A DNA stretch of 64,000 nucleotides, taken from positions 22 through 64,021 of IMG/VR virus record IMGVR_UViG_3300012973_000014, one strand, 5' to 3'. The DNA is from a virus. How positions within the stretch are numbered: the stretch's first letter is position 1; each line of letters begins with the position of its first letter. The position numbers and the translations under genes were made by a program. Below are positions 1 through 64,000 of the stretch, piece after piece. The notes beneath the pieces are model-generated. The model was not told the origin of the DNA, did not search any database, and saw only the letters and a list, made by a program, of their open reading frames with translations.

Positions 1-2
1 TG

Positions 3-92
3 GAGCAGATGAAGCAGAGAATCATCCAAGCAGATGAGTATCTGAACACGGGGCTGGAACTGGATTTGATAAATGAATATTACAAGAAATGA
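3..92 (+). CDS. C-terminal end of an upstream ORF (partial, runs off the window start)
   Basis: Open frame from the window edge to TGA at 90-92. ATGA overlap with the next gene start. Confidence 0.3.
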   Translation, partial: EQMKQRIIQADEYLNTGLELDLINEYYKK

Positions 93-322
93 GTGCATTA
101 GAACATCAAGAAGGCGGTATCCACTATCTAAAGCGTGAGATACAGCCAATAGAATACATTGCAAAAAACAACCTCAACTTCTCAGAGGGTAATATTGTGA
201 AGTACATCACACGTCACAGAGATAAGAATAGAGACGAGGATATCAGGAAGATAATTCACTATGCTAAGTTTATCCTTCAACTGGAGTATGGTTACACCGA
301 AGAACAATTAAAAGAACTATGA
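89..322 (+). CDS. hypothetical small phage protein (DUF3310-like by memory: 'IQPIEY...GNIVKY' pattern)
   Basis: 77-aa ORF, start overlaps the upstream stop. Motif resemblance only. Confidence 0.45.
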   Translation: MSALEHQEGGIHYLKREIQPIEYIAKNNLNFSEGNIVKYITRHRDKNRDEDIRKIIHYAKFILQLEYGYTEEQLKEL

Positions 323-555
323 GAGGACCTGAAAACATCGTAAAATTTCACCTTTCCCGGCACAAAGACGACGCAAAAGAATGCACACCTAAAGACTGGG
401 ATAGAATTGCCGAGGCTGAAAAGCTGCGCTATATTGACTGGGGCAGAGCTGCAGACCTCGAGGATGAAGCTGAGTCAGAATACGCAAGACGAGTACTGCA
501 CAGTATAAGAACTTACTTGTATCACATGGAAGAAGCATCAGCAGGATTGTTATAA
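319..555 (+). CDS. hypothetical protein
   Basis: 78-aa ORF, ATGA overlap with the upstream gene (translational coupling). Confidence 0.4.
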   Translation: MRGPENIVKFHLSRHKDDAKECTPKDWDRIAEAEKLRYIDWGRAADLEDEAESEYARRVLHSIRTYLYHMEEASAGLL

Positions 556-556
556 T

Positions 557-1201
557 ATGGACCAATCATATCTAATACTGAAAGACTTATACGCCCTCAG
601 TTCAATCTTTTACATTAAGGGTATCGCGGACGCTAACACCGTCTGCGACCCTTATCTTGTAGAAGAGATAATAGAACGGGACGACAACTACACCACACTG
701 CAGATAATAGTTGATGACCAGATATGGGAACAGGAGCCGGACGACTATATCCTGAATGTCACCCAAGCAGCATCTGCTCATAATCTGCTTTATATCCGAA
801 ACTTTATTTTGCATACAGCATCAGGAGTGATGAAAAAAGCATTATGCTGCCTCATGGATTACCTATATAGGCAGGGATTGAAAAAGCACGTGCTTTACGA
901 TGGACATCAGCCCGAAAAAATGCTCCGGGACGTTACCCCAAACTGCGCACAATACCTGACACCAAAAGGCAAGATGACACAAGCGGCATGGCACGACCAA
1001 CTCAGACAGTACATCATGCAGATAAAGCTTGTCCATACCAAAGTAGAACACCCCTCTATAATGCAGAATCTCAATGAGTTTATGGCGGTAGTATTAAAAA
1101 ATAAAACAGAACTTAATGAAGCAAAATTTCTAGAAAATGAAAGAAGATTATTCATCCTCTCGGGCGGAAATATTCCAACTAAACGAAGCGAGAACATCTA
1201 A
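557..1201 (+). CDS. hypothetical protein
   Basis: 214-aa ORF, tightly packed in a + strand operon. Confidence 0.5.
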   Translation: MDQSYLILKDLYALSSIFYIKGIADANTVCDPYLVEEIIERDDNYTTLQIIVDDQIWEQEPDDYILNVTQAASAHNLLYIRNFILHTASGVMKKALCCLMDYLYRQGLKKHVLYDGHQPEKMLRDVTPNCAQYLTPKGKMTQAAWHDQLRQYIMQIKLVHTKVEHPSIMQNLNEFMAVVLKNKTELNEAKFLENERRLFILSGGNIPTKRSENI

Positions 1202-1217
1202 TATCAACAGGGCAATA

Positions 1218-1487
1218 ATGGTCCCATTCGGCTACCCAAAGAACTTTGACCTATGCGATAGAGCCGAACTGGGCGATTTTATTCACTTTAAAGACGGAAA
1301 AGTCTATAAAATCAAGGCCCGAGTAGTGCTATTCGTTCAAAGTCCTATGGCAGAATGCATGGCTCAGATGATATACAACAAGACAATGAAAGAAGTCCTT
1401 CAGGATTTTCAGGAGAAACACAAGAGAGATATACAGTTAGACAAAATAGCAGTTATAATCTACGAAGCAAAGGAGGCAAAATTATGA
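1218..1487 (+). CDS. hypothetical protein
   Basis: In-frame ATG at 1218, just after the upstream stop (ORF track 1137..1487). Confidence 0.4.
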   Translation: MVPFGYPKNFDLCDRAELGDFIHFKDGKVYKIKARVVLFVQSPMAECMAQMIYNKTMKEVLQDFQEKHKRDIQLDKIAVIIYEAKEAKL

Positions 1488-1693
1488 CAACACCTAACGG
1501 ATTTTACATGATTTACGTGGAAGGACAAAATGGTCCTACACGCCAGCACCTAACTTACCATGACGCTAAAAAAGAAGCTGAGAGACTTGCAAGACTAATG
1601 CACAAAAAAACATACATTCTAGGCACGATTGAATGCTTGGAAGTAAATGATATAATCAGTACTAAGTGTAATGTTAGCGAAATACCGTTTTAG
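1484..1693 (+). CDS. hypothetical protein
   Basis: Start ATG at 1484 preceded by AAGGAGG. ATGA overlap with the previous gene. Confidence 0.45.
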   Translation: MTTPNGFYMIYVEGQNGPTRQHLTYHDAKKEAERLARLMHKKTYILGTIECLEVNDIISTKCNVSEIPF

Positions 1694-1696
1694 AGT

Positions 1697-2902
1697 ATGG
1701 AAAAACTAAGAATATTTACCGCCTTCAGTGGCTATGACAGTCAATGTATGGCACTTGACCGACTTCAAATAAACTATGAACTTATCGGGTGGAGCGAGAT
1801 TGACAAATATGCCATTCAAGCCCATAATGCTATCTATCCTCAATGGGCTGATAGAAACTATGGGGACATATCCAAGATAAACTGGGATGAAGTTCCTAAC
1901 TTTGACTTATTCACTTATAGTTTTCCTTGCACAGATATCTCCATAGCCGGCGCTCAAAAAGGATTTGAAGAAAACTCTGGTACAAGAAGCTCTCTACTCT
2001 GGGAGTGCAGAAAAGCCATTCTCACTAAGAAACCTAAATATCTATTATTGGAGAATGTCAAGGCACTGGTTCAAAAGAAAAATATCAGAAGTTTTAACAA
2101 ATGGCTAACTGAACTGGAGTCTTATGGGTATACAAACTTTACCAAAGTCCTTAACGCTAAAGATTATGGGGTTCCACAAAATAGAGAAAGAGTATTTGTA
2201 GTAAGCATTAGAGAGAGAGGTAGTTATGAATATCCTAAACCGTTTAAGTTAAATAAATGTATGGAGGATATTTTAGAAGATAAGGGGTATCCTATAAATA
2301 CCGACAGTATGGGAAACTGTAGGACTATACGAGCACAATACCACAAAAATAGCATTGCAAATTTTTTAGCCAAAGACGGTAAAAGCGCTACAGGAATAAT
2401 TATTAACCCATTAAAAGGTATATCTGGCAAAGGATGGCACTATGAACAAAATGTATATGACCCAAACGGTATATCCAGAGCGATTAAAGTTGGAGGTGGT
2501 AGTGGAAATATTCCCAAGATTATTCAAATCGGCAATATATACCCGGATAAACCAAACTTTAAAAATCGCACATCAGGGAGGATATATGACAAGAGAGGTA
2601 TATCACCAACGAGAAATACTTGCCAAGGCGGTGGACACGAGCCTAAAATATTAGATAAATCCAATATCCGCAAACTAACGCCAAGAGAGTGCTTCCGTCT
2701 TATGGGTGTAAGTGAAGAAAATATTGATAAAATACAATCTGCAGGAATAAGCAACTCTCAACAATATAAGTTAGCCGGTAATTCAATAGTTGTGGATGTT
2801 TTGTATTATATTTTTAAGAATTTATTATGTACGACCTCAGACCATACCAATCAGACCTTATTTTCCGCACAAGGCAATCACTCGCCAAACACAAACGAGT
2901 GA
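1697..2902 (+). CDS. dcm: DNA (cytosine-5)-methyltransferase
   Basis: Motif I 'FTAFSGYDS' (FxGxG), motif IV 'FPCTDIS' (PC catalytic Cys), motif VI 'ENV'. 401 aa. Confidence 0.85.
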   Translation: MEKLRIFTAFSGYDSQCMALDRLQINYELIGWSEIDKYAIQAHNAIYPQWADRNYGDISKINWDEVPNFDLFTYSFPCTDISIAGAQKGFEENSGTRSSLLWECRKAILTKKPKYLLLENVKALVQKKNIRSFNKWLTELESYGYTNFTKVLNAKDYGVPQNRERVFVVSIRERGSYEYPKPFKLNKCMEDILEDKGYPINTDSMGNCRTIRAQYHKNSIANFLAKDGKSATGIIINPLKGISGKGWHYEQNVYDPNGISRAIKVGGGSGNIPKIIQIGNIYPDKPNFKNRTSGRIYDKRGISPTRNTCQGGGHEPKILDKSNIRKLTPRECFRLMGVSEENIDKIQSAGISNSQQYKLAGNSIVVDVLYYIFKNLLCTTSDHTNQTLFSAQGNHSPNTNE

Positions 2903-4314
2903 TTATGCAAGCTCCTACCGGAGCCGGGAAATCTCTGATTATCGGAGAGATGGCCAGACTTTGCTCCCTAAAAGGGAGTAAGGTCTTGGTCGTTGCGCAT
3001 AGGACAGAGATTGTGAACCAGAATGCGGAGGCTATAGAGGAACGTGAAACGCGTTGTAGTATCATTTCTCCTAAAACTCGCTCTATACCAACCACCTCAG
3101 TAAGTTCTGCAATGGCGCAAACACTATTGCGTAGGATAGAGAAAGAGGATTGGGCCTCATATATAGCCAGTGTAGACATGCTCATCATTGATGAGGCTCA
3201 CGATAGCTCAGCAAACTTTCTCTTTGACCATATATCCAAAGACTGCTATGTGATAGGATTCACAGCTACTCCAGTCAGATACGGCAATCAGAGACAGCTG
3301 GGATACGACTACAACGATATTGTGCTGGGGCCACAAGTACAAGAATTGATAAACCTCGGATTCCTGTGTAAGTGTCGTCTTTTTTCGCTTGACGCACCCA
3401 AAATGGATGACGTGGACTTTGATTACGGACGAGGAGACTACTCACTTACTCAGATGGCTAATAAATTCAAATCCAAAGCCAGATACACCGGCACAGTAGA
3501 CAATTGGGAAAGAATTGCAAAAGGGACCAAAACAATCGTTTTTTGCTGTTCTTCCGAACAAACGATAGAGATTACCAAAGAGTTTGTAAAACGAGGATAT
3601 AGGGCTAAATATTGCCTTTCTGGCAGCTTTGATGAGGACGCGGAGTATTCAGGAGAGAGAAAAGAGATTATAGACGCTTTCGCAAGAAATGAATTTGACA
3701 TTCTGGTTAACCTAGGTATCCTAGTCGCAGGGTTTAACGAGAAAAGTGTCAAAACATGTGTTCTCTGTTACTCAACTATAAGCATCACAAAATTTCTACA
3801 GTCAATCGGACGCGCCAGTCGCCCCCACCCATCCAAGAACGGAGAATTTCTACTACTGGATATGGGAGCCAACTTTGAGAAACTGGGCCGTTACGAAGAT
3901 GACCGCAAGTGGTATCTATTCCATAATACAGGGAAAGGAGGAGGACCTGCACCTGTGAAAGAATGCGATATTGAAAAAGGAGGATGCGGACGAATCCTAC
4001 CAATCCAAGTCCAAGACTGTCCATTCTGCGGTTATCATTTTCCAACAAGACAAGAAGAGTATGAGGTAGAACTGCAAGAAATAGTAGCAAAATCCCATAG
4101 TGGCCCAGAGACAATCCAACAGTACGCCGCAAGGAAGAAACTAGAAGGATGGAGCAATCCGCGCATACTAGCATCTCTATGCGCCAAGAACCCTCACAAT
4201 CAGAAGGAGGTATTTATGAAAGCCATAGAGGTACTGAATACTAATCATGGCGCAAAAATTACACCCGCGTATTGGTTTTTCTTCAAAAAGAATATACTTT
4301 CCAAGAAAAAATAA
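2827..4314 (+). CDS. SF2 DEAD/DEAH-box helicase (phage DNA helicase, type III res-like) with C-terminal Zn ribbon
   Basis: 'LRPYQ' Q-motif, Walker A 'APTGAGKS', 'IIDEAHD' (DEAH), C-terminal 'CGRI...CPFCG'. Overlaps the MTase 3' end by 76 nt in another frame. Confidence 0.8.
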   Translation: MYDLRPYQSDLIFRTRQSLAKHKRVIMQAPTGAGKSLIIGEMARLCSLKGSKVLVVAHRTEIVNQNAEAIEERETRCSIISPKTRSIPTTSVSSAMAQTLLRRIEKEDWASYIASVDMLIIDEAHDSSANFLFDHISKDCYVIGFTATPVRYGNQRQLGYDYNDIVLGPQVQELINLGFLCKCRLFSLDAPKMDDVDFDYGRGDYSLTQMANKFKSKARYTGTVDNWERIAKGTKTIVFCCSSEQTIEITKEFVKRGYRAKYCLSGSFDEDAEYSGERKEIIDAFARNEFDILVNLGILVAGFNEKSVKTCVLCYSTISITKFLQSIGRASRPHPSKNGEFLLLDMGANFEKLGRYEDDRKWYLFHNTGKGGGPAPVKECDIEKGGCGRILPIQVQDCPFCGYHFPTRQEEYEVELQEIVAKSHSGPETIQQYAARKKLEGWSNPRILASLCAKNPHNQKEVFMKAIEVLNTNHGAKITPAYWFFFKKNILSKKK

Positions 4315-4380
4315 CTATCTTTGCATTGAAATTCATAACTATTTGTTTTTAGCATATTTGTATTTAAAGTTGGTTAATAA

Positions 4381-4411
4381 AAACCGCTCAGCTGTGAAGC
4401 CCAGCGGTTTT
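4381..4411. terminator. bidirectional intrinsic terminator hairpin
   Basis: aaaCCGCTcagctgtgaagcccAGCGGtttt. A-run and T-run flank the stem. Lies between the convergent + and - operons. Confidence 0.5.
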
Positions 4412-4417
4412 AAAAAC

Positions 4418-4493
4418 AGTCCAGTGGTGTAACGGTGAACACGCCGAGCAAGTCCCGGGGCCGGAGAAATGAGTTCGATTCTTGTCTGGACTA
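4418..4493 (+). tRNA. tRNA-like element (possible degenerate tRNA or tRNA-derived fragment)
   Basis: 76 nt. Perfect 7-bp acceptor AGTCCAG/CTGGACT, D-arm GTGT/ACAC with GG loop, canonical T-loop TTCGATT. The anticodon stem pairs poorly (3 of 5) and position 33 is A. Confidence 0.25.
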
Positions 4494-4695
4494 CTTATTC
4501 CATTATGGGATAAATGTGTCAATTTTTTCTGTCATAGTCGTTCCGTCGGGAGACGCAACTATTCATTCAATTTTTCATAAAGAAACACACGCGAAAGGCT
4601 CCCATAAGGAGCCTTTTCTATTTTACTGCGATACATATTTAAAATTGTAAGTTTTATTTCTTAAACAGAGTAAGTTTAGAGACATTACTCAGGTC

Positions 4696-4995
4696 TTAAC
4701 TAAAAGGCAAATCCCCTCCCTTCGGAGCCTTCTCTGTAACCTCTACCTTCCACGCTCTCACAGTAGTAAACCACTTACCCTGCCACTCACGCGAAGATAC
4801 ATCACACTGAGCTGTAACCTTATCTCCTTCACCTAACTTGCCACAATTATCTCCAGCAACATCGACTGCCACATCTTTCGGAAATTTCTCATCCTCAATA
4901 TGCAACACTACTGTCTGGCTTGACCACTGTCCGCCATCCCTTTTTGCGCCGCTTTTTACTTCCAAAACGGCTTTAACTGTTCCTTTAATTTCCAT
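4696..4995 (-). CDS. DUF3127-like protein (OB-fold, putative ssDNA-binding; Bacteroidota/phage family)
   Basis: 99 aa. 'MEIKGTVKAVLEVKSG...' resembles the DUF3127 N-terminus by memory. Confidence 0.5.
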   Translation of the reverse strand: MEIKGTVKAVLEVKSGAKRDGGQWSSQTVVLHIEDEKFPKDVAVDVAGDNCGKLGEGDKVTAQCDVSSREWQGKWFTTVRAWKVEVTEKAPKGGDLPFS

Positions 4996-5614
4996 CTTCT
5001 TTTTCTATATTAAGTTGTGTTTTATAATCATATTCAATACCTTGTTCCAAACATCGGGCCCTATAGTTACAACACTTACATTCATCCACGGTGTCGTCAG
5101 TTTCCTCAATGGCTACCCTATACCTACAGTTCAAGCAGTTCTCAGGAAGATATATCCTCGGAGGCTCCGGCGCCGAATCAGCTTTCTCATCATAATCCAG
5201 AACCTTATTCATGAACTTCTCAATGATAGCGCCCTGTTTATAATCCAATGTACCATCCTCTATAGACTGCACCAAATCATTACTGATTTTCTTCATGATG
5301 ACCGACTTAATCTCACTGCCATCAAAGCTTTTTCCATCCACTTGCTCACCACCCTCACGAGGCTTACCACCAAAATGAACCTCCAACTGAGCCTTTCTCG
5401 TCTTGATATAGTCAACTGCATCGCTGTTTCTCAATAATCCGGCCATCATAGTATTGGACTCTGCCTGATTCTTACCTGCAGCACACAGGTATCTGAACAG
5501 AATCTTCGGGTCTCCAATTCTCAAAATGTAACAATCCAAGAACACCTGTTGTATTTCCGTGAGCTCAGACGCTCTATTCTTCAACCTTTTAGGCAACACC
5601 AAATCTACTTCCAT
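4985..5614 (-). CDS. terminase-small-subunit-like HTH DNA-binding protein with C-terminal Cys cluster
   Basis: N-terminus 'LTEIQQVFLDCYI...GKNQAESNTMMAGLLRN..VDYI' matches the TerS/P27-family HTH pattern. C-terminus CxxC...CKCC. Sits in the replication module, far from TerL. Confidence 0.4.
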   Translation of the reverse strand: MEVDLVLPKRLKNRASELTEIQQVFLDCYILRIGDPKILFRYLCAAGKNQAESNTMMAGLLRNSDAVDYIKTRKAQLEVHFGGKPREGGEQVDGKSFDGSEIKSVIMKKISNDLVQSIEDGTLDYKQGAIIEKFMNKVLDYDEKADSAPEPPRIYLPENCLNCRYRVAIEETDDTVDECKCCNYRARCLEQGIEYDYKTQLNIEKEDGN

Positions 5615-6036
5615 AATTCATTCCTCCAAACTATACTGCCAGCCCTAACTGTATCCAGATACGCCTTGACTACCTCTGGCCTTGTACCACCCTTTCTTCG
5701 CAGCATAAAGGACTGGAAATCCTCAAAATTATCAATAAATACAGCCCTGTCCGGCAATACATCCATCATCCACCTAGCCTGCTTCCTCAAATGCTCTACC
5801 TTGTGTCCGGCGCCTTCAAATTTCAACTCTATCCCCCATAAATAGCCGTCATCATCCACATACAGCAAGTCACACACACCCGGAGTCATACCTACACCTA
5901 ATTTTAGCGTAACCGCCTGACCCTCATTGATTACCGCAAAAAGCCTCCTGCCCTTCTCAGGGTAAGTATTCTTCCACCACAACACACACTGTTGCTGCAG
6001 CTGGGCCTCACTTCTCGGTTCTTTCATACTCCTCAA
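5605..6036 (-). CDS. VRR-NUC domain nuclease
   Basis: 'CDLLYVDDDGYLWGIELKFEGAGHKVEHLRKQARW' matches PDLxx..G..IE(V/L)K...Q..W. Confidence 0.7.
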   Translation of the reverse strand: MRSMKEPRSEAQLQQQCVLWWKNTYPEKGRRLFAVINEGQAVTLKLGVGMTPGVCDLLYVDDDGYLWGIELKFEGAGHKVEHLRKQARWMMDVLPDRAVFIDNFEDFQSFMLRRKGGTRPEVVKAYLDTVRAGSIVWRNELWK

Positions 6037-6238
6037 GATAATTCAACCACTTGTCTTGTACAGAACACCAGAAAGTTGCACCCTCCCTTGTCCCTTCAAA
6101 CAAAAATAAACTCAAAAGCCAGTCCCTTGGTTCTTCATTATCCAACTCTCCCAAGATAGGCCGCTCGCAATTATCATATACCTTTCCGACTACTCCAGCT
6201 TCGGTTAAAAATCGCAGAAATGCGCCTTTATAGTTCAT
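6008..6238 (-). CDS. hypothetical small protein
   Basis: ORF track 6008..6436. Start placed at a downstream Met to avoid overlap with the upstream gene. Speculative. Confidence 0.25.
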   Translation of the reverse strand: MNYKGAFLRFLTEAGVVGKVYDNCERPILGELDNEEPRDWLLSLFLFEGTREGATFWCSVQDKWLNYLEEYERTEK

Positions 6239-6284
6239 GCCGTTTTTGTTTGCAAATTTACATAAATTAATCGGAAAACCCACC

Positions 6285-7214
6285 CTATTGAGCTTTTTTC
6301 GATAAAATGTAGTCTGCAATATCCCACTTTTCACCAACTTGACCGCATTTTTGCCACCATTTCCACACTTTCCCCATTTTCCCCCACTCTTCAGCTGCGT
6401 CAACATCCGGTACAAGCCACACATCGTACCCATCAAGATTCTTTAACGCGCGAAGTCCATTCTTACCTCCACAGGCAACCCAGTTATACTCCGGATATTC
6501 CAAGTACGCTATAATCGCACTCTTTTCACTCTCCACAACAAAGACCGGCCTACCCTCCACAAGAGAGTCCTCTCCAAACAAACAATCCGCCCTATACCCC
6601 CACTTCCTTTTATACTTTCGCATAGGAGGACAGTCCTTGATACGGTGTCCATCCGGAGCATAAAACATCGTTTTATCAAAACAAATCCTGCCTTGTCGGT
6701 CCTTATACCAAAAACGAGTACCTATAACGCCAGAATTACGCTCTTTTAAGCCCGTAGAGACATTATATCTACCGAAAGCATCTCTTACCTTATCTAGCCC
6801 GTAAAAGCTCGTCAAAAAGCAAAAAAGAGGGCAAAACCATTTTTTATCCGCTCCACCCTGCTCAATGAACATCCAAGGTTCCACATACTTTACCGGTCCG
6901 ATATACTCATCATCACTAAAAACAAGCTCCTTCTTCTCCCGTCCAAGCAAAACCGCCCGAACCTGCTCATTACTCATCCGTCCATACTGGACCATCCAAG
7001 ACCATAACGTCATACCATTACCGCCCTGCTCCATAACCAACGGCATCCTGTCCCGCGTCCCCTGCTTAATGACCATCTTATCCCAACGGTCATGCGGAGA
7101 ACCGTCAAGCCGATAAGGGCCGTACCATAAACGGCCCCTCAGCTTTAACCGCGGCAATCCCATCAAATCCGGCAACTGCGCATAAACACTGTCCCAATCT
7201 ATCTCTTCTCGCAT
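6285..7214 (-). CDS. Toprim domain protein (putative primase or primase-associated)
   Basis: C-terminal 'VFVVESEKSA...ACGG...DVWLVPDVDAAEE' resembles Toprim Glu plus DxD. 309 aa. Confidence 0.45.
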   Translation of the reverse strand: MREEIDWDSVYAQLPDLMGLPRLKLRGRLWYGPYRLDGSPHDRWDKMVIKQGTRDRMPLVMEQGGNGMTLWSWMVQYGRMSNEQVRAVLLGREKKELVFSDDEYIGPVKYVEPWMFIEQGGADKKWFCPLFCFLTSFYGLDKVRDAFGRYNVSTGLKERNSGVIGTRFWYKDRQGRICFDKTMFYAPDGHRIKDCPPMRKYKRKWGYRADCLFGEDSLVEGRPVFVVESEKSAIIAYLEYPEYNWVACGGKNGLRALKNLDGYDVWLVPDVDAAEEWGKMGKVWKWWQKCGQVGEKWDIADYILSKKAQ

Positions 7215-7447
7215 AACTTCTCAACAACTACAGCGACAGCATAGTCATTAATCCATCTCAAGTTATCCTCGCTCGCAAGAGCCAGAGTGGTAGCCTTGTC
7301 CCTATTCAAGTCATACAAGATACCTTGTGCCCCCTGCTGGATAAACTCATCCAAGTCGGCAATCATCGGTCCTTCACAGGTCATGAAGACAACCTTGCCT
7401 TCTTTCGCCTTCTCGCGTACGAAATTTTTTAATTCTCCAAGTTCCAT
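7199..7447 (-). CDS. hypothetical protein
   Basis: 82-aa ORF in an operon. Confidence 0.4.
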   Translation of the reverse strand: MELGELKNFVREKAKEGKVVFMTCEGPMIADLDEFIQQGAQGILYDLNRDKATTLALASEDNLRWINDYAVAVVVEKLCEKR

Positions 7448-7986
7448 AATATCAATTCTTTAGCAAATGGCAATGATTCAACACAAGAGCAGAAAACTCT
7501 CCAATGAGGCAACCTATGATTCTTTCTCTGGTGATATATCCTCCTTAATGTCTGATAACTAAACATCTGGATACGCCTCTGCATAGTACCTTCCTTAAGT
7601 TCAGACTTCATCTTAACTAACTCATCCTCGCTCAAACTCTTGCCTTGTATGTGCATAGTAGATTCCGAACTTAACCTCTCTGTCCCCACCTTATAAGTAT
7701 CCATCTCCTGCCACCAAAAACGCGGTGCGTCAATATCTAAATACACAACAACACCCCTCAAAACCTTAGCGTGTTCATCGCCACGCTTAACAAGAGTCTG
7801 CAAGAGAGCTAAATCTTTATCAGATACCTTAACCTTAGTCAGTGTTCCTACAATAGGCTCATCACATGAGTAATCTTCACTCCAAGTAGAATCAACCTCA
7901 CTTCTACATTCTAAGCCAAAAGGCAAACGCAACGCCTCCAAAGCACTCGCAAAACCTGCTATTTCTATAACATTTACTTTAATCAT
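7429..7986 (-). CDS. hypothetical protein with weak ThyX-like (flavin thymidylate synthase) similarity; RHR motif apparently absent
   Basis: 'GDEHAKVLRGVVVYLDIDAPRFWWQEMDTYKVGTERLSSES' aligns by memory to the ThyX 'GHETPFEH..F.V.API...RQWFRHR..S.NE.SGRY' core, with QEM in place of RHR. Confidence 0.3.
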   Translation of the reverse strand: MIKVNVIEIAGFASALEALRLPFGLECRSEVDSTWSEDYSCDEPIVGTLTKVKVSDKDLALLQTLVKRGDEHAKVLRGVVVYLDIDAPRFWWQEMDTYKVGTERLSSESTMHIQGKSLSEDELVKMKSELKEGTMQRRIQMFSYQTLRRIYHQRKNHRLPHWRVFCSCVESLPFAKELILWNLEN

Positions 7987-8288
7987 TTCTGCTCCTCCTT
8001 AAACTTTTTAACCAAAGCATCAGCGAGACTGAAAGAATAATAAGCAATATCTTTCACGGTCCATCTGTCAAGCGTCTCTTTACGAGCCAATAACCTTTGC
8101 ATAGCCGCCACCGCAGCCTCCCATTTACGAGATTCCCATCCTTTCTCCTGAACCTCTTCCCATGAAAAAGTATACGGAGTAACTTCAGGCTCTTCTTCTA
8201 TATTTCGGATAGTACCCAAACAAACCTTGCCATCATTGGTGCGAATCCCGACACGCATACCCGGTTCTATTTTTACTTTCTCTCCCAT
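7983..8288 (-). CDS. hypothetical protein
   Basis: 101-aa ORF, 4-nt overlap with its neighbour. Confidence 0.45.
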   Translation of the reverse strand: MGEKVKIEPGMRVGIRTNDGKVCLGTIRNIEEEPEVTPYTFSWEEVQEKGWESRKWEAAVAAMQRLLARKETLDRWTVKDIAYYSFSLADALVKKFKEEQK

Positions 8289-8291
8289 ACC

Positions 8292-8660
8292 TTACCTATT
8301 ATCTCCGTTACCATCAATAGTACCACTCACCCTCCTTGCAGCAAGCTTATCAAGGTTTATCTGGCCAATATTCTCTAGTTTCCACCCCATGACTTCACAT
8401 ATACCTGCCACGCCCCATAAAATATCACCACACTCTTTAGCCACCAAGTCTTCCCACTCGTAAACATCGGCACCTGTAGCCTTATTCGTAAAGACAAGCT
8501 CATTACCATCAAAACGCATCTTCCCCTTACGGATAGCTTTTGAGAATTTACCCTGCAACTCACCTATCTCCTCCCCTAACATAAACAACATATAGAGAGG
8601 ATTTGCACTAGTCTCCATACAAGTAGTCATCGCAAGTTTTTGATATTCATTAAGTTCCAT
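8292..8660 (-). CDS. mazG: MazG-like nucleotide pyrophosphohydrolase
   Basis: 'LGEEIGELQ' (EExGE), 'KECGDILWGV'. 122 aa, all-alpha NTP-PPase. Confidence 0.75.
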   Translation of the reverse strand: MELNEYQKLAMTTCMETSANPLYMLFMLGEEIGELQGKFSKAIRKGKMRFDGNELVFTNKATGADVYEWEDLVAKECGDILWGVAGICEVMGWKLENIGQINLDKLAARRVSGTIDGNGDNR

Positions 8661-8669
8661 ATCTCCTCC

Positions 8670-8939
8670 TTATTTTTCGTTAATTTCCTTCCACGCAGTA
8701 TTACCTACTGCTCTTTTAATCTCATTACCGTCCTCATCCACCACCACAAGAGTAGGCAGACTCCTCACGCCAAACTTCTCAGCCATATCAATACCTTCAT
8801 CGGTATCCATATCCATAAACTTAAGTTCATAACCGGCTTCAGGAGCCTCTTTCTCTACAATGGGCTTGATAGCCCTACAAGAACTGCAGTAAGATGCAGT
8901 AAAGAAATACAATAACTTTTTCATAATTCTATAAATCAA
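8670..8939 (-). CDS. thioredoxin-fold protein (CSSC active-site motif)
   Basis: 89 aa. 'FTASYCSSCRAIKP' CxxC near the N-terminus. beta-alpha-beta pattern, cis-Pro context 'LPTLVVVD'. Confidence 0.6.
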   Translation of the reverse strand: MIYRIMKKLLYFFTASYCSSCRAIKPIVEKEAPEAGYELKFMDMDTDEGIDMAEKFGVRSLPTLVVVDEDGNEIKRAVGNTAWKEINEK

Positions 8940-9324
8940 TAATCATTACATTATCCTTGCTTATAACCATAATCTGCTTATCCCCAAGTGTATCCCGGAC
9001 ACCCGTAAACACATCTTTCCATTTCACTTCCTCCACATCTATCTCTATCCCCAAGATATATTCAAGCGACAGACTCTCAAAAGTATGGGTGTCGCAAAAA
9101 ACCTTATCAACATAATCATCATAACCACAATGAGAGATATAACCATTTGAATCAATAAAGAACATACACATATCAGAATATAGCTTCATTATTTCAGGCT
9201 TCTCCATCGTCTGCCATTTATACCCAATCTTGAACAGAAACTCCTGCAACTTAACCTGCTCATCCTCTGTCCTGAGAAGCACTTTACTATTTTTCAAGTG
9301 CTCAAAAGCTTCCTTCTTTGTCAT
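8929..9324 (-). CDS. hypothetical protein
   Basis: 131-aa ORF. Confidence 0.4.
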   Translation of the reverse strand: MTKKEAFEHLKNSKVLLRTEDEQVKLQEFLFKIGYKWQTMEKPEIMKLYSDMCMFFIDSNGYISHCGYDDYVDKVFCDTHTFESLSLEYILGIEIDVEEVKWKDVFTGVRDTLGDKQIMVISKDNVMIIDL

Positions 9325-9361
9325 AATCTACTTATAGTTTTTAATACACGTTGCAATTTCA

Positions 9362-10870
9362 TTAATCTGGTAAATCCTCTCCCCACAAATCCATATCCTC
9401 CTCACCGGCATCAATTTCTATCTTAACCTCTTTCGGTAACTTATACAAGATATATCCACTGCTGACCACTCCGTCTACCTTCATACACTTAACCCAAGTG
9501 AACTTGCTGTTAATCATATCGTTCTTGAAACCTCCAATATGCTTAGGGTCCCTATATCCGTTCTCCAGACACCAGTCGCAGTACTGCTTGTAGATATCCT
9601 TGCTGAGCATCTTCCTGAGCTCACCTTTGCCACTGCTATCCGATGGACTGTAGCAATAGTCAGCAAGAAAACCATACACTCCCGTACTGCCGTTACGCAT
9701 ATCCTCAGTAATCTCATCAATACTCTTACTCTTGGTGAACACACCCCTCTGCTTGATAATCCTCTGCCGGCCAACCAACACCCAGTTGAATATGCCCGGA
9801 ATCTCACTCTTGAGAGTGCCCTTGAAGCTCCTGTCCGCCTTCAACTGTCCCATCCTCGGGTCAGGATTGTCACTAAAAACCTTGTTGAACCAAATGACGA
9901 TATTCCTTCTCCAAAAACCGTCACTACTGTCAGTGGTAATCAGTCCTCTATTGATATTCGCCATAAACATCGGCCAGTCATCACTCTCAAACGGCATCTG
10001 TCGTATAGGCCTCACCGCAATCTTCTCCTTACTGATGAGCTGCTTGAACTTACCACTACCGATATCCTTGGCCTCAGCATCAGAGTTATACGCCAAGAGC
10101 TTGCCTACCAGCGACGCAGTGAAGTAATCACCACCGTTCTTATTGTTCACATTCTCGATACCCACATTGGTAAGGTTGTCACCCAGCATAGCCTGCAGTG
10201 TCTCAAATATCACACTCTTACCGTTACTTCCGGTTCCATAGCAGAACAGCGCCTTCTCGATACTCAGCTCCTCCTTGTCAATCAGCATACAACCCAAGAA
10301 CTCCTGTATCACCTTGATAGCATCACCGTCATCAAGCACAATGCTCAGGAACTTCTCCCACCCCTCACAAGTGGCAAACTCATTGTACGCAAAATCCAAG
10401 TAGATATTGGTCATCAGCTTAGGACTCTTCTCCATCAGCTGCATGTCTCCACCTCTACCCAGCACAAGAGCAGTGTTCCTGAAGAACAGGATACTCCTTG
10501 ACGGCTCAAAGTTACCCATATCCGGAGACCTGAGCACCATCTTGCATATATGCCCCACACTGCGCACCTGATAACACGGAGCCACCTTCATCACCTTGAA
10601 GAATCCGGCCACCACAAGAGCTATCTGCTCGGGGTCTATCAGCTCCCACCGCGACCCGTTGAACACCATTAGCGAGTCATGGAACCGGCGGAACCTCTCT
10701 GCCATCAGCTCCACAAGGACAAGGCCTATCCTGCCTTCCACGTCCGGACTGCACTTCTTATCCTGCTCCGTATCCGGCAGCATCATCTGCTGTACCCCGC
10801 TCTCCACCCTCTTATTATAATCATATACAAGGGAAGAAATGATTCTTGTCACATCCAGCTCCGCCATCAC
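9362..10870 (-). CDS. D5/P4-family primase-helicase (SF3 NTPase)
   Basis: Walker A 'YGTGSNGKS', Walker B 'LLAYNSDAE'. P4-type primase C-terminal helicase architecture. 502 aa. Confidence 0.7.
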   Translation of the reverse strand: MMAELDVTRIISSLVYDYNKRVESGVQQMMLPDTEQDKKCSPDVEGRIGLVLVELMAERFRRFHDSLMVFNGSRWELIDPEQIALVVAGFFKVMKVAPCYQVRSVGHICKMVLRSPDMGNFEPSRSILFFRNTALVLGRGGDMQLMEKSPKLMTNIYLDFAYNEFATCEGWEKFLSIVLDDGDAIKVIQEFLGCMLIDKEELSIEKALFCYGTGSNGKSVIFETLQAMLGDNLTNVGIENVNNKNGGDYFTASLVGKLLAYNSDAEAKDIGSGKFKQLISKEKIAVRPIRQMPFESDDWPMFMANINRGLITTDSSDGFWRRNIVIWFNKVFSDNPDPRMGQLKADRSFKGTLKSEIPGIFNWVLVGRQRIIKQRGVFTKSKSIDEITEDMRNGSTGVYGFLADYCYSPSDSSGKGELRKMLSKDIYKQYCDWCLENGYRDPKHIGGFKNDMINSKFTWVKCMKVDGVVSSGYILYKLPKEVKIEIDAGEEDMDLWGEDLPD

Positions 10871-11127
10871 GCACCCTCCACCATAAGTACACTCCTTCTC
10901 GCACCCTCCTTCCTGACCACACCTTCCCTGAGCCTAACCCTCGGCCTTTTATCACCCTCCACATCCTTCCTCTCTACAAGACCTTGCTCAATCCAATCCC
11001 TGACACACTCGTCAGTAACTCCCAAGTCCTTCGCCAATCCGACTATCCTCCACCATCTCTCTCCGGTTTCATCTAAAAAACTATGTTGCGTTTCCATATC
11101 TTCCTTTTTTTCTGCAAACATACACAC
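10867..11127 (-). CDS. HTH DNA-binding protein (MerR/excisionase-like)
   Basis: 'WRIVGLAKDLGVTDECVRDWI' HTH. Paralogous to the N-terminus of the adjacent 184-aa protein. Confidence 0.45.
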   Translation of the reverse strand: MCMFAEKKEDMETQHSFLDETGERWWRIVGLAKDLGVTDECVRDWIEQGLVERKDVEGDKRPRVRLREGVVRKEGARRSVLMVEGA

Positions 11128-11133
11128 TTTTTC

Positions 11134-11688
11134 TTATTTTGCAAAATTAATTCGGTCCAACTTTTTCTGATACTCGCTTGGGTCCCTGAATACCAAGTGA
11201 TTGCCATGACTTGCAGATGCCCACTTTTTTCTTCTGTATTCTGACAAGTGCTCCCATTCCTCATCAGTCCTGAACATAAACCGGCCATCACGTCGACTCA
11301 AGTATATGCCGTTTCTCATCCGGATATGGAACTCAAGGTCTCCAATACCATCCATTTTCATAATCTCCTGTGCGGTATAAATCTGAAGGTAATCATCATC
11401 TCGCAGCGTCTCTTTCCGCACCTCTCTTTTCCTCAACCTTTCCGAATCCTCCCCGACCTTTGCAATCACCTTCTCACCTTTCTCTACCCTCGTCAAGATA
11501 TAGGAGCTTCGTATCTCCCATCCGACATTCACCCTGAAGTACAGCCCCTTCTCGGTCCGCACCCTTATCAACGCACCCAACCTGCGGTAATACCACAAGG
11601 CGTTATCAGTAACTCCCAAGTACTCCTTAAGAGCCTTCAGTGTCCAGTACTCGACACCATCTTCTTCATAATATCCAAGTTTTGCCAT
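11134..11688 (-). CDS. HTH domain protein; first gene of the leftward replication operon
   Basis: 'WTLKALKEYLGVTDNALWYY' HTH. Adjacent to the iteron region. Candidate origin-binding protein or regulator. Confidence 0.45.
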   Translation of the reverse strand: MAKLGYYEEDGVEYWTLKALKEYLGVTDNALWYYRRLGALIRVRTEKGLYFRVNVGWEIRSSYILTRVEKGEKVIAKVGEDSERLRKREVRKETLRDDDYLQIYTAQEIMKMDGIGDLEFHIRMRNGIYLSRRDGRFMFRTDEEWEHLSEYRRKKWASASHGNHLVFRDPSEYQKKLDRINFAK

Positions 11689-11789
11689 AATTTAAATGCA
11701 AGGAAGCTCTAATCTCATCTCCCTCGTCGCTGCAAAGGTAAAAATAAAACCTTAAATTTTCAAGTTTTTCGCAAAAAGTAGTACGAAAA

Positions 11790-12000
11790 CTACCTATCCA
11801 AACTACCTCACATCCCTTACAAACTGAACAATTTATGAGTCAAGGTAGTAAGGTAGTACAAATTTCGGGCAAAGGTTTGAAAAGTTACATGTGTGCATAT
11901 ACCCTATACACCTATGTACTACCTGTACTACCTTATTATATAAATTATTGATAATCTAAGAGTAGTGAGGTAGTTTTTATGGTAGTTTTGGGGTAGTTCA
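11790..12000. repeat. iteron array: GGTAGT(W)/ACTACC, 11 or more copies in both orientations
   Basis: aactacct, aggtagtaaggtagtac, gtactacctgtactacc, gaggtagtttttatggtagttttggggtagttcaggtagttc. Confidence 0.6.
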
Positions 12001-12300
12001 GGTAGTTCATTTTTTTAAAAAAAAATTTTTCAGGGTCCGATTTGGGGTTTCCGGGTGCTCCCGGCACCCCTCCCCTCCCTAATTTGCTGATATTCAGCTA
12101 CTTACATTTTGGCTGTGCAAGGTACCTATCAAATGTGAGGTTTATTTTGAGGTATTTTTGTTGTAACTTATTGATATACAGATAGTTACGGGTCGTCACC
12201 TAAAGTTTTACTTTAAATAAACCTATCTAACCCGCTGTGTTTTAATACTTTGTATGTAACCCTTTGAAAATCAAAACTTTACAAAATGATACTTTTTTGC

Positions 12301-12350
12301 AGGGGGGTAGCCGTGCCCGTTTTGGCCGTTTTTAGCCGTTTTTAGCCACT
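12301..12350. repeat. 3x direct repeat TTTT(T)RGCCR
   Basis: ccgttttggccgtttttagccgtttttagccac. Confidence 0.5.
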
Positions 12351-12589
12351 TTGGGTCCTTATTGGTACTTGTATACCAGTTAAGGGGAGATAATTTAAAA
12401 CGCTGATACTCAGATAGTTACAAAATGAAGATATAAATATAATGTATTGATAGTCAAGTATTTAGACCTATTTTGATACTATTTTAACAAAGTGATACTA
12501 TTTTGCAAAGTATTGATTTTTAGGTAGTTATAAAAAACTTTTGGTTTAAAAATGTATCTCAGTAGTCCAAAAATACACAACCTTGTAAA

Positions 12590-12720
12590 ATTGTGCAGTC
12601 CCTTGTAAGTAAATGTAAGGTTTTTAGTTATAATTTGTAAGGGTTGCGGGGTTATATGCTTATAAATTGCAAGGTATAAAGTATAAGTTTTTAAAAAGTG
12701 TAAGTTTTTAGGAAAATTAA
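12590..12720. repeat. about 7 copies of TGTAAG/TGCAAG motifs upstream of the first early gene
   Basis: cttgtaaaa, cttgtaagtaaatgtaagg, ttgtaaggg, ttgcaagg, gtataagttttt, gtgtaagttttt. Confidence 0.45.
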
Positions 12721-12795
12721 ATAATTGGTTTTAACTTGCACCCGTAAACGGGAGCCACTCAGGCATACCGATATAACCTATAAATATATAATACA

Positions 12796-13362
12796 ATGAA
12801 AACAAACAACACAACCCGCCCAAATGTAACCGTAAATTTTAACAACGTTGTAAGCGCGTATAAAGCAGACGCACGCACCCTAAACCGCTTATTCAGGGAC
12901 CTCAATGCTCAGGCAGAAGGATGTGAGGATACTAAAAAGGTTCTTGCAATTATCTGCAAGGGGTGCAAAAACAACAACGAGAAGAAGAGCGCATTTGTCG
13001 CGTTCTGCAAACGTTATACAAAGTATGCCAACGACAACGGCCAAATATGCAAAATGCGCAAAGTTGCAGGATATAAAGAGATACAACGCGCGTACATTAA
13101 GGAAACGTTCACTTTTGGCGATTTCCGCGGGGCATGGTTGCTGTGGCTTAAGGATGTCAACGATACATACCAAGCCAAGATTATCAGTTTTGCGACATTC
13201 TATAACACTAAGGGGTTGCCAATGACAGCCGAACACGCTCTTAATATACACCGACTACAGCAACGAGAATTGAGAAGTAAACGCGCCCTTACTAAGGATA
13301 CACGCGCGGAAATTGCAACCCTTCAGGCGCGCATTAAAGAATTGCAAGATACCTTGTTATAG
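12796..13362 (+). CDS. hypothetical protein (first rightward early gene)
   Basis: 188-aa ORF after the control region. Confidence 0.5.
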   Translation: MKTNNTTRPNVTVNFNNVVSAYKADARTLNRLFRDLNAQAEGCEDTKKVLAIICKGCKNNNEKKSAFVAFCKRYTKYANDNGQICKMRKVAGYKEIQRAYIKETFTFGDFRGAWLLWLKDVNDTYQAKIISFATFYNTKGLPMTAEHALNIHRLQQRELRSKRALTKDTRAEIATLQARIKELQDTLL

Positions 13363-14200
13363 GCTTTTTTGCTCCCCGTTATGGGGGGGCGCGTTAATGC
13401 AGGGCCCCATATGGGGCGCGGTTGCAACCCCGCGTAAAATGCAGAGCAACGCAACGTTCATTGATATAACAACCTTACAAGGTTACACGGGGGCGGGTAT
13501 CTTATACCCGTTGCACCGCGGGGGCGGGTATCTTATACCCTTAAGCCTTGCAATCTAGCAACCCGTTAAAATCTGCTGTAAGGACTGAAAACGCGCTAAA
13601 TTGCACCCGTTAATATAAGGTATTAACGCGGTTTAAATAGTCGGTTTAGCGGGGTATTTTGGCACTTTATACGCGTTGTGCAACGCGTTGCCAAATACCC
13701 GTTGCAGGTATCCAATGCCAAACTCCCAACGGGGGGGCGGTAGGGGAGAATTGCACCCGTTTTGAAACGTGCACGGGGCGCAAACGTACTAAACCCAAAC
13801 GGGGGCGGTATGGGTGAGCTATGTCCGTGTGTTTGAGGTTTTCCCGTTATCTTAGGTCTGCAATGACTGAACGGGTGAACGGATACCGAACTATTAAGGG
13901 AGGTAGGGGTACTTTGTGCCCGAACCGAACGAGGATAGTCCGACCTTGCCGAATCGAAGTAGGTGAGGCGCGAGGGTATCGTATAGGAGAGAGTGAGCGA
14001 ACGAAACACAGAGATATAGGGGAGAACTATATCCGGACCGTCTTGAACGGTTGCGATACGCACACTTGAGATAGTGTGAACGGGTTTAGTGTAGACTATA
14101 TCCTGTGTGTTTTTCATAATAATACAAAACAGCAAGGGCATACTGTGCCCGAGCGACAGGTGTACGAACGGCCTGTGGTTAGGAACTGTTCGTTTCGGGG
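13363..14200. other. GC-rich structured noncoding region with G-tract repeats and perfect palindromes (candidate ncRNA or regulatory region)
   Basis: No credible ORF. GGGGGCGGGTATCTTATACCC appears twice. GGGGGCGGTA appears three times. TTGCACCCGT appears three times (12737, 13597, 13751). Palindromes GCCCCATATGGGGC and ACGCGTTGTGCAACGCGT. Confidence 0.5.
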
Positions 14201-14488
14201 GTGGGGTACGAGAGTACTCTGCCCTTTCTAATTTATAAGAGTATGATAAACTTAAGAGAATTACGCAAGAGAGAGCCTGAGCGGTTCTTTATCTTGTGGC
14301 GGCAGCAGGACCCGATAGGATTCGGCTTAGCCAGAATACGTGCGAGTTACGAGGAAGTAACGAGTGCGAAGAAAAACGGAAGTGATGACTATGCCCGTAT
14401 GAGAGCGAATCATATTGCCCTTGTACGGAAGTGGACTGACCTGTGCGGTTTGGAGGCCAAGCAGGTACGAAAATATTATTATGTATAA
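14201..14488 (+). CDS. hypothetical protein
   Basis: 95-aa ORF, start uncertain. Confidence 0.3.
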   Translation: MGYESTLPFLIYKSMINLRELRKREPERFFILWRQQDPIGFGLARIRASYEEVTSAKKNGSDDYARMRANHIALVRKWTDLCGLEAKQVRKYYYV

Positions 14489-14544
14489 CCAGCCCGAATG
14501 CGGACGGGGGCGCACCTGAACGGGTGTATTGGGTCCGAACGATT

Positions 14545-14706
14545 ATGAGAAAAGAGATGCTACTTCTTGTAGCTGTGTTGTGGTCTGGCGAGGTATGCGA
14601 GGCTGCATTGTGTCCGAACGAGAATGTTGAGGATGCGAAGAACGCTGTTATTGTGAACTACTGCTTACCTTGTGGAGCAGTTAAAGAGTGGAGGATTGAA
14701 AAATGA
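14545..14706 (+). CDS. small secreted or membrane Cys-rich peptide (putative)
   Basis: In-frame Met of ORF 14443..14706. 'MRKEMLLLVAVLWSG' hydrophobic N-terminus, 4 Cys. Confidence 0.3.
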   Translation: MRKEMLLLVAVLWSGEVCEAALCPNENVEDAKNAVIVNYCLPCGAVKEWRIEK

Positions 14707-14789
14707 GACGCAGAGAAGTATTGGAGAACATTGCCCTAACTGTGATTTTGTTGGGCGGTATGTACTTAGTATGTTTGGCTGGGTACTTG

Positions 14790-14813
14790 TTTAACTAAAA
14801 ACGATGTATTATG
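14790..14813 (+). promoter_or_regulatory. class-1 conserved leader cassette TTAACtAAAAacgatGTATTATG
   Basis: One of about 20 copies of TTAACCAAwAA-N(4-9)-GTATTATG, placed immediately 5' of a small ORF start. Confidence 0.55.
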
Positions 14814-15020
14814 AGTGAATTTAAGACCCATGCCACCTTGTGCTTGAGTAATTTTGGTGGCGTTGCTATTGAACTATCTGATACGGGGGAGGCCGTCAGA
14901 TACAAATGGTATGATAATAAGCCGAGCCGTTGGTGCAAGGTGTATTACAACCTTAAGGGCGAACCGTATTTCAAGATGGCGGGCAAAAGGTACTACCTGA
15001 GCGAATTTATGCGGGTGTGA
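14811..15020 (+). CDS. hypothetical early protein
   Basis: 69 aa. Preceded by the class-1 cassette. Confidence 0.5.
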   Translation: MSEFKTHATLCLSNFGGVAIELSDTGEAVRYKWYDNKPSRWCKVYYNLKGEPYFKMAGKRYYLSEFMRV

Positions 15021-15084
15021 AGCCGAACCGGGCACGACTTGGGAGAGTTGTGTCTGGACGAATTAACTAAAACTGTATTGTATT

Positions 15085-15321
15085 ATGGAAATGATGAACA
15101 AATGGGTATACTTCTGTTTCAATTACCCGTACGACTTTATTGAGCAGATTTGGGGTGGAGAGTATATTTGCGACCACCTAAAGGGTAAATTTCAGATGTA
15201 CTATGACCTTGTAGGCAGTACCGGCGTGATGAACAAGTTTTATGCGAACTTGGACAAGACTAATCAAAGAAGGCTGCTGCAGTGGGTTATAGATAACTAT
15301 AACGATGAGCAGAAGTTGTAA
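15085..15321 (+). CDS. hypothetical early protein
   Basis: 78 aa. Class-1 cassette at 15062-15087. Confidence 0.5.
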   Translation: MEMMNKWVYFCFNYPYDFIEQIWGGEYICDHLKGKFQMYYDLVGSTGVMNKFYANLDKTNQRRLLQWVIDNYNDEQKL

Positions 15322-15384
15322 AGCAAGGAGGGTGCGTAGTGATACGTGCCCTTTTTCTATTTAACCAAAACGATAAGAAAAGTT

Positions 15385-15612
15385 ATGAAGACAATCAAAA
15401 TTGCTCCGAACCTTGATGAGATTGAGGTAGGGGCGAACTATGTTTCTACAGAGTGGAACGGTGGTATCAGGTACGAGGCTGAGGGATTGGACCGGTACAA
15501 GGAGGACTATCTGAAGCAGTGTTTCAGTACTGCGATAGCTATGAGTGGCCGACCATGGCAGCTTGAGGCTATATTGAACGACCATTTAGGATTGAAGGGA
15601 GTGGTGAAGTAG
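15385..15612 (+). CDS. hypothetical early protein
   Basis: Start placed at the Met after the cassette (TTAAC at 15361). ORF track 15346..15612. Confidence 0.45.
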   Translation: MKTIKIAPNLDEIEVGANYVSTEWNGGIRYEAEGLDRYKEDYLKQCFSTAIAMSGRPWQLEAILNDHLGLKGVVK

Positions 15613-15673
15613 AACGAGGAGCCGAGGCAGGGATGTCTTGGCTCTTGCAATTATTAACCAAAACGATTGTATT

Positions 15674-15937
15674 ATGCTAAACAGAAATGTAATTGAGGGC
15701 GTGGAAGGACTACGCGAACTAATTATGAGAGAGATTAGAGAACATTTGGCGGACGAATGTGAGGGCGGGCCGGTGGATATTGATATAAAGTTTAATTTGG
15801 ACGGTAACGCAGAATATTTGCGTAGTATTCAATTGGACGAGGATGGTGAAAATGTATTGGTAGTAACCGATACGGGAGTAAACGAGTTGTTCTTATATTC
15901 TCTTGATGAGATGATTAAAATTGTGGATGCGCTGTAG
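15674..15937 (+). CDS. hypothetical acidic early protein
   Basis: Start at the Met after the cassette (TTAAC at 15654). Acidic composition. Confidence 0.45.
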   Translation: MLNRNVIEGVEGLRELIMREIREHLADECEGGPVDIDIKFNLDGNAEYLRSIQLDEDGENVLVVTDTGVNELFLYSLDEMIKIVDAL

Positions 15938-15943
15938 TACTGG

Positions 15944-15971
15944 ACCCTACTTGGTGCGAATCAGGTAGGGT
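15944..15971 (+). terminator. conserved hairpin ACCCTAC-N14-GTAGGGT (copy 1)
   Basis: Identical 28-nt element repeated at 16282-16309. Followed by 'TAC..TTAACC'. Confidence 0.5.
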
Positions 15972-15999
15972 TACTATTATTAACCAAAAACGAACTATT

Positions 16000-16275
16000 A
16001 TGAAAGAGATTGAATTAGGTTCCGATGGGGGAACTATTGCTCTTATGGAATGGATTAGGGCGAACAATTACCCAGCCTTAGATACAACATTTTGTCGGTC
16101 AGCAAGCGGATACTATACTCTTATAGTATCTTCTTACGAACCGACCGAATTTGATTTAGACCTTTCCGATGGGGAGTGGTTTGAATGGAAGGGTATGAAG
16201 AGGCACTTTTGTGGTCTTCCACGAATGTGGGTGATGTATATTGACGGGTATTGGTATTACGCAACGCCTTATTGA
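16000..16275 (+). CDS. hypothetical early protein
   Basis: 91 aa. Cassette TTAAC at 15980. Confidence 0.5.
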   Translation: MKEIELGSDGGTIALMEWIRANNYPALDTTFCRSASGYYTLIVSSYEPTEFDLDLSDGEWFEWKGMKRHFCGLPRMWVMYIDGYWYYATPY

Positions 16276-16281
16276 TGAATG

Positions 16282-16309
16282 ACCCTACTTGGTGCGAATC
16301 AGGTAGGGT
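16282..16309 (+). terminator. conserved hairpin ACCCTAC-N14-GTAGGGT (copy 2)
   Basis: Identical to 15944-15971. Confidence 0.5.
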
Positions 16310-16315
16310 TACGAA

Positions 16316-16382
16316 TTTTTAACCAGCGGCGAACGGCTGTGCTGCGCTCCTACGGGAGTTTAATGGGCCGTGTTGTATTATG
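16316..16382 (+). promoter_or_regulatory. class-2 conserved leader (TTTTTAACCAGC...GCGC...TAATGGGCCG...TATTATG)
   Basis: One of 4 copies (16316, 20066, 26780, 28131) of a roughly 65-nt element with three conserved blocks. Confidence 0.5.
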
Positions 16383-17129
16383 ATGGAATATGTTAGACCT
16401 ACAGAGATGATGAGACTTACTGTTATCAATGGTAATGTTTGCGAAGGAACTATCTGCGGAGTTATCTTGACTATCGTGGAGGGTGATATTGTAATGGACG
16501 GTTACCGATTTAAGCACAATGGCAAAGGGATTATCTTGCCGGCGGATCAGGAGTTCTATTTTGATGAGAATACATTCAAGTTAGGGCAACCTATCATTCC
16601 TGACTGCTCTTGGAACGGCCTGTACAGCCTTGTTGGTTGGGACCGTCCGACCTTGTGGTACTACAAGAATGGTAAGGCAGAGCCATGGAAGTGGAAGAAT
16701 GAGCTTATTTCTTGGGAGATATTGCCTAACTATAACGCTAAGTTGTTGAACGGCTTTATCCCGGATGAGTTATTCGGCGAAGAGAAGGATGTCTATAGTT
16801 GGCACGACCTTATCGTACATAAGGATAACGGGGATATTGAGTTTAAGAAGGCTCCGCTATCTGTATTGCGATTGAATGATAATCAGCAGAAGCTGTTTGA
16901 ACAATTTAAGGCGTTACTTAAAGAGATGACCGATGCTGACATGTTGATTGTTGAAGATAGGGACCGCTGCGAACTGGCGGTATTGAACTGCAGTGAATAC
17001 AGAGTAGAGTTCGAGTGCGGCAACGATTTCGAACCGGCATTTCCGACAGATATGCAGGTTGTTATCCGTAATCATACCTATTATTACGGGGATGGTAGTG
17101 AGCGAATGAACATTTACAAGAAGAAGTAG
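16380..17129 (+). CDS. hypothetical protein
   Basis: 249 aa. Behind the class-2 leader. Confidence 0.55.
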   Translation: MMEYVRPTEMMRLTVINGNVCEGTICGVILTIVEGDIVMDGYRFKHNGKGIILPADQEFYFDENTFKLGQPIIPDCSWNGLYSLVGWDRPTLWYYKNGKAEPWKWKNELISWEILPNYNAKLLNGFIPDELFGEEKDVYSWHDLIVHKDNGDIEFKKAPLSVLRLNDNQQKLFEQFKALLKEMTDADMLIVEDRDRCELAVLNCSEYRVEFECGNDFEPAFPTDMQVVIRNHTYYYGDGSERMNIYKKK

Positions 17130-17193
17130 GTAAACGAACGGGGGCTGGTGCAGAGATGTGCCGGCCCTTACTATTAACCAATAAAATGATATT

Positions 17194-18093
17194 ATGAATT
17201 ACGAAGAGATGTACGAACGAGTTAAAGCTGAACTACAGACTGAGTACGACCTGTGCTATGTAGATTACCGGGACTCTTTTAGTGTCAAGATGGTAGCTGA
17301 ATGTCTTGAGCGAAAGAGTCTTCAACCTTTATGGGAGGAAGACTGCTACTGGGAACATCGGTCTGATGCAAGTTTTGATATTTTGGACAAGATAGGTCTG
17401 AAATTATATAAGGATTACGAGTGGCTTGAGTTTAAACAAGAGTCGTATTTGTACAATGACCTGCGTTACTTGATTCAGGAACGTGATGTAAGCGAACCAG
17501 AGAAAGACTGCTGGATGCAAACGAGGGTGGATGGCAGGGTGTTACTATTCAGTAATTATGACTGCTGGGTTCCGCCGTATGATGCCGGTGGGTTGGATGC
17601 TTTTCATGACTACCTTGAGACCGCTATGAGAGTACTATGCTTGAATCCTAAGAAAGTTAAGGAGGTTTGCAGTGAGTGGACGACTTGCAGAGGTAGGTGG
17701 CCGAATTACCATTGGAGAGATGGTAAAGAGGTGGTGAGTTATGAGGGATTTAGCAAGATATTGCGAGAGTCTTGTTCTTACGGCTTACTATGCTTTGTCG
17801 GCAAGATGAATATGAGCGAGTTATGGGATAAGATTGATAAGCAGGATGAGTTAGTTATCCCTAAGGGAACCACTGTAACTATGTTCAACCATTGGAATGG
17901 TGGTGGCAGCATGGATGATTGTAAAACTCTCAGAGATGTATCTTTGGGAGAAATGAACCGCAGAGCGCAAAAATGTCTTGTGGGAACCGAGTATGACTTC
18001 GTTGAGCTTGAGGTAGATGAGAGAGGTTGCTGTAGAGGATATAGTACCGGTGAGGTGTATGGTGGTAGCTTAAGCGATGATGACTTGTTTTAG
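17194..18093 (+). CDS. hypothetical protein
   Basis: 299 aa. Cassette TTAAC at 17174. Confidence 0.55.
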   Translation: MNYEEMYERVKAELQTEYDLCYVDYRDSFSVKMVAECLERKSLQPLWEEDCYWEHRSDASFDILDKIGLKLYKDYEWLEFKQESYLYNDLRYLIQERDVSEPEKDCWMQTRVDGRVLLFSNYDCWVPPYDAGGLDAFHDYLETAMRVLCLNPKKVKEVCSEWTTCRGRWPNYHWRDGKEVVSYEGFSKILRESCSYGLLCFVGKMNMSELWDKIDKQDELVIPKGTTVTMFNHWNGGGSMDDCKTLRDVSLGEMNRRAQKCLVGTEYDFVELEVDERGCCRGYSTGEVYGGSLSDDDLF

Positions 18094-18156
18094 TAAAACG
18101 CGGCTGTAATAGGGATATTGCAGTCGTGGCGAGTTATTAACCAAAATTGATGTATT

Positions 18157-18417
18157 ATGAAAATCAGAGAAATCAAAGCAAAGGACGGTGCAAGAGAGTG
18201 CCGTATTTTCGTGAGCAGTTGTGTAAAGAACGAGATTGATGATGGCCGTATAGTGAAGGGCTATTGGTATATTGTCAAAGGCGGACAGGTCGGACGATTT
18301 GTGCGAGAATATATCAAAAGCGGTAAGCAGCTGGATAACCTTGAGGATTATGATGTGTTCAATATCAACGGGAGCTGTGATACCAAGGAGTATTTTGCGG
18401 AATTGCTTGCTATGTAA
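18157..18417 (+). CDS. hypothetical early protein
   Basis: 86 aa. Cassette at 18137. Confidence 0.5.
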   Translation: MKIREIKAKDGARECRIFVSSCVKNEIDDGRIVKGYWYIVKGGQVGRFVREYIKSGKQLDNLEDYDVFNINGSCDTKEYFAELLAM

Positions 18418-18424
18418 CGAACGG

Positions 18425-18450
18425 GACCCCGGCAGAGATGTACGGGGTTT
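18425..18450 (+). terminator. intrinsic terminator hairpin with conserved loop GCAGAGATGT
   Basis: gaCCCCGgcagagatgtaCGGGGtttt. Confidence 0.55.
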
Positions 18451-18477
18451 TGCAATGTTTAACTAAAAGAATGTATT

Positions 18478-18735
18478 ATGACACACGAAGACCAACAGAG
18501 GTTTATTGAGCTTGCTAAAAAAGCGAGGTATAATGAGGCTATGGATGAGCTGACCACTTTTGTATGTAATCATGTCGGAGAGGGTTTTAGCGGGCCGGAC
18601 GCCGAGCGAATGGCGGACGACTTCGCACTTCTTGCGGCTTGGATATATGACCGGCTGAACGGCGAGAATCCAAGGGCAAGGAGGAGTGTAACGAACAAGA
18701 TTAGGAAGGCGCTGGGGTACATACCTATGCAGTAG
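18478..18735 (+). CDS. hypothetical early protein
   Basis: 85 aa. Cassette at 18459. Confidence 0.5.
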   Translation: MTHEDQQRFIELAKKARYNEAMDELTTFVCNHVGEGFSGPDAERMADDFALLAAWIYDRLNGENPRARRSVTNKIRKALGYIPMQ

Positions 18736-18799
18736 TGAACAAGGAGGATGCGGGGAGGCCGGCATCCTCTTGCTATTAACCAACTAAATTTTATGTATT

Positions 18800-19120
18800 A
18801 TGGAAAAAGAATGGACAGAAGCAGGTATTAAGTATGTATTTGAAACTATCAAGAAGTGGATTAAGACAAGAACCTTCAAGACTCTAAAGAATGGAACCAT
18901 AGGTGGCTCTATGACGATTAAACAAATGGAGAATCTTCTTGGCTTGCCTTACTCGAGTTCCGGTAGACATGCGGGATTATGGATATGTAACGACGTTGTA
19001 TACTTGGACCTTGAGTGTAAGTATCATATCGCTGGGTTCTGTATGGATGTACGAGGATGCGTCTATGCTGAATGTTTTGATAAAGATGAAAACGAGTTGT
19101 TTATACCTATAAATAAGTAA
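18800..19120 (+). CDS. hypothetical early protein
   Basis: 106 aa. Cassette upstream. Confidence 0.5.
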   Translation: MEKEWTEAGIKYVFETIKKWIKTRTFKTLKNGTIGGSMTIKQMENLLGLPYSSSGRHAGLWICNDVVYLDLECKYHIAGFCMDVRGCVYAECFDKDENELFIPINK

Positions 19121-19123
19121 GTT

Positions 19124-19318
19124 ATGACTATCAAGGAATTACGAAAAATGTTCTGGACTGAAGTAGCCACAGATGAGATGCGTAAGGAGTATCGCAGTAG
19201 GAAAACGCAGAATGACTATTCTACCGATGTACGATGTGCTTGGGTGGATTTTACTGACCATGCAGTAAAGAGCGGGTGGATAACACAGAAGCAGTGTGAT
19301 GAACGAGCCACCTTGTAA
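19124..19318 (+). CDS. hypothetical early protein
   Basis: 64 aa, 3-nt spacing after the previous gene. Confidence 0.4.
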   Translation: MTIKELRKMFWTEVATDEMRKEYRSRKTQNDYSTDVRCAWVDFTDHAVKSGWITQKQCDERATL

Positions 19319-19382
19319 CTATGCAGCGACCTCGCAGGGATGTGGGGTTGTTGGCGAGTATTAACTAATTAAAATATGTATT

Positions 19383-19604
19383 ATGAGACGACAAGTAGAG
19401 AAAATCCCTTCTTGGGCTATAAATGCAATTATTAATAATGATTGTACAGGGTTGGAATATAGTGAGATAGATTTAATACAGAGATGGTTTGAGGATACGG
19501 GCTATGACTATGTTTGTACTCCGGATTCGGACCCGTATTTTACTAATTACCCTGCATTTGGACTACCTTGTGATGTTTATGACTGCATCTGTGTAACCTT
19601 GTAG
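19383..19604 (+). CDS. hypothetical early protein (Cys-rich C-terminus)
   Basis: 73 aa. Cassette at 19361. Confidence 0.45.
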   Translation: MRRQVEKIPSWAINAIINNDCTGLEYSEIDLIQRWFEDTGYDYVCTPDSDPYFTNYPAFGLPCDVYDCICVTL

Positions 19605-19661
19605 AGCTGACTCAGCCCGAGTGGTATTGGGTTGGGTTACGAGTATTAACCAATAAAAATT

Positions 19662-20036
19662 ATGAAAATGGAACTAACATTAAAAGAGATGGCTCAGATT
19701 GAGAGAGCTAGAGTAGAGGCAGCTAAGAAAGAAGAGGAGAGAATCCGTGAAGAACGACTTAGGCTAAAGACGGAGGTTGTAGATGTGTTATTCAATGAGA
19801 TTAAGGATTTTATCTCTACTGTGAGAAAAAGTGATAATCCTAACAATCCATACCTTTTTATACCTATAAAAGGTTATCCTCTTGATGGGCTATGGGGGTA
19901 TACAATATACCCCGAGACAACGCTTGACTATTTCATTGTACATTATAGAGATAGTAGTTGTTCTTACGCCTTCGACTATGAGAAACGCATGAATAAAAGA
20001 GAGTTTGCGGAGAAGGTGCTAAGCTTGTATTTGTAG
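19662..20036 (+). CDS. hypothetical early protein
   Basis: 124 aa. Cassette upstream. Confidence 0.5.
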   Translation: MKMELTLKEMAQIERARVEAAKKEEERIREERLRLKTEVVDVLFNEIKDFISTVRKSDNPNNPYLFIPIKGYPLDGLWGYTIYPETTLDYFIVHYRDSSCSYAFDYEKRMNKREFAEKVLSLYL

Positions 20037-20134
20037 AACCAATCGGGCGTCAAACAGGCGCTCACTATTTTTAACCAGCACCGGACAGGGAGCGTGCGCA
20101 TCTTGTGGAAGATGTTAGAGGCCTGTTGAGTATT

Positions 20135-20791
20135 ATGAAAAAAGAGAGCGAGAAGCTATTGAACGAGATTTATGTAATGACCGAGGACCAGAAGATTAAG
20201 GACAAGGTGTTGCAAATTTTAAGGATTGAAGCGCCTCAACCGAACGGTAAGTTTGATTACTTCAAGTATGTAAGCAAGGAACTTGCGAGACCGATTATGA
20301 CTGGTGTATTCCATGATAATGGTTTTAAGGTTGCGAGCGATTGCCATATTATTGTAGCTATTAAGGACTACTACGATATAAGCGAATTGGAAGGCAAGGT
20401 CGTAGGCAAGGACGGCGCATTCATTGAGGGTAATTATCCAAAATGGAGGACTGTTATTCCTGACTTTACCTCTAAGATGCATGATTACAGGACTGAAACG
20501 GTTAAGATTGATTTTGATAAATGGGCCGAGTTCATGAAGGCATATAAGGCTGATAAGAAACTAAATTTAGAAAAGCGTTGGGTTAAGATTGGAGAACAGT
20601 ATTATAGTGTGGATTTGTTCAACTTGCTTACTATCGCCATGAGGAGGATAGGGACGGATGAGATTACTAATTCTTGGAGTCAGTATGGTGGTACTGCCGG
20701 CGTATGCAACGGGAGCGACGGTAGTATTGCACTCTTGATGCCAGCGATGAGAGCGTATGACATAGATGATGACCAGTTTTACGTATTCTAG
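20135..20791 (+). CDS. hypothetical protein
   Basis: Start at the Met after the class-2 leader 'GTATTATG'. ORF track 20105..20791. Confidence 0.5.
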   Translation: MKKESEKLLNEIYVMTEDQKIKDKVLQILRIEAPQPNGKFDYFKYVSKELARPIMTGVFHDNGFKVASDCHIIVAIKDYYDISELEGKVVGKDGAFIEGNYPKWRTVIPDFTSKMHDYRTETVKIDFDKWAEFMKAYKADKKLNLEKRWVKIGEQYYSVDLFNLLTIAMRRIGTDEITNSWSQYGGTAGVCNGSDGSIALLMPAMRAYDIDDDQFYVF

Positions 20792-20857
20792 CAGTATGAG
20801 GGGGCGTTATCCGAGAGGGTGGCGTCTCTGCTATGATTAACTAAAAAAAGAAGTATT

Positions 20858-21382
20858 ATGAAAAAATTTGAAGACCTAACAAGTAGTGAGTTGTGGAAGT
20901 TAAGAGATGAGATTACATTAAACTCTATCTATGTAGCTGACTATGAGAACTCTTTCCGTTTTAATGCAAAATGTATCTGTGCCTTTTTCGATGGTTATGT
21001 AGATTACCTCTTTGAACTAGCTGAGGAGGATAAATTCCCAGTTGACGATGAGTTTGCTGTATTTGATAAATACGACACAGAAGATAATCTTTATAACTGG
21101 TTTTGCTGCTATGACGATTTGTCTTGGGTTGAGAGCGATATCAAGGTATTCCGCTTCTCCCAGACTTACAAAAAGACCGTTACATGGCGCGAGTATTACG
21201 ATATTGAGGCTGAATCATTGGAGGAGGCTTTAGAAAAGGTTGAGGAGTGTGATGGCGACTTGGATGACTGCGAAGATGCTGAGTTTGTTGAGGCCGAACA
21301 GGAGGAGGAGAATGATGTCGATGCATATCAGAGACGAGACATTGATACCATTTATGACCCGGACGGAGAGGAGGTGGAGTAG
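20858..21382 (+). CDS. highly acidic protein, candidate DNA-mimic/anti-restriction
   Basis: 174 aa. C-terminal 70 aa very D/E-rich ('EECDGDLDDCEDAEFVEAEQEEENDVD'). Confidence 0.5.
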   Translation: MKKFEDLTSSELWKLRDEITLNSIYVADYENSFRFNAKCICAFFDGYVDYLFELAEEDKFPVDDEFAVFDKYDTEDNLYNWFCCYDDLSWVESDIKVFRFSQTYKKTVTWREYYDIEAESLEEALEKVEECDGDLDDCEDAEFVEAEQEEENDVDAYQRRDIDTIYDPDGEEVE

Positions 21383-21446
21383 AGCAAAGCAGGACCGAGC
21401 AGTGATGTTTGGTTCTGTGCGATGTTTAACCAAAAAGATGTGTATT

Positions 21447-21704
21447 ATGATAAAAAGAACTGAAATTAAGAAAGCTGTATCTGACTTGGAAGAGATGCTC
21501 TATTTCTATGTAAAAGAACAACTTGAAAAGAACGGTGATATTGATATCTCCGTACAACTTGTTAGTAATGATTTTGATTGTTACGAAGCACAAAGACTCT
21601 TCTTGAGTGAAATCGGCGAACCTATGGTAGCCACTGATATGGAGCACCTTGAGTTTTGGGGTCTTAACCTTGAGGATATGCTGGTGATTTTTGAGAATAT
21701 ATGA
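21447..21704 (+). CDS. hypothetical acidic early protein
   Basis: Start at the Met after the cassette (TTAAC at about 21432). Inside ORF 21240..21704. Confidence 0.45.
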   Translation: MIKRTEIKKAVSDLEEMLYFYVKEQLEKNGDIDISVQLVSNDFDCYEAQRLFLSEIGEPMVATDMEHLEFWGLNLEDMLVIFENI

Positions 21705-21705
21705 T

Positions 21706-21734
21706 AATTAACCCTTACTTGAGCGATTGAGTAA
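21706..21734 (+). terminator. hairpin ACCCTTACT-N10-AGTAAGGGT, same family as 15944/16282
   Basis: Followed by TACGAATTATTAACC. Confidence 0.5.
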
Positions 21735-21769
21735 GGGTTACGAATTATTAACCAAAAAAACGAATTATT

Positions 21770-22126
21770 ATGAGTATTAAAGAAAAAATTGAACAGCAGT
21801 TTATTGCAGATTTTGATTTGGATATCTTCCTGAAATTTGTAGAGGACCAATTAAGGAAGCATGGCAATGCCGAGATAGGATTGGAATTTGATAGGTCGAA
21901 TAAGTCATTAAAATCAGCTCCTTTCCAAACAGAGGGGTATTTTACTTCTAAGAAGTGGCCTACTTTTGAAAGAGCGCGCAAAAATTATTACTGGAACTCT
22001 AATTGCCAAATACCGCATCAGTTAGTCCCGTATGTCAAAAAGCAGTTAACGGAGCAAGGACTTAAAACTTCGTGCAAAGGGGCGTGCGGTTACGATACCT
22101 ATGACATTCTTGTTGTGACTATGTAG
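21770..22126 (+). CDS. hypothetical early protein
   Basis: 118 aa. Cassette upstream. Confidence 0.5.
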   Translation: MSIKEKIEQQFIADFDLDIFLKFVEDQLRKHGNAEIGLEFDRSNKSLKSAPFQTEGYFTSKKWPTFERARKNYYWNSNCQIPHQLVPYVKKQLTEQGLKTSCKGACGYDTYDILVVTM

Positions 22127-22224
22127 CGAACTGGCAGGGATGATGCGAATTATCTCTGCTTACCAATTATTAACCAACCCGAACGCGTGAGGGTGCTCCG
22201 AGAGGAGTTATGGCGCGTATAATT

Positions 22225-22530
22225 ATGAAAAATAGTCAAGATTTGTACGCTATGTACAATGTTTTGGTTTCTGATGCCAAGGAGAGTATTAGGGACATCT
22301 TGAGTAAGCAACCTAAACAGAGGGTTATAGTGGATATGTGGGTTGTTGCGGATTATCACGAAGGAGCTGAAAGGGAAGCTGTTACCGGTATTCAACTAAG
22401 GGATGGTATGATAGAGCTTATCCTTCCCGACGGCGACATTGTGAGAAGCAAAAACGTATTGAACAGCGAATGGCTCTACATCTTAGAATGCGTTGAGTAT
22501 GAACTAGCTGAGAAGGAGGGAAAGTTATGA
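22225..22530 (+). CDS. hypothetical early protein
   Basis: Start after 'TATAATTATG'. ORF track 22210..22530. Confidence 0.45.
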   Translation: MKNSQDLYAMYNVLVSDAKESIRDILSKQPKQRVIVDMWVVADYHEGAEREAVTGIQLRDGMIELILPDGDIVRSKNVLNSEWLYILECVEYELAEKEGKL

Positions 22531-22853
22531 GCAAAGTAACATGTCTCTGCTATGGGCAGGAGCGGACTTTCAAGAGCAGGAAGGCTGCTATAGACTTTTA
22601 CGCTGAGGCGATGTTTGCAACAGAGGGAGCTGAATCGGAGAGGTATAGAACCATCTTGAGTAAACTGTACCGGGGCGATAAGGTGTGTAGTGATGAGGAA
22701 ATCAGTTGGGCTGGATTAGCTGCGGCTGGAGAGGAGTTTTACCAGCAAGTAGAGGAACGGGGAGTTAAGTTTCGTGATGATGAGCACGAGCAGGAAGCTC
22801 TGTTTGACTTTATCGAGCAGGTAAAGATGTACGGAAGAGCGGAGGTGAGGTAG
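22527..22853 (+). CDS. hypothetical early protein
   Basis: ATGA overlap with the upstream gene. 108 aa. Confidence 0.45.
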   Translation: MSKVTCLCYGQERTFKSRKAAIDFYAEAMFATEGAESERYRTILSKLYRGDKVCSDEEISWAGLAAAGEEFYQQVEERGVKFRDDEHEQEALFDFIEQVKMYGRAEVR

Positions 22854-22921
22854 CGTATGCGGAGTCGAGTAGAGATATTCGGCTCTGTACTATGTTTAAC
22901 CAATTAAAAAATGAATGTATT

Positions 22922-23251
22922 ATGAAGAAATGTGAATCATGGAGCGATGTAGAGCAAATTATAGCTCCTTTTGTCAAGAGTTATTTTAGCATGGACGACG
23001 AGGTTGTACCGACATTCAAGGATAGTCTTGCACGGGTAGGAAATTCCTTCACTGGATATGACAGGGTAGTCTCGTTTCAGACTAAAGAGGGTGTTATCGG
23101 CGAGGTTAGGAAACCGGTAACGAATGGCTATGGAGAGGCTTATAGAGATAGATGTAAAGATGGGTTTGTGCTGGGACTTCTTGGTAAGAACAATAAATGG
23201 ATATATGGCCCTGTAGAGCACATTAAGAGTACGATTGAGCTTGCTAAGTAG
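22922..23251 (+). CDS. hypothetical early protein
   Basis: Start at the Met after the cassette. ORF track 22892..23251. Confidence 0.45.
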   Translation: MKKCESWSDVEQIIAPFVKSYFSMDDEVVPTFKDSLARVGNSFTGYDRVVSFQTKEGVIGEVRKPVTNGYGEAYRDRCKDGFVLGLLGKNNKWIYGPVEHIKSTIELAK

Positions 23252-23314
23252 TATTACTCCCTTGAACTCTGACAGGTTCTTGGGGGACGAATAACCAATA
23301 AAAAATTAAGTATT

Positions 23315-23605
23315 ATGATAAAATATGTATGGGTAGATGACCGAATTACTGGTAAACATACCTATGAAGTTGATATTGAGGATTTGCAGGACCTTTTAGA
23401 TTCTCTTAATGCCGTCATATATTATAAAAAGGTTTTTTATGAGAGGCTGTCTGATGTTCCACTAGAGGTTGAGCGTGAGCAAATCTGTAGCTATGGGCTT
23501 CCTACTAATCTTTATATCACAATGGCTCCTACTATAACAATAGTACCAAAGGGTACTACTATAAGGAAATGGTACATTTTTGAGGAGTTTGTGTTTCCTA
23601 GATAA
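23315..23605 (+). CDS. hypothetical early protein
   Basis: 96 aa. Cassette variant ATAACCAAT. Confidence 0.45.
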   Translation: MIKYVWVDDRITGKHTYEVDIEDLQDLLDSLNAVIYYKKVFYERLSDVPLEVEREQICSYGLPTNLYITMAPTITIVPKGTTIRKWYIFEEFVFPR

Positions 23606-23714
23606 GATATAGCCCGCCTGAGCTTTATCAGGCTTGTTTGTTTGTTTGTTTTCATAGCCCCGTACCGCTGGGAAGTGTTGCGGGGTACAATTATTAACCA
23701 TTAAAAGAAGTATT

Positions 23715-24011
23715 ATGGAAAGACCTAAATTTAAAGAAGAGCGGATTATGTTTTATACTAAAGCTGAGTTGAATAGAGAACTCTTGTGGTGGGAATGTCG
23801 ACTCTCTAATCTTAAATCTGGGATAAAAGATTATCGAGACCAGAAAGACTGGGAAGTTAATCAGGCTATAATGATGGCTAAGCATGCCATACAAAACACA
23901 CGGGCTTTGTTAAACTTAAATTTAGATGAGTATTATTTGCAAGGTTCAAAGGTGGTAGCTATTACCACTATAGCAGAGAAGCGTGATGACTTAAAGTATT
24001 ACTTCACATGA
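23715..24011 (+). CDS. hypothetical early protein
   Basis: 98 aa. Cassette upstream. Confidence 0.5.
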   Translation: MERPKFKEERIMFYTKAELNRELLWWECRLSNLKSGIKDYRDQKDWEVNQAIMMAKHAIQNTRALLNLNLDEYYLQGSKVVAITTIAEKRDDLKYYFT

Positions 24012-24054
24012 AGTGGGGTAATGCACTGATTGTTAACTAATTAAAAAAAGTATT

Positions 24055-24333
24055 ATGAATAGAAAACCATGCGTGTTTATAAAGGAGACACAAGAAAACC
24101 CTACAGCTGCGGTGTTGGTTGTACGGTTTGATGATTTAGACAAGATAGGTCATACTAGATTTGAAATAGATGGTAAGTTACACATTCTTACCCATCCTAC
24201 TACTGCCGGTATAGAGTCTATCCTACTCAGGAATATCTTGGCTATTAAAGGATATTCTATTATAGATGAGAGAGATTTTGTGTGGGAAGATGGAGCCATA
24301 GATGTTGAATTTGTAACTGATATGCCTTATTGA
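24055..24333 (+). CDS. hypothetical early protein
   Basis: 92 aa. Cassette upstream. Confidence 0.5.
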   Translation: MNRKPCVFIKETQENPTAAVLVVRFDDLDKIGHTRFEIDGKLHILTHPTTAGIESILLRNILAIKGYSIIDERDFVWEDGAIDVEFVTDMPY

Positions 24334-24349
24334 TAAAGGAGGACGAGTA

Positions 24350-24700
24350 ATGGATAAACAATTTTTAGACTTAAAGACGCGGATAGAAAACATGTCCACT
24401 GAGAAGTTCGTGCAGTGGATGAACGAGGTGTTCTTGAATCGTAATGACCACGGGTATTACTGCAAAATTCACGAGGTAGATGATGATAAATATTGGTCGG
24501 ACTATATGCGACCTATAGGGGCTGAGATTGCCATTGGCATCGCGAATGGTGTCGAATGGGGCCGTTTTAATCGCGGAGAGAGATATGTTATGTATGTAGA
24601 ATATGATGATAATTTCATCACTTTTGACACCAAGGAGCAGTTCTTTAACGAGATTTGGCCCTTGGATGATATTATTTATGAAATGAATTGTAGGAGGTAA
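24350..24700 (+). CDS. hypothetical protein
   Basis: 116 aa. Shine-Dalgarno-like AAGGAGGA upstream instead of the cassette. Confidence 0.5.
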   Translation: MDKQFLDLKTRIENMSTEKFVQWMNEVFLNRNDHGYYCKIHEVDDDKYWSDYMRPIGAEIAIGIANGVEWGRFNRGERYVMYVEYDDNFITFDTKEQFFNEIWPLDDIIYEMNCRR

Positions 24701-24779
24701 TATGAACAGAGCCGGATGCATACAGTTTACCAAGGGGTATCAGGATGATATCTTCTTGGATATAGGTAGTTAGGTCCAG

Positions 24780-25190
24780 ATGAAATCATTTAAGCTGGGC
24801 CTTGCTTTTGATATCCTGAATAACTTGCCTCTGCAGGCATATAACTTTGATTACGGGTATCATACAGACTTGTCTCCTTGCGCCCTATTCTTCAATCCTA
24901 TGATGCTGTACCAAGCCATTCAAACAGTAATGACGAGTGTGCAGATACGTTCAGGTGTTGGGGAAGACGGCGTTCTGGTCCGTAACAAGAAGGAACTTAC
25001 CAAGGCGATAATTGCCGGACACAAGGTGATATACACCGTCAAGCCTAAGTGTAAATCTCTGGCAGAACAGGCTGAGTTTTATATGGAATTATGCGAGTAT
25101 ACGGCGGTGATTGAACGGTATATATACAAGGTGGCAAGGAAGAGGATGTTCAAGATGTTTAAAGTTATGATGAGTGGGTCGGAGCAGTGA
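24780..25190 (+). CDS. hypothetical protein
   Basis: 136-aa ORF. Confidence 0.45.
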   Translation: MKSFKLGLAFDILNNLPLQAYNFDYGYHTDLSPCALFFNPMMLYQAIQTVMTSVQIRSGVGEDGVLVRNKKELTKAIIAGHKVIYTVKPKCKSLAEQAEFYMELCEYTAVIERYIYKVARKRMFKMFKVMMSGSEQ

Positions 25191-25229
25191 TGTTCCTTCC
25201 CTTCCAATTTTTAACTAAAATGAAGTATT

Positions 25230-25424
25230 ATGGAAACGAAAGAATGCAAGCAATGCCGAATAACACGCCCTTTGAGCGACTTTTGTATAAGGTTTGGTGT
25301 TATATCCAACACATGTAAACATTGTGGAAAAGCGTTAAGGAGGGAACGAAAGGAGTTTATTAAATCTATTATGCCAGCTGTGCTAAAATTAAGGGAGGAC
25401 TTAAGAAATGCCATCAGGAGATAG
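25230..25424 (+). CDS. small zinc-ribbon protein (paralog of 27213..27527 N-terminus)
   Basis: 'METKECKQC...CKHC'. Cassette upstream. Confidence 0.45.
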   Translation: METKECKQCRITRPLSDFCIRFGVISNTCKHCGKALRRERKEFIKSIMPAVLKLREDLRNAIRR

Positions 25425-26475
25425 ACCTGCAAAGAAGGTTGTTTGCGCTATTTGTGGCGTAGAGTTTTGGACTACGGGTACTAATACAAGGTACTGCGAT
25501 AATATCGCTTGTCGTAATGAAGCATCCCGGATTTCTGCTAAGAGGTGTTCTGAGAAGAAAGACGCAGATAAGATGAAGTACAAAGATTTGTATGACAAGG
25601 TTATAAAGGACGGTATAGACTGGGATTTACCAGCGACTTTGGATAAAATTACTGAAGCGATTAAACTCGTAGACGATTTATCTAAAATGATTAATGGTAA
25701 GTATTTAAACATGTCTATTACAGAACTAAAAGAAGCTTTGGTCATCTATAAGACAAAAAGATGTAATAGCGGTACATTAGAAACGGGTATTCCTGAAGTA
25801 GATGATTATGTAAGAGATAATATAATGGGTTTTATCGACTCATTATTTGATTACCAACGCTATTCATTGAAAGATATGGTTGATTGTTGCAGCCGTTTAT
25901 ATTTAGACAATACCCCTAACTATACATTATCAGAGGAAGATGCTAATTCTGGTAAGCCTTATAAATACTATGAGATTGTATATTTGAGCGAATTAGGTAA
26001 ATACCGTTTTCGTCAACTCAACGCTGGCGGACTTATAGAGGACTATTCGGGTAAGTGTTGTAATAAAGAGTGCCCATATAATTTTGAACCTTCTTATAAA
26101 TATTCATGGGAAAGGGGTCGTGGATGTTCTCTCATCTGCAACCAAGATGGCTCCCGCAGGTCATCTATTACACAAGGACGTTGTTCTTTATTTATAAGGT
26201 GTGAGTATAGAAGGCTGGTGGATGATAAGCAGAGAGCTATGAAAGCCTGTAGATATCATATTGCGAGAAGGTATTTAAAATACACCGTAGATTTTGAAAT
26301 TGTGAGAGCTTTACGAGAGTTATTCTTTTTAGAAAAGCTTCCTAATAAGAATGTTTCATCTCGTATGGTAAAACTGATTAGAGAAAATTGTGAAACTTTT
26401 ATAAAGAAAGATTTTTATTCTAAAAATAAGAAACTCATTGATAGATATAATTACTTACACAAAAAAACATTCTGA
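25408..26475 (+). CDS. hypothetical protein with N-terminal zinc ribbon
   Basis: 355 aa. 'CAICGVEF...YCDNIACRNE'. AAGGGAGGA upstream. Confidence 0.5.
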   Translation: MPSGDRPAKKVVCAICGVEFWTTGTNTRYCDNIACRNEASRISAKRCSEKKDADKMKYKDLYDKVIKDGIDWDLPATLDKITEAIKLVDDLSKMINGKYLNMSITELKEALVIYKTKRCNSGTLETGIPEVDDYVRDNIMGFIDSLFDYQRYSLKDMVDCCSRLYLDNTPNYTLSEEDANSGKPYKYYEIVYLSELGKYRFRQLNAGGLIEDYSGKCCNKECPYNFEPSYKYSWERGRGCSLICNQDGSRRSSITQGRCSLFIRCEYRRLVDDKQRAMKACRYHIARRYLKYTVDFEIVRALRELFFLEKLPNKNVSSRMVKLIRENCETFIKKDFYSKNKKLIDRYNYLHKKTF

Positions 26476-26478
26476 ATT

Positions 26479-26739
26479 ATGAAACCAGTAAACGAAAAAT
26501 CACTATTACATCACTTGTTTGAGCAGATGGATAAATTAGACAAGGGTGAAATTACTACCGAGCGAGCTGTTGCTCATGCTAAATTAGCAAATGAAGCCAC
26601 GAAATTATTCAAGCAGGAAATGGACCGAGCAAGGTTGTTTATGGATTTGCAAGACCATGCAGCCAAGACTGGTCAAATGATTGGGCTTAGAGAGTTAGCG
26701 TCAAAAGGATTTGATGATACGACCAAGGTGATTGGGTAG
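26479..26739 (+). CDS. hypothetical protein
   Basis: 86-aa ORF. Confidence 0.45.
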   Translation: MKPVNEKSLLHHLFEQMDKLDKGEITTERAVAHAKLANEATKLFKQEMDRARLFMDLQDHAAKTGQMIGLRELASKGFDDTTKVIG

Positions 26740-26835
26740 AACAAAGAGACTGGGACCTAATCGTCCCTTTCTCTGCCATTTTTAACCAGCACGGAGCCGG
26801 TGTAGTGCGCCTAAATAGGTAATGGCCGGATGATT

Positions 26836-26979
26836 TATGAGACAACAATTTGTGCAGTGCAGGTATCGCTACCAAGCATTAAAGGAATGCCCTTGGAGTA
26901 GTAGGGTTGCAAAAGTGAACGGTGGCTATATGTGCTTTGAATCAATTAGTGATTATTATACATGGAGGAATCAGAAATG
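26836..26979 (+). CDS. hypothetical small protein (47 aa)
   Basis: Read by hand behind the class-2 leader at 26780. Below the ORF-track size cutoff. Confidence 0.3.
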
Positions 26980-27210
26980 AACAAACAAAGAAGAAAGCGT
27001 TTAGAAGATGTTGTGTCCCGCCTTGAGGAATGCATGTCCGACTTGGAGTTTATCAAGGAAGAGGAGCAGGAGGCTTATGATAACCTACCTGAGTCAATCC
27101 AGTACTCAGAAAGGGGCGAGTTAATGCAGGAGATTGCTGATGATATAGATTATGCCATTAGCGATTTGGACCAAGTAATCGATAGTGTTAATGAAATAAT
27201 AAATAAATAG
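26962..27210 (+). CDS. small acidic helical protein
   Basis: 82 aa, D/E-rich. Confidence 0.45.
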   Translation: MEESEMNKQRRKRLEDVVSRLEECMSDLEFIKEEEQEAYDNLPESIQYSERGELMQEIADDIDYAISDLDQVIDSVNEIINK

Positions 27211-27212
27211 TT

Positions 27213-27527
27213 ATGGAAACAAAAGTATGTTCAGTGTGCGGTCAAGAGTTACCTCTTGAGGATTTCGTGAAAAATAGTAGATGCAAGGATGGGTATGGGG
27301 CTCATTGCAAGAAGTGTCATAACAAGAAATACCCTTATCATTATAAGGATAAAGCGAATAAGAAGGTTGAAGTTAAGGATGCTCCGGTTGTCTCTGATTA
27401 TGTAAAGAGAGAACTTGAGCAGAATAATCTGCTCGTCATTCCTCCACGCTTACTTATAGCAGCGTTGAGGTATCACGGTTATCGTGGTGAACTGCAGAAA
27501 GTGACAGTAGAGACTGTCGTTATTTAG
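27213..27527 (+). CDS. zinc-ribbon protein (paralog of 25230..25424)
   Basis: 'METKVCSVCGQELPLEDF...CKKCHNKK'. Confidence 0.45.
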   Translation: METKVCSVCGQELPLEDFVKNSRCKDGYGAHCKKCHNKKYPYHYKDKANKKVEVKDAPVVSDYVKRELEQNNLLVIPPRLLIAALRYHGYRGELQKVTVETVVI

Positions 27528-27577
27528 CAAGGGCTGGTGCGACGGCTTACAAGTATTAACCTTAAAAGATAAATGAT

Positions 27578-28093
27578 ATGGAATTATTGGAAACTATTGC
27601 TTACGAGCATGGATTGGATTTGATTGAAACGACTTCGGATGGAACCGGTTATCCTCGTGATTTGAAGTATGCTGTTATCGGTTTTGAAACCTTTGACGAG
27701 GCTCAGGAGTTGGCGGACAGGTATGGATTGACTGTTCGGGAGTTTACCAGACGTGATGGTTGGCAGCTTTGGGTGAGAGGTGGAAAGATGTTCGGGGAGT
27801 ATGATTATGAGAAAGTAATGGGCGAGGGGTATCCAAACGAAGTTATTAGAACGTATCGTCATACTGATGCTGAAGATGTTATATCCGATTTGAGAGAGCA
27901 CCTGCAGTATGCCAGCTTGCGTGATATGAAAATCCTGATTGAGAACGCTGAGGAGGTCTTAGAGAAGTTAGATGGCTGTCAACCGGATGAGTTTATTGTA
28001 ACATGCGCCGGAGAGTATGACGGCACTTATCATTGCAAAACCATGTCCTTCGCCTACGACTCTTCCCGATACGCAATCGGAATTGCGGAGTAA
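27578..28093 (+). CDS. hypothetical protein
   Basis: 171 aa. Cassette at 27559. Confidence 0.5.
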   Translation: MELLETIAYEHGLDLIETTSDGTGYPRDLKYAVIGFETFDEAQELADRYGLTVREFTRRDGWQLWVRGGKMFGEYDYEKVMGEGYPNEVIRTYRHTDAEDVISDLREHLQYASLRDMKILIENAEEVLEKLDGCQPDEFIVTCAGEYDGTYHCKTMSFAYDSSRYAIGIAE

Positions 28094-28187
28094 AAATAGG
28101 GCCGAGATGGCGAAAGCTGTCTCAGCCCACTTTTGTTAACCAGTGCCAAGCGGGGTGCGCACGCCCTTTTAGGGTTAATGGCCCGTA

Positions 28188-28637
28188 TTGCCTATGCAAG
28201 TATTCATTCCTTATGCAAGTCCGTTTGATACGGCAATGGCATTAAAAGGAGATAGACGCTTCTTAAAACAGATTCAAGAAACAAGACAGATTCTCTCTGC
28301 TATCTACGACCCGACAAGAGGATACGCTAATCATCCTGTGACTAAGATGTACAAGAATCATACTCAATGGCTTTATCTGTATCTCATGGTGTTTGAGTTT
28401 GTCAGAGACAACAATCTGATATCAGCCCGGTTCACTTCATTCTGCGCTGACAGATGCAGACCCGAGTGGATGACTGATGAGCTATGTGACCAGCATAAGA
28501 GACGCCTGTATACCAAGAATCCGCAGCGTTACCCACATTGGGCTCATCTTGGTACATCGCTGGAAAATTGGTATGTAGTGAACGGGGAGGTAAAAAAGTA
28601 CATTAATGGCAAAATAATTTTGCAAAATAAAAACTAA
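28188..28637 (+). CDS. hypothetical protein
   Basis: 149 aa. Behind the class-2 leader. Confidence 0.5.
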   Translation: MPMQVFIPYASPFDTAMALKGDRRFLKQIQETRQILSAIYDPTRGYANHPVTKMYKNHTQWLYLYLMVFEFVRDNNLISARFTSFCADRCRPEWMTDELCDQHKRRLYTKNPQRYPHWAHLGTSLENWYVVNGEVKKYINGKIILQNKN

Positions 28638-28736
28638 CCTATTAACTTTGTAAGAAAATTTGAGATATGACACTATTGTTTATTATATGGGGAATCGCGT
28701 ATTTCTGCGAGGAACTGATAAATGGAGGTAAATAGT

Positions 28737-29498
28737 ATGGTTTACGCGTATTATCGTTATTCTACAGGCAAGCAGACTGAGATGCAACAGGAGCATAGAG
28801 TTCGGGAATACTGCCATAACCGAGGCATAACTATCGACGCTGTGGTTATAGATAGAGCCGTAAGTGGAGCCATATCTATAGAAAACAGGAATCTCGCAGC
28901 GCTGATTGGAAAGATGAAGCCGGGGGATACATTGATTGTTTCAGAGGTATCACGTATATCCCGTTCTATTGGGGACTTCTGCGAGTTTATATTGGTTGCC
29001 ATGCCTAAGCTTAAAGCGAGGCTAATCGTCTGCAGTATGGGTCTGGATATAGATTGTGCTAATATGTCCGGTATGACGCAGATGCAGCTGATGATGTTTT
29101 CATGCTTCGCTCAGATAGAGCGAGAGCTTATTACGGACCGTATTCAGGCGGCAATAGACGCTCGCAAGGAAGCCGCTAAGGTTAACGGTGGTTGGACATC
29201 CAAGTCCGGCAATTACTGCACTCATTTGGGACGGGATTCGTTCAACGACCCTTCAGCAGCCGGTAAGAAATCGGCATTCAACAAGAAGAAGAAGTTTATG
29301 AAGGGTATGCGCCCGGTAGCGGAGCATATAAGGTTATTAAAAAGCACTACAGATTTGGATAATCTACGAATAGCTATTGCCCTTAATAATGCCGGATTCA
29401 GAACTGGCAACGGAGGTAAGTTCCATCATTCACATATACCTAAAATACTGAAATATGACGAAGAAGGTATCTATTACGAAGAAGCAGACTTCATGTAA
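28737..29498 (+). CDS. small serine recombinase (resolvase/invertase family)
   Basis: 'VYAYYRYSTGKQ' catalytic Ser motif, 'SEVSRISRS', C-terminal HTH. Start placed at the Met before the motif (ORF track 28722). Confidence 0.75.
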   Translation: MVYAYYRYSTGKQTEMQQEHRVREYCHNRGITIDAVVIDRAVSGAISIENRNLAALIGKMKPGDTLIVSEVSRISRSIGDFCEFILVAMPKLKARLIVCSMGLDIDCANMSGMTQMQLMMFSCFAQIERELITDRIQAAIDARKEAAKVNGGWTSKSGNYCTHLGRDSFNDPSAAGKKSAFNKKKKFMKGMRPVAEHIRLLKSTTDLDNLRIAIALNNAGFRTGNGGKFHHSHIPKILKYDEEGIYYEEADFM

Positions 29499-29556
29499 GA
29501 AATGTAAGGACTGCTATTGGGTTATCCCTGACATGAGCAACTTGTCAATACCGACA

Positions 29557-29579
29557 CAGGAACCTATAATGGGTTCCTG
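29557..29579. promoter_or_regulatory. 23-bp perfect palindrome CAGGAACC-TATAATG-GGTTCCTG (candidate recombinase site or operator)
   Basis: Seen directly in the sequence, 58 nt downstream of the recombinase stop. Confidence 0.35.
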
Positions 29580-29623
29580 CCGGTTCCAAAAATATAAAGT
29601 ATTACTTAATCAAAACGCATGCA

Positions 29624-30067
29624 ATGAGAACTTTAAGAAGAGAGATGAACGATAAGGAGAAAAATGAAATAAACTCCCTTATTAACAGCTATTTTGTCCT
29701 TATGGAGGGTGCTGATATGCTCATAAGGAGAAGTGAAGCTTTGTTTAACAATTTTGGACAAGGATGGGATGGTAATCGAAAGATGAGACACAACCGTATA
29801 ATGCGCCATGTGTCCGCATTAAAGCTGGAGCTGGATTCATTCTTCAAAGACTATGAGTGCTTCGGTAAGGGCGAGAACTATGTAACCAAGTATGACATGA
29901 TGCGTGATGCAGCTTCATATATAACAAGATTGACACTCCTTATAGGAGATAGGACCTGCAGGGAAGATGAGAAGAGAGTTAGGCAGAATATCTGGGATTA
30001 CATCTATTACTTGCCTGAGCAAGGGTTGATTACTGATGAGGCTTTGGATAAACTTAAAATGAGGTAG
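29624..30067 (+). CDS. hypothetical protein
   Basis: 147-aa ORF. Start may be Met-8. Confidence 0.45.
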   Translation: MRTLRREMNDKEKNEINSLINSYFVLMEGADMLIRRSEALFNNFGQGWDGNRKMRHNRIMRHVSALKLELDSFFKDYECFGKGENYVTKYDMMRDAASYITRLTLLIGDRTCREDEKRVRQNIWDYIYYLPEQGLITDEALDKLKMR

Positions 30068-30091
30068 CGCAACAGGTGGAAATAAAATTGA

Positions 30092-30427
30092 TTGAAGATA
30101 AAGAGAGCAGTAATGAATAGTGAATTATCAGAAGGTATATACATTATCCCAAAGCAATATAAGGTTATTGTTAGTGGAAATGAAGTTCACGTCCTTCCTC
30201 GCAAAGTGCTTAAAGAATATCGTTGTAAGGACTGCGAGTACAGACAGGAGGGGTATGCCACGATAAACGCATATCATAAGTCTTGGGTATGTAAACAACG
30301 CCCCAAAGAGATACTTAACCCAAATTATTGCAATCAAACTATATTCTATTGTGCTCCATATTATGGGAGGCCCTGTAAGGAGTTCAAATTGAAAGGAGGT
30401 GATAGTCATGAAAGAAGAAAGAGGTAA
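30092..30427 (+). CDS. Cys-rich zinc-finger-like protein
   Basis: 'CKDCEY...WVCKQRP...YCNQ'. Confidence 0.4.
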   Translation: MKIKRAVMNSELSEGIYIIPKQYKVIVSGNEVHVLPRKVLKEYRCKDCEYRQEGYATINAYHKSWVCKQRPKEILNPNYCNQTIFYCAPYYGRPCKEFKLKGGDSHERRKR

Positions 30428-30562
30428 AGAATATCTGCTACACCCTATAGACCAGTTGCAGATGTTGGAAATGCAAAAGATGGATGCAGTGCTGAAGCAG
30501 CGCAAAGCAGAACTTGCGAGAGAGTTCCCGTTCAAGAAAAGAGGATTCAGGAAACATGTAAG

Positions 30563-30961
30563 ATGATTATGAAAAACTTTGAATTTAAGAGTCAAGTGGC
30601 AACGAGCGTAGAACAAAGTAAACGCTTGTTAGAATTAGGTCTCAAGAAGGAGACTGCGGATATGACAATCCATATCAAGAAAGATAACTCTTGGTATGTG
30701 ACCGCAGAACCTTTCTACGAATGGGAAGATGATATGAACACTCTTCCGAGTTGGGAAGAACCAGAGTTGATAATCCCCGCTTGGAGCCTGCACAGGTTGG
30801 TTGAAATGATAAATTATCCTTCTAATATAGATGCTATTAAAGAATTACTTGCTGCAAAAACTATGTTTAATGATAGATTATATGATAGGGTAATTGATAT
30901 AATTGAATATCTTATTAGTAATAATAATTTTAACAAAGATTATCTGGAGGAGAGGAAATGA
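30563..30961 (+). CDS. hypothetical protein
   Basis: 132-aa ORF. Confidence 0.45.
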   Translation: MIMKNFEFKSQVATSVEQSKRLLELGLKKETADMTIHIKKDNSWYVTAEPFYEWEDDMNTLPSWEEPELIIPAWSLHRLVEMINYPSNIDAIKELLAAKTMFNDRLYDRVIDIIEYLISNNNFNKDYLEERK

Positions 30962-31258
30962 TAAAAGACCAAATCATAAACAAAGAACTACAAGACATTC
31001 TAAAGCAATACCCAGATGATGCGATAGTGAGTATTGAGTATTGCAACATTAGAGAGTTGAAGTATTACGAAGATAAGAACTTAATTGTAATTAATTAGTT
31101 ATGACTGCAAATGAAGTTATACACTATATGAGGTATGGCGTATTGATGAACACTCTTGATATACCTGTCAAAGTAAATGGTAAGGAGATAACTGATATTA
31201 AGTTGGTAGGGAGCAATGAGGATGGTAACTTTTATTTTAATCTTAAAACTGAATAGAA

Positions 31259-31447
31259 ATGAAATATAGGATTATAAAAAGGTCTTTTGGTTCCATAAAT
31301 GAATATATGCCTCAAAGAAAATGGTTAGGCATCTGGTGGAATATATCTACTTTTTGGTGTAAGTGTTACTCAACTGCTGAAGATAGAATTTTGGAATCAA
31401 AAGCAAGTAGACAAAAAAAGATATACGAAGTTATTTGGGAGGAATAA
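31259..31447 (+). CDS. hypothetical protein
   Basis: 62-aa ORF. Confidence 0.3.
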   Translation: MKYRIIKRSFGSINEYMPQRKWLGIWWNISTFWCKCYSTAEDRILESKASRQKKIYEVIWEE

Positions 31448-31863
31448 AAATGAACGGAGAAATACAAGAAAGACCAACAAATAAAACACCTATGATATAT
31501 ACAGGTGGAGATTTTATTACTCCTTATCCTATGACTGAGGAGTTTATTAGAGAACTTGCAGACCTATACAATAAGTACGGGATAGATTCAAAGTTGAATA
31601 TGCGAGATTTCTTACTTGCAGAAATGTCTTACAACTTCCTTGCTGTAATGCACAATACAATGCGAAAAGAGAGTGAGATGCAAGAATCCAACGAAGGTCG
31701 TGCACTACTATACGCAGTTGAAAAGACCGCAGAGAGGACTAAGAGGGAGATGATTGAAAAGGCGGCGGAGTGGATGCGAAATTTTAAAGATGGTCAAGGT
31801 AATTTTCCACTATACGATTATGTCGGGAATCTTAAACAAGCAATGGAAGATGAAAGCAAGTGA
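31435..31863 (+). CDS. hypothetical protein
   Basis: 142-aa ORF. Confidence 0.45.
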   Translation: MGGIKMNGEIQERPTNKTPMIYTGGDFITPYPMTEEFIRELADLYNKYGIDSKLNMRDFLLAEMSYNFLAVMHNTMRKESEMQESNEGRALLYAVEKTAERTKREMIEKAAEWMRNFKDGQGNFPLYDYVGNLKQAMEDESK

Positions 31864-32071
31864 TTGGATTAAGGTAGAGGATAGGTTGCCAGAGATATGT
31901 GAGGATGTGCTTTTCTCTTGGGTTGGTAATAGTAATGTAAGGGAGTATGGAGTTGGGTATTATACGAATCTTTACATAAATAAAGAAGGGTTTATCTTAA
32001 AATACAAAGGTATCATACCATTAAAGTTTGTTGATTATTGGATGCCTATCGTACCACCAAAGGAAGATTGA
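31850..32071 (+). CDS. hypothetical protein
   Basis: Start at Met 'MKASDW', overlapping the previous stop. ORF track 31754..32071. Confidence 0.35.
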   Translation: MKASDWIKVEDRLPEICEDVLFSWVGNSNVREYGVGYYTNLYINKEGFILKYKGIIPLKFVDYWMPIVPPKED

Positions 32072-32380
32072 GTATGAAAGACTGCATAGCATACGATAAC
32101 GGTTGTTGTAAGACCGAAGAAGCACGATGGGGATTCCCTTGTGAGTGCTTGAATGAATATTACAAGGACGGTAAAAATTATTGTGTGGAGTATGAGCCGA
32201 ACAAAGAGACATAAACTAAAGTAAAGGAGAATGAGTTATGAACATCACGTCTTTTGCTATCCGTCTCTATTGGTTCCTTAAAGATATTGAGGTCCCGGAT
32301 GATATCAGTAGGGACGAAAAGGAATATTTAATGGATATTGCATTACAATTAATATCTGGAAAATCCCAATGACACCATTT

Positions 32381-32388
32381 TTATCTTA
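32381..32388 (+). promoter_or_regulatory. Bacteroidota-type -7 promoter element TATATTTG (TAnnTTTG) upstream of the HU gene
   Basis: Motif match. Established Bacteroides sigma-AB consensus TAnnTTTG. Confidence 0.3.
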
Positions 32389-32492
32389 TATTTGCACCGT
32401 AGTATTTTTGCTGATTATGCTGGCCGGTGCAGCGGCTATACTAACCGTAATATTCAGCATAGCAGCGTTTATTTTTAATTTAATTTCAAAAG

Positions 32493-32768
32493 ATGAAGAA
32501 AGCAGATTTGAAAAGTAGAGTAGCTAAGGCTACCGGCGTAGAGCATCACATCGTAGGTGCTATTGTTGACGCAGTTTTTCACGAACTAAAAGAAGGATTT
32601 GTTACCGGCGAGAAAATGGAGTTCCGAGGGTTCGGGACTTTCACCAAACGCACCTCTGGAGCTAAGGTCGGTAGAGTTATTGCCACCGGAGAATCTATCA
32701 ATATCCCTGCCCGTAATACTATTAAGTTCAAGGTGAGCAAGGAGATTTTAAACGAGATGAATAAATAG
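32493..32768 (+). CDS. hup: HU/IHF-family DNA-binding protein
   Basis: 'GFGTFTKRTSGAKVGRVIATGESINIPARNTIKFK'. Classic HU beta-arm and signature. Confidence 0.85.
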   Translation: MKKADLKSRVAKATGVEHHIVGAIVDAVFHELKEGFVTGEKMEFRGFGTFTKRTSGAKVGRVIATGESINIPARNTIKFKVSKEILNEMNK

Positions 32769-32771
32769 TTG

Positions 32772-32805
32772 AAGAGGACTCATTTAGAGTCCTCTTTCTC
32801 TTTGT
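32772..32805 (+). terminator. intrinsic terminator
   Basis: aaGAGGACTCatttaGAGTCCTCtttctctttg. Confidence 0.6.
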
Positions 32806-32871
32806 TTTCACATGCGCAGCCGGGGCATCCACCACAGCAATGTTCGCAACAGCAATCATGATTTTCCATGG

Positions 32872-33282
32872 TCAACATTCGTTTTCAAGCACACAATAAA
32901 TTTTCTGTGTCAAATCTCCAACCAAGTAGGAAGCCTCTTCGGAGAATACATCTATACCGTTAGCCTCAACGATATGTTTTGCTAAGTGGTCTATCTCATG
33001 GGCCGAGGAGTTCATCAGTTCATCAAATGAGCTCGCCTGACCTACAACAAGCACGCTCACTCTCTTTATGTAATTAGAATACGTCAAACCCTCGTTTTTT
33101 CGCCCATTTTTAAGACTTCTCTTTGCGTTGTATAGATTATCCCCTTTACATCCGAAACTCCTTAAATAAGCCAGAATTTCATCCGAATCCGATGGGCGGC
33201 TATAAAAGAATATATACACCGTCCAGTCGTATTCCCTCAAGTCAATCTTTGCTTTTTTCATAATTAAAGCATATCCTCCCAC
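32872..33282 (-). CDS. putative zinc metallopeptidase (HExxH; ImmA/IrrE- or minimal-zincin-like)
   Basis: 'SAHEIDHLAKH' HExxH. 136 aa. Confidence 0.45.
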   Translation of the reverse strand: MGGYALIMKKAKIDLREYDWTVYIFFYSRPSDSDEILAYLRSFGCKGDNLYNAKRSLKNGRKNEGLTYSNYIKRVSVLVVGQASSFDELMNSSAHEIDHLAKHIVEANGIDVFSEEASYLVGDLTQKIYCVLENEC

Positions 33283-33686
33283 ATAATAGGGATGCCTTTT
33301 GCGATACAGTCTGCATAGAAATGAGTAAAAGTCTTAGAGTCATACCCATCCACATCGCAGATATTATCTTTTATATGCAAAGCCGCCTGTTGCTCATCCT
33401 TAATAGAGGACCCGTAATAGTCGGCTTTTATCATATTGTAAAGATAAACCGCATCGTAGCCATTAATATCTTCTATCTCTACACTGTGCTTTTTGAGAAG
33501 TTCATCCACATGGTCTTTACTCGCAGGTTGGATTTTGACCATTTTCTCAGAACCCTCTGCTTTCTTCTTCATATTGGATACTGCCCATTTGCACATCTTA
33601 GGGCTGAAATGCCAGCCATATATGGAAAGGTAATCTTCCATTCCCGAAGGGAACACATCCCTCGCATCAAGTCTTTGCCTACACAT
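33264..33686 (-). CDS. hypothetical protein
   Basis: 140 aa. Overlaps the downstream peptidase-like gene by 19 nt. Confidence 0.45.
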   Translation of the reverse strand: MCRQRLDARDVFPSGMEDYLSIYGWHFSPKMCKWAVSNMKKKAEGSEKMVKIQPASKDHVDELLKKHSVEIEDINGYDAVYLYNMIKADYYGSSIKDEQQAALHIKDNICDVDGYDSKTFTHFYADCIAKGIPIMWEDML

Positions 33687-33728
33687 AACTCTAAATGTTT
33701 TAAGAGAGGGGCGAACCCCTCTCCGGTT

Positions 33729-33947
33729 CTAAATGTATCTTCCACGAGAGTCCCTACGTCTTCTCTCACCCATATAGTCCATATCGTCCCAGTCTTCTTT
33801 CATACCGTAACGATTACCATATCTAGAGCCACCTCTGTGGCCCATCTCTTCCATGGCTTTCTGGTATCCGTGCTCACATCCTTCCTCGTAAGCCTCTTCA
33901 ACCTCGTCTTTTCGGCCATAGCCTTCTCTGATTTCCCACATTCTCAT
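33729..33947 (-). CDS. small R/G/Y/E-rich protein
   Basis: 72 aa. 'GHRGGSRYGNRYG...RRRRDSRGRY'. Confidence 0.35.
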   Translation of the reverse strand: MRMWEIREGYGRKDEVEEAYEEGCEHGYQKAMEEMGHRGGSRYGNRYGMKEDWDDMDYMGERRRRDSRGRYI

Positions 33948-33951
33948 AACA

Positions 33952-34485
33952 TTACTCTTTTTTAGGATTAGAACTACGCTTTTCAGCCCTCAAGTCAGCA
34001 ATCAGACCAGCAAGCTCTGTCATACTCTTGCTGAACACTTGCATCTGGTCTTTCAAGCTGTTTATCTCAGCTTGCTGCTGCTGTTTCTCAGCATACTCAG
34101 GATTCAAGGTCTGCAAGATAGTGTCGCATCCGGCAATCATTTCCTGATGGAACCCTACACTATTGATAAGGTCGATGCTCTTTTGCTTCATGGACATCAC
34201 CTCTGCGTTCATAGCATCCCTACTTGTGGATATCACCTGCATTCCTGCCCCGCCAAAGTCTGCTATGTCTTGGTTAGCCGGAAGCTTTTGATATGTGATA
34301 TTCTGTTCCCCTACCCTGACAACCAAATCCACCACCATCTCCGGAGCCTGTCCGAACTGCTGAGGAACTGGATATTTCGGAGTAGGCATAGAAACGCTTA
34401 CTACGGTCGCTTTCTCAACAAAAGGTTTGTTGTCCTTGTGCAAAATATAAATCTGATTACTTGGTCTTAAATTCTGAAAAGCCAT
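33952..34485 (-). CDS. hypothetical protein with C-terminal coiled coil
   Basis: 177-aa ORF. Q/E-rich heptads at the C-terminus. Confidence 0.5.
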   Translation of the reverse strand: MAFQNLRPSNQIYILHKDNKPFVEKATVVSVSMPTPKYPVPQQFGQAPEMVVDLVVRVGEQNITYQKLPANQDIADFGGAGMQVISTSRDAMNAEVMSMKQKSIDLINSVGFHQEMIAGCDTILQTLNPEYAEKQQQQAEINSLKDQMQVFSKSMTELAGLIADLRAEKRSSNPKKE

Positions 34486-34507
34486 AGTTCTAAATGTTTG
34501 TTAATAA

Positions 34508-34861
34508 TTAAAATGAACTTGTTGCATCAGCCGCCGCTGCTGCCGCAGGTGCTTCATAAGTCCCTACTAATTGCAATCTTCCTGTACGGCTATTGTAATA
34601 AACAAGTACTAAACTTGATGTACCTACCCCTCCTATATCGGCTACGGTAGCCTGCCCTCCTATTGAGTTAAGAAGTTGTACCGAGCCGAAAAGAATAGGC
34701 AGTTCATCTGTAGCAGTCGTCGGGATTGGCTGCTGTAAATCCACGAGCAGCAAACCTGTAAAAGCTGTATTACGGAAAGCCTCAAATGTGTATGTTACAT
34801 TTGTTGCAGTCGCAGTAACACCTATACTCTCAATCCCTATCGTTCTGTTCAAGATAAACAT
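34508..34861 (-). CDS. hypothetical beta-rich protein with C-terminal poly-Ala
   Basis: 117 aa. T/V/G-rich. Confidence 0.45.
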   Translation of the reverse strand: MFILNRTIGIESIGVTATATNVTYTFEAFRNTAFTGLLLVDLQQPIPTTATDELPILFGSVQLLNSIGGQATVADIGGVGTSSLVLVYYNSRTGRLQLVGTYEAPAAAAAADATSSF

Positions 34862-34872
34862 AGTCTCAGAAA

Positions 34873-35811
34873 TTAAAATGCGTTATTAAAGCCATTGCAG
34901 AAGTTTCCGTAAGGGAAACCATAACCGGCTCCGAAGCCATAACCACAGTAAGGAGCATAAGCTACATTAATACTGCGATTTACTGGAACATACTCAGGAG
35001 TCGCAGTGATTACCTCAGTCTTAGGAAGACGGCATTTAATACTCTCAAGCTCAGCCGCAATAGGGTTTGTAGCTGCGGCAATCATATTGCCAAGCTTATA
35101 AGTCTGTTTCTCCTCCTGAAGAGTAGCAATCTCTCTCTGAAGCTCTCTCTTCTCGATAGCAGCCTGACCAGCAAGAATCTGAGCAGTAGAATCCTTAATC
35201 GCATTCTCAAGAGCACAAGTCTGGTCTTTCTGAGCATAAGCTACTGATGAAAAACCTTGGCTCAAAATCTGATTGGTATTACAAAAACCTCTTTCTGTTA
35301 GGTAATTAGACTCAAGAATACCCTTCTCTATTGAACAGCAACAAGAAGCAATCTGGCTTGCTAGAGCGTTATTACCCTGCATCAATGAAGTGATAATCTG
35401 GTTAGTACTCTGACCCATCTGAGTACCAAGGTTACAAATCTGGGTTGATACCTGACCGATAGCGTCTCTTACGCGGTCTACTGAACAGTTAATTGACTGA
35501 GCCAACTGTGAAAGGTCTACACCGTTTCTCTGGATGGCTGACATAAGCATCTCACGCTCTGCATTAGCAGCTGCGTAATTACCATTGCCATTGTTACCAA
35601 AACCGAAGTTACCGTTGCCGAAGATGGCTGCTACTACGATTAGAGCCAAGATATCTTGGAACCCGTTACCGCCCCAAAAACCATTGCCACCACCATTGTT
35701 CATAATACCCATCAAGTAAGCTGGGTCAATACCTTTGCTCTGGAGCAAAGAAGGAAGCATAGCGCTTAGATTGCCGGCTCCCGAGTCAAAAACATAAGTT
35801 TTGTCTGACAT
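34873..35811 (-). CDS. glycine-rich, Cys-cluster protein of unknown function
   Basis: 312 aa. 'GGGNGFWGGNGFQD', hydrophobic 'ILALIVVAAIFGNGNFGFGNNGNGNY', 'SCCCS', C-terminal 'CGYGFGAGYGFPYGNFCNGF'. Confidence 0.5.
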   Translation of the reverse strand: MSDKTYVFDSGAGNLSAMLPSLLQSKGIDPAYLMGIMNNGGGNGFWGGNGFQDILALIVVAAIFGNGNFGFGNNGNGNYAAANAEREMLMSAIQRNGVDLSQLAQSINCSVDRVRDAIGQVSTQICNLGTQMGQSTNQIITSLMQGNNALASQIASCCCSIEKGILESNYLTERGFCNTNQILSQGFSSVAYAQKDQTCALENAIKDSTAQILAGQAAIEKRELQREIATLQEEKQTYKLGNMIAAATNPIAAELESIKCRLPKTEVITATPEYVPVNRSINVAYAPYCGYGFGAGYGFPYGNFCNGFNNAF

Positions 35812-36034
35812 AATGTTTTTTCGTTATAACAAAATTGAGTGCGCTTTATGGGAGGCACTGTTGTCCCTTGTTGCAACAATACGAAGGTATAACAAGGCAA
35901 ATCGGGAAAAGTTCATTCTATCAAGAAAAAATTATTGTACTGAATATGTGAGTGTTACCTGATAGGTGTGAAGATAATTTTGCAAAATAGGAGTTAAATA
36001 CCTTACTTTGTAGAAATTTTAAAAGAAAGCGGAT

Positions 36035-36277
36035 ATGAAAAAATTGTTTATTCTTATGCTCGGAGTGGTTCTGCTCGCGAGTTGTTGCGCCAGCGACCCA
36101 AGTAATTACAAGAAGTATGAAGTCAAATTACCGGATGGCTCTGTGGAGTATGTCAGAGCAGCGTATTGTCATGAACACGGTAGCGGAGTAGTAGAGTTTG
36201 GACCGGGACGCATCGTTATCTACAAAAATTTTGTTTCAATCAGAAAAGTGGAGATAAGAGCTCATGAGAGACGATAA
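36035..36277 (+). CDS. small lipoprotein
   Basis: Signal peptide plus lipobox 'VLLASCCAS'. 80 aa. Confidence 0.55.
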   Translation: MKKLFILMLGVVLLASCCASDPSNYKKYEVKLPDGSVEYVRAAYCHEHGSGVVEFGPGRIVIYKNFVSIRKVEIRAHERR

Positions 36278-36506
36278 CAACTGGATGTTTGTTGCAGTAG
36301 CTTGTCTTGGGAGTTTTTTAATAGCCGTGGCAATGAGCTACCTTATAACACAAAGCGAACTGCAGCCTTATATGAAGCTCAAGGAGGAGCTAGAAGTTAT
36401 TAAAGACAGTCTGGCTATCCAACACAACCATTTTCACATCACTATAGAGAAAGACACAATAATAACACAGAAAGTATGTATAGACTTATCATCACTCTCG
36501 CAATAG
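36264..36506 (+). CDS. small membrane protein
   Basis: TM helix 'MFVAVACLGSFLIAVAMSYLI'. Confidence 0.4.
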   Translation: MRDDNNWMFVAVACLGSFLIAVAMSYLITQSELQPYMKLKEELEVIKDSLAIQHNHFHITIEKDTIITQKVCIDLSSLSQ

Positions 36507-36637
36507 CATGCCTTATCGTTTACTACATAGTATGCTTCGCTGAGATTTTCGGGCTCATGAAGATTACCAAAAAGGGTAGTATCAAGCCATCAAAACTGTT
36601 AATCCCATTTTATTACTTATTTAAAAACTAAAACATT

Positions 36638-37816
36638 ATGAACAAAAAACAATTAGGCTCCATCATTCTTGGAGCGGCTGTAATCCTTATGCTTTGCTTT
36701 GTAGGCAAGTTCGGAGAGGATGTGTCAAATGAGAAAATCGTTGTTAACCAGTTTCCATTCTCAGGTAAGATGGCGTACTGGACCACTCCGGGTTGGAAAT
36801 GGCAAGGCTGGGGTTCCACCACCGAGTACTACAAGACTCAGCAGTATTGGTTCGGAGGTAAGGATGCGGACGGAAATGAGCATGGTACTCCAATTAGAGT
36901 TATCTTCAATGACGCGTCGGTAGGATATATCTATGGCTCCTTGCGAATCAAGCTCCCTACAAGCGAGGATAAGTTGGCCAAGATTCATACAGACTACAAC
37001 GGAATGGACCGCTTGATGAATGACCTTGTATCACAAACTGTAGTAAAAGTAGTATACGCTTCCGGTCCGCTAATGTCAGCGTTTGAGTCTTACGCAGAAA
37101 AGAAAAACGACCTTATCGCTTATGTTGATGACCAGCTGACCAACGGTGTATACAAGACCTCAGTAAAAGAGATTGTAACCGTAGATTCATTTACCGGAGA
37201 GGAGAAGAAAATCAAAGTGGCGTCGCTATTCGCTGACGAGAACGCTCCGGGCGGATACAAACGTTCAGAGACCTCACCATTCGCGTATTACGGCATTGAG
37301 ATTGGTCAGGTAGCTATCTCAGAGATTCAGTATGACGAGAAGGTAACCAAGCAGATTGAGACTCAGCAACAGGCTAACATGTCTATCCAGACCAAGAAAT
37401 CAGAGGCATTGGCAGCACAGCAGGATGCTATCAAAGCCGAGGCTGAAGGTAAAGCTGCTGCAGCAAAAGCCAAGTGGGAGCAGGAGAGAATCAAGGCTAC
37501 GGAGGTAACTAAAGCGGAGCAGGAGTTTGAGGTTGCAAGACTAGCTGCTCTTAAAGCGAAGGAGGAGGCTAAGAGAATTGAAGCTGAAGGTGCTGCTAAG
37601 GCTGCCGCTAACAGAGCATTGGTAAGTGCAGGTCTTACTCCACTTGAGAAAGCGACTATTGAGAAAGAGACCAAGATTGGCGTAGCTCAAGCTCTTTCAC
37701 AAATCAAACTCCCTACTATCGTAAGCGCAGGAGGTCAGGGCGGAAACGGCAACACAGCCATGGACGCTATGGGCCTTAAAATGATGAAATCACTGGTAGA
37801 TGAGATGAGTAAATAA
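36638..37816 (+). CDS. SPFH/band-7 (flotillin/HflK-like) membrane protein
   Basis: N-terminal TM, central SPFH-like domain, C-terminal A/K/E-rich coiled coil 'AEAEGKAAAAKAKWEQERIKA...'. Confidence 0.6.
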   Translation: MNKKQLGSIILGAAVILMLCFVGKFGEDVSNEKIVVNQFPFSGKMAYWTTPGWKWQGWGSTTEYYKTQQYWFGGKDADGNEHGTPIRVIFNDASVGYIYGSLRIKLPTSEDKLAKIHTDYNGMDRLMNDLVSQTVVKVVYASGPLMSAFESYAEKKNDLIAYVDDQLTNGVYKTSVKEIVTVDSFTGEEKKIKVASLFADENAPGGYKRSETSPFAYYGIEIGQVAISEIQYDEKVTKQIETQQQANMSIQTKKSEALAAQQDAIKAEAEGKAAAAKAKWEQERIKATEVTKAEQEFEVARLAALKAKEEAKRIEAEGAAKAAANRALVSAGLTPLEKATIEKETKIGVAQALSQIKLPTIVSAGGQGGNGNTAMDAMGLKMMKSLVDEMSK

Positions 37817-37820
37817 AAAG

Positions 37821-37847
37821 AGGGACCATTAAGGTCCCTTTATTTTT
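37821..37847. terminator. bidirectional terminator hairpin
   Basis: AGGGACCattaAGGTCCCTttattttt, with an A-run on the 5' side. Confidence 0.55.
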
Positions 37848-38133
37848 GCAATATCCTCTTGAAATCTCGAAAGCGAAAGAACGCCTTGGCAGTTACTTTC
37901 TTCTCTTTAGGAAGCTTGCGCGACACATCATTCATCAGGACTCTCTTATCCTTATTGAAATACTTCGCCGCAGTATCATAATCAACCAAAGGATTCATAA
38001 GTGTCATCAGGAAATTACTGGCTGTTTCAGCCGTATTGGAATCTATATTGTCGAAAGCACCTGCCTCTGACATTTGGTACAGCTCTTTAATCAGGCCGCG
38101 GGACCTATCGTTTTGTTCTGACATATCTAACAA
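37840..38133 (-). CDS. hypothetical protein
   Basis: 97-aa ORF. Confidence 0.4.
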   Translation of the reverse strand: MLDMSEQNDRSRGLIKELYQMSEAGAFDNIDSNTAETASNFLMTLMNPLVDYDTAAKYFNKDKRVLMNDVSRKLPKEKKVTAKAFFRFRDFKRILQK

Positions 38134-38506
38134 AGTCTTTAATTTGTATTCCGAAATGGATTAAGCATCCTATTATACCGGCTAAGATAAGTAAAATTGC
38201 TAATATGTTGGTAATATTGTAGAATGCAATGGAAGGGAAGGAGTCGTAGAAATAGCAAGAAAGTGAGGCGTAAAGCACGCTGAGTATGACTAAACGGTAA
38301 TAGATACAGAAGTGTTCGTATAAAGAGATGATGAAGCAGAGGGCGAGAGTGAAATAACTGAAAAGACAAAAGTTGGCCATCCATTTTAAGTCAATCTCCA
38401 GTTCAAGTAACCAGTTTAAGAAATGAATGACTTGATAAACACCAAGCAAAATAGGGATAACTGCTATCAAGGGTAAGTATATAAATGCTAACACAGACCG
38501 TTTCAT
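38105..38506 (-). CDS. polytopic membrane protein (4 predicted TM; holin candidate)
   Basis: 133 aa. Hydrophobic segments. Near the lysis genes. Confidence 0.4.
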   Translation of the reverse strand: MKRSVLAFIYLPLIAVIPILLGVYQVIHFLNWLLELEIDLKWMANFCLFSYFTLALCFIISLYEHFCIYYRLVILSVLYASLSCYFYDSFPSIAFYNITNILAILLILAGIIGCLIHFGIQIKDFVRYVRTKR

Positions 38507-38742
38507 TTAACTCTTACTTTTATAACTTGCTTCAAACTATCGTTTTCTATTTGTAGAGAATCATTTTGCTCACTAAGAGAATCATTTTGCTCACTAAGAG
38601 AATCAACTTGTTTCTCTAATTCTTTCACTTTTCTATCCATCTCCTCATTCCTATTCCCCACATACACCTTTCCCTTGATTTTCTTCTTAAGTTCTTCAAG
38701 TGAAGGTAACTTTTTCAGCTTTTTCCTTTGCTTTTTCGCCAT
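38503..38742 (-). CDS. small coiled-coil protein with an in-frame 21-bp tandem repeat
   Basis: 'DSLSEQNDSLSEQNDSL'. The DNA 'aagagaatcattttgctcact' is duplicated at 38559-38600. Confidence 0.4.
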   Translation of the reverse strand: MAKKQRKKLKKLPSLEELKKKIKGKVYVGNRNEEMDRKVKELEKQVDSLSEQNDSLSEQNDSLQIENDSLKQVIKVRVK

Positions 38743-39055
38743 AACTAACTATATTTGCACCGAACAATGCAGGTTAAATAGTTTTTTAAGTTATCCCCGC
38801 CGTTTTCGCAACGGTGGGGTTTTTATTTATAAAGAACGGCCCTCAAGTGACAAGCCTGAGAGCCTTATTTAAGTAGTCTATATGGCTATTTCCATTTTGG
38901 AAACACCCACTAAATCATCTCCCATTGAGGTATTCCATCCTTCTTGCCAATACATCTCAACTTCTCGCCTTTTTCTGTCTCAATGATGTCGCCAATCTCA
39001 GTAACAGCATTAAGTTCTTCCTGTGTCATTTCAATCTTTTCCATACTATTATTAA

Positions 39056-39535
39056 CTAAAATTGTATAAAATTATAACTTATTCCTATTCCTATATACGG
39101 GTAAAATCCTTCACCACTTATAGCGTATCCTCCTTGTATGCCTATTCCCCATTTTTTCGGCCTCTCCCGCACATATTCGGTTTGGGTAATATATTTAGTC
39201 GTAATTCGTGGATAGATTCTTATTTCTTCCAAGTAAGCGTTAATACCGCTAATCTTTGCGTAGTAGGTGCTATCCTTGTACTCCTTAACCTCTTGGAACA
39301 ACATCTGACCGGCTAAATAAATAGTGTCTTTCAATATAACTGTATCTCTTACCTCCACCCTATACGGCACAGGCTTGGGAAAATATTGCGTATCAATCTG
39401 CACATCAATCACTGTATCCCTCACTATTTTCATCTCTGGCCCCTTTACTGGGCTCTGGCACGATTTCATTAGCATCATACCGAGCAAGGCCCCAACAAAG
39501 AGTAGCAGCAAATATATACCCCCAGTCCTTACCAT
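39056..39535 (-). CDS. putative lipoprotein / o-spanin-like protein
   Basis: N-terminal signal 'LLLLFVGALLGMMLMKSC'. Sits in the lysis cassette. Confidence 0.4.
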   Translation of the reverse strand: MVRTGGIYLLLLFVGALLGMMLMKSCQSPVKGPEMKIVRDTVIDVQIDTQYFPKPVPYRVEVRDTVILKDTIYLAGQMLFQEVKEYKDSTYYAKISGINAYLEEIRIYPRITTKYITQTEYVRERPKKWGIGIQGGYAISGEGFYPYIGIGISYNFIQF

Positions 39536-39927
39536 TCTCTGATTGCATTCTTAAGAGCCTCCTCAGCTTTATTTACCGCATCCTTAAGACGCTCTATTTC
39601 CCGCAGCTGCTCTTCGCTTTTAACCGGTGCTCCTCTAAGCCAATTGTTATAATTGCAGTGTACTACACCTAACATACTGCATCGTAAAGCGTAATCATAA
39701 TACTTCCAATATTCACCGCGTGGAGCATCCTTCTCGATATCTACCATCATATCTGCAAGAGAGACGTAGTAGTCACAGATATTAGCTACCCCGCCAATAT
39801 CTATCCATTCAGCATCTCTTACATCAAACTCATGTTTCTTACAAAACTCAGCGAGATATGCATTACAAGCATTCTCGTAATTACTTCTTAATGACTGAAC
39901 CATTGAAATCCTTTTTAAATAATTCAA
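39529..39927 (-). CDS. hypothetical protein
   Basis: 132-aa ORF. Confidence 0.4.
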   Translation of the reverse strand: MNYLKRISMVQSLRSNYENACNAYLAEFCKKHEFDVRDAEWIDIGGVANICDYYVSLADMMVDIEKDAPRGEYWKYYDYALRCSMLGVVHCNYNNWLRGAPVKSEEQLREIERLKDAVNKAEEALKNAIREW

Positions 39928-40336
39928 ATTCTGCTGCTCGGCGCCTCTCGAGGCCTTTAAGTTTCTTACCTCTGGATTTAACCCACATCATCCACGCCTT
40001 GCGATACTCGTTAATATCACTGATTTTATAGTTAATAACCTTACGGATTGTAGATGTACAGAAATTACCTGAGCCTATATTGTATACCAGAGACACAAGA
40101 GCATCAAACTGACTTTGTCTAAGAGGTGTGCTGACAAGATGTGATACAGCCTCCTCAGCTTCTCGTAAATCTTCCTTGAGGAGGTCTTCTGCCTCCGACT
40201 CCAATATGGAATCTCCAGCCCTAACGCCACGAGTATGACCATAGCCTATAGTCCATACACCTCCGGGGCACAGATAAGCATTCTTTCGGAAGCCTTCAAA
40301 CTCCTTAATTAAATCAATTCCTTCCTTACTTGTTTT
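39881..40336 (-). CDS. GH24 lysozyme (endolysin)
   Basis: 'EGIDLIKEFEGFRKNAYLCPGGVWTIGYGHT' T4-lysozyme signature. Start placed at 'MKTSKEG' (ORF track extends to 40414). Confidence 0.85.
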   Translation of the reverse strand, partial: KTSKEGIDLIKEFEGFRKNAYLCPGGVWTIGYGHTRGVRAGDSILESEAEDLLKEDLREAEEAVSHLVSTPLRQSQFDALVSLVYNIGSGNFCTSTIRKVINYKISDINEYRKAWMMWVKSRGKKLKGLERRRAAEFELFKKDFNGSVIKK

Positions 40337-40757
40337 CATCCTTTCGTAAACAATGTGGTTTATAAGTTCCTTTTTCTGGCTTTCTATTAGGACAAGGGTC
40401 CACAAAGCATACATTCACACTGGTAAACCCAAGAGCTTCCTCAAGCGCCTCCATCCTGTTTTCCAATTTCAATAAACGCCTACTGAGTTCATAGTTCTCG
40501 GACTCCTTCTCTAAGTTCTCCTTTCTAGAATCAGCAAGACGCTCCAAAGCCTGAGAAGCTATCTCCTCCGATGCCCCGATACGCCTATGGTCCAAATCAA
40601 AATCCTTCTCCTGTGTCGATATATGCTCCTGAACAGTATGCTCTTTCTCCTGTCTAACTCCCTCTCTATCCATGCGCGTTTTATAACGCTCCTGACGGAC
40701 CTTGTCCCAGAAGGTAAAAAGCGCAAGTACTACAACTAGTATCTGTTCCCAATCCAT
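40326..40757 (-). CDS. membrane/coiled-coil protein (holin or i-spanin candidate)
   Basis: N-terminal TM 'ILVVVLALFTFW', then a charged coiled coil. Overlaps the lysozyme start. Confidence 0.4.
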   Translation of the reverse strand: MDWEQILVVVLALFTFWDKVRQERYKTRMDREGVRQEKEHTVQEHISTQEKDFDLDHRRIGASEEIASQALERLADSRKENLEKESENYELSRRLLKLENRMEALEEALGFTSVNVCFVDPCPNRKPEKGTYKPHCLRKDENK

Positions 40758-40852
40758 GCAATAAAGAGTAAATTATTATACAACAAAGGTAATAATTTTT
40801 TACGGCTAGGCAAATTATTACTATCTTTGTGATAATAATAATTTTATACTGT

Positions 40853-41320
40853 ATGAAAATCACAAATAATCAAGTGTTTGTTGTACACAATTTCCTGTCT
40901 GGCTTGAAACTCGGCAAGTTTGATAAGGATATTCGTGTCGCTATCTACAAGAATGTAGGCGAATTGACAACTGCGGTTAAAGCAGTTCAAGAGAAAATGG
41001 AGGCTTCCAAAAAAGAGCTTTTCAAGGATTTGGAAAAGGATGCACAAAAAGTGGGTGCTTTGCGTGAGGAATTTAACAAAGAGGAAACTACCAAAGAAAG
41101 ACGAGAGGCTATCGTAAAAGAGATTATGACCTATGAGGCTTTCCTTAACGCAGAGAACGAATTTAACAAAGTAGCCATAGAGTTCGGTCAAGATGAGGTT
41201 GAGATAAAACTTATTGCCGTAGACTTCGGCAAATTCATAGATGGTTTGGTAGATAGTGAAGTTGATTTCACTGCACCACAACTGCAAATGATATCATTTC
41301 TTTTTAACAAAATAAAATAA
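40853..41320 (+). CDS. hypothetical protein
   Basis: Start at 'MKITNN'. ORF track 40829..41320. Confidence 0.4.
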   Translation: MKITNNQVFVVHNFLSGLKLGKFDKDIRVAIYKNVGELTTAVKAVQEKMEASKKELFKDLEKDAQKVGALREEFNKEETTKERREAIVKEIMTYEAFLNAENEFNKVAIEFGQDEVEIKLIAVDFGKFIDGLVDSEVDFTAPQLQMISFLFNKIK

Positions 41321-41321
41321 T

Positions 41322-41615
41322 ATGGTTGGAATTTTGATTAACAGTAACTACAAGTACGAGAATGTTGTACTTGAGGGCGGTGAGAAAGTATCCGCAAATC
41401 AAGTGACCGTTGAGAAAGATAAAGTCGCAAGAGTAGAGGGCGGTAATGTTACCATTAAAGATGGCGACAATACTCTTTCATTCTCTTTCTCTATCTACAA
41501 TTACGGTGTTGATGGTCGTAAAACTTACAACCTGAGCGGTGTGCCAGAGGGCGTAGATGGTCAGGCTATCGTTAAGGAATTTGTAGAGTTCGTTGAGAAC
41601 GATATAGTTTCATAA
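41322..41615 (+). CDS. hypothetical protein
   Basis: 97 aa. Convergent with the tail genes. Confidence 0.4.
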   Translation: MVGILINSNYKYENVVLEGGEKVSANQVTVEKDKVARVEGGNVTIKDGDNTLSFSFSIYNYGVDGRKTYNLSGVPEGVDGQAIVKEFVEFVENDIVS

Positions 41616-41630
41616 TGGTTTTTAAAAAAG

Positions 41631-41667
41631 AAAAGGGGAGTCTTAATTGATTCCCCTTTTTTTTTCG
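41631..41667. terminator. bidirectional terminator
   Basis: aaaaGGGGAGtcttaattgattCCCCttttttttt. Confidence 0.6.
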
Positions 41668-41678
41668 TTTTGTAACTA

Positions 41679-42857
41679 TCAATATGTTACTGTTACACTC
41701 GAACTGAATGATGTTGCAGTCCACGCTGAACCACTTGATGATTGATACTCAAATGTACCCGTAACAACAAATTGGTCTTGGCCTGTTGGGAATTGCACAT
41801 AATTACCAATCAACTCAAACAAAGCAGGACCATCATAAGTGCCATCTGCCGTAGTCTTTGCAATAGAAGACACCGAATTACAAGGAACAACTGTCCCAGA
41901 AGCAGTTTTAACAGACCATCTCACTTGATATGCTGCTGCACTATCCCAACTATCCCCCCTAGCAAATGTATATTGCACTTGGTCTTGATTTCTGTATGTG
42001 TATTTAGTTACAGAGAAAGACTTGATATACTCCATCAACTGCCTTACAAACTTGACTTGTTTATTTACTTGCTCAGGGCAACTTATAAGGGGGTGACTAA
42101 AGTTAATACCAAAAGGATTTACCCATTCTGTCTTCATTGCAGGTGTCAGTGTTAATGCTGTTTCGTTCGCAAAAAACAATGTTACTGGCCTTAAAGTATC
42201 CTCATTGTATCCATAGATTGGAGATACTGCTGGTATAGTAAATGATGTGCAATATGTACCATTATATAAGATAGGATATATTCCACCTGCGGTATTGTTA
42301 ATACAGCATCTAATATAACTGCCAACCATTACACATAGGTATATCTTACTATAATCAGCGGAGCCTTGATAAGCGGAGATAACCTCTGCTAAATCAACAA
42401 CAGTTGTAAGGTCTGTCCTCCATATAAGATTGACAACTTTATTATCGGTATCATATCTTATTCTTTCCCCATCAACTAAGCCATATCCCTTTAGTGTTGG
42501 ACCATCATACTCATATTCGTATCCCCAAAAATCATCCACTCTGCGAGGAGATGTGCCGATAATACCTTTCGGTTTACCGACATACTCCCAATTCGCAGTA
42601 TGGAGTTCTTCGGGCCGTTGCAATGCTGCTCCAGCCCTAAGACCATATATAATACCATCACCATTTTGCTCTTTTGTACCTTTGAATTGAGCGTGTGATA
42701 ATGGCGCATTCTGGGGATAATCTATTGGTTTATGGATACTCCACTTGTTGACTTTATTACTTAATACGCTATCACTAAATATTTCATCGGTGCTTTGCCC
42801 CACTTGAAAGAATGATGCTAACTGTGCTATTGTTACGCTTGTGCCGAATGTTGCCAT
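41679..42857 (-). CDS. tail fibre / putative receptor-binding protein
   Basis: 392 aa. Last gene of the tail operon. S/T/G/Y-rich, beta-rich. Confidence 0.45.
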   Translation of the reverse strand: MATFGTSVTIAQLASFFQVGQSTDEIFSDSVLSNKVNKWSIHKPIDYPQNAPLSHAQFKGTKEQNGDGIIYGLRAGAALQRPEELHTANWEYVGKPKGIIGTSPRRVDDFWGYEYEYDGPTLKGYGLVDGERIRYDTDNKVVNLIWRTDLTTVVDLAEVISAYQGSADYSKIYLCVMVGSYIRCCINNTAGGIYPILYNGTYCTSFTIPAVSPIYGYNEDTLRPVTLFFANETALTLTPAMKTEWVNPFGINFSHPLISCPEQVNKQVKFVRQLMEYIKSFSVTKYTYRNQDQVQYTFARGDSWDSAAAYQVRWSVKTASGTVVPCNSVSSIAKTTADGTYDGPALFELIGNYVQFPTGQDQFVVTGTFEYQSSSGSAWTATSFSSSVTVTY

Positions 42858-42858
42858 A

Positions 42859-45800
42859 TTATGCCCTCCTATATTGTGCTAATTCTTGTTCTAATTGATT
42901 AACTTTTTCTCTTAATAGTTGCACCTCAGTCTTAACTCCTTTAACCTCTCTCGCAACGGAAATGCCTATACCAACTGCCAAAGCACCATAATCAAGATGG
43001 TAGAAGTCTTTATTGGTTGTATTAACAGCATCCTTGAACTGAGTATCCAACCAATACTGAGCAGATGTACCTAAGTGTTGTTCCTTATCATCTCTGTCAG
43101 TCCATTTGAATGTAAACAACGGAGCATTGACTATTGTTTCAAGGTCTATCTGCTTGTATGAGGTAATATCCTTGTAGCGGATATCCGAACCAAATGCACC
43201 ACCACCTGTGGCCACAAGATTGCCGTTCCCATCTATATAAGCAATATCTGTATTAACGCCATTGGCTGACCGGTAGAATGTTAGTCCTTTTGTTGTTTGG
43301 GCATAAAGACCATAATCCCAATAGTCATCACTTTCTGTTCTTCTTAAAAATTTGAGTTTTCTTGAAATACTTGATGTTCCTGTAGTATCGTTTAGTATAA
43401 TATCTCCATTTGTATGTATATTAGAACTTACTGTAAGGGTATGCGACATTGTTACATCTCCAGACTGAGCAATCACAACACCTATTCCAGCATTTGCACT
43501 ACCACTATTAGGCCTTAGATATATACCTTCAGCAGCATATATACCGAGACCTCCAGCACTTGATAAGCCTATTCTCGCTAAATGACTGCTTCCGAATAAA
43601 ATTCCAACATCATTAAAAGCACTGCTACTCGCATTGTTTAGTACAAGTCCGTTACTTACATTAAGAGACTTAATAGTTCCTGTCCCATAATAATCAATCT
43701 TAAAAGCTGTAGTCCACCCTCCGTAATTATGCTGCAAATACCAATCTCCTCCGCTAACAAAGGTTTTCCAATCAAAAGTGGTAGTATAATCATCAATAGC
43801 TCCTCGTTGAAAAATCAAAGCTGGAGAATCTCCACTCTCTGAATAAAGAGTTAAATCACCTGTGGCGTAATTTACTAATGCTTTAGGAGCATACCATAAA
43901 CTATTACTCTTATTAGTTAGCACAATGGGCCTATTGATATTATCTGTACCAGCTTGACAAAGAACTGTATTTACCGTAGGAATATCAGCAGCCACCAATG
44001 CTCTAAATGTAGCAGCCCCATTGCCACCATTTGGGGCTGCAAGGACAGTATTCGCTGTTCTTGAAACACTCGCATCATACCAAGAAATAGTTTCCCAGAT
44101 AGGTGCTCCTGTACCAGAACTTCTTAAAAATTGACCGCTACTTCCTTTTGTTATAGGTGCATAAATATCAAATGTTGTTGGAGTGTTGGTTGTACCAGCT
44201 ATATTCCACGATGTGCCATTAACAGTGGCGGTTCTTGCATATACCCCCAAAGCCTCCTTTGTAAGATTTCCGCTATCGTATATCTTATATTGCTTTCCTG
44301 CTGAGAGGTTGTAGTGATATAAATTATCAGCATTTGTTCTTATGACAGTTTTATGAGCAGAAGAACCGACAGCCACAACAGCTTCACCAGATACGCCTGT
44401 CCAAGTATTTGAAGCACTTAAAGGAGCAAGAATACCATTGCCAGCATTATCATATATGCCAATATTACCGCTTGTAATATTTAGATTTCCTGTTATTGTA
44501 CCTCCTGTAAGCTGTAAATACCTATTATCTACAGTGGTTGAATAATTCCCAGTATGTAATACTTCCCAAGTTCTAGGAATACTAGACGCACTATTACAAT
44601 ACCATAACTTGCCATCATTACCTAACATTAACGCTTTATCTGATTGTATGTTTGTAATAAACACGCCAAAAGCTGCAGCAGAGTTATGCCCTATTAGGGA
44701 CGTATTTACTCCTTTAGTCCTAAATGAAAGGGTAGTGCCTATTGTTCCGTCGGTATCTAAAAATAAAGCCTCACGACTAGTACCATCTTTTACAGTACCA
44801 CCAGACAATTTTAGATATCTATTATCAGTAGTAGTTGAATAGTTACCTTCATGGATAATAGCATTAGCATTAAAAGATAGCCAGTCTTTATATATAACAA
44901 CGCCATTCGTGCTTCTTTCTCCTAAAGTAACATTACCTCTTAAATAAATATTACCAACAGAATACACTCCTATCCCTCCACTAGAATCTGTACCTATTCT
45001 CGCTTGTTCTACGCTATTTAAGGTTCTAATAAAAGACAATGCTGTCTTATCATAAGCAGCATCTGTTCCCGATGAAAGAGTTAGAGGACCTGTAAGAGTG
45101 CCACCACTCAACGGCAAATACCCTGCTAATTTACTATCAAGAGTAACACCATTTTGATAAATGGTAGTTGCATTGAGAGTGCCGTTGACGTCTAACTTAT
45201 AACCATTATCATCAGTAGTGCCTATAAGGACATTGCCATCTTGTGTAATTTGCATTAAATCAGATGCACTTGTTACCCCTCCTCTAAATCTCAAACTACC
45301 TGAATTTGACGCAGAAATACCCCACATCCCTGCATCATACCCATATGAATTTACAGTGGCTAACCATATACTTGCCACATTTGAAACACTAACTTGGTTA
45401 ATTCTTATGCCTTGAGTGTATGAATTTACATTATCTTCTGTTATATGTAAACAACCATTAACTGCAGCACTACCATCAAAACTCTGACCCCAAATGGTTC
45501 TTGCAGTTTGTAGTTTGGTTGCACTACCAGCATTGTATGAGCCTATGTTGCCAGAGTGTATGAGAGTGTTAGTATTATATACAGGAGTACCATCATCTTT
45601 TATGCTCAAATATGATGAAGAAGCAAAGCTATATAGATATGTTCCAATGCTACTATCCCATCCCATCTCAACTTTGTTTGCACTCTTACACTCTATGCGC
45701 ATTGCAACTGCATATGTAGTTGCATTTGAGTTAATTACTAAAGGAGTAATAGCACTGTTATTACTAATCGTTCCCCCACTCAAAGGCAAATACTTCCCAC

Positions 45801-48800
45801 TCAAATCTGGGATATGGCTACTATGGATTGTCTGAGTGCCACTCGCACCCAAGATATTCCATAGCTGTGTTTCATCAATACCTCCACCGCTCGGCACATC
45901 TCCACCGCCACCAGAGCCTTTACCGAATGCACCGCCACCATCAACTATAAGGTTCAATGTCGTATGAACCGCTTTATTCTCCTCGTCATAAGACCACAGT
46001 TTTCGCAATTCATTGACATACTCCAGAATACTACCAAGTGTTGCATCTACATCTCCACTAATCTTTATGGCGCCGCCCAGTGTAATCACACCATCCTTAT
46101 CCCAACTTATGTCTCCACCGGCAACGCTACCAGCTCCATCCTTATCCCAAGTGATATTACCCCCGGCAAGGTATCCGGAGCCATCAAACCTGAATAGAGA
46201 CTGAGCATATTTTGCAAGCGTATTGTCAGCTTCAATATCAGCCATAGGACCACCGTACCATGCAGCTATGCCACCACCCTTCTTGGTTGCATCGTATAAT
46301 CCATTGGTTCCACTCATGACGTTGAATACACCATTTTCGGTATAACCAAGCATCAAGAGTGAAGATTGTATCAGACCGCCCTCTGTAATCGTGCTTTCTC
46401 CTAAAGCTCTGCGTAGGTAGTCATAACCAGCAATCAAATCACTTGCATCCTCAAAAGCTTCTTTCGCTTTATCTTCTGCATATTTTTTTGCTTCCTTAAG
46501 ATTCTTCTCAGCCTGTTCTATACGAGCCTTTTCCTCTTCTGTTACAATTCCGTCCGCGTATGCTCTTGTTTTCTCATCAGCTAGTGCAATTGCGGCATCT
46601 GCAGCTTTCTGAGCAGCATCAATAGCATCTTGCTCCGCTCTGGTTATCTGCTTGTCAGCTTCTGCCTTCGAATAAACATCATCTATATTAGCTTTAGCTT
46701 TTTCAAGTTCACTAATTGTATCCTGTATGGCAATTTTCGCGTCATCTGTATATTTTTCACTTGCAGCCTTAGTATCAGAAATACTCTTATCTAAAGCCGT
46801 CTTGGTTGTAAGTATACTCTCCTCCAATTCAGCTTTAACGGCGTCACTATACGCATGAGAATCATCAGCCAAAGCCCAATCACTAGCAGCATAGCTACCA
46901 TTCTCGCCTTTAGCTTTCACGCATCGTTTCAACGGACTATTTTCTCCTCCGGCCCAAAGGTCTCCCAAGTCATAGGGAGGATAAGGCGTATCAATGAATA
47001 CTCTACGTTTGCCGTCAGCCGTATCCAGAGCCTTCTGGGCGAGTTCTAGAGCTTTAACTACTTCTGAATCCTCTATTACAGCCCAATAATAACCATCAGC
47101 CAAGGTATACTGAAACCTGAAAGCCTTACCATCATTAGTATAAAACAAGTCTCCAAGATGAGAATCCTTATCAGTATCCGTTACCCAGTCTGAAGCGGGA
47201 TAATTGTTCAATGTAGGAACCTCCTCGCCAAACCAAGTATCAATAGCTCCATCCATCTCGTTACGGATATTCTCAAACTCCTTAGTAACCTGCTCTACAA
47301 ACTCCTCATAACCCTCCGGTGTAGCCTCATTGATAGCCTGTTCCAAATCTCGTCCGTCACTCAGTTTAGTCCCAACTTCCAAGCGACCTTTTACTTGAAG
47401 AACACCGTTCTCATACTTAATGTACTGAGTCTGCTCTCTATCTCCTATATAACCAGCGCCATACACCTGAAGCCAAGTCTTACCACCAACACGACCTATA
47501 TTTACACTATCTTTGTTAGAAAGTGTAAAATCAGTTATATCATCATACCAAGTGACCAGACCGCCGCCATCATGTGTCTCATCAATCATCAGAGCTGCTT
47601 GTCTTGACTTGTCAGCACTGTTACCCAACTGCGCGATATTATCACCTACAACAGGGTCAAACGAACCCTGCATACGGTCGGTTTTGCTTATATCAATATA
47701 ATCTGCCCCAATTGCAGTAACACGAGCCCAATACTGACGTATACCGGCATCGGTGAACCTTTGAGAGAATGCACCATCATTTACCGCAAAATAATTACGG
47801 ACAGTACCGTTCTTAGTATCAAAGTAACACCTCCAGCTTGTCCCGGCATCTTCCACTCTACTTACGACCATACCCGCTGCAGAGAAAACTTGCTTGCCGG
47901 CGCTGTAAGAAACTTGATTGATAACAACTTCATTAAACCTTGCTCCTATACGACCGACAAGAACATCAGCCTCAATAACTCTGTTTCCATCATCGTCGGT
48001 ATACACGCCAAAACCTTGACCTTGGATATCTCCGGCACGGAACCCTTTATCGGCGATTCCTTCACCTAACTTTATATTCTTTTTAAACTCCGTAGGAGAG
48101 TAAGACACATCAGCAATACCATCTTTGCGTACAAATGTACTACTCAAAGAACGCACAGCTTCCTGTACTGCGCTTCTATTGCTATATACCCTTTGAGTCA
48201 GCACATTTACTTGACCTTCCAAAACCTCCACCGGATTACCGCTGGCAACAACAAGGTCGGAGAGTGTCAAATTCCACTCTGGATTGAGAGAATTGGCGTT
48301 ATAACGCTTAGTTAATGATTGAATATATAGTGAGATATACGAATCCCCAATAAGAGCAACATTTCGAACCCTTATCTTAGCTCCTGCTTTAATCTTGTCA
48401 ACCTCTCCGAATGAGCTACAGAATATCTTACTCGGAGTAATTGTAAATGATGGGAACTCCTCATCCTTCATCGCCAGCTGCTCTTCCAAGTAAGCATTGA
48501 GACGAGCCTCCGCATCATACACATACGGGTCATAAGGCATAGAGATATTGATAAAGAAGAAGTGGTCTCCGGGCTTAGCGTTCTGTTGAGTATTAGGAAG
48601 ATAGGTGTTAGACGCCTCCAATTCAGCCTCAGACTTCTGAAGCGTTAGCCTCCAGCCTCCTTCGATAGGTTTAATTGCAGTAGTAATGACTTGGTATAAG
48701 TTATCCGAATCAGAACTGAAACCTACAATTCTGAACTCATAATCTTCGCCGGCAAGTAATCCATCAGAGAACATTACCGTCATATCCTCACTGACCGCAC

Positions 48801-50463
48801 GAGGCTCCCAAACCCTATAAGTATAATCCTCATCAGACTCATCAGCATTGCGAGCAATACCCCACACATCGCGTATCTCGATATCAAATGTCTCCTTCCA
48901 TTCACCTTTATCTGTTGCTCGGGCATACTCTTTAACTGTGGCTCCAGTCAACCTTGTATCAACATTTACCACCACATCACTAGCCGTAGGGTCGTACTCA
49001 GCCCTCTGTATATTGGCACTCCACACAACATTAGCCTTAAAGCGATAATCGCCGGAAGGAATATCATCCAATTCCCAAAGGTAAGAATCAGTATCAGAGA
49101 TAGTTTGCGTGCGGACAACCTCACCAGTAACACTGTTAGCAAAATCTACAAGTTGCAACTCGGCTGAGCTGCGAACAGTACTGGTAGCACCAAACTCTAC
49201 CGGCACAGGAAAACCGTCATCTCCGATATATGAAGGCGACATAGTAATACGAATCTGCGCAGTGTTGATAGGATTCGTCACTTGGAAGCGGTCAGTAAAG
49301 ATAGTGAACTCTATACCACCACGACAATCCTCAAGATAGTTATTTTTTGGACTATTGCCGCACTTACCTGAAGACGACTCCTGCCCTGCAGCGTCTATGC
49401 CGATAGCAATGGTATTCTGCGGCTCCTTCACTCCGTCAACCAACACTTTCTCCACCGCAAGAACCTCATCTAGCCTAACACCGTTACGAGTAGCACCTTG
49501 CAGTGTCGGGAATATCTTCTCATTAGGTTCTATTGCACCATAAGAAATACCCCACAAGTCCTCCTTATCCGACAAAGCATAATCTATCGGAGCTATATGC
49601 CTTCCAGCAGCCTTATCCGATACACCCTGATTATAAGCCCAAGTACCTGAACCGGAACCTGCATTGTAACCGCGAACATAATCACGATATACCTTAGGCA
49701 TCAAATTCTTAAAGAAAACAGCCTGTAAGGAAGAGTTGGTATCCGGGTCGCCAGCATGGAAATAATCCGGCGGTAAGTTTTTCTCGGAACCACGGCCCCT
49801 CAAACGTGTGATAATACGCTCAAGAGGATTGTTTCGTTCCACGCTAACTAAACCATTATCCTTGCCGTACTCAAATACATGCTCTATTTCTATTTCCTGA
49901 AAGCCTACCTGAATCTGTAGCACATTACCGGCACTGCGGATAACCCATCGTACACCGTACATCTCATAAACCTTGATAAGCACGTCCCAAAGCGTAGCAT
50001 TATCAAAAGATATTGAGATAGCATTACCATCTTCGGTATAATCCTGAGGCAGTACCATTCGCCACCTATCACCCATATAATGGCGCAAGTTAAGATTGAA
50101 GCGGTCTACAAACTCAGAAAGGGTAGCATACAAAGGAACATTGTATGAACTAGGCTGCGGATTGCCACTACCAAGCTCTACAAAATCCATAAAGGTATAC
50201 CTTTTCAAATCCTCACGCTCCGATTTGAATACAAGGGTATATGTCGTAGAGAGCGAAGATGTATCCTTCTTACCGGTAGGTTTGCGCACCCCAAGGTAAA
50301 ACTTCTCGCCGTTATACACCACATACCAGTCTGGGTGGAAATCCTGTTCCTCGCTAAAAGAAACAGTAGCTGATATAGAACTCTCGCCCATATCAGCATC
50401 ATTAAACTCAAACACACTGATAAGCTTGAGCTTCTCGTTTTTCTCGTTGTATAATGTAATCAT
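42859..50463 (-). CDS. giant tail fibre / tail-tip protein (2534 aa) with phage-fibre repeats and C-terminal S74-type intramolecular chaperone domain
   Basis: 4 or more repeats of 'YLPLSGGT(I/L)TG.L' (Phage_fiber_2-like). C-terminal 'GSDIRYKDI...' matches the SDxRxK autoproteolytic chaperone signature. Long coiled coil mid-protein. Confidence 0.75.
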   Translation of the reverse strand: MITLYNEKNEKLKLISVFEFNDADMGESSISATVSFSEEQDFHPDWYVVYNGEKFYLGVRKPTGKKDTSSLSTTYTLVFKSEREDLKRYTFMDFVELGSGNPQPSSYNVPLYATLSEFVDRFNLNLRHYMGDRWRMVLPQDYTEDGNAISISFDNATLWDVLIKVYEMYGVRWVIRSAGNVLQIQVGFQEIEIEHVFEYGKDNGLVSVERNNPLERIITRLRGRGSEKNLPPDYFHAGDPDTNSSLQAVFFKNLMPKVYRDYVRGYNAGSGSGTWAYNQGVSDKAAGRHIAPIDYALSDKEDLWGISYGAIEPNEKIFPTLQGATRNGVRLDEVLAVEKVLVDGVKEPQNTIAIGIDAAGQESSSGKCGNSPKNNYLEDCRGGIEFTIFTDRFQVTNPINTAQIRITMSPSYIGDDGFPVPVEFGATSTVRSSAELQLVDFANSVTGEVVRTQTISDTDSYLWELDDIPSGDYRFKANVVWSANIQRAEYDPTASDVVVNVDTRLTGATVKEYARATDKGEWKETFDIEIRDVWGIARNADESDEDYTYRVWEPRAVSEDMTVMFSDGLLAGEDYEFRIVGFSSDSDNLYQVITTAIKPIEGGWRLTLQKSEAELEASNTYLPNTQQNAKPGDHFFFINISMPYDPYVYDAEARLNAYLEEQLAMKDEEFPSFTITPSKIFCSSFGEVDKIKAGAKIRVRNVALIGDSYISLYIQSLTKRYNANSLNPEWNLTLSDLVVASGNPVEVLEGQVNVLTQRVYSNRSAVQEAVRSLSSTFVRKDGIADVSYSPTEFKKNIKLGEGIADKGFRAGDIQGQGFGVYTDDDGNRVIEADVLVGRIGARFNEVVINQVSYSAGKQVFSAAGMVVSRVEDAGTSWRCYFDTKNGTVRNYFAVNDGAFSQRFTDAGIRQYWARVTAIGADYIDISKTDRMQGSFDPVVGDNIAQLGNSADKSRQAALMIDETHDGGGLVTWYDDITDFTLSNKDSVNIGRVGGKTWLQVYGAGYIGDREQTQYIKYENGVLQVKGRLEVGTKLSDGRDLEQAINEATPEGYEEFVEQVTKEFENIRNEMDGAIDTWFGEEVPTLNNYPASDWVTDTDKDSHLGDLFYTNDGKAFRFQYTLADGYYWAVIEDSEVVKALELAQKALDTADGKRRVFIDTPYPPYDLGDLWAGGENSPLKRCVKAKGENGSYAASDWALADDSHAYSDAVKAELEESILTTKTALDKSISDTKAASEKYTDDAKIAIQDTISELEKAKANIDDVYSKAEADKQITRAEQDAIDAAQKAADAAIALADEKTRAYADGIVTEEEKARIEQAEKNLKEAKKYAEDKAKEAFEDASDLIAGYDYLRRALGESTITEGGLIQSSLLMLGYTENGVFNVMSGTNGLYDATKKGGGIAAWYGGPMADIEADNTLAKYAQSLFRFDGSGYLAGGNITWDKDGAGSVAGGDISWDKDGVITLGGAIKISGDVDATLGSILEYVNELRKLWSYDEENKAVHTTLNLIVDGGGAFGKGSGGGGDVPSGGGIDETQLWNILGASGTQTIHSSHIPDLSGKYLPLSGGTISNNSAITPLVINSNATTYAVAMRIECKSANKVEMGWDSSIGTYLYSFASSSYLSIKDDGTPVYNTNTLIHSGNIGSYNAGSATKLQTARTIWGQSFDGSAAVNGCLHITEDNVNSYTQGIRINQVSVSNVASIWLATVNSYGYDAGMWGISASNSGSLRFRGGVTSASDLMQITQDGNVLIGTTDDNGYKLDVNGTLNATTIYQNGVTLDSKLAGYLPLSGGTLTGPLTLSSGTDAAYDKTALSFIRTLNSVEQARIGTDSSGGIGVYSVGNIYLRGNVTLGERSTNGVVIYKDWLSFNANAIIHEGNYSTTTDNRYLKLSGGTVKDGTSREALFLDTDGTIGTTLSFRTKGVNTSLIGHNSAAAFGVFITNIQSDKALMLGNDGKLWYCNSASSIPRTWEVLHTGNYSTTVDNRYLQLTGGTITGNLNITSGNIGIYDNAGNGILAPLSASNTWTGVSGEAVVAVGSSAHKTVIRTNADNLYHYNLSAGKQYKIYDSGNLTKEALGVYARTATVNGTSWNIAGTTNTPTTFDIYAPITKGSSGQFLRSSGTGAPIWETISWYDASVSRTANTVLAAPNGGNGAATFRALVAADIPTVNTVLCQAGTDNINRPIVLTNKSNSLWYAPKALVNYATGDLTLYSESGDSPALIFQRGAIDDYTTTFDWKTFVSGGDWYLQHNYGGWTTAFKIDYYGTGTIKSLNVSNGLVLNNASSSAFNDVGILFGSSHLARIGLSSAGGLGIYAAEGIYLRPNSGSANAGIGVVIAQSGDVTMSHTLTVSSNIHTNGDIILNDTTGTSSISRKLKFLRRTESDDYWDYGLYAQTTKGLTFYRSANGVNTDIAYIDGNGNLVATGGGAFGSDIRYKDITSYKQIDLETIVNAPLFTFKWTDRDDKEQHLGTSAQYWLDTQFKDAVNTTNKDFYHLDYGALAVGIGISVAREVKGVKTEVQLLREKVNQLEQELAQYRRA

Positions 50464-50930
50464 TATCTTATATCAGTTAAAGATGTTGGGTCATTGACAT
50501 ACAGAACAAAGTCAAATACGAGCAGACCTTTCTCACCTTCTATGGTATAGGTTTTCTCGTCCCATTTCTTCGCAAATCCCTTCATTCGCACGTTCTTATA
50601 ATTATTGAACAGCTCTACTTCTTTAGCAACCATAACGTCCGAACCTTTCTCTTGAGTAAATAGACTGCTAAAGAAATCACGGATATTCTTATTCACAGTG
50701 TCCTCATTAGCCCAACACCCCAAAGAAATCTGATAATCAAAAGGCTGCTTAACAGTTCGGCGGTCAATCTCGGGAGCCGCAGACTCCGGGAACTCCTGCT
50801 TATCGTAATCCCTTATAGGGGCCGTCACACGAGCCGGAGATTCCAATAAATGAAAGTCATAAGTATCTATCAGGTCAACCTTCTCGCCTCCTTCAATACT
50901 TATCTCTATGCTACATAATCTTCTTACCAT
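50463..50930 (-). CDS. tail protein (distal tail protein candidate)
   Basis: 155 aa. Lies between the TMP and the fibre. Confidence 0.35.
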   Translation of the reverse strand: MVRRLCSIEISIEGGEKVDLIDTYDFHLLESPARVTAPIRDYDKQEFPESAAPEIDRRTVKQPFDYQISLGCWANEDTVNKNIRDFFSSLFTQEKGSDVMVAKEVELFNNYKNVRMKGFAKKWDEKTYTIEGEKGLLVFDFVLYVNDPTSLTDIR

Positions 50931-50941
50931 GACATAATATA

Positions 50942-51442
50942 TTAGTGTTTATGCTTTTCTCTTATTTTAAAGTTCTTGGAGCCTGTTATATTTATCTCGT
51001 AATCACCACGCTTATAAACAATGCAACGCGCCGAGCCTCGCAATTCTATATTTATCTTACCATGGTCATAGCAATCAATAACCAAGTCACCACCATCCTC
51101 TACGATTATATGAGCCTCAGTCTCCAATCCAAAATATAACCTCGTAACAGCATTGGTAATTATACCAGCCTTGCAATTGTTGAATATATAACAAAGGCCA
51201 GTTGCTCGTAAGGTTACGAAAGAGTCAATATAAACACCCTGTTGCCGGGTATCATCATCATTAAAATACTCTTTGAGAATAGTAAGAGCCGGGTAATGAC
51301 GCTCTAAACACCAATCCGGATTAGCTTTATAGTATTCTACCAATGCAGCTTTATTCCACCCGGTATTCCACCTGTCGGTATGCTCGGCACACAACCCAGC
51401 TCCCACTGCTTCTGTTTTTAGTTTTATGTTCAAGTCACCCAT
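50942..51442 (-). CDS. tail protein, unknown role
   Basis: 166 aa. Immediately downstream of the TMP. Confidence 0.35.
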   Translation of the reverse strand: MGDLNIKLKTEAVGAGLCAEHTDRWNTGWNKAALVEYYKANPDWCLERHYPALTILKEYFNDDDTRQQGVYIDSFVTLRATGLCYIFNNCKAGIITNAVTRLYFGLETEAHIIVEDGGDLVIDCYDHGKINIELRGSARCIVYKRGDYEINITGSKNFKIREKHKH

Positions 51443-51490
51443 AGGACAAAGTTAATAAAATTTAAGAGAGGGGCAAAAAACCCCTCTCAG

Positions 51491-54400
51491 TTAATTGGAT
51501 AATCTGGTATTCACCACTTTGCGTGACGAAGTGCCAGCAGTAGAGATTATAGAGTCAATCTTGCCGTTTAGAGTCTGGAGTTGTGATACCGTGTTACCAG
51601 TATTGGCGTTAATCGCCTGCAACTGGCTCAGCGACTGCTGTTGCAATGTCACAAGTTGTCCGACATTGAATCCGTTATCCCCGCCAGTCGCCGGAGCAAC
51701 CGCCGCAGCCTTACCCTCAAGGATAGCCCTGATAGCAGCCACGTCATCCTTAATCCATACCTGATAATACAAGATGGAGTTGGCATAACCAGCAAGAGTA
51801 AGCACTGTCTCCTCTGACGCCTGAGCAACACCCTTGGCGATACCGGTGAGATTACTTGTATCTTGCTCCCCTAACTGACTACGTAACCCAAGCATCTCAG
51901 CCAAATGAGTCAAGTCCTCATCAATAAACTCGATAGCCTTGTTACCCATATCCATGATACTCTGCCATTCAGCCGGAGTGAGCTCAGCATCCTCATAAGC
52001 CTTATCAATAGCTGCGAAGACTGGCTCCAACCTTTTCTGCACCAGCTTGGCCATCATAGAGTTCTGGACCATAGTCTTCATCATATCTTTGAATGAAGCT
52101 TTGAGAGCACCCATAGTATCATCAAACGACAGATAAGCATCCAACCACGATTGTGCGAAATCTTTTGCGGCGTCAGGGAGTCCGGTTCCAACCATTTCCT
52201 CAGTTACACTGCGTTGCAACTCTCGTATTTGCTTCTGAGCATCAAGAATCTTGTCGGTGTAATCCTCAATAGCATCATCATCCCTCTTCTTGCCTTTACT
52301 CTGCTCAGCGGCTCTCTGTTTCTCAAACGCGGAAATCTGACTCTGAAGGTTAGCAATTTGTTGTTGCTGATTCCTTATCCAATCAGTGCCCACCAATCCT
52401 TCCTGAACCTCCTCAAGTCGCTCATAAGCGCGCTCAAGGCCTTTCAATAGCTTCTCCTGCCTCTCAATTTCCTTATTAGCAGCACGAACTTTCTTGTTAG
52501 AAAACCAGTTAATAGCAGCAAAGGCGGCGCCTAAAGCTAACCCGACAGCCAACAAAGGAGCCATCTCTGCCTCAAGAATAGCCACTACGGCAACCATAGC
52601 TGACAATACAGACGTCATAGTACTAAATCCAGCCTGAAAAGCTTTAATAGCCTCTTCTGTTTCAGGAGAGAATGCTATACCCAGCGATTCCGCTACTCCG
52701 GTTGCTGCATCAATAACACCATTGATAGCTGACTCCACTTTCTGAGACCTCTGCTGAATAACTCCAAGTGACTTCTCTAAATTATCCATAGCAGCAGCCT
52801 TGGCGACCTTGTCACCTTTCTTTATCGCATCGATGAGATTTTTCCAAGCATCCTTAAACTCTACAATAGGTTGCTTATCGAATTTAATATTCCTGAGCTT
52901 TTCAATCAAATCCACAAGCGACTTGAGATTAGTGGCATCAAACTGTCCCGACGCAAGCATCCCTTGCAGTTCAGTAAGCATCTGCTCCACCACATCCACC
53001 GCAACTGCATCAAGGTTTTCCAATTCCTTGGCAAATCTTTCCTGAAAATCAGTAAGGTCAAGCTTCGCAAATTCCTGATTATACTTACGCTGAATAGCAG
53101 CTACAGCATCAGCAATATAAGCATTCCATTCGGCTTGGTCAACGCCATCTGGAGCCTTAAGCTTAGTCACAGCGTCCATTTCTGATTGCATTTGCTGCCC
53201 CAATAGCTTTACTTGTGTATCAAAATCCCCGAACTTATCAATAGTCTTGAATAGACTCTCAACTTGCTGCTTATTAAAATCAACAAACGAAGCTAAGGCT
53301 TCTTTAAACTTAGGCTGGACATCTTTAGGAAGTGCATCCGCCAATGATTGCAACTTCCGTACGCTAATCTCACCATTACTGATAGCCTCTTCCAAATCAG
53401 AAGCATTCCAGTCTCCGGTCAAATCTATCTCAGTCGCAATGGCAGCTTTCGTAGGTTCGTTAGAAACAAGAATCTCAGACAACTGTCTCGACAATAACTG
53501 TCCCACATTCCCACTCTGTAACTCTACGCCAGTCACACCTAATGTAAGATTTGTAGACAATTCTACATCACCTGTAAGACCCAACATCTTTTCAAAGAAC
53601 TCAGAAGCATCACGTTGCTGCCTTATCTGACCTGAAAGTTTATCAAGCGCAGCTTCAAGTTTTTCCTTAGCAGTTGCAAGGTCTACATCTTGAATTTTAA
53701 GAGCAATCTGCATAGCAAGACTATCATCCTTCAAATCCTGAGCCTTCTTAAGCATCTGCTGCAATCTCGCCTTGAAAGCAGCCGGGTCAAGGAAATCCAC
53801 ATCAGTAAGATTACCGTAAATCTCCTCAATATCAGCTTTAGCAGCTTCATCCGACATTAGTCTACGCAACTCGCCATATCTCTTATAAATCTTCTCTACA
53901 AGAGAGAGCTCAGATTTGAGATTATCAAGAGGAGTGGTGTCTACCTTGCCGCCAGTCTGAAGAGAGAACCCAGCAAACTTAGCATAACTCTCAGCATTCT
54001 TAATTATCTGTTGCTGAGTAGCCAACTGCTTCTGATAAGCCTCGACATTCTTACGAACTTCATCCGTCTGCTTTTGACTCTTTGCAGAAGCAATAGCATC
54101 TTGATATTCTTTTGCCCTATCGGTAGCATCTTTCCACGCATCGCGAGTTTCTTTGATAGTATCGGAAAAATTCAACGCAGCAAGCTCAGCATCCTTTAGA
54201 TTACCAGCCTTCATAAATTTATTATACTCCTTTCGCCATAAAAGTTGAGCGGCAGCAGCGTCATCTGTAGCCTTCTTAAGAGCCTCTAATTCACGATTAT
54301 ACCCAGCTAAATCCTTCTCTAACCCTTCAATCTTTTTCTCTTCAGCCTCCATCATGGCATTCCATATACGTTGCTGGTCAACATCACTGGTAGAGTCTCT

Positions 54401-56377
54401 TCTCTCCTGCCATGATATCAAATTCCGCTTAGCAGTGGCTATCAAAGCTTCAGTATTAGACTTCTTAGCCTTTATAGCCTCTACCTCATTATCTCTCATA
54501 GCTTGAGTAACATTACCCCATGCGTCTGCAAGTTGCTGGACAGTAGCTTTTTCCGAGTCTACAGCCGACAATAATTCTGGACTCAAGGCTTTCAATTCCT
54601 CTATCGCCGCAACACGCTTCTTAGTAGCCTCTGTTACAGCATTCTGCCTCTCCTCATCAGTTTTATATTGAGAAAAAAGTTCTGGATAAATACGCTTCAA
54701 ATCAGAAAGAGATTTATCTTGAGTCTTAAGGAGTATGTCGTATTCCTTGATTTTTTTAATAATACGCTCATAACTTTTATCAGCATCCAGTAAAGGTTTC
54801 TGAATCTCCTCTACCGACTTAGCTACCCTCTTGTTAGACTCTGCTGAAGAAGAAAGAGTCTCCTTATACTTGTTCCACAGGGTAATTGAACCAGCCAAAA
54901 TTGCAGCAGTACCCGTAAACACTGCTATTAATGGATTCGCAATCAATGCAGCTTGAATCTTATAAAGAGAACGGGCAAAAACATTGTTAGCAGCAGCAGC
55001 TTTCAATAACGCCAAACTGTATCTATCATTAGCGACTCTCGCTTTATGTACTAAAGCGGCATGTAAATGAGCAGCCCTATTAGTCCTATCCATAGATGCT
55101 TTTAAGGACATTTCTGCCTTTTGTAATAAAGCCGTTGAAATAGCAGTACGGCTAGTGAGAGTACCTCCGAGTTTTACAGCAATAGCATACGCGCCCCAAG
55201 TAGCCAGCAACGGGTTTAACGAAGCAGCAACAATATCCAGATTCTTTGCGAGAAATGTAGCAGCCTTACCAAAAGTAACAAGGAACCCCATATTACTCTG
55301 ACCAATCTCATCAAAGGAGTTCTGAATATTATCAGCCAAGTTCTCATAAATACCATATACTGACTCTGCCAACTTCTTCTGCATCTCGTAGAATCGTCCA
55401 CCTTCTGCAGTCATCTCTTTGAAGATATCAGCAACCATCTCAAACGGAACCTGACGGGTAGAGATAAGGTCAAACACCTCTCCGGTGCTCACTACTTCTC
55501 CACGCAACTGACTAAATTTCTTAGCCAACTCATCCACAAGCGGAATACCAGCCTCAGTAAACTGCCTAAGCTCAGTACCACGCAATACCGAAGCCGCCTT
55601 AACCTGACCATAAGCTAAGATTAGCCTATCCATACTTACGCCCAATCCGGCAGATACGTCCGCCAGCATATTCATAGTACCATACAACTGCTCATTTTCT
55701 ATACGATATGCAGCGAGTTGTTTTGTGTAAGTCACCAAATCCTTAGTACTAAAAGGAGATTCAGTTGCACTCACCTTAATTTTCGCAAACAAAGCGTCTG
55801 CAAAAGCAGCATCCTGAGTAATAGCCCTCAATGATACTCTCTGTTTCTCAAATTCAAGAGTTAGGTCTTTGATATTGTTCAACAACCTATAACCTCCTAG
55901 CAAACTCAAATAAGAGTTAGTGAACTGCTTAAGTCCATTGAGAACGCCAGACTGAGTTCGATAAGCTTGAGTTTGACGATTCGTCGCAGATATTCCTCGC
56001 TCTTGAGCAGTAGCCAACGATAACAGCCTCTTCTCTTTTAATGCAGCAGCAGCAGCAGTTTTTTCCATCTCTGTTCTCTTACGCTGCTCCTCAATAGCCG
56101 CCTTTTTATTCACGAGAATCATTCGTTCAGCGTGTAGATTCTGCTCTCGTAAAGCTCTACCAGCAGTCAACTTAGTACCAGAGCCTTTTTGCAACTGCTG
56201 TATTTCCTTTAACTGGTCACGTATCTTATCCAACCCTTCAACGCCTTCAAGTTTTATTTTAAAGGCGCTATCGTCAATCATTTTTTGAATATCCTTTTCC
56301 TTATCCTCCCACTCTTTTTTTAGGGCATCCATATCTATCCCTAATCGTAAGCCAAATTCCAAATTATCATTAGCCAT
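51491..56377 (-). CDS. tail tape measure protein
   Basis: 1628 aa. Extensive coiled coil, internal hydrophobic segments. Position after the chaperone genes. Confidence 0.75.
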   Translation of the reverse strand: MANDNLEFGLRLGIDMDALKKEWEDKEKDIQKMIDDSAFKIKLEGVEGLDKIRDQLKEIQQLQKGSGTKLTAGRALREQNLHAERMILVNKKAAIEEQRKRTEMEKTAAAAALKEKRLLSLATAQERGISATNRQTQAYRTQSGVLNGLKQFTNSYLSLLGGYRLLNNIKDLTLEFEKQRVSLRAITQDAAFADALFAKIKVSATESPFSTKDLVTYTKQLAAYRIENEQLYGTMNMLADVSAGLGVSMDRLILAYGQVKAASVLRGTELRQFTEAGIPLVDELAKKFSQLRGEVVSTGEVFDLISTRQVPFEMVADIFKEMTAEGGRFYEMQKKLAESVYGIYENLADNIQNSFDEIGQSNMGFLVTFGKAATFLAKNLDIVAASLNPLLATWGAYAIAVKLGGTLTSRTAISTALLQKAEMSLKASMDRTNRAAHLHAALVHKARVANDRYSLALLKAAAANNVFARSLYKIQAALIANPLIAVFTGTAAILAGSITLWNKYKETLSSSAESNKRVAKSVEEIQKPLLDADKSYERIIKKIKEYDILLKTQDKSLSDLKRIYPELFSQYKTDEERQNAVTEATKKRVAAIEELKALSPELLSAVDSEKATVQQLADAWGNVTQAMRDNEVEAIKAKKSNTEALIATAKRNLISWQERRDSTSDVDQQRIWNAMMEAEEKKIEGLEKDLAGYNRELEALKKATDDAAAAQLLWRKEYNKFMKAGNLKDAELAALNFSDTIKETRDAWKDATDRAKEYQDAIASAKSQKQTDEVRKNVEAYQKQLATQQQIIKNAESYAKFAGFSLQTGGKVDTTPLDNLKSELSLVEKIYKRYGELRRLMSDEAAKADIEEIYGNLTDVDFLDPAAFKARLQQMLKKAQDLKDDSLAMQIALKIQDVDLATAKEKLEAALDKLSGQIRQQRDASEFFEKMLGLTGDVELSTNLTLGVTGVELQSGNVGQLLSRQLSEILVSNEPTKAAIATEIDLTGDWNASDLEEAISNGEISVRKLQSLADALPKDVQPKFKEALASFVDFNKQQVESLFKTIDKFGDFDTQVKLLGQQMQSEMDAVTKLKAPDGVDQAEWNAYIADAVAAIQRKYNQEFAKLDLTDFQERFAKELENLDAVAVDVVEQMLTELQGMLASGQFDATNLKSLVDLIEKLRNIKFDKQPIVEFKDAWKNLIDAIKKGDKVAKAAAMDNLEKSLGVIQQRSQKVESAINGVIDAATGVAESLGIAFSPETEEAIKAFQAGFSTMTSVLSAMVAVVAILEAEMAPLLAVGLALGAAFAAINWFSNKKVRAANKEIERQEKLLKGLERAYERLEEVQEGLVGTDWIRNQQQQIANLQSQISAFEKQRAAEQSKGKKRDDDAIEDYTDKILDAQKQIRELQRSVTEEMVGTGLPDAAKDFAQSWLDAYLSFDDTMGALKASFKDMMKTMVQNSMMAKLVQKRLEPVFAAIDKAYEDAELTPAEWQSIMDMGNKAIEFIDEDLTHLAEMLGLRSQLGEQDTSNLTGIAKGVAQASEETVLTLAGYANSILYYQVWIKDDVAAIRAILEGKAAAVAPATGGDNGFNVGQLVTLQQQSLSQLQAINANTGNTVSQLQTLNGKIDSIISTAGTSSRKVVNTRLSN

Positions 56378-56380
56378 ACA

Positions 56381-56638
56381 TTATCCTCCAATATTATCCT
56401 GCACAATAGCAGGGGATTGTTCCAATCTTTGTCTGATTCTCTCAGCCCTTATATCATCCACTTCTTTCTTATACTGGTTATAACCTATGCCGAATCTAAG
56501 CGCCATCTGAATAGCCTTCTCACGTTGTTGCTCCTCAGTCAAAGCTTTGCTACCCGACTTTTTCTTGCCAGCACTAACCTTCTCAGGCTTACCCTTGCGT
56601 AATCCGGTCTTATCCATCAACATCAACGTCTGTTTCAA
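56381..56638 (-). CDS. tail assembly chaperone (second ORF; possible frameshift partner)
   Basis: 85 aa. Between the 178-aa chaperone-like ORF and the TMP. Different frame from the upstream ORF. Confidence 0.35.
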   Translation of the reverse strand: MKQTLMLMDKTGLRKGKPEKVSAGKKKSGSKALTEEQQREKAIQMALRFGIGYNQYKKEVDDIRAERIRQRLEQSPAIVQDNIGG

Positions 56639-56700
56639 GATACTATCCCTATGCCAGTAGCACCATTCAGTCCACCAGTTAACAGAACCATATAAGGCAA

Positions 56701-57237
56701 TTATGATGTCGTTTCTTGCTCCGATTTTAGTCTTGCTGCGATATTCGTAATAGTCTCCTTGGTTATCTCTGTCTCCATCATCGCAGCCATGTGGAGAGAT
56801 GCCAAGTTCTTGGAAAAAAAAGCCATGTCGGAGTTATCTATGATTTTACTGATAATCGGCAGAAAATCCTCCTGACTGTACTTCCTATCCAACTTACGCC
56901 ATAGATACCAGTGGAACAGCTTTATCTTCCAAGGATACTTCAAGATAGCCAGCGATATCACTTTTGGAACCAGCAATCTATCCTCATCGCTCTCCCTAAT
57001 ATCTTCCTCGCTTCTCGCTCTCTGAATATCAAATACGAGCCTGTTAATTTTACGCGAAGTCCACTGACCCAACCTCGCAATTTTATATATCTTTTTGCCT
57101 AGCTGGAAAGTGAGTTTTTCATTCTCCTCCAGCTCCTGCAGTTTCTCTCTAATCTCTATTATTTTATCCATATCTAAAAATAACAAAGGGGAGAGTTTAA
57201 CACCCTCCCCCACCGTTAATAAATCTTGCTGCTTCAA
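56701..57237 (-). CDS. tail assembly chaperone candidate
   Basis: 178 aa. Position between the major tail protein and the TMP. Confidence 0.4.
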   Translation of the reverse strand: MKQQDLLTVGEGVKLSPLLFLDMDKIIEIREKLQELEENEKLTFQLGKKIYKIARLGQWTSRKINRLVFDIQRARSEEDIRESDEDRLLVPKVISLAILKYPWKIKLFHWYLWRKLDRKYSQEDFLPIISKIIDNSDMAFFSKNLASLHMAAMMETEITKETITNIAARLKSEQETTS

Positions 57238-57240
57238 AGA

Positions 57241-57819
57241 TTATGCTGCGTAATCAAGAGCACCGTTAAGAATCATACCGGTTTTCAAGTTGGCAGTGTC
57301 GATAGCCTGAGCTGTGATTGACATGTGGATAGCAAACATCTTATCCTCATAAGTCAAAGCAGAAACGATTTTCGCTTTAGGGAAGATAAGGGTTTTGTTC
57401 TTCGCATCATTGGTTACTGCAACAGGACACTCAATTACAGGAAGTGCCACTCCAAAACCTACAGCGGTAGCGGTAGACTCCTGTTTAATCCAATCAGCAT
57501 CCAAGCCTGAAACCTGAATATCTGTTCCAGCCAACAGTAGTTTTACCAAAGCGTTGTCCATATCAGCCAAAGTAGCCTCAAATGCAAGAGTACCTGCAGT
57601 TGAAGTAGTGGTAATAACGTTACCCTGCTCATTTCTCACAACGGTGTCAGTAATATCCTCGCCGGTCCAAGAAGTAGTGTCCTCCTTAATATTACCGAAA
57701 GACTTACCATTTGTGAATGAAGCAAGTGTTGCAGTCGCGTAATTCGCAATAGCATCCCAGTAAATCATATCACCCTGACCAATGAAAAAGTCACCAAGAG
57801 ATTGTCTAGTAATACTCAT
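57241..57819 (-). CDS. major tail (tube) protein
   Basis: 192 aa. T/A/G-rich beta protein immediately upstream of the chaperones. Confidence 0.5.
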   Translation of the reverse strand: MSITRQSLGDFFIGQGDMIYWDAIANYATATLASFTNGKSFGNIKEDTTSWTGEDITDTVVRNEQGNVITTTSTAGTLAFEATLADMDNALVKLLLAGTDIQVSGLDADWIKQESTATAVGFGVALPVIECPVAVTNDAKNKTLIFPKAKIVSALTYEDKMFAIHMSITAQAIDTANLKTGMILNGALDYAA

Positions 57820-57821
57820 AC

Positions 57822-58292
57822 TTAATAAATTTTTACGTTAATATTTATAATTTTAGTTGAATAACCGTCCGTCAAACTCTTTCCTGAGTAGACCATGTTA
57901 TTTTTATCTATAGAATAGTGAAATTGACCCAAAACGAGTTGGTCACCAATATACTTATCCAGCAAACCTAATAAGTAATTCTCGCGAATTGTATTCACTG
58001 AACCAACGCTTAATAGTTTAGTGTTAACAATAAGCATTAAAGCGTAATCTTTAACACCTCCTTGCGAAACCCTAGTGTAAAGAGGCCCATTCCCCAATAT
58101 TTCCAAATAACTATCTGGAAGATTTGAAGCGGGAGTAGTATCATTAGGGTAAATGGCATCAAAACCATCACCTTCAGCGACACCATCTTGACCTATTAGA
58201 TATAAGGCAAGCTCCTCAGAGATACTATTGATTATTTTTAAGTTCATTTGCGATTCGTCTAAATTCTTTTTCAATTTGCGGAACAAGTTCAT
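57822..58292 (-). CDS. tail/neck protein
   Basis: 156-aa ORF. Confidence 0.35.
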   Translation of the reverse strand: MNLFRKLKKNLDESQMNLKIINSISEELALYLIGQDGVAEGDGFDAIYPNDTTPASNLPDSYLEILGNGPLYTRVSQGGVKDYALMLIVNTKLLSVGSVNTIRENYLLGLLDKYIGDQLVLGQFHYSIDKNNMVYSGKSLTDGYSTKIININVKIY

Positions 58293-58740
58293 TACTCCAC
58301 CAACCGTATCCTTTCTTAGCAGGATTACCTGACCCCATCTTATCAGGTCCTAATCCGTATTCAAGAAAGAATCCGTAATTCAAAGGACATCTAAATACGA
58401 TATGTGTTCCGGGCGCTGTATAAGGACGCTGCAAAAAGACTGATTTTACCAATCTGGCTCCATCTGCAGACATCCTCATTTTATGGTAAGTATATGTTTT
58501 TGGAGTACCTTTTGCCGGTTCCATGGTAAATAATCTTACCAACATTCCGTCCTGATATACGCCACAAGCAATACTATCCCTCAAATTGTAAGTATCATTA
58601 TCCCAAGATAGATTTCCGGCATCTATCCAAGAAGCGATTGAACTCCACAATCTTGACGCTAATTCCTCAGCGCCCGACGCAGGTACTCCAATACCCATCT
58701 TAGCCAATCTTGCCCTAATCTTATCCCAGTTGGAAGCCAT
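58225..58740 (-). CDS. head-tail joining protein candidate
   Basis: 171-aa ORF. Confidence 0.35.
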   Translation of the reverse strand: MASNWDKIRARLAKMGIGVPASGAEELASRLWSSIASWIDAGNLSWDNDTYNLRDSIACGVYQDGMLVRLFTMEPAKGTPKTYTYHKMRMSADGARLVKSVFLQRPYTAPGTHIVFRCPLNYGFFLEYGLGPDKMGSGNPAKKGYGWWSNELVPQIEKEFRRIANELKNNQ

Positions 58741-59057
58741 TACTGATACACCTCCAAATCTTGTCCGCCAAAATCACTATCCTTAATAGGATAAGCCTGT
58801 TTGACCGTAGCTTTATATACGCTCCCGTTTTCCAGTGTAACTTCAACCATATCGCCTTTCATTACAACCAACTCTGAGTTGTCCAACATAACAGTGTTCT
58901 CCACACTGTACCTATTACCTCGGAACCAAGTCTGACCTTTGGTAAGGTAGCATCTACCGCGATAATACTCATTAGGCTTCTCTTTTCCACTTACTTTATC
59001 TAAGGTAGAGCCTCTGTAGAGCACGCATGTATGTGGGTAAAACTCAAAATTATCCAT
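58740..59057 (-). CDS. head-tail connector/closure protein candidate
   Basis: 105-aa ORF. Confidence 0.35.
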   Translation of the reverse strand: MDNFEFYPHTCVLYRGSTLDKVSGKEKPNEYYRGRCYLTKGQTWFRGNRYSVENTVMLDNSELVVMKGDMVEVTLENGSVYKATVKQAYPIKDSDFGGQDLEVYQ

Positions 59058-59058
59058 A

Positions 59059-59418
59059 TTACCAGAAAAGTGATTGGTCCATAATTATCGGAGCATAAGC
59101 CTCAGTCACCTCTTCGCCCCATTTAGCGCGAAGTTGCGCCGCCTTAGCGCTCCAAGCTGAGCGGTCCTGTTGCGAGGTTTGCAGGTTAGCCGTAGTGATA
59201 CTCCTATCGCCAATCTGTTTGCGGTAAGCACCGCCATTTACCAGACCGGCAGCAGAGTCCCACATCATAGCCTCTGCCAAGTCACGCTCTTTTTCGGGAA
59301 CATCAAAAGCAGGGGTCCCCGGCTCAATTTTGTAGAAACCTAAAGCTCTCGCCACAATCCTATCCGGGAAAGTGTAGTTAGGTAAAACTTGTAGATAATC
59401 TTCAATCAATAGTGCCAT
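59059..59418 (-). CDS. head-tail adaptor candidate
   Basis: 119 aa. Immediately after the MCP gene. Confidence 0.35.
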   Translation of the reverse strand: MALLIEDYLQVLPNYTFPDRIVARALGFYKIEPGTPAFDVPEKERDLAEAMMWDSAAGLVNGGAYRKQIGDRSITTANLQTSQQDRSAWSAKAAQLRAKWGEEVTEAYAPIIMDQSLFW

Positions 59419-59435
59419 AACCCCTGCGTTTTAAA

Positions 59436-60545
59436 TTACGATTCAACAGCCTGTGTATCCAAAGACACAATCTTCCTTGGGTCTTTGAATGAAGGGAATG
59501 TCCAAGACTCCATGTTGGTTACAACCTCAATAGGGTCTGAACCGAATATCTCAATAGCACCAATCAAACCACCCTCAAATGTAGTTTTTACAGTCGCAGG
59601 GTTCTGGTCCTTCAAGTAGTCTGAAGGTGAGTTGTGCATATTAAACAACTTAGAAGTAGGGATAAGAGAAACCTTATTCTCATTGAATTTAGCAGAATCC
59701 AATGTAGGAACGCCGTCAATCTCAATCCTGCTCTTCTCGTCAATAGCAACCATTGGAGGAAGACCCAACGCTCTAAGGCCAGCAAGAATCTCGTTATCAG
59801 TCAAGATAGCAAGAGTACTGTTCATCAAAGGCATACGAGCCTTTATAGCCTCAATAACACCAGCGTCAGCAAGAATCTTATCGTATAGAGATTTTGCAAC
59901 AACAAATACTCTGTCTGATGACATATTAACATCGTCATCATCAGCACGTTTGCTCATTTTACGAAGGTCACCTATGATGTCATAACCACCATCTGCTGCA
60001 AACCACTTAGCTTTGGAAGCTTTAAGCTTATTCTTAGCAGGAGTACGAAGGTCAATGGTATAAGCCAATTTGCCCTGATTGTACAGTTTAATGGTCTGGT
60101 CTGACAAACCTTGGAAAATCCAATCATTCCATGTAGCATGGAAACCACCAATAATCATATTGGCACGGTTAATGTATTTCTTAACCATCTCGGCAGCCAT
60201 ATCTACATTAACGAGGTTCATCTCCTCAATAGCATTCAAGTCAGACTGGTCAACTTTGAAACCATGACCAATTTTATGGATAGAGTCGCTGTAGCTCTGT
60301 CCACCCTCTACTGAGCGCAAAGGTTTCTTACCCATAGAGCCAAGCACTGAAGCTTTAACAACGATACCGGTCTCCTCAACGATAGTAGAGAACTTCTTAC
60401 TACGTGAAGCAGGAAGAACCTCTGTGAAAGCTCTCCAAAGAGAGTTATTATACTTACTGTTTACAGTATCAAGCATGTACTGCAACTCGCCCTGATTACC
60501 GGGAACACCCACGAGGGCCTGATAAACTGATAGATGTCTTTCCAT
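59436..60545 (-). CDS. major capsid protein
   Basis: 369 aa. Position after scaffold and decoration genes. Composition typical of HK97-fold MCPs. Confidence 0.6.
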   Translation of the reverse strand: MERHLSVYQALVGVPGNQGELQYMLDTVNSKYNNSLWRAFTEVLPASRSKKFSTIVEETGIVVKASVLGSMGKKPLRSVEGGQSYSDSIHKIGHGFKVDQSDLNAIEEMNLVNVDMAAEMVKKYINRANMIIGGFHATWNDWIFQGLSDQTIKLYNQGKLAYTIDLRTPAKNKLKASKAKWFAADGGYDIIGDLRKMSKRADDDDVNMSSDRVFVVAKSLYDKILADAGVIEAIKARMPLMNSTLAILTDNEILAGLRALGLPPMVAIDEKSRIEIDGVPTLDSAKFNENKVSLIPTSKLFNMHNSPSDYLKDQNPATVKTTFEGGLIGAIEIFGSDPIEVVTNMESWTFPSFKDPRKIVSLDTQAVES

Positions 60546-60558
60546 ATCTTATTCCTCC

Positions 60559-61218
60559 TTACTCTCTAGAATTAGAATATCTTACATAAACATCATTCTC
60601 CCTCATATACTGACGGACTGCAGGAGCGATAGGCGGAACCCTTCTAGTAAGAAGAACGCCGTCAACCTGAGCGAACAGTGCATCCACACCCCACATATTG
60701 ATAGCGTTAGGGTCTTTTACAACATCGTAGAAAAGGAATGCGTTAGGAAGAACTTTAATTTTTGCTGAATCAGCGCTGGCTGCATCAGCTTCCACCAAGA
60801 TAGTACCGGCCTCAAGAGTACCAAGAGTAGGGATAGTCAATACATCATACTCCTCATTAGACCTGTCAACAGCAGTAATAGCAACTGCCTTGCCTGTACC
60901 ATCAATAGTCGCTGGCATAACCATGATAGCCATGCCGGCTCTTGCTCTTGAACCCTCAAAGCCTTTCTTGACTCTGACAGCAGTAGTTGTACCACCAGCT
61001 ACAACCTCAAAAGCATAGTGAACTTTAATAGTTCTTGCATCTGGAGCATCATCAACAGCAACCGGAGTACCAGCAGGAACGAAACCATTGGCAACCTCTG
61101 GAAGAGTAGCCAAGTCTACATCGTACTGTCCGCTAGTAACACCTTTTACTGTACCTGTGAACACGACTCTTGCTCCACCGTAGTTTCTAGAGGCTCGTGT
61201 CATCTGATAATTCTGCAT
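60559..61218 (-). CDS. head decoration protein candidate
   Basis: 219 aa. A/G/V/T-rich. Lambda-like order scaffold, decoration, MCP. Confidence 0.4.
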   Translation of the reverse strand: MQNYQMTRASRNYGGARVVFTGTVKGVTSGQYDVDLATLPEVANGFVPAGTPVAVDDAPDARTIKVHYAFEVVAGGTTTAVRVKKGFEGSRARAGMAIMVMPATIDGTGKAVAITAVDRSNEEYDVLTIPTLGTLEAGTILVEADAASADSAKIKVLPNAFLFYDVVKDPNAINMWGVDALFAQVDGVLLTRRVPPIAPAVRQYMRENDVYVRYSNSRE

Positions 61219-61245
61219 AATACGAATCTGTTTTTAATTAATACT

Positions 61246-61983
61246 TTATTTATCAAGGCCGAGAGCGGCTTTCACTCCACTCTGACCGCTTTCTTGCGAT
61301 TTATTCGCATTATCCACCAATGCCTTAAATCCGGCAGATGCGCTGCCATCACCAATATTTGACTCAAGAGGTTTAGTATTAACACCGAACATCTCCGCCA
61401 ATTCATGAAACTTCTTATACGCAGCATCATGCAACTGGTCAGCAGTAGCGTCATTACCCAAGTCTTTCTGTACAAACAGCATTGCTTGGTCAAAGACTTT
61501 CAACTGCTGCTGAGAGAAATTCAAACCAGCTCTTTTCTCGCTAAGTTGTGCAGCTCTGGCTTTTACACTATTCTCCTGCTCCAACTGTGCAATCTTTGCA
61601 GTCAAAGGTGAAAGGGCAGCCTCCATACTAGCTTTCTGTGTCTCAGAAATCTGTTTTAGGAAATCCTCCATATTAAAAGGCTGTGGTGTAGGTGCTGGCT
61701 CAACAGGCTTAGGAGCCGGGGTAGGCTCTGTAGGTTTAGGAGGCTGATAATTCTTTACAAAATCTGTAGTGTCTTTGATATAGTTCTTATTCATAGACTC
61801 AATGGTCTTGAAAGCAAACTTATCAACAAAGTCAGCCAACTCCATCTCTTCACCAGCAATAGGCAGTAACGACTCAAGGGTCTCTTTAACCGTTCTGTCA
61901 CTAACCTGAAGAGATGTCTTCCCTTCAGCGTTCATAAATTTTGCCTTGATGGCTTCAAGGACTTGTTCAATAGTAAACTTCAT
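61246..61983 (-). CDS. scaffolding protein
   Basis: 245 aa. Helical, Pro-rich linker 'PPKPTEPTPAPKPVEPAPTPQP', coiled coil. Confidence 0.5.
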   Translation of the reverse strand: MKFTIEQVLEAIKAKFMNAEGKTSLQVSDRTVKETLESLLPIAGEEMELADFVDKFAFKTIESMNKNYIKDTTDFVKNYQPPKPTEPTPAPKPVEPAPTPQPFNMEDFLKQISETQKASMEAALSPLTAKIAQLEQENSVKARAAQLSEKRAGLNFSQQQLKVFDQAMLFVQKDLGNDATADQLHDAAYKKFHELAEMFGVNTKPLESNIGDGSASAGFKALVDNANKSQESGQSGVKAALGLDK

Positions 61984-62075
61984 AGTGTCTCTATGTTTTA
62001 TTAAAAAAAAAAGAGCCGGTCATCCCCGTCGGGACAATCGGCTCAAAGGCTCTATATGTATAATGGTAAAAAAGT

Positions 62076-62258
62076 CTATTTATTCCAAGTTTCTAGTATC
62101 GTCACCATCTTGCAATGCTTACAGAATATCGCTATTGACGCGCCACCACGAATATCCATAATCTGCACTGGTAACTTCTTGCCACAATTTCCACAGGTCA
62201 CTTGCTCTGTAAAAACCATTTCCAAAACTTTCTTTGCTTCCATAATGCAAATATACAA
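62076..62258 (-). CDS. small zinc-ribbon protein (uncertain)
   Basis: 60 aa. 'CGNCG...CKHC'. Lies between divergent operons. Confidence 0.25.
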   Translation of the reverse strand: MYICIMEAKKVLEMVFTEQVTCGNCGKKLPVQIMDIRGGASIAIFCKHCKMVTILETWNK

Positions 62259-62306
62259 AGAGTTTCGTAAAATACAAATTCATTGTATATTTGTAAAAAT
62301 TTTATT

Positions 62307-64000
62307 ATGAGGCTTAGATTCAAAGACCCTAAAAAGATACCAGAAAAGTACCCTACCGTAGTAAGGCAAGACCCAACTATGGATGACCCCGGCTTCGTGG
62401 AAGTCGGCGGATACCGTCTGCGCCCCAATGTAGACCTGATACCACAAAGGGGGATGCAGGAGGAGTTGTCACACTCCGACTGTAACCTTATATTTCTAAC
62501 TGGCTCGGCAACAGGAGGCAAGATGCAACCGTATGACGCAGATATAATTACCCCAAGTGGTATAAGAAAGATGGGAGACCTTCAAGTAGGTGATATTATA
62601 TCGTCGGTGGACGGAAATATGCAAACTGTGGAAGAAATCTACGAGCATGGAATGCAGGATGTGTATGAGGTAATATTTGATGATGGGCGCAAGACAGAGT
62701 GCGGACTTGAGCATCTCTGGGAAGTAAGTATAAAACGTAATTCTTGGACTAACTACTCAGAATGGACTACTATAACAGCGAGAGAGATGTTTGACGAGTT
62801 CGACAAAGGACATGGTATAGTAATTCCCTACTGTAACCCAGTTCAGTTTGCTCAAAACAAAGAACTTCCTATTGGTCCATATACCTTGGGATGTATCTTA
62901 GGAGACGCATATTTCAATCCTTATCATGTCCCTATTCTATTCAGTGAACATTCAGACATGTTAGATAAAGTTAAAGCAGAAGGTTACTTATGCAAAGAAT
63001 ACCCTTCTGCGCCAAGATATTTCCATATACAAGGTAGGGATATTCGCAATGCTATAAAAGCAGTAGGTTTGCACGGAAAGCATTCTTGGGATAAATTCGT
63101 ACCCGATATCTTCAAATACACATCAGTGGAAAACAGGCTTGCACTTATACAAGGGCTTATGGATACCGATGGTACAGTATCTGGAAAATGGAAGGAAAGT
63201 ACTTTTAGTACCGTAAGTGGACAATTAGCTTTAGACTTACAATGGTTAATTAGGTCAATAGGAGGTAGGGCAACAGTAAAAAGACATAAAAATATACGAG
63301 GATATACTGACGGGAAAGACAATGCGCGAGACTACTACAAAGTCTGTATCAAAACTCCTTGCAATAAAAATCTTTACCATATAGCCTATAAAAAAGATAA
63401 AGCACTAGGGACTTACAGGAACGGCAAATGGCCGATGAGAAATAAAATAACAGGATACAGATACATCGGTAAAAAACAATGCCGTTGTATCCGCGTATCA
63501 TCCCCAGATAGGCTCTATCTTACCGATGATTTTATCGTAACGCACAACACTTTTGGTGGGCTTCTTGCATCCATGAAGGGTATAGGCAAACAAAACTACA
63601 CAGGCCGTATTATCACAATGCAATCTAAAGACGGCGAAGGAGGTACATCAATGGCTCGTGATGCAGAACAGATTTATGGTAGTTTTGCCGGATGTAAACT
63701 AAGTAAGAGCGGTGGTATTACAGCCGAATGGCCTCAATGGAATAACGCTATTAAGTTTATACACGTTAACTTTAATCCTGATAACCCAAAGGAATGGAAT
63801 GACTTCAAGCAACACGCGAAAGCTAATACAGCTATTTTCATGTACGGCGATGAAGCCTCGGGTATAGAGACTTGGAAGAAATTTGCATACTTGTTTTCCC
63901 GAAACCGTGACTCTTCTGGTGCGATGAGACCAAAGATGATAATATCGTTCAATCCAGAGCATGAACACTGGACCACAGCTTTCCTAAAGAGAGCAGGATA
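62307..64000 (+). CDS. terL: terminase large subunit, intein-containing (partial; continues past the window end)
   Basis: Read by hand; absent from the ORF track because no stop falls in the window. Walker A 'GSATGGK|T' is split by the intein. Walker B 'AIFMYGDEA'. Divergent from the head operon. Confidence 0.6.
   Translation, partial: MRLRFKDPKKIPEKYPTVVRQDPTMDDPGFVEVGGYRLRPNVDLIPQRGMQEELSHSDCNLIFLTGSATGGKMQPYDADIITPSGIRKMGDLQVGDIISSVDGNMQTVEEIYEHGMQDVYEVIFDDGRKTECGLEHLWEVSIKRNSWTNYSEWTTITAREMFDEFDKGHGIVIPYCNPVQFAQNKELPIGPYTLGCILGDAYFNPYHVPILFSEHSDMLDKVKAEGYLCKEYPSAPRYFHIQGRDIRNAIKAVGLHGKHSWDKFVPDIFKYTSVENRLALIQGLMDTDGTVSGKWKESTFSTVSGQLALDLQWLIRSIGGRATVKRHKNIRGYTDGKDNARDYYKVCIKTPCNKNLYHIAYKKDKALGTYRNGKWPMRNKITGYRYIGKKQCRCIRVSSPDRLYLTDDFIVTHNTFGGLLASMKGIGKQNYTGRIITMQSKDGEGGTSMARDAEQIYGSFAGCKLSKSGGITAEWPQWNNAIKFIHVNFNPDNPKEWNDFKQHAKANTAIFMYGDEASGIETWKKFAYLFSRNRDSSGAMRPKMIISFNPEHEHWTTAFLKRAG
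62523..63548 (+). mobile_element. intein (342 aa) with LAGLIDADG homing endonuclease, inserted in the TerL P-loop
   Basis: Hint N-block 'DADIITPSG...LQVGD.I.S.DG'. LAGLIDADG motifs 'LGCILGDAYF' and 'LIQGLMDTDGTV'. C-terminal 'FIVTHN' followed by +1 Thr. Splicing out restores GSATGGKT. Confidence 0.7.

Follow-up and report, generated by a model that had tools for sequence, protein, structure and literature searches.

An iteron array in the divergent gap of a Bacteroidota phage, probably a replication origin of the SaPI/P4 kind

A noncoding stretch of 1.1 kb lies between divergent genes in the 64,000-nucleotide viral DNA analyzed here (the window), and it raises the question of whether an origin of replication resides there and, if so, in which part and with which protein as its reader. 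The gap, at 11689-12795, is bounded by a leftward ORF of 184 aa (11134-11688) and a rightward ORF of 188 aa (12796-13362), and the ORFs that touch it are only 40-48 aa long, in agreement with its description in an earlier note as a long noncoding region. That note had taken the whole 1.1 kb, with “four iteron families,” as the likely origin or a master regulatory region. Our analysis retains this function for the GGTAGT array (∼240 bp) together with a flanking AT tract and GC element (11777 to ∼12080), but not for the remainder of the gap or its other repeats. From its anatomy and by analogy to known systems, we give a probability of about 0.65 to the reading of this segment as an iteron replication origin of the SaPI/P4 kind. 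Origins of this kind are known, but the repeat word GGTAGT is previously undescribed. The virus is a Bacteroidota phage; DNA and protein searches of IMG/VR and GenBank phages yielded closest relatives with no more than 34% protein identity, and an Rfam search detected no structured RNA inside 11689-12795.

Architecture of the array and of the remaining gap

Ten exact copies of GGTAGT or its complement ACTACC are present between 11789 and 12006 (218 bp), where the frequency in the remainder of the window predicts ∼0.11 (Poisson P ∼4e-17). Two further words, AGTAGT at 11777 and 11961, bring the total to 12 in 230 bp (11777-12006), so that the 11 or more copies in both orientations counted previously were confirmed. 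When every hexamer was counted without preselection in 250-bp windows, this array ranked first in the 64 kb (10 copies versus 6 for the runner-up). It is single-copy, with no second GGTAGT array seen in the window, and occupies the left quarter of the gap. The 6-bp iteron core occurs in both orientations, with starts spaced 8-13 bp apart.

The words fall into an ordered series of blocks: one forward and two reverse words, two forward words, a 60-bp spacer, two reverse words, a 28-bp AT-rich stretch, and five forward words. The left outer block (11777-11807) comprises AGTAGT (+) at 11777-11782 and ACTACC (-) at 11789-11794 and 11802-11807. Its first two words form the palindrome GTAGT-N6-ACTAC (GTAGTacgaaaACTAC, 11778-11793) that had been noted earlier; a leftward promoter has its -33 element 13 bp downstream of this pair. 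The inner left pair, GGTAGTaaGGTAGT (+ strand, 11844-11857, starts 8 bp apart), and the inner right pair, ACTACCtgtACTACC (- strand, 11918-11932, starts 9 bp apart), are both directed at the central spacer, and the latter forms a 15-nt inverted repeat (93%) with 11846-11860. The spacer itself (11858-11917, 63% AT), placed between these convergent pairs, contains an alternating purine-pyrimidine tract, CATGTGTGCATATAC, at 11888-11902 and is a candidate unwinding site. A second candidate is the 28-bp, 89%-AT stretch at 11933-11960, which has oppositely oriented words on its two sides; in a nearest-neighbor profile, the 40-mer at 11926-11965 was the least stable in the array and ranked seventh least stable in the 64 kb. 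The right outer run (+ strand, 11961-12006) consists of AGTAGT at 11961 and GGTAGT at 11969, 11981, 11992, and 12001, with start spacings of 8, 12, 11, and 9 bp. No match to the DnaA box TTATCCACA (≤1 mismatch) was found between 9112 and 19275, so that at least 2.5 kb on either side of the array is free of such boxes, in keeping with a self-contained initiator.

Immediately to the right of the array lies a T7-A9-T5 tract (12010-12030) that is 100% AT over 21 bp, followed by a GC element (12032-12079) made up of the box AGGGTCCGA (12032-12040), a hairpin, and the C-rich block CCCCTCCCCTCCC (12067-12079). The hairpin (GGGG..CCGGG-TGCT-CCCGG..CCCC, 12044-12070) has a DNA folding energy of -11.4 kcal/mol (z = -2.1) and lies within the most stable 40-mer of the region, as anticipated from an earlier placement at ∼12040-12075. 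The box and the C-rich block are kept in all relatives described below, but the hairpin itself is not. A structured RNA was ruled out here because the pairing is not conserved in relatives L128, L003, and L004. Possible roles of the GC element are those of a GC clamp at the border of the origin or of a signal for priming or loading.

Cumulative GC skew, which had been suggested as a check on the origin, was calculated and did not decide the matter. Its minimum at ∼12 kb coincides with the switch in gene strand in the window, and at arrays set between co-oriented genes in other loci the skew does not change. Because the skew tracks gene strand, it is uninformative on the origin and was dropped as evidence.

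Bacteroidota σA promoters have the consensus -33 TTTG and -7 TAnnTTTG. The pattern TTTG-N19-21-TAnnTTTG was therefore used for promoter prediction in place of a σ70 promoter/terminator scan, which is irrelevant to a Bacteroidota host. Predicted promoters of this type are present at both edges of the gap, consistent with its earlier description as a divergent control region. The leftward promoter of the replication operon (- strand, 11733-11764) combines the -7 element TACCTTTG (11740-11733) with a -33 CTTG (11764-11761) across a 20-nt spacer. L131, L001, and L003 have it in the same position, and L004, L134, and L128 have a leftward box next to the operon. The rightward promoter (+ strand, 12708-12739), composed of TTAG (12708-12711), a 20-nt spacer, and TAACTTGC (12732-12739), has one mismatch per box (the -7 box being compared with TAnnTTTG) and is followed by a leader hairpin; a perfect TTTG-N20-TAnnTTTG occupies the equivalent position in L001, L004, L134, and L128.

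Three minor repeat families, TTTT(T)RGCCR, TGATACT, and TGTAAG, were delineated between the GC element and the rightward promoter. Their P values are post hoc, and their reality leans more on conservation in relatives. The 17-bp site TGATnnTCAGnTAGTTA is present in five forward copies (12088-12530, starting at 12088, 12172, 12404, 12448, and 12514), and all matches with ≤2 mismatches in a scan of the 64 kb lie in this gap. A 25-bp dyad, TAACT-N3-TGA-N3-(T/A)CA-N3-AGTTA (12164-12188), encloses the copy at 12172, and this dyad copy is kept in L131, L001, and L003. The five sites look like operators of some protein. TGATACT, reported earlier as four or five copies, is exact at 12287, 12404, 12474, and 12493, with TGATATT at 12088, but these copies do not constitute one family, being split between two longer motifs (families D1 and D2/D4). 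The three TTTT(T)RGCCR repeats were recovered as the 10-bp units TTTTGGCCGT, TTTTAGCCGT, and TTTTAGCCAC (+ strand, 12320-12349; period 10, 2.8 copies, 94% matches), at which intrinsic bending is suggested because the T-tracts are helix-phased; TTTTTAGCC-type units are also present in L001, L003, and L128. TGTAAG-type repeats (+ strand, 12585-12705) are exact at 12604, 12614, 12636, and 12699, with one-mismatch variants at 12585, 12669, and 12683, making the earlier count of about seven generous. They include a conserved TTATAAATTG(T/C)AAG, are kept in L001 and L003, and probably serve the rightward promoter as operators or upstream elements. The segment 12088-12705 (∼650 bp) lies outside the iteron array and most likely regulates the rightward early promoter or binds accessory factors.

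Conservation of the array and its recurrence in other lineages

The array layout recurs in nine relatives whose helicases are 34-97% identical to that of the window (L131, L001, L005, L003, L004, L134, L136, L316, and L128, the last being the cultured Parabacteroides phage PF672P1). The five-block layout, the AT tract, and the C-rich block are common to all nine. The left outer block keeps its position and orientation in L131, L001, L005, L003, L004, L134, and L136, the right outer run has three to five copies in every relative, and the AT tract has the form A(8-10)T(4-7) at the same spot in L131, L001, L005, L003, L004, L134, L128, and L316. An alternating purine-pyrimidine tract occupies the place of the central spacer tract in L004, L003, L134, and L316. 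When the window is aligned with L131, identity amounts to 96% in the iteron columns and 55% in those of the spacers (Fisher P = 2e-11); with L003, the values are 72 and 37% (P = 7e-7). As judged from these alignments, purifying selection acts on the words and not on the spacers.

The word itself shifts with divergence, to TGTAGT in L004, TGTAG(T/G) in L316, RGTAGK in L134, and GGTAGG in L128. The helicase of L004 is 91% identical to that of the window in its core and 58% in its C-terminal winged helix, the first strand of which resembles those of L316 and L134. Set against this, L136 keeps GGTAGT despite a similar ratio (winged helix 42%, core 70%). The sequence comparison is therefore suggestive, but not decisive, of co-variation between the helicase winged helix and the iteron word.

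GGTAGT arrays with the same core layout also adjoin primase-helicases of at least three further lineages, represented by IMG/VR contigs and by a single Myxococcota MAG. Among 120 sampled viral loci per word, at least five copies in 300 bp were present at 19 of 120 loci seeded by GTAGTAAGGTAGTA and at 1 of 120 for the single control word, its reversal (P = 2e-5). In L053, L111, L061, L086, L074, and L093, the array starts 0-15 bp past the stop codon of BT4734_N-PriCT_2-VapE proteins, and it directly follows the helicase ORF in L179 too. In L007, L008, L076, and L026, it lies 170-400 bp upstream of Prim-Pol/PriCT_2 proteins, and in the Myxococcota MAG it follows a DUF5906 protein of ∼1000 aa. 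The doublet GGTAGTaaGGTAGT is the hallmark of the IMG/VR arrays, the spacers of which are strongly AT-rich, far above the 63% of the window. A strict gapped pattern matched just five viral sequences because its spacing limits were too tight, and that number is unusable as an estimate of prevalence. The constant neighbor of the arrays across these unrelated lineages is a primase-helicase, which was counted in favor of an origin.

Candidate readers of the repeats

The leftward operon encodes a 502-aa SF3 helicase of the D5/P4 type (DUF5906; - strand, 9362-10870), assigned with Pfam and PHROGs, which is a candidate initiator and replicative helicase; relatives are annotated “P4 family primase” in databases. 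In an AlphaFold2 model (pLDDT 86), a winged helix is predicted at about residues 415-478, with the order strand-helix-helix-wing at 417-477. The top Foldseek match was the SaPI5 primase-helicase 7OLA (E = 5.6e-18, TM 0.63/0.72); this structural alignment spans 464 columns, the C-terminal domain among them, at 15% identity. A profile search of PDB sequences gave no match at E ≤ 1.

Two small proteins are encoded between the helicase gene and the gap. The 86-aa product (- strand, 10867-11127) is a putative MerR/HTH_17 (Xis/AlpA-like) winged-HTH protein and an alternative candidate as iteron reader or operon regulator. Its Pfam match to MerR_1 scored 16.2 bits (cut-off 21.6), and matches of its family to MerR, MerR_1, and HTH_17 are mostly sub-threshold, although the 63-aa member in L136 exceeds the MerR_1 cut-off with 22.4 bits and that in L135 scores 26.8 bits for MerR (cut-off 28.2). 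A family member of 63-108 aa directly precedes the helicase gene in L001, L003, L005, L133, L135, and L136; the relative in L128 is weaker, and L004 lacks one. The 184-aa product (- strand, 11134-11688) has two winged-HTH-like domains (residues 1-68 and 95-184) and appears to be an accessory protein of one sub-clade only, with six homologues in 5.8 billion proteins; the 183-aa homologue in L131 is 97% identical.

The earlier note had regarded these as two paralogous HTH proteins and as the obvious candidate binders of the array. Paralogy is weakly supported, by a BLASTP match of the 184-aa N terminus to the 86-aa protein with E = 3e-4 over 26 residues. Their standing as obvious binders is doubtful. 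Four relatives that keep the array (L134/L135, L136, L128, and L316) lack the 184-aa protein; HMMs of its two domains matched nothing in the IMG/VR array loci, and no member of the small winged-HTH family was detected there. A role for the 184-aa protein as universal binder was accordingly ruled out. On structural analogy, the SF3 helicase is at least as good a candidate as the HTH proteins, because of its match to the SaPI5 primase-helicase and because SaPI Rep initiators read iterons. Two candidate readers are retained, the winged helix of the helicase and the small MerR/Xis-like protein.

A domain common to all helicase lineages that share GGTAGT was not supported. Comparison of these lineages with hhalign gave at most a weak match in the ATPase core and no shared reader domain, and their winged helices have no detectable sequence similarity, which would be odd if all of them read one word.

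The array as an origin, weighed against other functions

SaPI origins contain 6-12 penta- or hexanucleotide iterons around a central AT-rich region, with at least two oppositely pointing iterons per side, and are read by the C-terminal winged helix of Rep proteins that are mutually unrelated in sequence (PMC9371898). The 12 words of 6 nt described here fall within that range, as does the arrangement of two forward GGTAGT, a 60-bp spacer, and two reverse ACTACC, although the spacer is only 63% AT and carries the purine-pyrimidine tract. The modeled C-terminal winged helix of an SF3 helicase near the array and the lack of a DnaA box are further likenesses. Rep proteins of SaPI/PICI-type systems bind iterons and need no ATP to melt the origin. 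Several IMG/VR lineages resemble SaPIs also in having the array immediately 3' of the helicase stop codon. In the window, by contrast, the array lies ∼900 bp upstream of the helicase gene with the two HTH genes between, rather than immediately downstream of a rep ORF. Other differences are the lack of detectable sequence similarity of the helicase to SaPI Rep, five blocks in place of two, the added conserved AT tract and GC/C-rich element, and a Bacteroidota host for a full phage instead of a satellite.

The P4 origin has short, oppositely oriented iterons flanking an easily melted spacer beside the gene for an SF3 initiator-helicase. P4 α possesses its own primase domain, uses the iteron TGTTCACC, and has a second site, crr, ∼4 kb from ori. 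The helicase of the window resembles α as a D5/P4-family SF3 protein with a C-terminal winged helix, which in P4 reads short iterons, but P4 requires crr, and no second GGTAGT array was seen in the window. Lambda ori and iteron plasmids (pPS10, RK2, F, P1) have 17-22-bp iterons in one orientation and in helical phase, read by WH1-WH2 Rep proteins or lambda O, and depend on host DnaB loading, often with DnaA boxes. They share with this locus repeated initiator sites that adjoin an AT-rich unwinding element in the vicinity of an initiator gene, and an inverted partial pair beside the initiator promoter could autoregulate as in the plasmids. They differ from it in word length, orientation, spacing, and the frequent presence of DnaA boxes. 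At SV40 and papillomavirus origins, the SF3 initiator-helicase assembles as a head-to-head double hexamer. Pentamer or hexamer words inverted around a central region, with an AT tract and a readily melting element at its flanks, are again similar, but these are eukaryotic viruses with another origin-binding fold, and the comparison beyond the SF3 ATPase core is one of analogy.

Could the array instead be a transcriptional operator or enhancer, bound cooperatively by the 86- and 184-aa winged-HTH proteins to switch the early promoters, with no part in replication? Its start only 13 bp upstream of the leftward -33 element, the presence of a small winged-HTH family member before the helicase in nearly every relative, and the Xis- and BldC-type folds that are the best of the weak matches of the 184-aa protein are all compatible with this, since proteins of those types bind direct-repeat arrays head to tail. 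In L134/L135 and L316, moreover, the small protein has two HTH repeats and the doublets are mixed, GTAGT standing beside GTAGG. An operator without a replication role is nevertheless unlikely. At least six IMG/VR loci carry the array at the 3' end of the primase-helicase gene and between co-oriented genes, which is ill-suited to a promoter operator; neither winged-HTH family was detected in them, and relatives lacking the 184-aa protein keep the array. A 240-bp structure of 12 sites with mirror symmetry around meltable spacers is also far beyond what an operator needs. The two roles are compatible in any case, because iteron origins commonly autoregulate.

A packaging site (pac or cos) recognized by the small subunit of the terminase would suit the L053/L111/L093/L013 lineage and L074, where a packaging role is conceivable because the arrays lie between the end of the replication genes and the genes for the small and large terminase subunits, 300-900 bp upstream of the latter. 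Small terminases often bind repeated sites, and the L005 contig ends within the GC element. Such a function is very improbable, given that the window and the relatives have no packaging gene near the array (the head gene of the window lies at 59-60 kb), that the Prim-Pol lineage has no terminase nearby, and that the constant neighbor is the primase-helicase. Contig ends were dropped as indications of genome termini, those of L131 and L132 falling at other places than that of L005. We consider it comparably remote that the array serves an episomal prophage as a centromere-like partition site to which a small winged-HTH adaptor binds. Plasmid centromeres are short-repeat arrays flanking promoters, genes for ParA and a resolvase lie 2.5-4 kb from the array in L134, the window encodes a serine recombinase at 28722-29498, and the weak fold matches of the 184-aa protein include TubR. 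No ParA, ParM, or TubZ gene was found in the examined parts of the window, however, and a partition system near its resolvase was ruled out because no ParA was found there; the IMG/VR arrays lack nearby partition genes and are associated with helicases. The chance insertion of a selfish REP/REPIN- or MITE-like palindromic element has the least to commend it. Several bacterial phyla (Chloroflexota, Bacteroidota, Verrucomicrobiota, and Acidobacteriota) do have numerous chromosomal copies of hairpins of the form (GGTAGTnn)2-4 ... (nnACTACC)2-4, but these hairpins are GC-rich, whereas the array has AT-rich spacers that are not self-complementary, is single-copy in the window, is fixed in position relative to the replication operon in the nine relatives, and has a word that co-varies with their divergence.

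For the preferred reading, a replication origin, the following sequence of events can be proposed. Host RNA polymerase would transcribe the leftward operon from the promoter at 11733-11764, the motif of which is evident and its activity presumed. The 502-aa helicase would bind GGTAGT words via its C-terminal winged helix, or via a small MerR/Xis-like adaptor, and the mirror-symmetric layout would set two helicase assemblies face to face. Melting might begin at the purine-pyrimidine tract of the central spacer or at the 89%-AT stretch (11933-11960), after which helicase rings would close on the single strands. A DUF6371 protein (6285-7214), a putative primase, would prime synthesis, and host polymerase would copy the DNA bidirectionally. 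The outermost inverted pair, next to the -33 element, may feed initiator occupancy back on operon transcription, as in iteron plasmids.

It is a more speculative suggestion, and a rather doubtful one at present, that GGTAGT(AA) mirror arrays represent a widespread, undescribed origin class serving at least four primase-helicase lineages, without detectable sequence similarity outside the ATPase core, in phages and mobile elements of Bacteroidota and at least one Myxococcota MAG. One word combined with dissimilar winged helices would imply a common reader, such as a small module, a host factor, or a recognition word of the primase. The multi-copy chromosomal (GGTAGTnn)n hairpins might be derived from, or recognized by, the same machinery.

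A literature search found no replication origin described for Bacteroidales phages, and matches to the GGTAGT motif were primer sequences only. If confirmed, the 240-bp origin and a small gene set would be available for replicons and shuttle vectors in gut Bacteroidota, and facing GGTAGT doublets across 60-90 bp would serve as a signature of replication modules in uncultured phage contigs. The natural specificity variants GGTAGT, TGTAGT, and GGTAGG would likewise provide a means of dissecting iteron recognition by SF3 self-loading helicases or their partners. The occurrence of one hexamer across several helicase lineages is a modest puzzle that is now testable.

Anatomy and conservation of the GGTAGT array

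The gap at 11689-12795 parts a leftward operon, encoding HTH-like proteins of 184 aa (11134-11688) and 86 aa (10867-11127), a 502-aa DUF5906 SF3 helicase (9362-10870), MazG and a DUF6371 protein (a putative primase), from a rightward array of small genes that starts at 12796. All of the repeat families that the earlier note had listed in this gap, which it took to be a likely replication origin or master regulatory region, were found again. The GGTAGT/ACTACC repeats (iterons) in the left part (11777-12006) comprise 10 exact copies within 218 bp, compared with 0.11 expected, together with two copies of AGTAGT. When all hexamers were counted without bias in 250-bp windows, GGTAGT formed the first-ranked cluster in the 64 kb, with 10 copies compared with 6 in the runner-up. 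The copies are oriented + - -, then + +, a 60-bp spacer, - -, a 28-bp stretch of 89% AT and + + + + +, a pattern that is nearly identical when read from opposite ends. An alternating purine-pyrimidine tract (11888-11902) lies inside the central spacer, and the 40-mer at 11926-11965 belongs to the seven of lowest stability in the window. Directly beyond the array, a T7A9T5 tract (12010-12030) is followed by a conserved AGGGTCCGA box, a GC hairpin (dG -11.4 kcal/mol, z = -2.1) and a C-rich block ending at 12079. No DnaA box was found within 2.5 kb of the array.

The same word also occurs seven times in 1.7 kb (44731-46416; ~0.75 expected) inside a 2534-aa ORF. These copies most likely reflect a codon or composition effect (Thr-Thr, coding strand) of a repetitive tail protein and not a second origin-like site.

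Related loci (n = 9) were collected from contigs of 184-aa protein homologues, of which there were only six in 5.8 billion proteins, and from contigs of helicase homologues. The same array was present in every locus with upstream DNA (L131, L001/L002, L005, L003, L004, L134/L135, L136, L316 and L128), with block order and orientation kept; its central spacer is RY- or AT-rich, and it is accompanied by an A/T tract and a C-rich block. Identity to L131 was 96% in iteron columns and 55% in spacer columns (P = 2e-11), and the corresponding values for L003 were 72 and 37% (P = 7e-7). The word itself varies with divergence, being TGTAGT in L004, TGTAG(T/G) in L316, (G/A)GTAG(T/G) in L134 and GGTAGG in Parabacteroides phage PF672P1. 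Constant words, drifting spacers and a shifting word read, in these alignments, as the signature of a selected protein-binding array with a putative co-evolving reader.

PF672P1 (L128) has been cultured and sequenced, and its record (OP172819.1, 6800-7300) shows an origin-like layout of the same design, built from GGTAGG iterons. It lies ahead of a 'P4-specific DNA primase' gene, in a gap of 1.5 kb that carries no annotation.

The primase-helicase partner and candidate readers of the word

IMG/VR was scanned for the 14-mer GTAGTAAGGTAGTA, which yielded at least 120 loci. Among the matches listed, 19 of 120 loci contained at least five GGTAGT copies within 300 bp, compared with 1 of 120 for the reversed 14-mer (Fisher P = 2e-5). 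These 19 arrays have the same facing doublets, with an AT-rich spacer of 60-90 bp between them, and are flanked by further copies. Gene neighbours were inspected in 16 array loci with at least six copies each, one of which was too short to judge; among the matches listed, a primase-helicase gene adjoins the array in 13 of the 15 judgeable loci. It lies 0-15 bp past the stop codon of a BT4734_N-PriCT_2-VapE/DUF5906 protein in nine loci, the closest cultured relatives of this protein being in Nonlabens, Cellulophaga and Flavobacterium phages, and 170-400 bp upstream of a Prim-Pol-PriCT_2-AAA protein in four. In a Myxococcota MAG (L179), a GGTAGT array likewise follows a ~1000-aa DUF5906 protein. 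The only window protein common to the IMG/VR array loci by BLASTP was a VRR-NUC-like nuclease, and HMMs of the 184-aa protein domains and of the small wHTH family gave no match there. The partner that recurs with the array is thus an SF3 primase-helicase, rather than an HTH protein or a promoter.

The AlphaFold model of the window helicase (pLDDT 86, built from 41 homologues) carries at its C-terminal end a strand-helix-helix-wing domain (residues 417-477). Its best match among solved structures was the SaPI5 primase-helicase 7OLA (E = 5.6e-18, TM 0.63/0.72, 464 aligned columns), which ranked above the ASFV and poxvirus D5/E5 primase-helicases. The report of 7OLA also describes SaPI origins, in which 6-12 penta- or hexanucleotide iterons directly downstream of rep, at least two on each side of an AT-rich centre and in opposed directions, are read by the winged helix of the Rep C-terminal domain (PMC9371898). 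Every described point fits the window array except position, as the window array is upstream of the operon and the SaPI iterons follow the helicase gene; for the IMG/VR arrays the position agrees with SaPI origins too.

Two candidate proteins may read GGTAGT. The SaPI analogy points to the C-terminal winged helix of the helicase, as does the place of the helicase as the universal array neighbour. Moreover, in L004 the helicase core is 91% identical to that of the window but the winged-helix region only 58%, and its first winged-helix strand resembles that of L316 and L134. However, the winged helix of L136 is similarly diverged and its word is still GGTAGT, and no similarity was detectable between winged helices of different helicase lineages. 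The other candidate is a small MerR/HTH_17-like protein (63-108 aa), encoded directly ahead of the helicase in almost every relative; it contains two HTH repeats in two of the related loci, and there GTAGT and GTAGG are mixed in the iteron doublets. L004 lacks this protein, and its family was not found in the IMG/VR array loci. The earlier note's choice of the two adjacent HTH proteins as candidate binders is doubtful.

The right part of the gap and the rightward early region

Promoters conserved in relatives occupy both gap edges (leftward, 11733-11764; rightward, 12708-12739), each at a distance of ~45-60 nt from the gene it serves. The repeats between 12088 and 12705 are of three kinds. The 17-bp site TGATnnTCAGnTAGTTA is present in five + strand copies, the sole matches with two or fewer mismatches in 64 kb, and one of the five forms part of a 25-bp dyad (12164-12188) whose conservation extends to L131, L001 and L003. 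Three T-tract units (12320-12349) show 10-bp phasing, and the rightward promoter is preceded by TGATACT(W)TTTT and TGTAAG repeats. Among relatives the position of the right-hand repeats is kept and their sequence differs. They are not iterons of the GGTAGT kind, and the earlier proposal of an origin is supported for the GGTAGT array and not for them; we read them as putative operators or architectural sites for the rightward early promoter or accessory factors.

Just past a 188-aa ORF, positions 13391-13452 (+) match the type-P1 twister ribozyme (RF03160) over its full length, with the conserved core (UAA..GC / CGGU..CAA..CCCG / GUAAA..GAG) aligned, at 40.6 bits compared with a gathering score of 67.2 (E about 2e-7). 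A second non-coding stretch (13460-13830), in which a minus-strand 172-aa ORF without a family match may be spurious, contains two GGGGCGGGTATCTTATACCC copies (13490-13509 and 13521-13540). Each includes the palindrome GGGTAT-CTT-ATACCC, and the stretch is the third-ranked hexamer cluster of the window. Behind each of three exact + strand copies of TTGCACCCGT (12736-12745, 13601-13610 and 13751-13760) comes a short hairpin, formed by CCCGT and an ACGGG farther downstream. The copy at 12736-12745 overlaps the rightward promoter at its -7 box, and the three may serve the rightward gene array as a common early-promoter or leader element.

The phage, its host and the origin reading

The window is a tailed-phage genome, with a major head protein (59436-60545), two very large structural ORFs, a DNA methyltransferase, a DEAD-box helicase and a serine recombinase (28722-29498). 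No close DNA relative was found among 50,697 GenBank phage records. The closest cultured relatives of the SF3 helicase are in Parabacteroides phages PF672P1/P2 (34% identity) and Bacteroides LoVEphage (27%), and promoters of Bacteroidota type (TTTG-N19-21-TAnnTTTG) precede the genes on either side of the gap; on these grounds, the host almost certainly belongs to the Bacteroidales. The relative L134 encodes ParA (CbiA/ParA family) and a resolvase (453-2026), 2.5-4 kb from its iteron array, so some members of this group may persist as plasmid-like prophages; no ParA was found near the serine recombinase of the window. In L004, a Y1 (IS200/IS605-type) transposase gene fragment lies at the contig end (12211-12240), and the replication operon encodes an HNH-MazG fusion (5300-6310). 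In the related locus L133, an HNH_3 protein is inserted into the same operon.

Bacterial genomes were scanned for GGTAGTNNGGTAGT-N50-80-ACTACC-N2-3-ACTACC, which matched at 55 places in several phyla (contigs L137-L191), many of them multi-copy per genome. The elements are intergenic, hairpin-like and 80-110 bp long, with (GGTAGTnn)2-4, a GC-rich spacer and (nnACTACC)2-4, the filler dinucleotide being genome-specific. Hosts include Chloroflexota, with ~20 copies in one Thermomicrobiales MAG, Neolewinella and other Bacteroidota, Verrucomicrobiota and Acidobacteriota. In appearance these elements resemble REPs or REPINs; they may be kin of the phage origins or may share with them no more than the searched word. 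That the phage array is itself a REP- or MITE-like insertion is very improbable, being contradicted by its fixed, single-copy, co-evolving position.

A purely transcriptional operator array is the least improbable of the other explanations but still unlikely, as it is disfavoured by arrays at helicase 3' ends between co-oriented genes. We give little credence to a packaging site, which would suit only one IMG/VR lineage, and equally little to a partition site, no partition genes having been found in the parts of the window examined. By contrast, assignment of the GGTAGT array as a putative replication origin is well supported, because its anatomy, its conservation, the cross-lineage association with primase-helicases and the likeness of the modelled helicase to a characterised self-loading initiator all point the same way. 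PF672P1 would provide a practical experimental system for origin tests. Such an origin would be of a known kind, and its word and five-block layout, previously undescribed, prove widespread among Bacteroidota phages.

Follow-up and report, generated by a model that had tools for sequence, protein, structure and literature searches.

The type-P1 twister is a self-cleaving ribozyme, reportedly described by Roth et al. in 2014. In phage T7 the early polycistronic transcript is cut between genes at RNase III sites, and a 3' hairpin is left on the upstream message. In phages lambda and HK022 an antitermination RNA of some tens of nucleotides (nutR and putR, respectively) is located just after the first gene of the early operon. 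ToxI-like RNAs of type III toxin-antitoxin systems consist of tandem near-identical repeats of ~36 nt upstream of a gene encoding a ToxN-like endoribonuclease. As reviewed in PMC6765202, twisters are found between genes within operons near phage genes; the idea has been put forward there that bacterial twisters process polycistronic transcripts, and what the bacterial and phage twisters do biologically is said to be for the most part unknown. Theta (HDV-like) ribozymes of gut Caudoviricetes were proposed to act on tRNA 3' trailers (PMC10879173).

The analysed window is a stretch of 64,000 nt from the IMG/VR record IMGVR_UViG_3300012973_000014. It belongs to a siphovirus-type phage encoding a tape-measure protein, major capsid protein, primase, helicase and methylase; the capsid protein is nearest to those of Parabacteroides phages PF672P1/P2 (53% identity). 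From an AT-rich region at ~11.7–12.8 kb the replication genes run leftward and an array of small genes runs rightward. The first rightward early gene (gene 1, 12796–13362, plus strand, 188 aa) is directly followed by a non-coding island, 13363–14200, whose GC content is 0.508 compared with 0.417 for the window (99.7th percentile among 838-nt windows). The non-coding stretch ends at the ATG at 14243, a little past the limit of 14200 set in the first-pass annotation. That annotation had described the island as GC-rich and distinct from AT-rich surroundings. The GC-richness holds; the flanking genes have GC content 0.44, and only the segment 12400–12795 to the left of gene 1 (GC 0.278) is truly AT-rich. 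The island is a real feature and not a chance one. Its DNA probably encodes a ribozyme-headed, structured non-coding segment of the rightward early transcript.

Related sequences were available from a contig 90% related to the window (L001), from L003, with a flanking gene 82% identical to that of the window, and from several further contigs. No close relative was found by blastn in INPHARED, and scans of IMG/VR by protein and by DNA pattern found none; a metagenome scan for relatives returned the phage's own contig and one chance match only. The related contig L002 has the same downstream cassettes without the island and without the 81-aa gene that follows it in the window. The syntenic region of Parabacteroides phage PF672P1 is a 1.5-kb AT-rich gap with no twister, no island and no 81-aa gene.

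A search against Rfam, proposed in the first-pass annotation, gave one match in the island, a type-P1 twister ribozyme (RF03160) at 13391–13452 (62 nt, plus strand). The match is full-length and scores 40.6 bits with E = 2.7e-07, or E = 1.9e-05 for the whole window. A permissive Rfam scan of the window returned two matches with E<0.01, the twister and a tRNA at 4418–4493, and, with E values of up to 10 admitted, neither the island nor its relatives gave any other ribozyme or known RNA in Rfam. The alignment spans model positions 1–68, and its score lies below the RF03160 gathering score of 67.2, a curated cutoff on the score that describes no property of the structure; covariation in the pseudoknots cannot be credited by the model. 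All pairs are Watson-Crick in helices P1 (13391–13394/13449–13452), P2 (13398–13401/13440–13443), P3 (13404–13408/13413–13417) and P4 (13418–13420/13431–13433). In the pair map, pseudoknot T1 is formed by G13402-C13429 and G13403-C13428, and pseudoknot T2 by U13423-A13448, G13424-C13447 and C13425-G13446.

The element at 13391–13452 shares with the type-P1 twister the order of elements P1-UAA-P2-(P3)-P4-UAAA-P2'-GA-T2'-P1', the conserved nucleotides and both pseudoknots, and its chain both enters and exits via P1. The conserved core is present in full: the U-A-A of the cut site, the GC of P2, the CGGU and AA of the P4 loop, the UAAA linker, and the GA before T2'. Apart from one additional A in the UAAA linker, the consensus is departed from only at pseudoknot positions that covary. 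T1 is GG/CC instead of GC/GC, that is, C-G is replaced by G-C, and T2 is UGC/GCA instead of CCC/GGG (three pairs, with two-sided changes). Hence the score below the Rfam cutoff is explained by compensatory changes in both pseudoknots. The orthologous twister of L003 is without P3 and has a consensus-like T1 and a third version of T2 (CCA/UGG), still complementary, and in another viral contig, L089, the twister agrees with that of the window in both T1 and T2.

An exact-pattern scan of IMG/VR with the invariant core fixed and the pseudoknot positions left free gave at least 120 stretches. Among the matches listed, 103 distinct phage cores have T1 paired in 99.5% and T2 in 99.4% of cases (92.9% of cells overall), with a covariation score of 0.442 versus 0.111 after shuffling and at most 0.103 when the partners were slid. 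The covarying elements are P1, the outer P4 pair, T1 and T2, with 2–5 pair types per varying pseudoknot position. Because the pseudoknot mismatches are compensatory and the pairing in these 103 cores is near-perfect, 13391–13452 was classed as a twister on structural grounds; by computation, the segment has a bona fide twister fold. Its core pattern begins 32 nt after the stop of gene 1, and cleavage is predicted between U13395 and A13396, 33 nt past the stop codon. Five other scored phage twisters (L001, L003, L019, L089 and L125) are also under the Rfam cutoff, with 34.7–55.3 bits. Since all six scored copies fall below it, routine annotation probably misses many such twisters.

A GC-rich hairpin, GCUCCCC-GUUAUG-GGGGGGC (13371–13390, plus strand, pair probability 0.87), abuts P1 of the twister. 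This hairpin is also found in L001 and L003, and an equivalent one is located upstream of most of 114 phage twisters (among the matches listed). For these 114 twisters, the upstream 46 nt up to the cut site have a mean MFE of −12.7, compared with −7.8 for shuffled sequences and −5.4 downstream. Phage twisters of the same type, among the matches listed, start at a median of 36 nt after the upstream ORF and end 55 nt before the next one; some viral contigs have two twister copies flanking one gene, and in L089 and L019 the twister lies within tRNA arrays. The hairpin-plus-twister arrangement is seen in more than 100 other viral contigs and is general in the phage copies. Twister cleavage takes place at the 5' edge of the ribozyme, so in the simplest reading the upstream RNA obtains its 3' end in this way, the hairpin being left as a cap. 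Parallels to this reading are the proposal on theta ribozymes and tRNA 3' trailers (PMC10879173) and the idea of polycistronic transcripts being processed by bacterial twisters (PMC6765202). The occurrence of this arrangement between genes or in tRNA arrays supports a general role in ribozyme-made 3' ends and insulation of cistrons. At the locus studied here the setting of the twister is clear: it follows the stop codon of a Bacteroidales-type siphophage's first early gene by 33 nt and has the hairpin directly upstream.

Like the twisters of the reviewed set (PMC6765202), the one in the window lies between genes of an operon. The arrangement also resembles the RNase III processing of T7 in being intercistronic with a 3' hairpin at the (predicted) cut. 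The difference is that in T7 a host enzyme cuts, whereas here the RNA itself is predicted to do so, leaving 2',3'-cyclic phosphate and 5'-OH ends. With the theta ribozymes (PMC10879173) the twister shares small size, (predicted) cleavage at its own 5' edge, which would define the upstream 3' end, and occurrence in gut phages of Bacteroidota, and the tRNA-array setting is shared by some twisters of this subfamily (L089, L019). The two differ in fold and chemistry class, and the upstream RNA here is an mRNA, not a tRNA.

The remaining ~790 nt up to the ATG at 14243 are non-coding in at least five related contigs. Their identity to L001 is 95%, while gene 1 reaches 84% and the upstream spacer 59%; this high identity could partly reflect mosaic recombination instead of selection. 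The region 13453–14243 has no match to any Rfam family and no similarity to sequences in 1 Mb of twister-bearing viral loci. Folding of the plus strand gives −338 kcal/mol (z −4.5) versus −269 kcal/mol for the minus strand. The comparison described below is based on three to five related sequences, two of them nearly identical.

The tandem repeat GGGGGCGGGTATCTTATACCC of the first-pass annotation is there, with exact copies at 13489 and 13520. The 21-nt repeat GGGGGCGGGUAUCUUAUACCC has two exact plus-strand copies, 13489–13509 and 13520–13540, each with a hairpin GGGUAU-CUU-AUACCC at its end. L001 and L003 show no change in the hairpin cores; in L133, where a single copy of the repeat hairpin is covered, the loop is CUUU and the closing pair weaker. 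We considered these hairpins as mimics of anticodon arms, and the CUUU loop argues against this. A competing CCGC/GCGG stem (13516–13519/13524–13527, plus strand) shows, by our reading of the alignment, a compensatory replacement of C-G by U-A in L003.

A central multi-arm RNA domain is predicted on the plus strand at 13571–13876 from RNAalifold and pair counts in the window, L001 and L133. Its arms, according to RNAalifold, are 13594–13651 (with a hairpin 13605–13632 inside), 13652–13700, 13703–13755, 13771–13830 and 13834–13854, and the closing helix, 13571–13586/13855–13876, is tentative because L133 is poorly aligned in the part on which this helix relies. The arm 13652–13700 is a ~20-bp hairpin with the inverted repeat ACGCGUU/AACGCGU inside, and the inverted repeat ACGCGTTG is its tip. 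The 25-nt G-rich repeats GGGCGGUAGGGG... are the 3' strands of the arms 13703–13755 and 13771–13830; the G-rich repeats of the first-pass annotation form the 3' strands of successive imperfect hairpins of 50–60 nt each. In the region 13509–13880 of the window, L001 and L133, 120 predicted pairs are 94.7% paired (35–47% in slid controls), and 13 pairs changed on both sides versus 5.4 in shuffles.

Further downstream, an imperfect plus-strand hairpin with the tip GGGUAC-UUU-GUGCCC, followed by CGAACCGAACG, occupies 13890–13939 (pair probabilities 0.93–0.98); the block 13884–13910 is 89% conserved in the distant relative L134. A branched domain, 14006–14108 (plus strand), has a 13-bp closing helix 14006–14019/14096–14108 (pair probability 0.98) and ends at a run of U5. 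The homologous domain of L132 and L134 is at the same place and is shorter, with the closing stems CUACG/CGUAG and ACACG/CGUGU. In the segment 14096–14248, compared with L132–L134, 33 pairs are 96.2% kept, and eight of them changed on both sides. As the structures were predicted on the same few sequences that were used for scoring, the support is rated moderate, and with this strength the remainder appears to be a conserved plus-strand RNA structure.

Covariation in related phages, another check proposed in the first-pass annotation, was found both in the twister and in the remainder, where pairing is kept through two-sided changes. The structured non-coding RNA that it had offered as one explanation of the island is thereby favoured: one of its palindromes, GCCCCATATGGGGC, is stem P3 of the twister, and the rest keeps plus-strand helices via compensatory changes in related contigs. 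The remainder is similar to GOLLD and ROOL of Rfam, conserved multi-stem RNAs of several hundred nucleotides carried by phages. It differs from them in showing no match in sequence or structure, in coming from one narrow phage lineage and in that it may be a leader. While the window twister belongs to a known family, the downstream RNA is without an Rfam family and presumably has a regulatory role; at ~790 nt, this structured RNA is a candidate new regulatory RNA.

The segment GUUUUUCAUAAUA (14108–14120, plus strand) is identical in the window, L001, L133, L132 and L134, whereas its flanks are ~60–70% identical. The motif UUUUUCAUAAUA is this invariant block at 14108–14120 and is complementary to start-codon regions; its complementarity to UAUUAUGAAAAA, the consensus start region shared by the array genes, is exact. 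Within the island's own context, positions 14114–14118 are predicted to pair with 14242–14246 at the start of the 81-aa gene, and pairing with the AUG region is predicted in 4/4 sequences. The reverse complement of the block matches nine plus-strand gene-start regions with at most two mismatches. Computed duplexes of the block with array start regions have energies from −6.4 to −11.6 kcal/mol versus −2.9 kcal/mol for random 18-mers, and several array genes bind it better (−9 to −11.6 kcal/mol) than the downstream 81-aa gene does (−6.8 kcal/mol). The block may either mask start codons, in cis and possibly in trans, or be the complement of a conserved translation start of a non-conserved antisense ORF.

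The last structure of the island is a 12-bp plus-strand hairpin, 14198–14225 (pair probability 0.99), whose loop, GAGA, is of the GNRA type; the conserved UUUCUAAUUU comes next, and the hairpin ends 17 nt before the ATG. In four sequences it is 100% paired, three pairs have two-sided changes, and the loop is GAGA or GGGA. A consensus scan flagged it as terminator-like; the tail UUUCUAAUUU is interrupted, and the gene starts 17 nt further on. The gene (14243–14488, plus strand) encodes a basic all-helical protein of 81 aa and always follows the island. Homologs of this protein (87%, 74% and 64% identity) all have a stretch of 520 nt or more without a called gene in front of them; those of L132 and L134 have 83 aa and are 87% and 64% identical, respectively. 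No match to the protein was found in Pfam, PHROG or PADLOC. Its AlphaFold model is a confidently predicted helical bundle (pLDDT 87), for which the best PDB matches are to ribosomal protein bS20 and are not significant (E≥0.36). Since the island and the 81-aa gene co-occur and are both missing in L002 and PF672P1, they form one accessory module, which, being dispensable in related phages, is not needed for the expression of the gene array.

The sequence of events that we propose is as follows. Judging by gene orientation and GC skew, rightward early transcription would pass through gene 1 (12796–13362) into the island. The 62-nt twister, its fold shown by covariation, would then fold and, as expected from family membership, cut itself between U13395 and A13396. 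The mRNA of gene 1 would then end in a 2',3'-cyclic phosphate, 5 nt past the hairpin 13371–13390, which would form and may protect this new 3' end. The downstream RNA would start with a 5'-OH and the compact ribozyme fold, continuing through ~790 nt of hairpins and branched domains to the ATG at 14243. The leader and the 81-aa gene go together as the accessory module, and stability and translation are most likely what the leader influences, in cis. The segment UUUUUCAUAAUA (14108–14120) is able to pair with the start-codon region, which may have a regulatory effect, and the GNRA-capped terminator-like hairpin is located right before the ATG. Formation of the 3' end of gene 1, together with a cis-regulatory or stabilising leader role, is what we infer for the element.

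The RNA freed by the twister, from ~13396 to the hairpin ending at 14225, might instead be a stand-alone non-coding RNA acting in trans, either as a damper of translation of the array or as a decoy for host defence; we regard this as unlikely. The exact complementarity of the invariant block to the consensus start region and its stronger duplexes with several array genes speak for it, as do the terminator-like hairpin at the end of the island, the accessory, GC-atypical nature of the module in the early region and the long imperfect hairpins in series. However, hairpins like 14198–14225 precede every array gene and termination at this one is only predicted, the duplexes are short and AU-rich, and no resemblance to known regulatory or decoy RNAs was found in Rfam. 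This reading overlaps that of a leader acting in cis and excludes nothing of it. With a similarly low probability, the freed RNA of ~830 nt would represent a new class of large structured phage RNA, with the multi-arm domain 13571–13876 and the anti-start-codon block, acting in trans; if so, it would throttle at least 16 array genes sharing UAUUAUGAAAAA or decoy host defence, the twister giving it a defined 5'-OH end. The position of the island after the first early gene, as for nutR and putR, would also suit a role in processive antitermination, comparable to that of HK022 put or lambda nutR, allowing read-through of the terminator-like hairpins of the cassettes. At least 16 downstream cassettes do start with GNRA-capped hairpins with U-rich tails, some scored as terminator-like. 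But L002 has the same cassettes without the island, ~790 nt is far above the known put and nut size of tens of nucleotides, and no boxA- or boxB-like motif was recognised in the island, which makes such a function improbable.

An element acting at the level of DNA, be it a protein-binding cluster (operators, iterons) or a replication origin, is still harder to reconcile with the data and is given very little credence, and the cluster of transcription-factor sites suggested by the first-pass annotation is not retained. Short motifs are indeed strongly enriched in the island (7/13 window copies of CCCGTT and 4/4 of GGGGCGG), and it lies ~2.5 kb from the primase gene, near the turn of the GC skew. 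Of the motifs listed originally, TTGCACCCGT does occur three times (12736, 13601 and 13751) and G7 runs are present at 13383 and 13731, whereas GGGGGCGGTA, claimed to be triple, has two copies only (13733 and 13801); GGGGGCGG has four. Of the supposedly frequent CGAACGG the island has one exact copy (14165), GAACGG being found five times. Both palindromes are at the claimed sites; GCCCCATATGGGGC (13404–13417) is perfect, but in ACGCGTTGTGCAACGCGT (13671–13688) the two 8-nt arms of an inverted repeat are separated by 2 nt. The direct repeats are unevenly spaced (31, 68, 95 and 113 nt), which does not fit an iteron or operator array, and the 25-nt family, spaced at 68, 95 and 113 nt, is only 68–72% alike. 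CCCGUU and AACGGG face each other as the two strands of RNA helices that rely on G-U pairs and carry GNRA loops, the plus strand folds far better, relatives preserve pairing and not sequence, one palindrome is a ribozyme stem, and the AT-rich repeat region 12400–12790 is a better candidate for an origin or promoter. As for the proposed G-quadruplexes, no canonical motif (four G3+ tracts, loops of 1–7 nt) exists on either strand of the island, and relaxed patterns match only 13383–13416, within the hairpin and twister, and 13489–13528, with a 27-nt middle loop; the G-runs of the island are arms of helices or of the ribozyme. Least probable of all, to the point of being scarcely credible, is a protein-coding island, whose gene would be either the 172-aa ORF on the minus strand (13623–14141) or a frameshift-corrected one. 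In the 172-aa frame the substitutions relative to L001 are nine synonymous to five non-synonymous, with 8/14 at codon position 3, and the conserved consensus start region stands before its second ATG; the bias is not significant over six frames by our estimate (p ~0.06 before correction). The ORF was originally dismissed as low-complexity, which it is not; we judge it a spurious antisense ORF and do not count it in the element. Two 1-nt deletions break the frame after ~103 codons in L001, by our reading its ATG meets a stop at codon 7 in L132, and the translations of L133 and L134 are unrelated. No homolog outside the same phage was found among 5.8 billion proteins, and the codon score is −0.445 bits/codon, as in antisense ORFs, versus 0.17 ± 0.11 for real genes. 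The largest plus-strand ORF (13821–14069) is frameshifted at codon 4 in L001, and gene callers found nothing in the equivalent regions of L132, L133 and L134 (520–670 nt) except a 47-residue contig-end fragment in L133. The initial view that there is no plausible ORF agrees with the absence of a frame conserved among relatives, and computational comparison indicates that the island is non-coding. Neither an operator or iteron cluster, nor a canonical G-quadruplex, nor a hidden gene is supported.

Several narrower ideas about the ribozyme-headed early RNA and its surroundings were also considered and rejected. A type III toxin-antitoxin RNA (ToxI-like) does not agree with the presence of only two exact 21-nt copies with a 31-nt period and with the lack of PADLOC, Pfam and PHROG matches for the 81-aa protein. 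Long-range pairing of the start of gene 1 (12814–12831) with 13481–13498 was dismissed, as the gene-side arm is not conserved in L001. The intergenic cassette of this phage consists of a GNRA hairpin, TATTAACC, an A-rich segment and TGTATT-ATG. An nhmmer profile built from 14 cassettes gave plus-strand matches from 14775 to 27578, of which at least 16 are strong (15021–25232), and no match in 13363–14243; hence the island is not built from cassette copies. Finally, the copy of TTGCACCCGT at 12736 was considered as a shared regulatory site. Both L001 and L002 read TTTGCCCGCAAAGCGGG at this position, a hairpin maintained by compensation, so the TTGCACCCGT match there is incidental.

The twister ribozyme of the window (13391–13452, plus strand) belongs to a subfamily that is spread among other viral contigs. 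The same P2 (UGCA) and the same core were found in at least 120 viral contigs (IMG/VR loci L011–L130), and in most of the subfamily twisters listed for these loci a GC hairpin lies directly 5' of the ribozyme. Several of the IMG/VR contigs carry two twister copies separated by 0.6–2.9 kb. All six scored twisters (those of the window, of its relatives L001 and L003, and of contigs L019, L089 and L125) fall below the Rfam gathering score, having 34.7–55.3 bits.

The phage tRNA arrays of two contigs (L089, 4558–5095; L019, 2095–6332) contain twisters. The ribozyme of L089 (4868–4919) is located between tRNAs, and that of L019 (2610–2661) starts ten nucleotides 3' of a tRNA. L019 also contains a sub-threshold match to the Y RNA-like family (YrlA) at 6155–6267. 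The window has a tRNA at 4418–4493 (plus strand), which scores 42.2 bits with Rfam, above the cutoff, and is absent from the ARAGORN output.

The divergent leftward and rightward gene blocks of the window are separated by a very AT-rich region (12400–12795, GC content 0.28), near which, at approximately 11.7–11.9 kb, the GC skew changes sign. Short direct repeats occur in this region, namely two copies of TGATACTATTTT, two of the TAAGTTTTT type and several TTGTAAG. It is likely to be an early promoter region, an origin region, or both. The leader of gene 1, the first rightward early gene, forms a hairpin at 12741–12754 (CCCGUAAACGGG), its counterpart in the relatives L001 and L002 being CCCGCAAAGCGGG; the sequence differs while the structure is preserved.

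Motifs of the island type (ACGGGGGCGC, UGAACGGG) extend beyond the non-coding island to approximately 14630. Two copies of a 26-nt repeat (14522–14547 and 14601–14626; 81% identity), which includes GUCCGAACGA--AUG, are placed just 5' of where a 53-aa ORF starts and within this ORF, respectively. Further downstream, in the rightward array of small genes (15021–25232), nearly every gene is preceded by a cassette of about 63 nt, with at least 16 profile matches. The cassette is made up of a GC-rich hairpin, whose loop is often of the GNRA type (GAGA, GGGA or GUGA), followed by TTRCKA, TATTAACC, a run rich in A and finally TGTATT-ATG, as exemplified by 15613–15673, 17130–17193 and 18418–18477. In the cassettes at 16276–16379, 20037–20134 and 22127–22224 an additional hairpin is inserted 3' of TTAACC. 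These cassettes may be promoters, processing sites or terminators.

On the minus strand (14108–14126), the complement of the invariant block reads GUAUUAUUAUGAAAAAC, which matches the consensus translation start perfectly and is kept in five lineages. The ORF behind this start is not conserved across the lineages: the sequences are unrelated, and in L132 a stop occurs at codon 7. The rightward gene block also contains a serine recombinase gene (28722–29498, plus strand; Resolvase N-terminal domain, E-value 1.7e-24), possibly with a function in integration or inversion.

Follow-up and report, generated by a model that had tools for sequence, protein, structure and literature searches.

In the window, that is the whole 64,000-nt stretch of viral DNA analysed, 26 gene junctions at 14486..28196 on the + strand carried a repeated leader cassette (20 short and 6 long forms) preceding ORFan genes. 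This range holds about 34 genes, and the array proteins were nearly without Pfam matches, the exceptions being DUF6926 and Pyr_excise. The phage is of a Bacteroidales-type host. As shown in Table 1, the cassette is composed of a GNRA-capped hairpin, a wTTAACYA box 2-10 nt later, and an A-run at -14..-11 together with TATTATG. We consider it a portable module by which the ORFan genes of a hyperplastic early region are expressed.

Table 1. Features of the array and of the region ahead of it.
Feature	Position	Strand	Details
Type-P1 twister self-cleaving ribozyme	13391..13452	+	RF03160, 40.6 bits, E 6e-8
Conserved non-coding leader (~0.8 kb)	13453..14242	+	Between twister and array; alignment A5, 4 relatives
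Long-form leader	14486..14547	+	ATG 14545; model R1 51.2 bits, E 3e-10; structural parse; box ATAACCA overlaps upstream gene's stop codon, then pseudoknot, then ATG
Canonical Bacteroidia promoter	14747..14777	+	TTTG-N19-TATGTTTG; spacing rule from PMC6847099
Short cassette (box to ATG)	14792..14813	+	Canonical promoter upstream in place of GNRA hairpin
Short cassette	15064..15087	+	Hairpin ~15030-15057
Short cassette, GTTATG variant	15362..15387	+	Hairpin 15322-15358, GUGA loop
Short cassette	15655..15676	+	Hairpin 15617-15646, GGGA loop
Short cassette	15981..16002	+	Hairpin 15943-15972, GCGA loop
Long-form leader, pseudoknot	16320..16382	+	ATG 16380; R1 71.2 bits, E 6e-15; PK GCGG/CUGC, P1 ACGGCU/GGCCGU, P2 GCUCC/GGAGU
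Short cassette	17175..17196	+	Hairpin 17140-17169, GAGA loop
Short cassette	18138..18159	+	Hairpin 18099-18128, GGGA loop
Short cassette	18460..18480	+	Hairpin 18422-18452, GAGA loop
Short cassette	18777..18802	+	Hairpin 18742-18771
Short cassette	19362..19385	+	Hairpin ~19324-19352, GGGA loop
Short cassette, tightest spacing (15 nt)	19647..19664	+	Hairpin 19608-19639
Long-form leader, pseudoknot	20072..20137	+	ATG 20135; R1 55.2 bits; PK GCAC/GUGC, P1 GACAGG/CCUGUU, P2 GCAUCUU/AAGAUGU
Short cassette	20838..20860	+	Hairpin ~20801-20828, GAGA loop
Short cassette	21427..21449	+	Hairpin ~21389-21418, GUGA loop
Short cassette	21749..21772	+	Hairpin 21709-21740, GCGA loop
Long-form leader, pseudoknot	22171..22227	+	ATG 22225; R1 43.9 bits; PK ACCC/GGGU, P1 ACGCGU/GCGCGU, P2 GCUCC/GGAGU
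Cassette-less example, GGAGG-type and ATG	22510..22529	+	Overlaps upstream gene's stop codon
Short cassette	22897..22924	+	Hairpin 22858-22889, GAGA loop
Short cassette, box ATAACCA	23292..23317	+	Hairpin 23257-23286
Short cassette (TTAACCAT)	23695..23717	+	Hairpin 23657-23686, GGGA loop; separate terminator with U-tract upstream
Short cassette	24034..24057	+	Hairpin 23996-24024
Further cassette-less GGAGG-type starts	24336-24352, 25393-25410, 26964-26979		
Short cassette	25212..25232	+	Hairpin ~25175-25201, GUGA loop
Long-form leader, pseudoknot	26783..26839	+	ATG 26837; R1 62.2 bits; PK GCAC/GUGC, P1 CCGGU/GCCGG, P2 GCCU/AGGU
Degenerate short cassette (TTAACCTTAAAAGATAAATGATATG)	27557..27580	+	
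Long-form leader, pseudoknot	28137..28196	+	ATG 28194, Pyr_excise glycosylase gene; R1 49.2 bits; PK GUGC/GCAC, P1 GCGGG/CCCGU, P2 GCCCU/AGGGU

The transcription unit that includes the array is headed by the twister, which lies outside the cassette, 29 nt past the stop codon of gene 12796-13362. Its alignment to the Rfam model spans the full length with the conserved core nucleotides aligned, at a score below the gathering cut-off of 67.2 bits, and the ribozyme was kept in two relatives (L275:1637-1695 and L346:476-530). The non-coding leader behind it gave no Rfam match and has an invariant core at ~13790-14000.

The pattern TAACYA-N(6-20)-TTATG matched the window 21 times, 19 of these at 14792-25232 on the + strand, while 100 dinucleotide shuffles gave 1.71 +/- 1.34 matches with a maximum of 6. 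TTAACYAA was found 25 times against 8.25 +/- 2.56 expected (18 on the + strand, 14791-25218), and TATTATG 35 times against 15.1, array start codons making up 19 of the latter. The conserved leader before small genes described in the original prediction is therefore real and far above a shuffled background, and the TATTATG reported at the terminase start is present at 62303-62309. All 21 positions given there for TTAAC matched a real copy within 0-7 nt, although several starts had to be corrected, among them 18776, 19646, 20837, 21426, 21748, 22170, 22896, 24033, 25211 and 27556; at 23291 the sequence is ATAACC instead of TTAACC. The copy placed at 22168, taken for a short cassette of a small gene, is actually a long form with ~50 nt of structured RNA between box and ATG. 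Nor is the cassette a single unit. It consists of three separable modules, and where the pseudoknot is inserted the box stays beside the hairpin, 54-63 nt from the ATG, while TATTATG stays with the ATG. Both the upstream hairpin and the long form with its pseudoknot had been absent from that description.

Across 67 distinct cassettes, hairpin stems were 10-14 bp long (mean 11.5 bp) with G.U accounting for 200/770 pairs, and at least 44/67 were capped by GNRA loops. The mean folding energy was -19.0 kcal/mol for the + strand versus -8.6 for its complement, with the + strand the more stable in 67/67, so transcripts run through the hairpins. A second clade (clade B: L349, L353, L357 and L213), with no detectable protein similarity to the window's clade (clade A), carries short GC hairpins that abut GGTY-TTAACCA; lacking a U-tract, they should let RNA polymerase pass. 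Terminators with U-tracts were found ahead of two cassettes, at 23616-23652 in the window (cassette 23657-23717) and at L349:3693-3718 (cassette 3740-3781).

In the six long forms, an H-type pseudoknot of ~50 nt begins with its first paired nucleotide directly 3' of TAACCA and buries positions -14..-11, whose unpaired probability was 0.87 in short forms versus 0.27 in long forms. Its three helices covaried among 35 distinct copies in 8 sequences, namely the window and seven contigs of related phages. The PK helix was 95.6% paired, with double changes at 4/4 pairs, in an alignment built without modelling this helix. Unpaired invariants were few, namely GA behind the first arm and UAAUG ahead of the last arm. 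No Rfam model matched the pseudoknot at E up to 10, and we regard it as an undescribed RNA element that probably represses translation. Since it begins right after TAACCA, the RNA 5' end must be located within the box or upstream of it, which rules out a -10/-7 element. The earlier idea of a -7 element producing near-leaderless mRNAs was thus not supported, the leader being ~15-20 nt, or ~55-60 nt where the pseudoknot is present.

The box was the most uniform in its first part, with T, A, A and C in 67/67 cassettes, followed by a pyrimidine in 100% and A in 63/67 (94%). It was identical in clades A and B despite their lack of detectable protein similarity, which points to a host factor, with clade B represented by partial contigs; the reader of the box is thus probably host-encoded. 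As had been proposed, the cassette is not a complete sigma-70 promoter, nor is it a complete Bacteroidia one: it has no TAnnTTTG/TTTG element, and sigma-70-like sites were not enriched. The first short box lies ~8-9 nt past the expected start site of the canonical promoter upstream of it, which places that box inside a 5' UTR, and the same promoter-then-box arrangement was seen at L344:1854.

The closest analogue of the cassette is the promoter-early stem-loop (PeSL) of T4-type phages (PMC2839356, PMC4122927), in which small composites of stem-loop and expression signal are likewise repeated before single ORFan genes in a hyperplastic early region, and relatives differ by the insertion or deletion of whole cassettes, with the repeats as plausible recombination points. 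PeSLs carry a consensus host sigma-70 promoter with -35, -10 and an AT-rich upstream element (PMC2839356, PMC4122927), whereas the cassette has no host promoter consensus, its conserved part being a 7-10 nt box at or after the RNA 5' end. PeSL stems are polyG/polyC, while the hairpins here, in a phage of Bacteroidales, are GNRA-capped and G.U-rich.

A serious rival, which we rate as possible though rather doubtful, is that each cassette starts its own transcript from a non-canonical promoter whose core, together with the start site (TTAACY|A), is the box. The hairpins would act as terminators, and an unrecognised phage or host factor would redirect host RNA polymerase in a T4 gp55-like manner; T4 gp55 reads a single -10-type element. 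A terminator-like hairpin followed by a motif ~20 nt ahead of each ATG is the classical PeSL layout, the pyrimidine and A at box positions 5 and 6 fit such a start, the pseudoknot would then begin at +2, a weak wATTAT occupies -6..-1 relative to the box in clade A, and the two cassettes behind true terminators agree with it. However, there is neither a -33/-7 Bacteroidia consensus nor an AT-rich -18/-28 region, that space being filled by a variable GC hairpin, and in clade B the abutting hairpin leaves no room for a -10-like element. The hairpins are selected on the RNA strand, those of clade B being without U-tracts; elsewhere this phage relies on canonical TTTG...TAnnTTTG promoters; and no sigma factor or RNA polymerase was recognised among the phage proteins, nor any factor common to both clades.

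The third module lies at the start codon. Among the 67 cassettes, A occurred at -14..-11 in 42-59 and at -3 in 58, T at -4, -2 and -1 was nearly invariant, and the ATG-proximal sequence often had an ATG at -7. A at -14..-11 and at -3 are measured initiation determinants in Flavobacterium johnsoniae (PMC6847099), and the match bears out the suggestion of a translation-initiation element for a host not using Shine-Dalgarno sequences. The 3' half of the cassette is a near-perfect instance of the Bacteroidia Shine-Dalgarno-independent initiation region (Baez et al. 2019, PMC6847099), sharing these A positions, low structure and the lack of a Shine-Dalgarno sequence, but host initiation regions are far less uniform. 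The ATG-proximal motif was clade-dependent (GTATTATG versus TGYCTTATG in clade B), and such a core suggests an extra phage-specific reader, for example a RegA-like repressor. Shine-Dalgarno-type sequences were present before 24350 and 25408, as predicted, and also before 22527 and 26977; with GGAG-type motifs at 0/20 cassette genes versus 4/8 cassette-less array genes, two expression classes are evident.

It is improbable, in our estimate, that the whole cassette including the box is a translation signal only. In that reading UUAACCA would serve Bacteroidia ribosomes, which are blind to Shine-Dalgarno sequences, as an upstream enhancer or standby site, much like the UUAACUUUA 'epsilon' element in the leader of T7 gene 10. 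The TAAC-to-ATG distance of short forms was 15-25 nt and fixed in both clades with a mode of 19-21 nt, the A-run behind the box is the known -14..-11 determinant, and cross-clade invariance of the box is as expected of a host ribosome feature. Exact-motif matches in Bacteroidota genomes also lay mostly in 5' UTRs of real genes (74/120 ATGs open an ORF of >=50 codons). In ~1 Mb of mostly Bacteroidota genome loci, however, TAACYA was placed ahead of an ORF start in 4.4% of cases versus 2.2-3.5% for its permutations, only a marginal excess. The distant long-form box still adjoins its hairpin, this phage's late and structural genes have no box, and invariant C residues are unexpected for an A/U-rich S1-type landing pad.

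The gene content of the array was mosaic among relatives with gene order kept, and leaders were swapped among genes: the same pseudoknot stood before different genes in the window and L346, L276:9905-10003 was a hybrid junction, and the L279 orthologue of the gene behind cassette 17175..17196 had a long form instead. A resolvase gene lies behind the array in the window, L275, L276 and L344, and TTAACCAAAAC resembles Gin/Hin half-sites. These observations would suit hairpin and box being DNA recombination sites, integron-attC-like or for the serine recombinase after the array, their proximity to start codons being incidental. We hold this to be very unlikely, because G.U pairing and a strand asymmetry of 10 kcal/mol show selection on RNA and not on duplex or template DNA. 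Furthermore, the box has no dyad partner half-site, its spacing to TATTATG varies, the attC core GTTRRRY was unmatched, no tyrosine integrase was found, and the clade B array adjoins a PDDEXK nuclease and no recombinase. The mosaicism is sufficiently explained by homologous recombination at the repeated junctions of 20-30 nt, as with PeSLs.

We favor, at a probability of about 0.4, the cassette as RNA-level punctuation of read-through early transcripts, with the box cleaved by a host-encoded factor. The hairpin would close the upstream message as a 3'-end stabiliser or weak attenuator, and the box would set the 5' edge of the next message, polycistronic early transcripts being cut endonucleolytically in or just before it; cleavage rather than initiation would thus take place at the box. 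The third module would serve as an idealised Bacteroidia initiation region (unpaired A-run at -14..-11, A at -3, U at -2/-1, AAA as second codon), and its clade-specific core (A)UGUAUUAUG may double as an operator for a phage factor. By hiding -14..-11 in six junctions, the pseudoknot may provide a second mode of translation that is down-tuned or switchable. The twister kept at the head of the unit shows that RNA cleavage is used there, and we also counted the absence of a recognised phage sigma factor or RNA polymerase for cleavage. Against it, we know of no Bacteroidota endoribonuclease with 7-nt UUAACCA specificity, and sites of RNase E, G and Y are typically degenerate. Pyrimidine-A at box positions 5 and 6 suits the transcription-start rule equally well, and genes behind the U-tract terminators need read-through or a new promoter.

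Early polycistronic RNA of T7 is processed between cistrons at RNase III sites, with stems of ~20 bp and an internal loop. The hairpins here likewise lie between consecutive early genes, and cleavage would, as in T7, leave messages with a hairpin at the 3' end and a short, defined leader, but the stems are 10-14 bp with tetraloops and the invariant part is a box outside the stem. The preQ1-II and SAM-II riboswitches and the T4 gene 32 leader contain pseudoknots that sequester the initiation region. The long form shares with them an H-type pseudoknot in the 5' leader whose 3' arm lies over the ribosome-loading segment, and with preQ1-II a hairpin embedded in loop 3; unlike all three, it occurs here in six paralogous copies per genome, preceding unrelated ORFans.

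The pattern TAACYA-N6-20-TTATG had 21 matches in the window. Of these, 19 fell on the + strand within 14792-25232, where chance would give 1.71 ± 1.34 and none of 100 shuffles gave more than 6. The box TTAACYAA was matched 25 times (8.25 expected) and TATTATG 35 times (15.1 expected). Every cassette copy named in the original prediction proved real, with an offset of 0-7 nt, and the TATTATG it placed at the terminase start was borne out as well. The proteins encoded in the array were nearly all ORFans. The cassette, a gene-junction unit of hairpin, wTTAACYA box and start context free of Shine-Dalgarno (SD) sequence, is a genuine regulatory unit, far from random in its occurrence and conserved. 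Of its three parts, the start site is explained by known biology and the hairpin is a typical RNA element, while the box has no known reader. The reading we prefer, with a probability of roughly 40%, is that the cassettes are RNA punctuation of read-through early transcripts. Cleavage would fall within the box or upstream of it. The hairpin would shield the 3′ end of the upstream message, and the cut would leave a new 5′ leader forming an optimal SD-free start site.

Hairpin and logo statistics were taken from 67 distinct cassettes of the window and seven related contigs. A hairpin was found at every junction, ending 2-10 nt upstream of the box, with a mean stem of 11.5 bp in which G.U made up 26% of pairs, and at least 44 of the 67 hairpins carried GNRA tetraloops. 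The folding energy was -19.0 kcal/mol for the + strand RNA versus -8.6 for the complement, and the + strand was the more stable in 67/67 cassettes, which indicates that the hairpins are selected as + strand RNA and that transcripts pass through them. Terminator-like sites, defined as a GC-rich stem-loop followed by a U-tract, numbered 27 versus 11.3 ± 3.1 expected, and several of them were cassette hairpins. The tails after the cassette hairpins were mixed A/U in clade A (the window and its related contigs) and absent in clade B, a second phage group, and separate strong U-tract terminators coexisted with the cassette hairpins in the window and in the clade B contig L349.

The positive determinants measured for translation initiation on Bacteroidia mRNAs lacking an SD are A at -14 to -11, especially -12 and -13, and A at -3 (PMC6847099). 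As shown by the 67 cassettes, A occupied -14 to -11 in 42, 59, 57 and 46 and -3 in 58, T stood at -4, -2 and -1 in 53-64, and the second codon was A-rich. A GGAG-type motif was found in 0/20 cassette genes. Positions -14 to -11 were predicted to be unpaired with a probability of 0.87 in short forms, where the box lies about 20 nt before the ATG, and 0.27 in long forms, where a pseudoknot of about 50 nt (uncounted in this prediction) intervenes. The adenine determinants of an SD-independent initiation region were thus present without an SD, and structure was low in the short but not the long forms. The 3′ half of the cassette is an idealised start site of an already known Bacteroidia type, so the original prediction of a translation-initiation element holds for this half, and the box-to-ATG spacing is explained because the A-run after the box is the -14 to -11 motif. 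That translation is the only role of the cassette is nevertheless improbable, since the box is displaced from the ATG in long forms, late genes have no box, and in host genomes TAACYA was just marginally enriched ahead of start codons, which speaks against a general signal (4.4% versus 2.2-3.5% for permutations). The host positional profile was contaminated by anchor hits and left out of the box assessment.

In many cassettes of both clades a further ATG, out of frame, lies 7 nt ahead of the start codon (ATGTATTATG or ATGTCTTATG), for example at window 14804-14806 and 18150-18152 (positions -7 to -5). This was unexpected, as depletion of AUG around the start codons of Bacteroidia has been reported (PMC6847099). 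A strong AAGGAGG-type SD precedes a minority of genes, the major head protein included, and the GGAGG-type sequences noted earlier before 24350 and 25408 were confirmed. Such strong SD sequences are odd here, since ribosomes of the host class are reported to be blind to the SD unless bS21 is missing (PMC13000457).

The box logo read w-T-T-A-A-C-Y-A-A-w-A, with TAAC invariant, the next position always a pyrimidine and then A in 63 of 67. A non-canonical promoter at each cassette is a rather less probable reading of this box than RNA punctuation. In its favour, the layout resembles the promoter-early stem-loop cassette (PeSL) of T4-type phages, the pyrimidine-purine step in the box would suit a start site, and two cassettes come after genuine U-tract terminators. 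No host consensus was found. The TTTG of the Bacteroidia -7 element TAnnTTTG (TAHHTTTG), expected 4-5 nt 5′ of the start site, was absent from the 67-cassette logo, and the best alignment of wATTATTA with this element was mismatched at two near-invariant positions in any register. Neither a -33 TTTG nor AT-rich tracts at -18/-28 were found, that space being filled by the GC-rich hairpin of variable sequence, and clade B, in which the hairpin directly adjoins the box, leaves no room for a -10 element. Sigma-70-type sites (-35/-10 hexamers 16-18 nt apart) at 11500-29000 numbered 33 versus 41.3 ± 5.3 in shuffles, and the box-to-TATTAT spacing was 9-15 nt, or >50 nt in long forms, in agreement with the earlier statement that the cassette holds no complete sigma-70 promoter. 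The same genome uses canonical promoters elsewhere, and in a regex scan of the array only one full Bacteroidia promoter was found; it closely precedes the first short box (14791), which therefore falls inside a 5′ UTR, and the same layout was seen in the clade A contig L344. The RNA-level selection on the hairpins, the expected read-through of polymerase at clade B hairpins without a U-tract, and a ribozyme at the head of the unit are further points against individual cassette promoters.

No sigma factor or RNA polymerase, virion type included, was recognised in the phage, and the features of an N4-type/crAss-type virion RNA polymerase promoter were not found: the hairpins were stable only on the non-template/RNA strand, unlike the template-strand hairpin of those promoters. 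The 2534-aa ORF matched a tail-protein PHROG and, by sequence, no solved structure. A literature search on the box and on crAss-like early promoters gave nothing relevant. A sigma-54 reading of TGGC..TTGCA before some boxes was discarded on inspection for its wrong spacing.

At six junctions the distance between box and ATG was 54-63 nt; the upstream hairpin keeps the box and the ATG keeps TATTATG. With PK, P1 and P2 denoting the helices, these long forms run TAACCA, PK-5′ (4-6 nt), GA, P1-5′, GNR, PK-3′, P2 hairpin, (U)UAAUG, P1-3′, 8-11 nt and AUG, and the P1 3′ arm spans positions -9 to -15. A search with a covariance model of P1 and P2 that omitted the PK helix recovered 36 copies (35 distinct), all + strand and with E values of 2e-7 to 5e-15. 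Exactly six came from the window and the others from seven relatives, and there was none in clade B or the Parabacteroides phage. The PK helix was 95.6% paired with compensatory changes in 4/4 pairs (for example GCAC/GUGC, GUGC/GCAC, GCCC/GGGC, ACCC/GGGU, CCCC/GGGG, GUGGC/GCCAC), and P1 was 81.7% paired with 5/5 pairs covarying; shuffle and slide controls were far lower. P2 was assigned by structural parse, because the covariance-model alignment mis-registers it (57% paired); the parse placed it in every copy, and 35 copies scored 25.5 versus 7.8 when shuffled. The long-form insert is an H-type pseudoknot, with A-B-A′-B′ helices and compensatory changes. A comparison of the six copies with Rfam, covering riboswitches, pistol, hatchet, HDV and twister-sister ribozymes, and leaders, gave no match at E up to 10 and none at gathering scores, so by this search the pseudoknot belongs to no described family. 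It is a new covarying leader with six paralogous copies per genome. An IMG/VR scan for the long element returned chance matches only.

The covarying helix starts at the nucleotide after TAACCA, so the RNA 5′ end, by start or cut, must lie within the box or upstream of it. A -10/-7 role for the box was excluded on this ground, since a start site 5-7 nt downstream would fall within the covarying pseudoknot arm, and the '-7 element' offered in the original prediction was given up.

The window is a nearly whole siphovirus-like phage genome, with genes for terminase, major head protein, a 1628-aa tape measure protein, a 2534-aa tail protein, P4-type primase, C5 methylase, helicase, lysozyme and serine recombinase. 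The closest cultured phages were Parabacteroides phages PF672P1 and PF672P2, at ~35% identity in terminase and primase. Canonical Bacteroidia promoters (TTTG-N19-21-TAnnTTTG) were found at module borders, which places the host in Bacteroidales. The box was absent from PF672P1, in which ordinary TAnnTTTG promoters were found. Close relatives were found neither by an IMG/VR major capsid protein search nor among cultured phages by megablast, and blastn with a 34-nt consensus found no cultured phage with multiple cassette copies. Exact scans for TTAACCAAAA-N4-9-GTATTATG in IMG/VR, GTDB genomes and JGI metagenomes gave nearly all single chance matches, and L213 (FUFK010817231.1) of clade B surfaced from re-counting the loci returned; the other clade B contigs, L349, L353 and L357/L352, came from IMG/VR. 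Contigs L275-L280 and L344-L348 were reached via homologues of a 249-aa array protein (64-85% identity). The clade A relatives retain hairpin, box, start context and pseudoknots, with mosaic gene content in conserved order.

Clade B arrays comprise 7-15 junctions, each with a short GC hairpin (UUCG or GNRA loop), GGTY, TTAACCA, an A/T-rich stretch and (A)TGYCTTATG. The box is identical between the clades, but the distance from hairpin to box and the core next to the ATG are not. No protein common to clade B contigs and the window was detectable. We infer that both clades share a reader of the box, most simply one supplied by the host, and a 7-nt box invariant across unrelated phages would imply that this reader is sequence-specific. 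The ATG-proximal core may also be read by a clade-specific phage factor, by analogy with T4 RegA, which reads early start sites.

The nearest functional analogue of the cassettes is the PeSL (PMC2839356, PMC4122927), in which a stem-loop plus expression signal is likewise repeated before ORFans in a hyperplastic region. The cassette differs in having no consensus host early promoter, the defining feature of PeSL; it is therefore PeSL-like in function but not a PeSL. Mosaic gene presence and absence and leader swaps between relatives were compatible with PeSL-type recombination between cassettes: one gene has the short form at window 17175 and the long form at L279:2517, and one pseudoknot precedes different genes at window 22171 and L346:7532. 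The cassettes also explain how related phages can exchange ORFan genes and keep them expressed. At L276:9905-10003 and L277:9705-9802, a short cassette with the first ORF codons is fused to a pseudoknot without TAACCA, and these hybrid junctions look like a recombination scar between cassettes. That the cassette itself is a recombination site, either a serine-invertase half-site or an integron attC, is very unlikely. Against the attC reading (R′ core GTTRRRY with RYYYAAC), TTAACY has C at the fifth position and is itself located outside the stem, and the phage has a serine recombinase only and no tyrosine integrase, with no recombinase next to the array in clade B.

Array length ranged from ~3 kb (L276) to ~14 kb (window). 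The serine recombinase (resolvase/invertase) gene always follows the array end and has its own canonical promoter, and in L349 a PDDEXK (DUF3799) nuclease gene comes after the array. The large subunit of the terminase, encoded from window 62307 to the window end, is of unusual length (912 aa in L029, a sibling contig), and its N-terminal part also matched DnaC-like and primase/helicase ATPase PHROGs.

Little is known of the signals that govern gene expression in Bacteroidales phages, whose hosts make no use of sigma-70 promoters or SD sequences. The array offers a compact, portable expression module, and its SD-free start site can serve both annotation and synthetic biology in Bacteroides.

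Upstream of the array, a type-P1 twister ribozyme was detected 29 nt past the stop codon of gene 12796-13362, at 40.6 bits (E 6e-8, model positions 1-68), below the Rfam gathering score of 67.2 bits. The core segments UUAA, GC, CGGU..CAA.CCCG, GUAAA and GC.GAG aligned, and the element was kept in L275 and L346. It is a new member of the known twister class, with self-cleavage predicted, and its conservation in a defined transcript context offers a concrete setting to test the role of twisters in phages. From the twister to the array runs a GC-rich non-coding stretch of ~0.8 kb with an invariant core at ~13790-14000, containing direct repeats (GGGGGCGGGTATCTTATACCC twice, ATTGCACCCGTT three times) and blocks invariant in four relatives (TTTCCCGTTA, TGAACGGGTGAACG). 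No Rfam match was found for this stretch, a candidate structured non-coding RNA. A 1.3-kb non-coding region also lies before the array of L349.

A broader proposal is put forward tentatively and as rather less probable than RNA punctuation itself. The hairpin and UUAACCA box would be recognised by Bacteroidota machinery not yet described, which would set the 5′ ends of mRNAs by a sequence-specific endoribonuclease or by initiation without the primary sigma factor, and which unrelated phages would exploit for ORFan cassettes. The pseudoknot would then be a new cis-regulatory RNA class, either a ligand- or protein-dependent translational switch or a 5′-end-protecting fold, and the twister and the leader RNA of 0.8 kb would be further parts of this RNA-processing programme.

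Coordinates of the features described
Feature	Sequence	Position	Strand
tRNA	window	4418-4493	+
Divergent intergenic region	window	11689-12795	
Twister ribozyme	window	13391-13452	+
Twister ribozyme	L275	1637-1695	
Twister ribozyme	L346	476-530	
Non-coding stretch	window	13453-14242	+
Canonical promoter within array	window	14747-14777	
Long form	window	14486-14547	+
Long form	window	16320-16382	+
Long form	window	20072-20137	+
Long form	window	22171-22227	+
Long form	window	26783-26839	+
Long form	window	28137-28196	+
U-tract terminator	window	23616-23652	
U-tract terminator	L349	3693-3718	
Recombinase promoter	window	28619-28650	
Serine recombinase	window	28722-29498	+
Serine recombinase	L275	12859-13602	
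Serine recombinase	L276	11581-12324	
Serine recombinase	L344	8575-9315	
AAGGAGG-type SD genes	window	60545, 56377, 42857, 8660, 7986	-
AAGGAGG-type SD genes	window	22527, 24350, 25408, 26977	+

The tRNA scored 42.2 bits with Rfam, above the gathering score, and was not reported by ARAGORN; L276 has a tRNA at the equivalent place. Upstream of it lie a canonical -7 box (TATCTTTG at 4316) and, at ~4384-4412, a terminator-like hairpin. Between these two, TTGGTTAA at 4370 was considered as an antisense sRNA pairing with the cassette box, and this candidate was dropped because the motif is missing from the equivalent L276 region. The replication operon (- strand) and the early + strand unit diverge from an intergenic region of 1.1 kb, which was full of GGTAGT/ACTACC iteron-like repeats and may be an origin or operator region.
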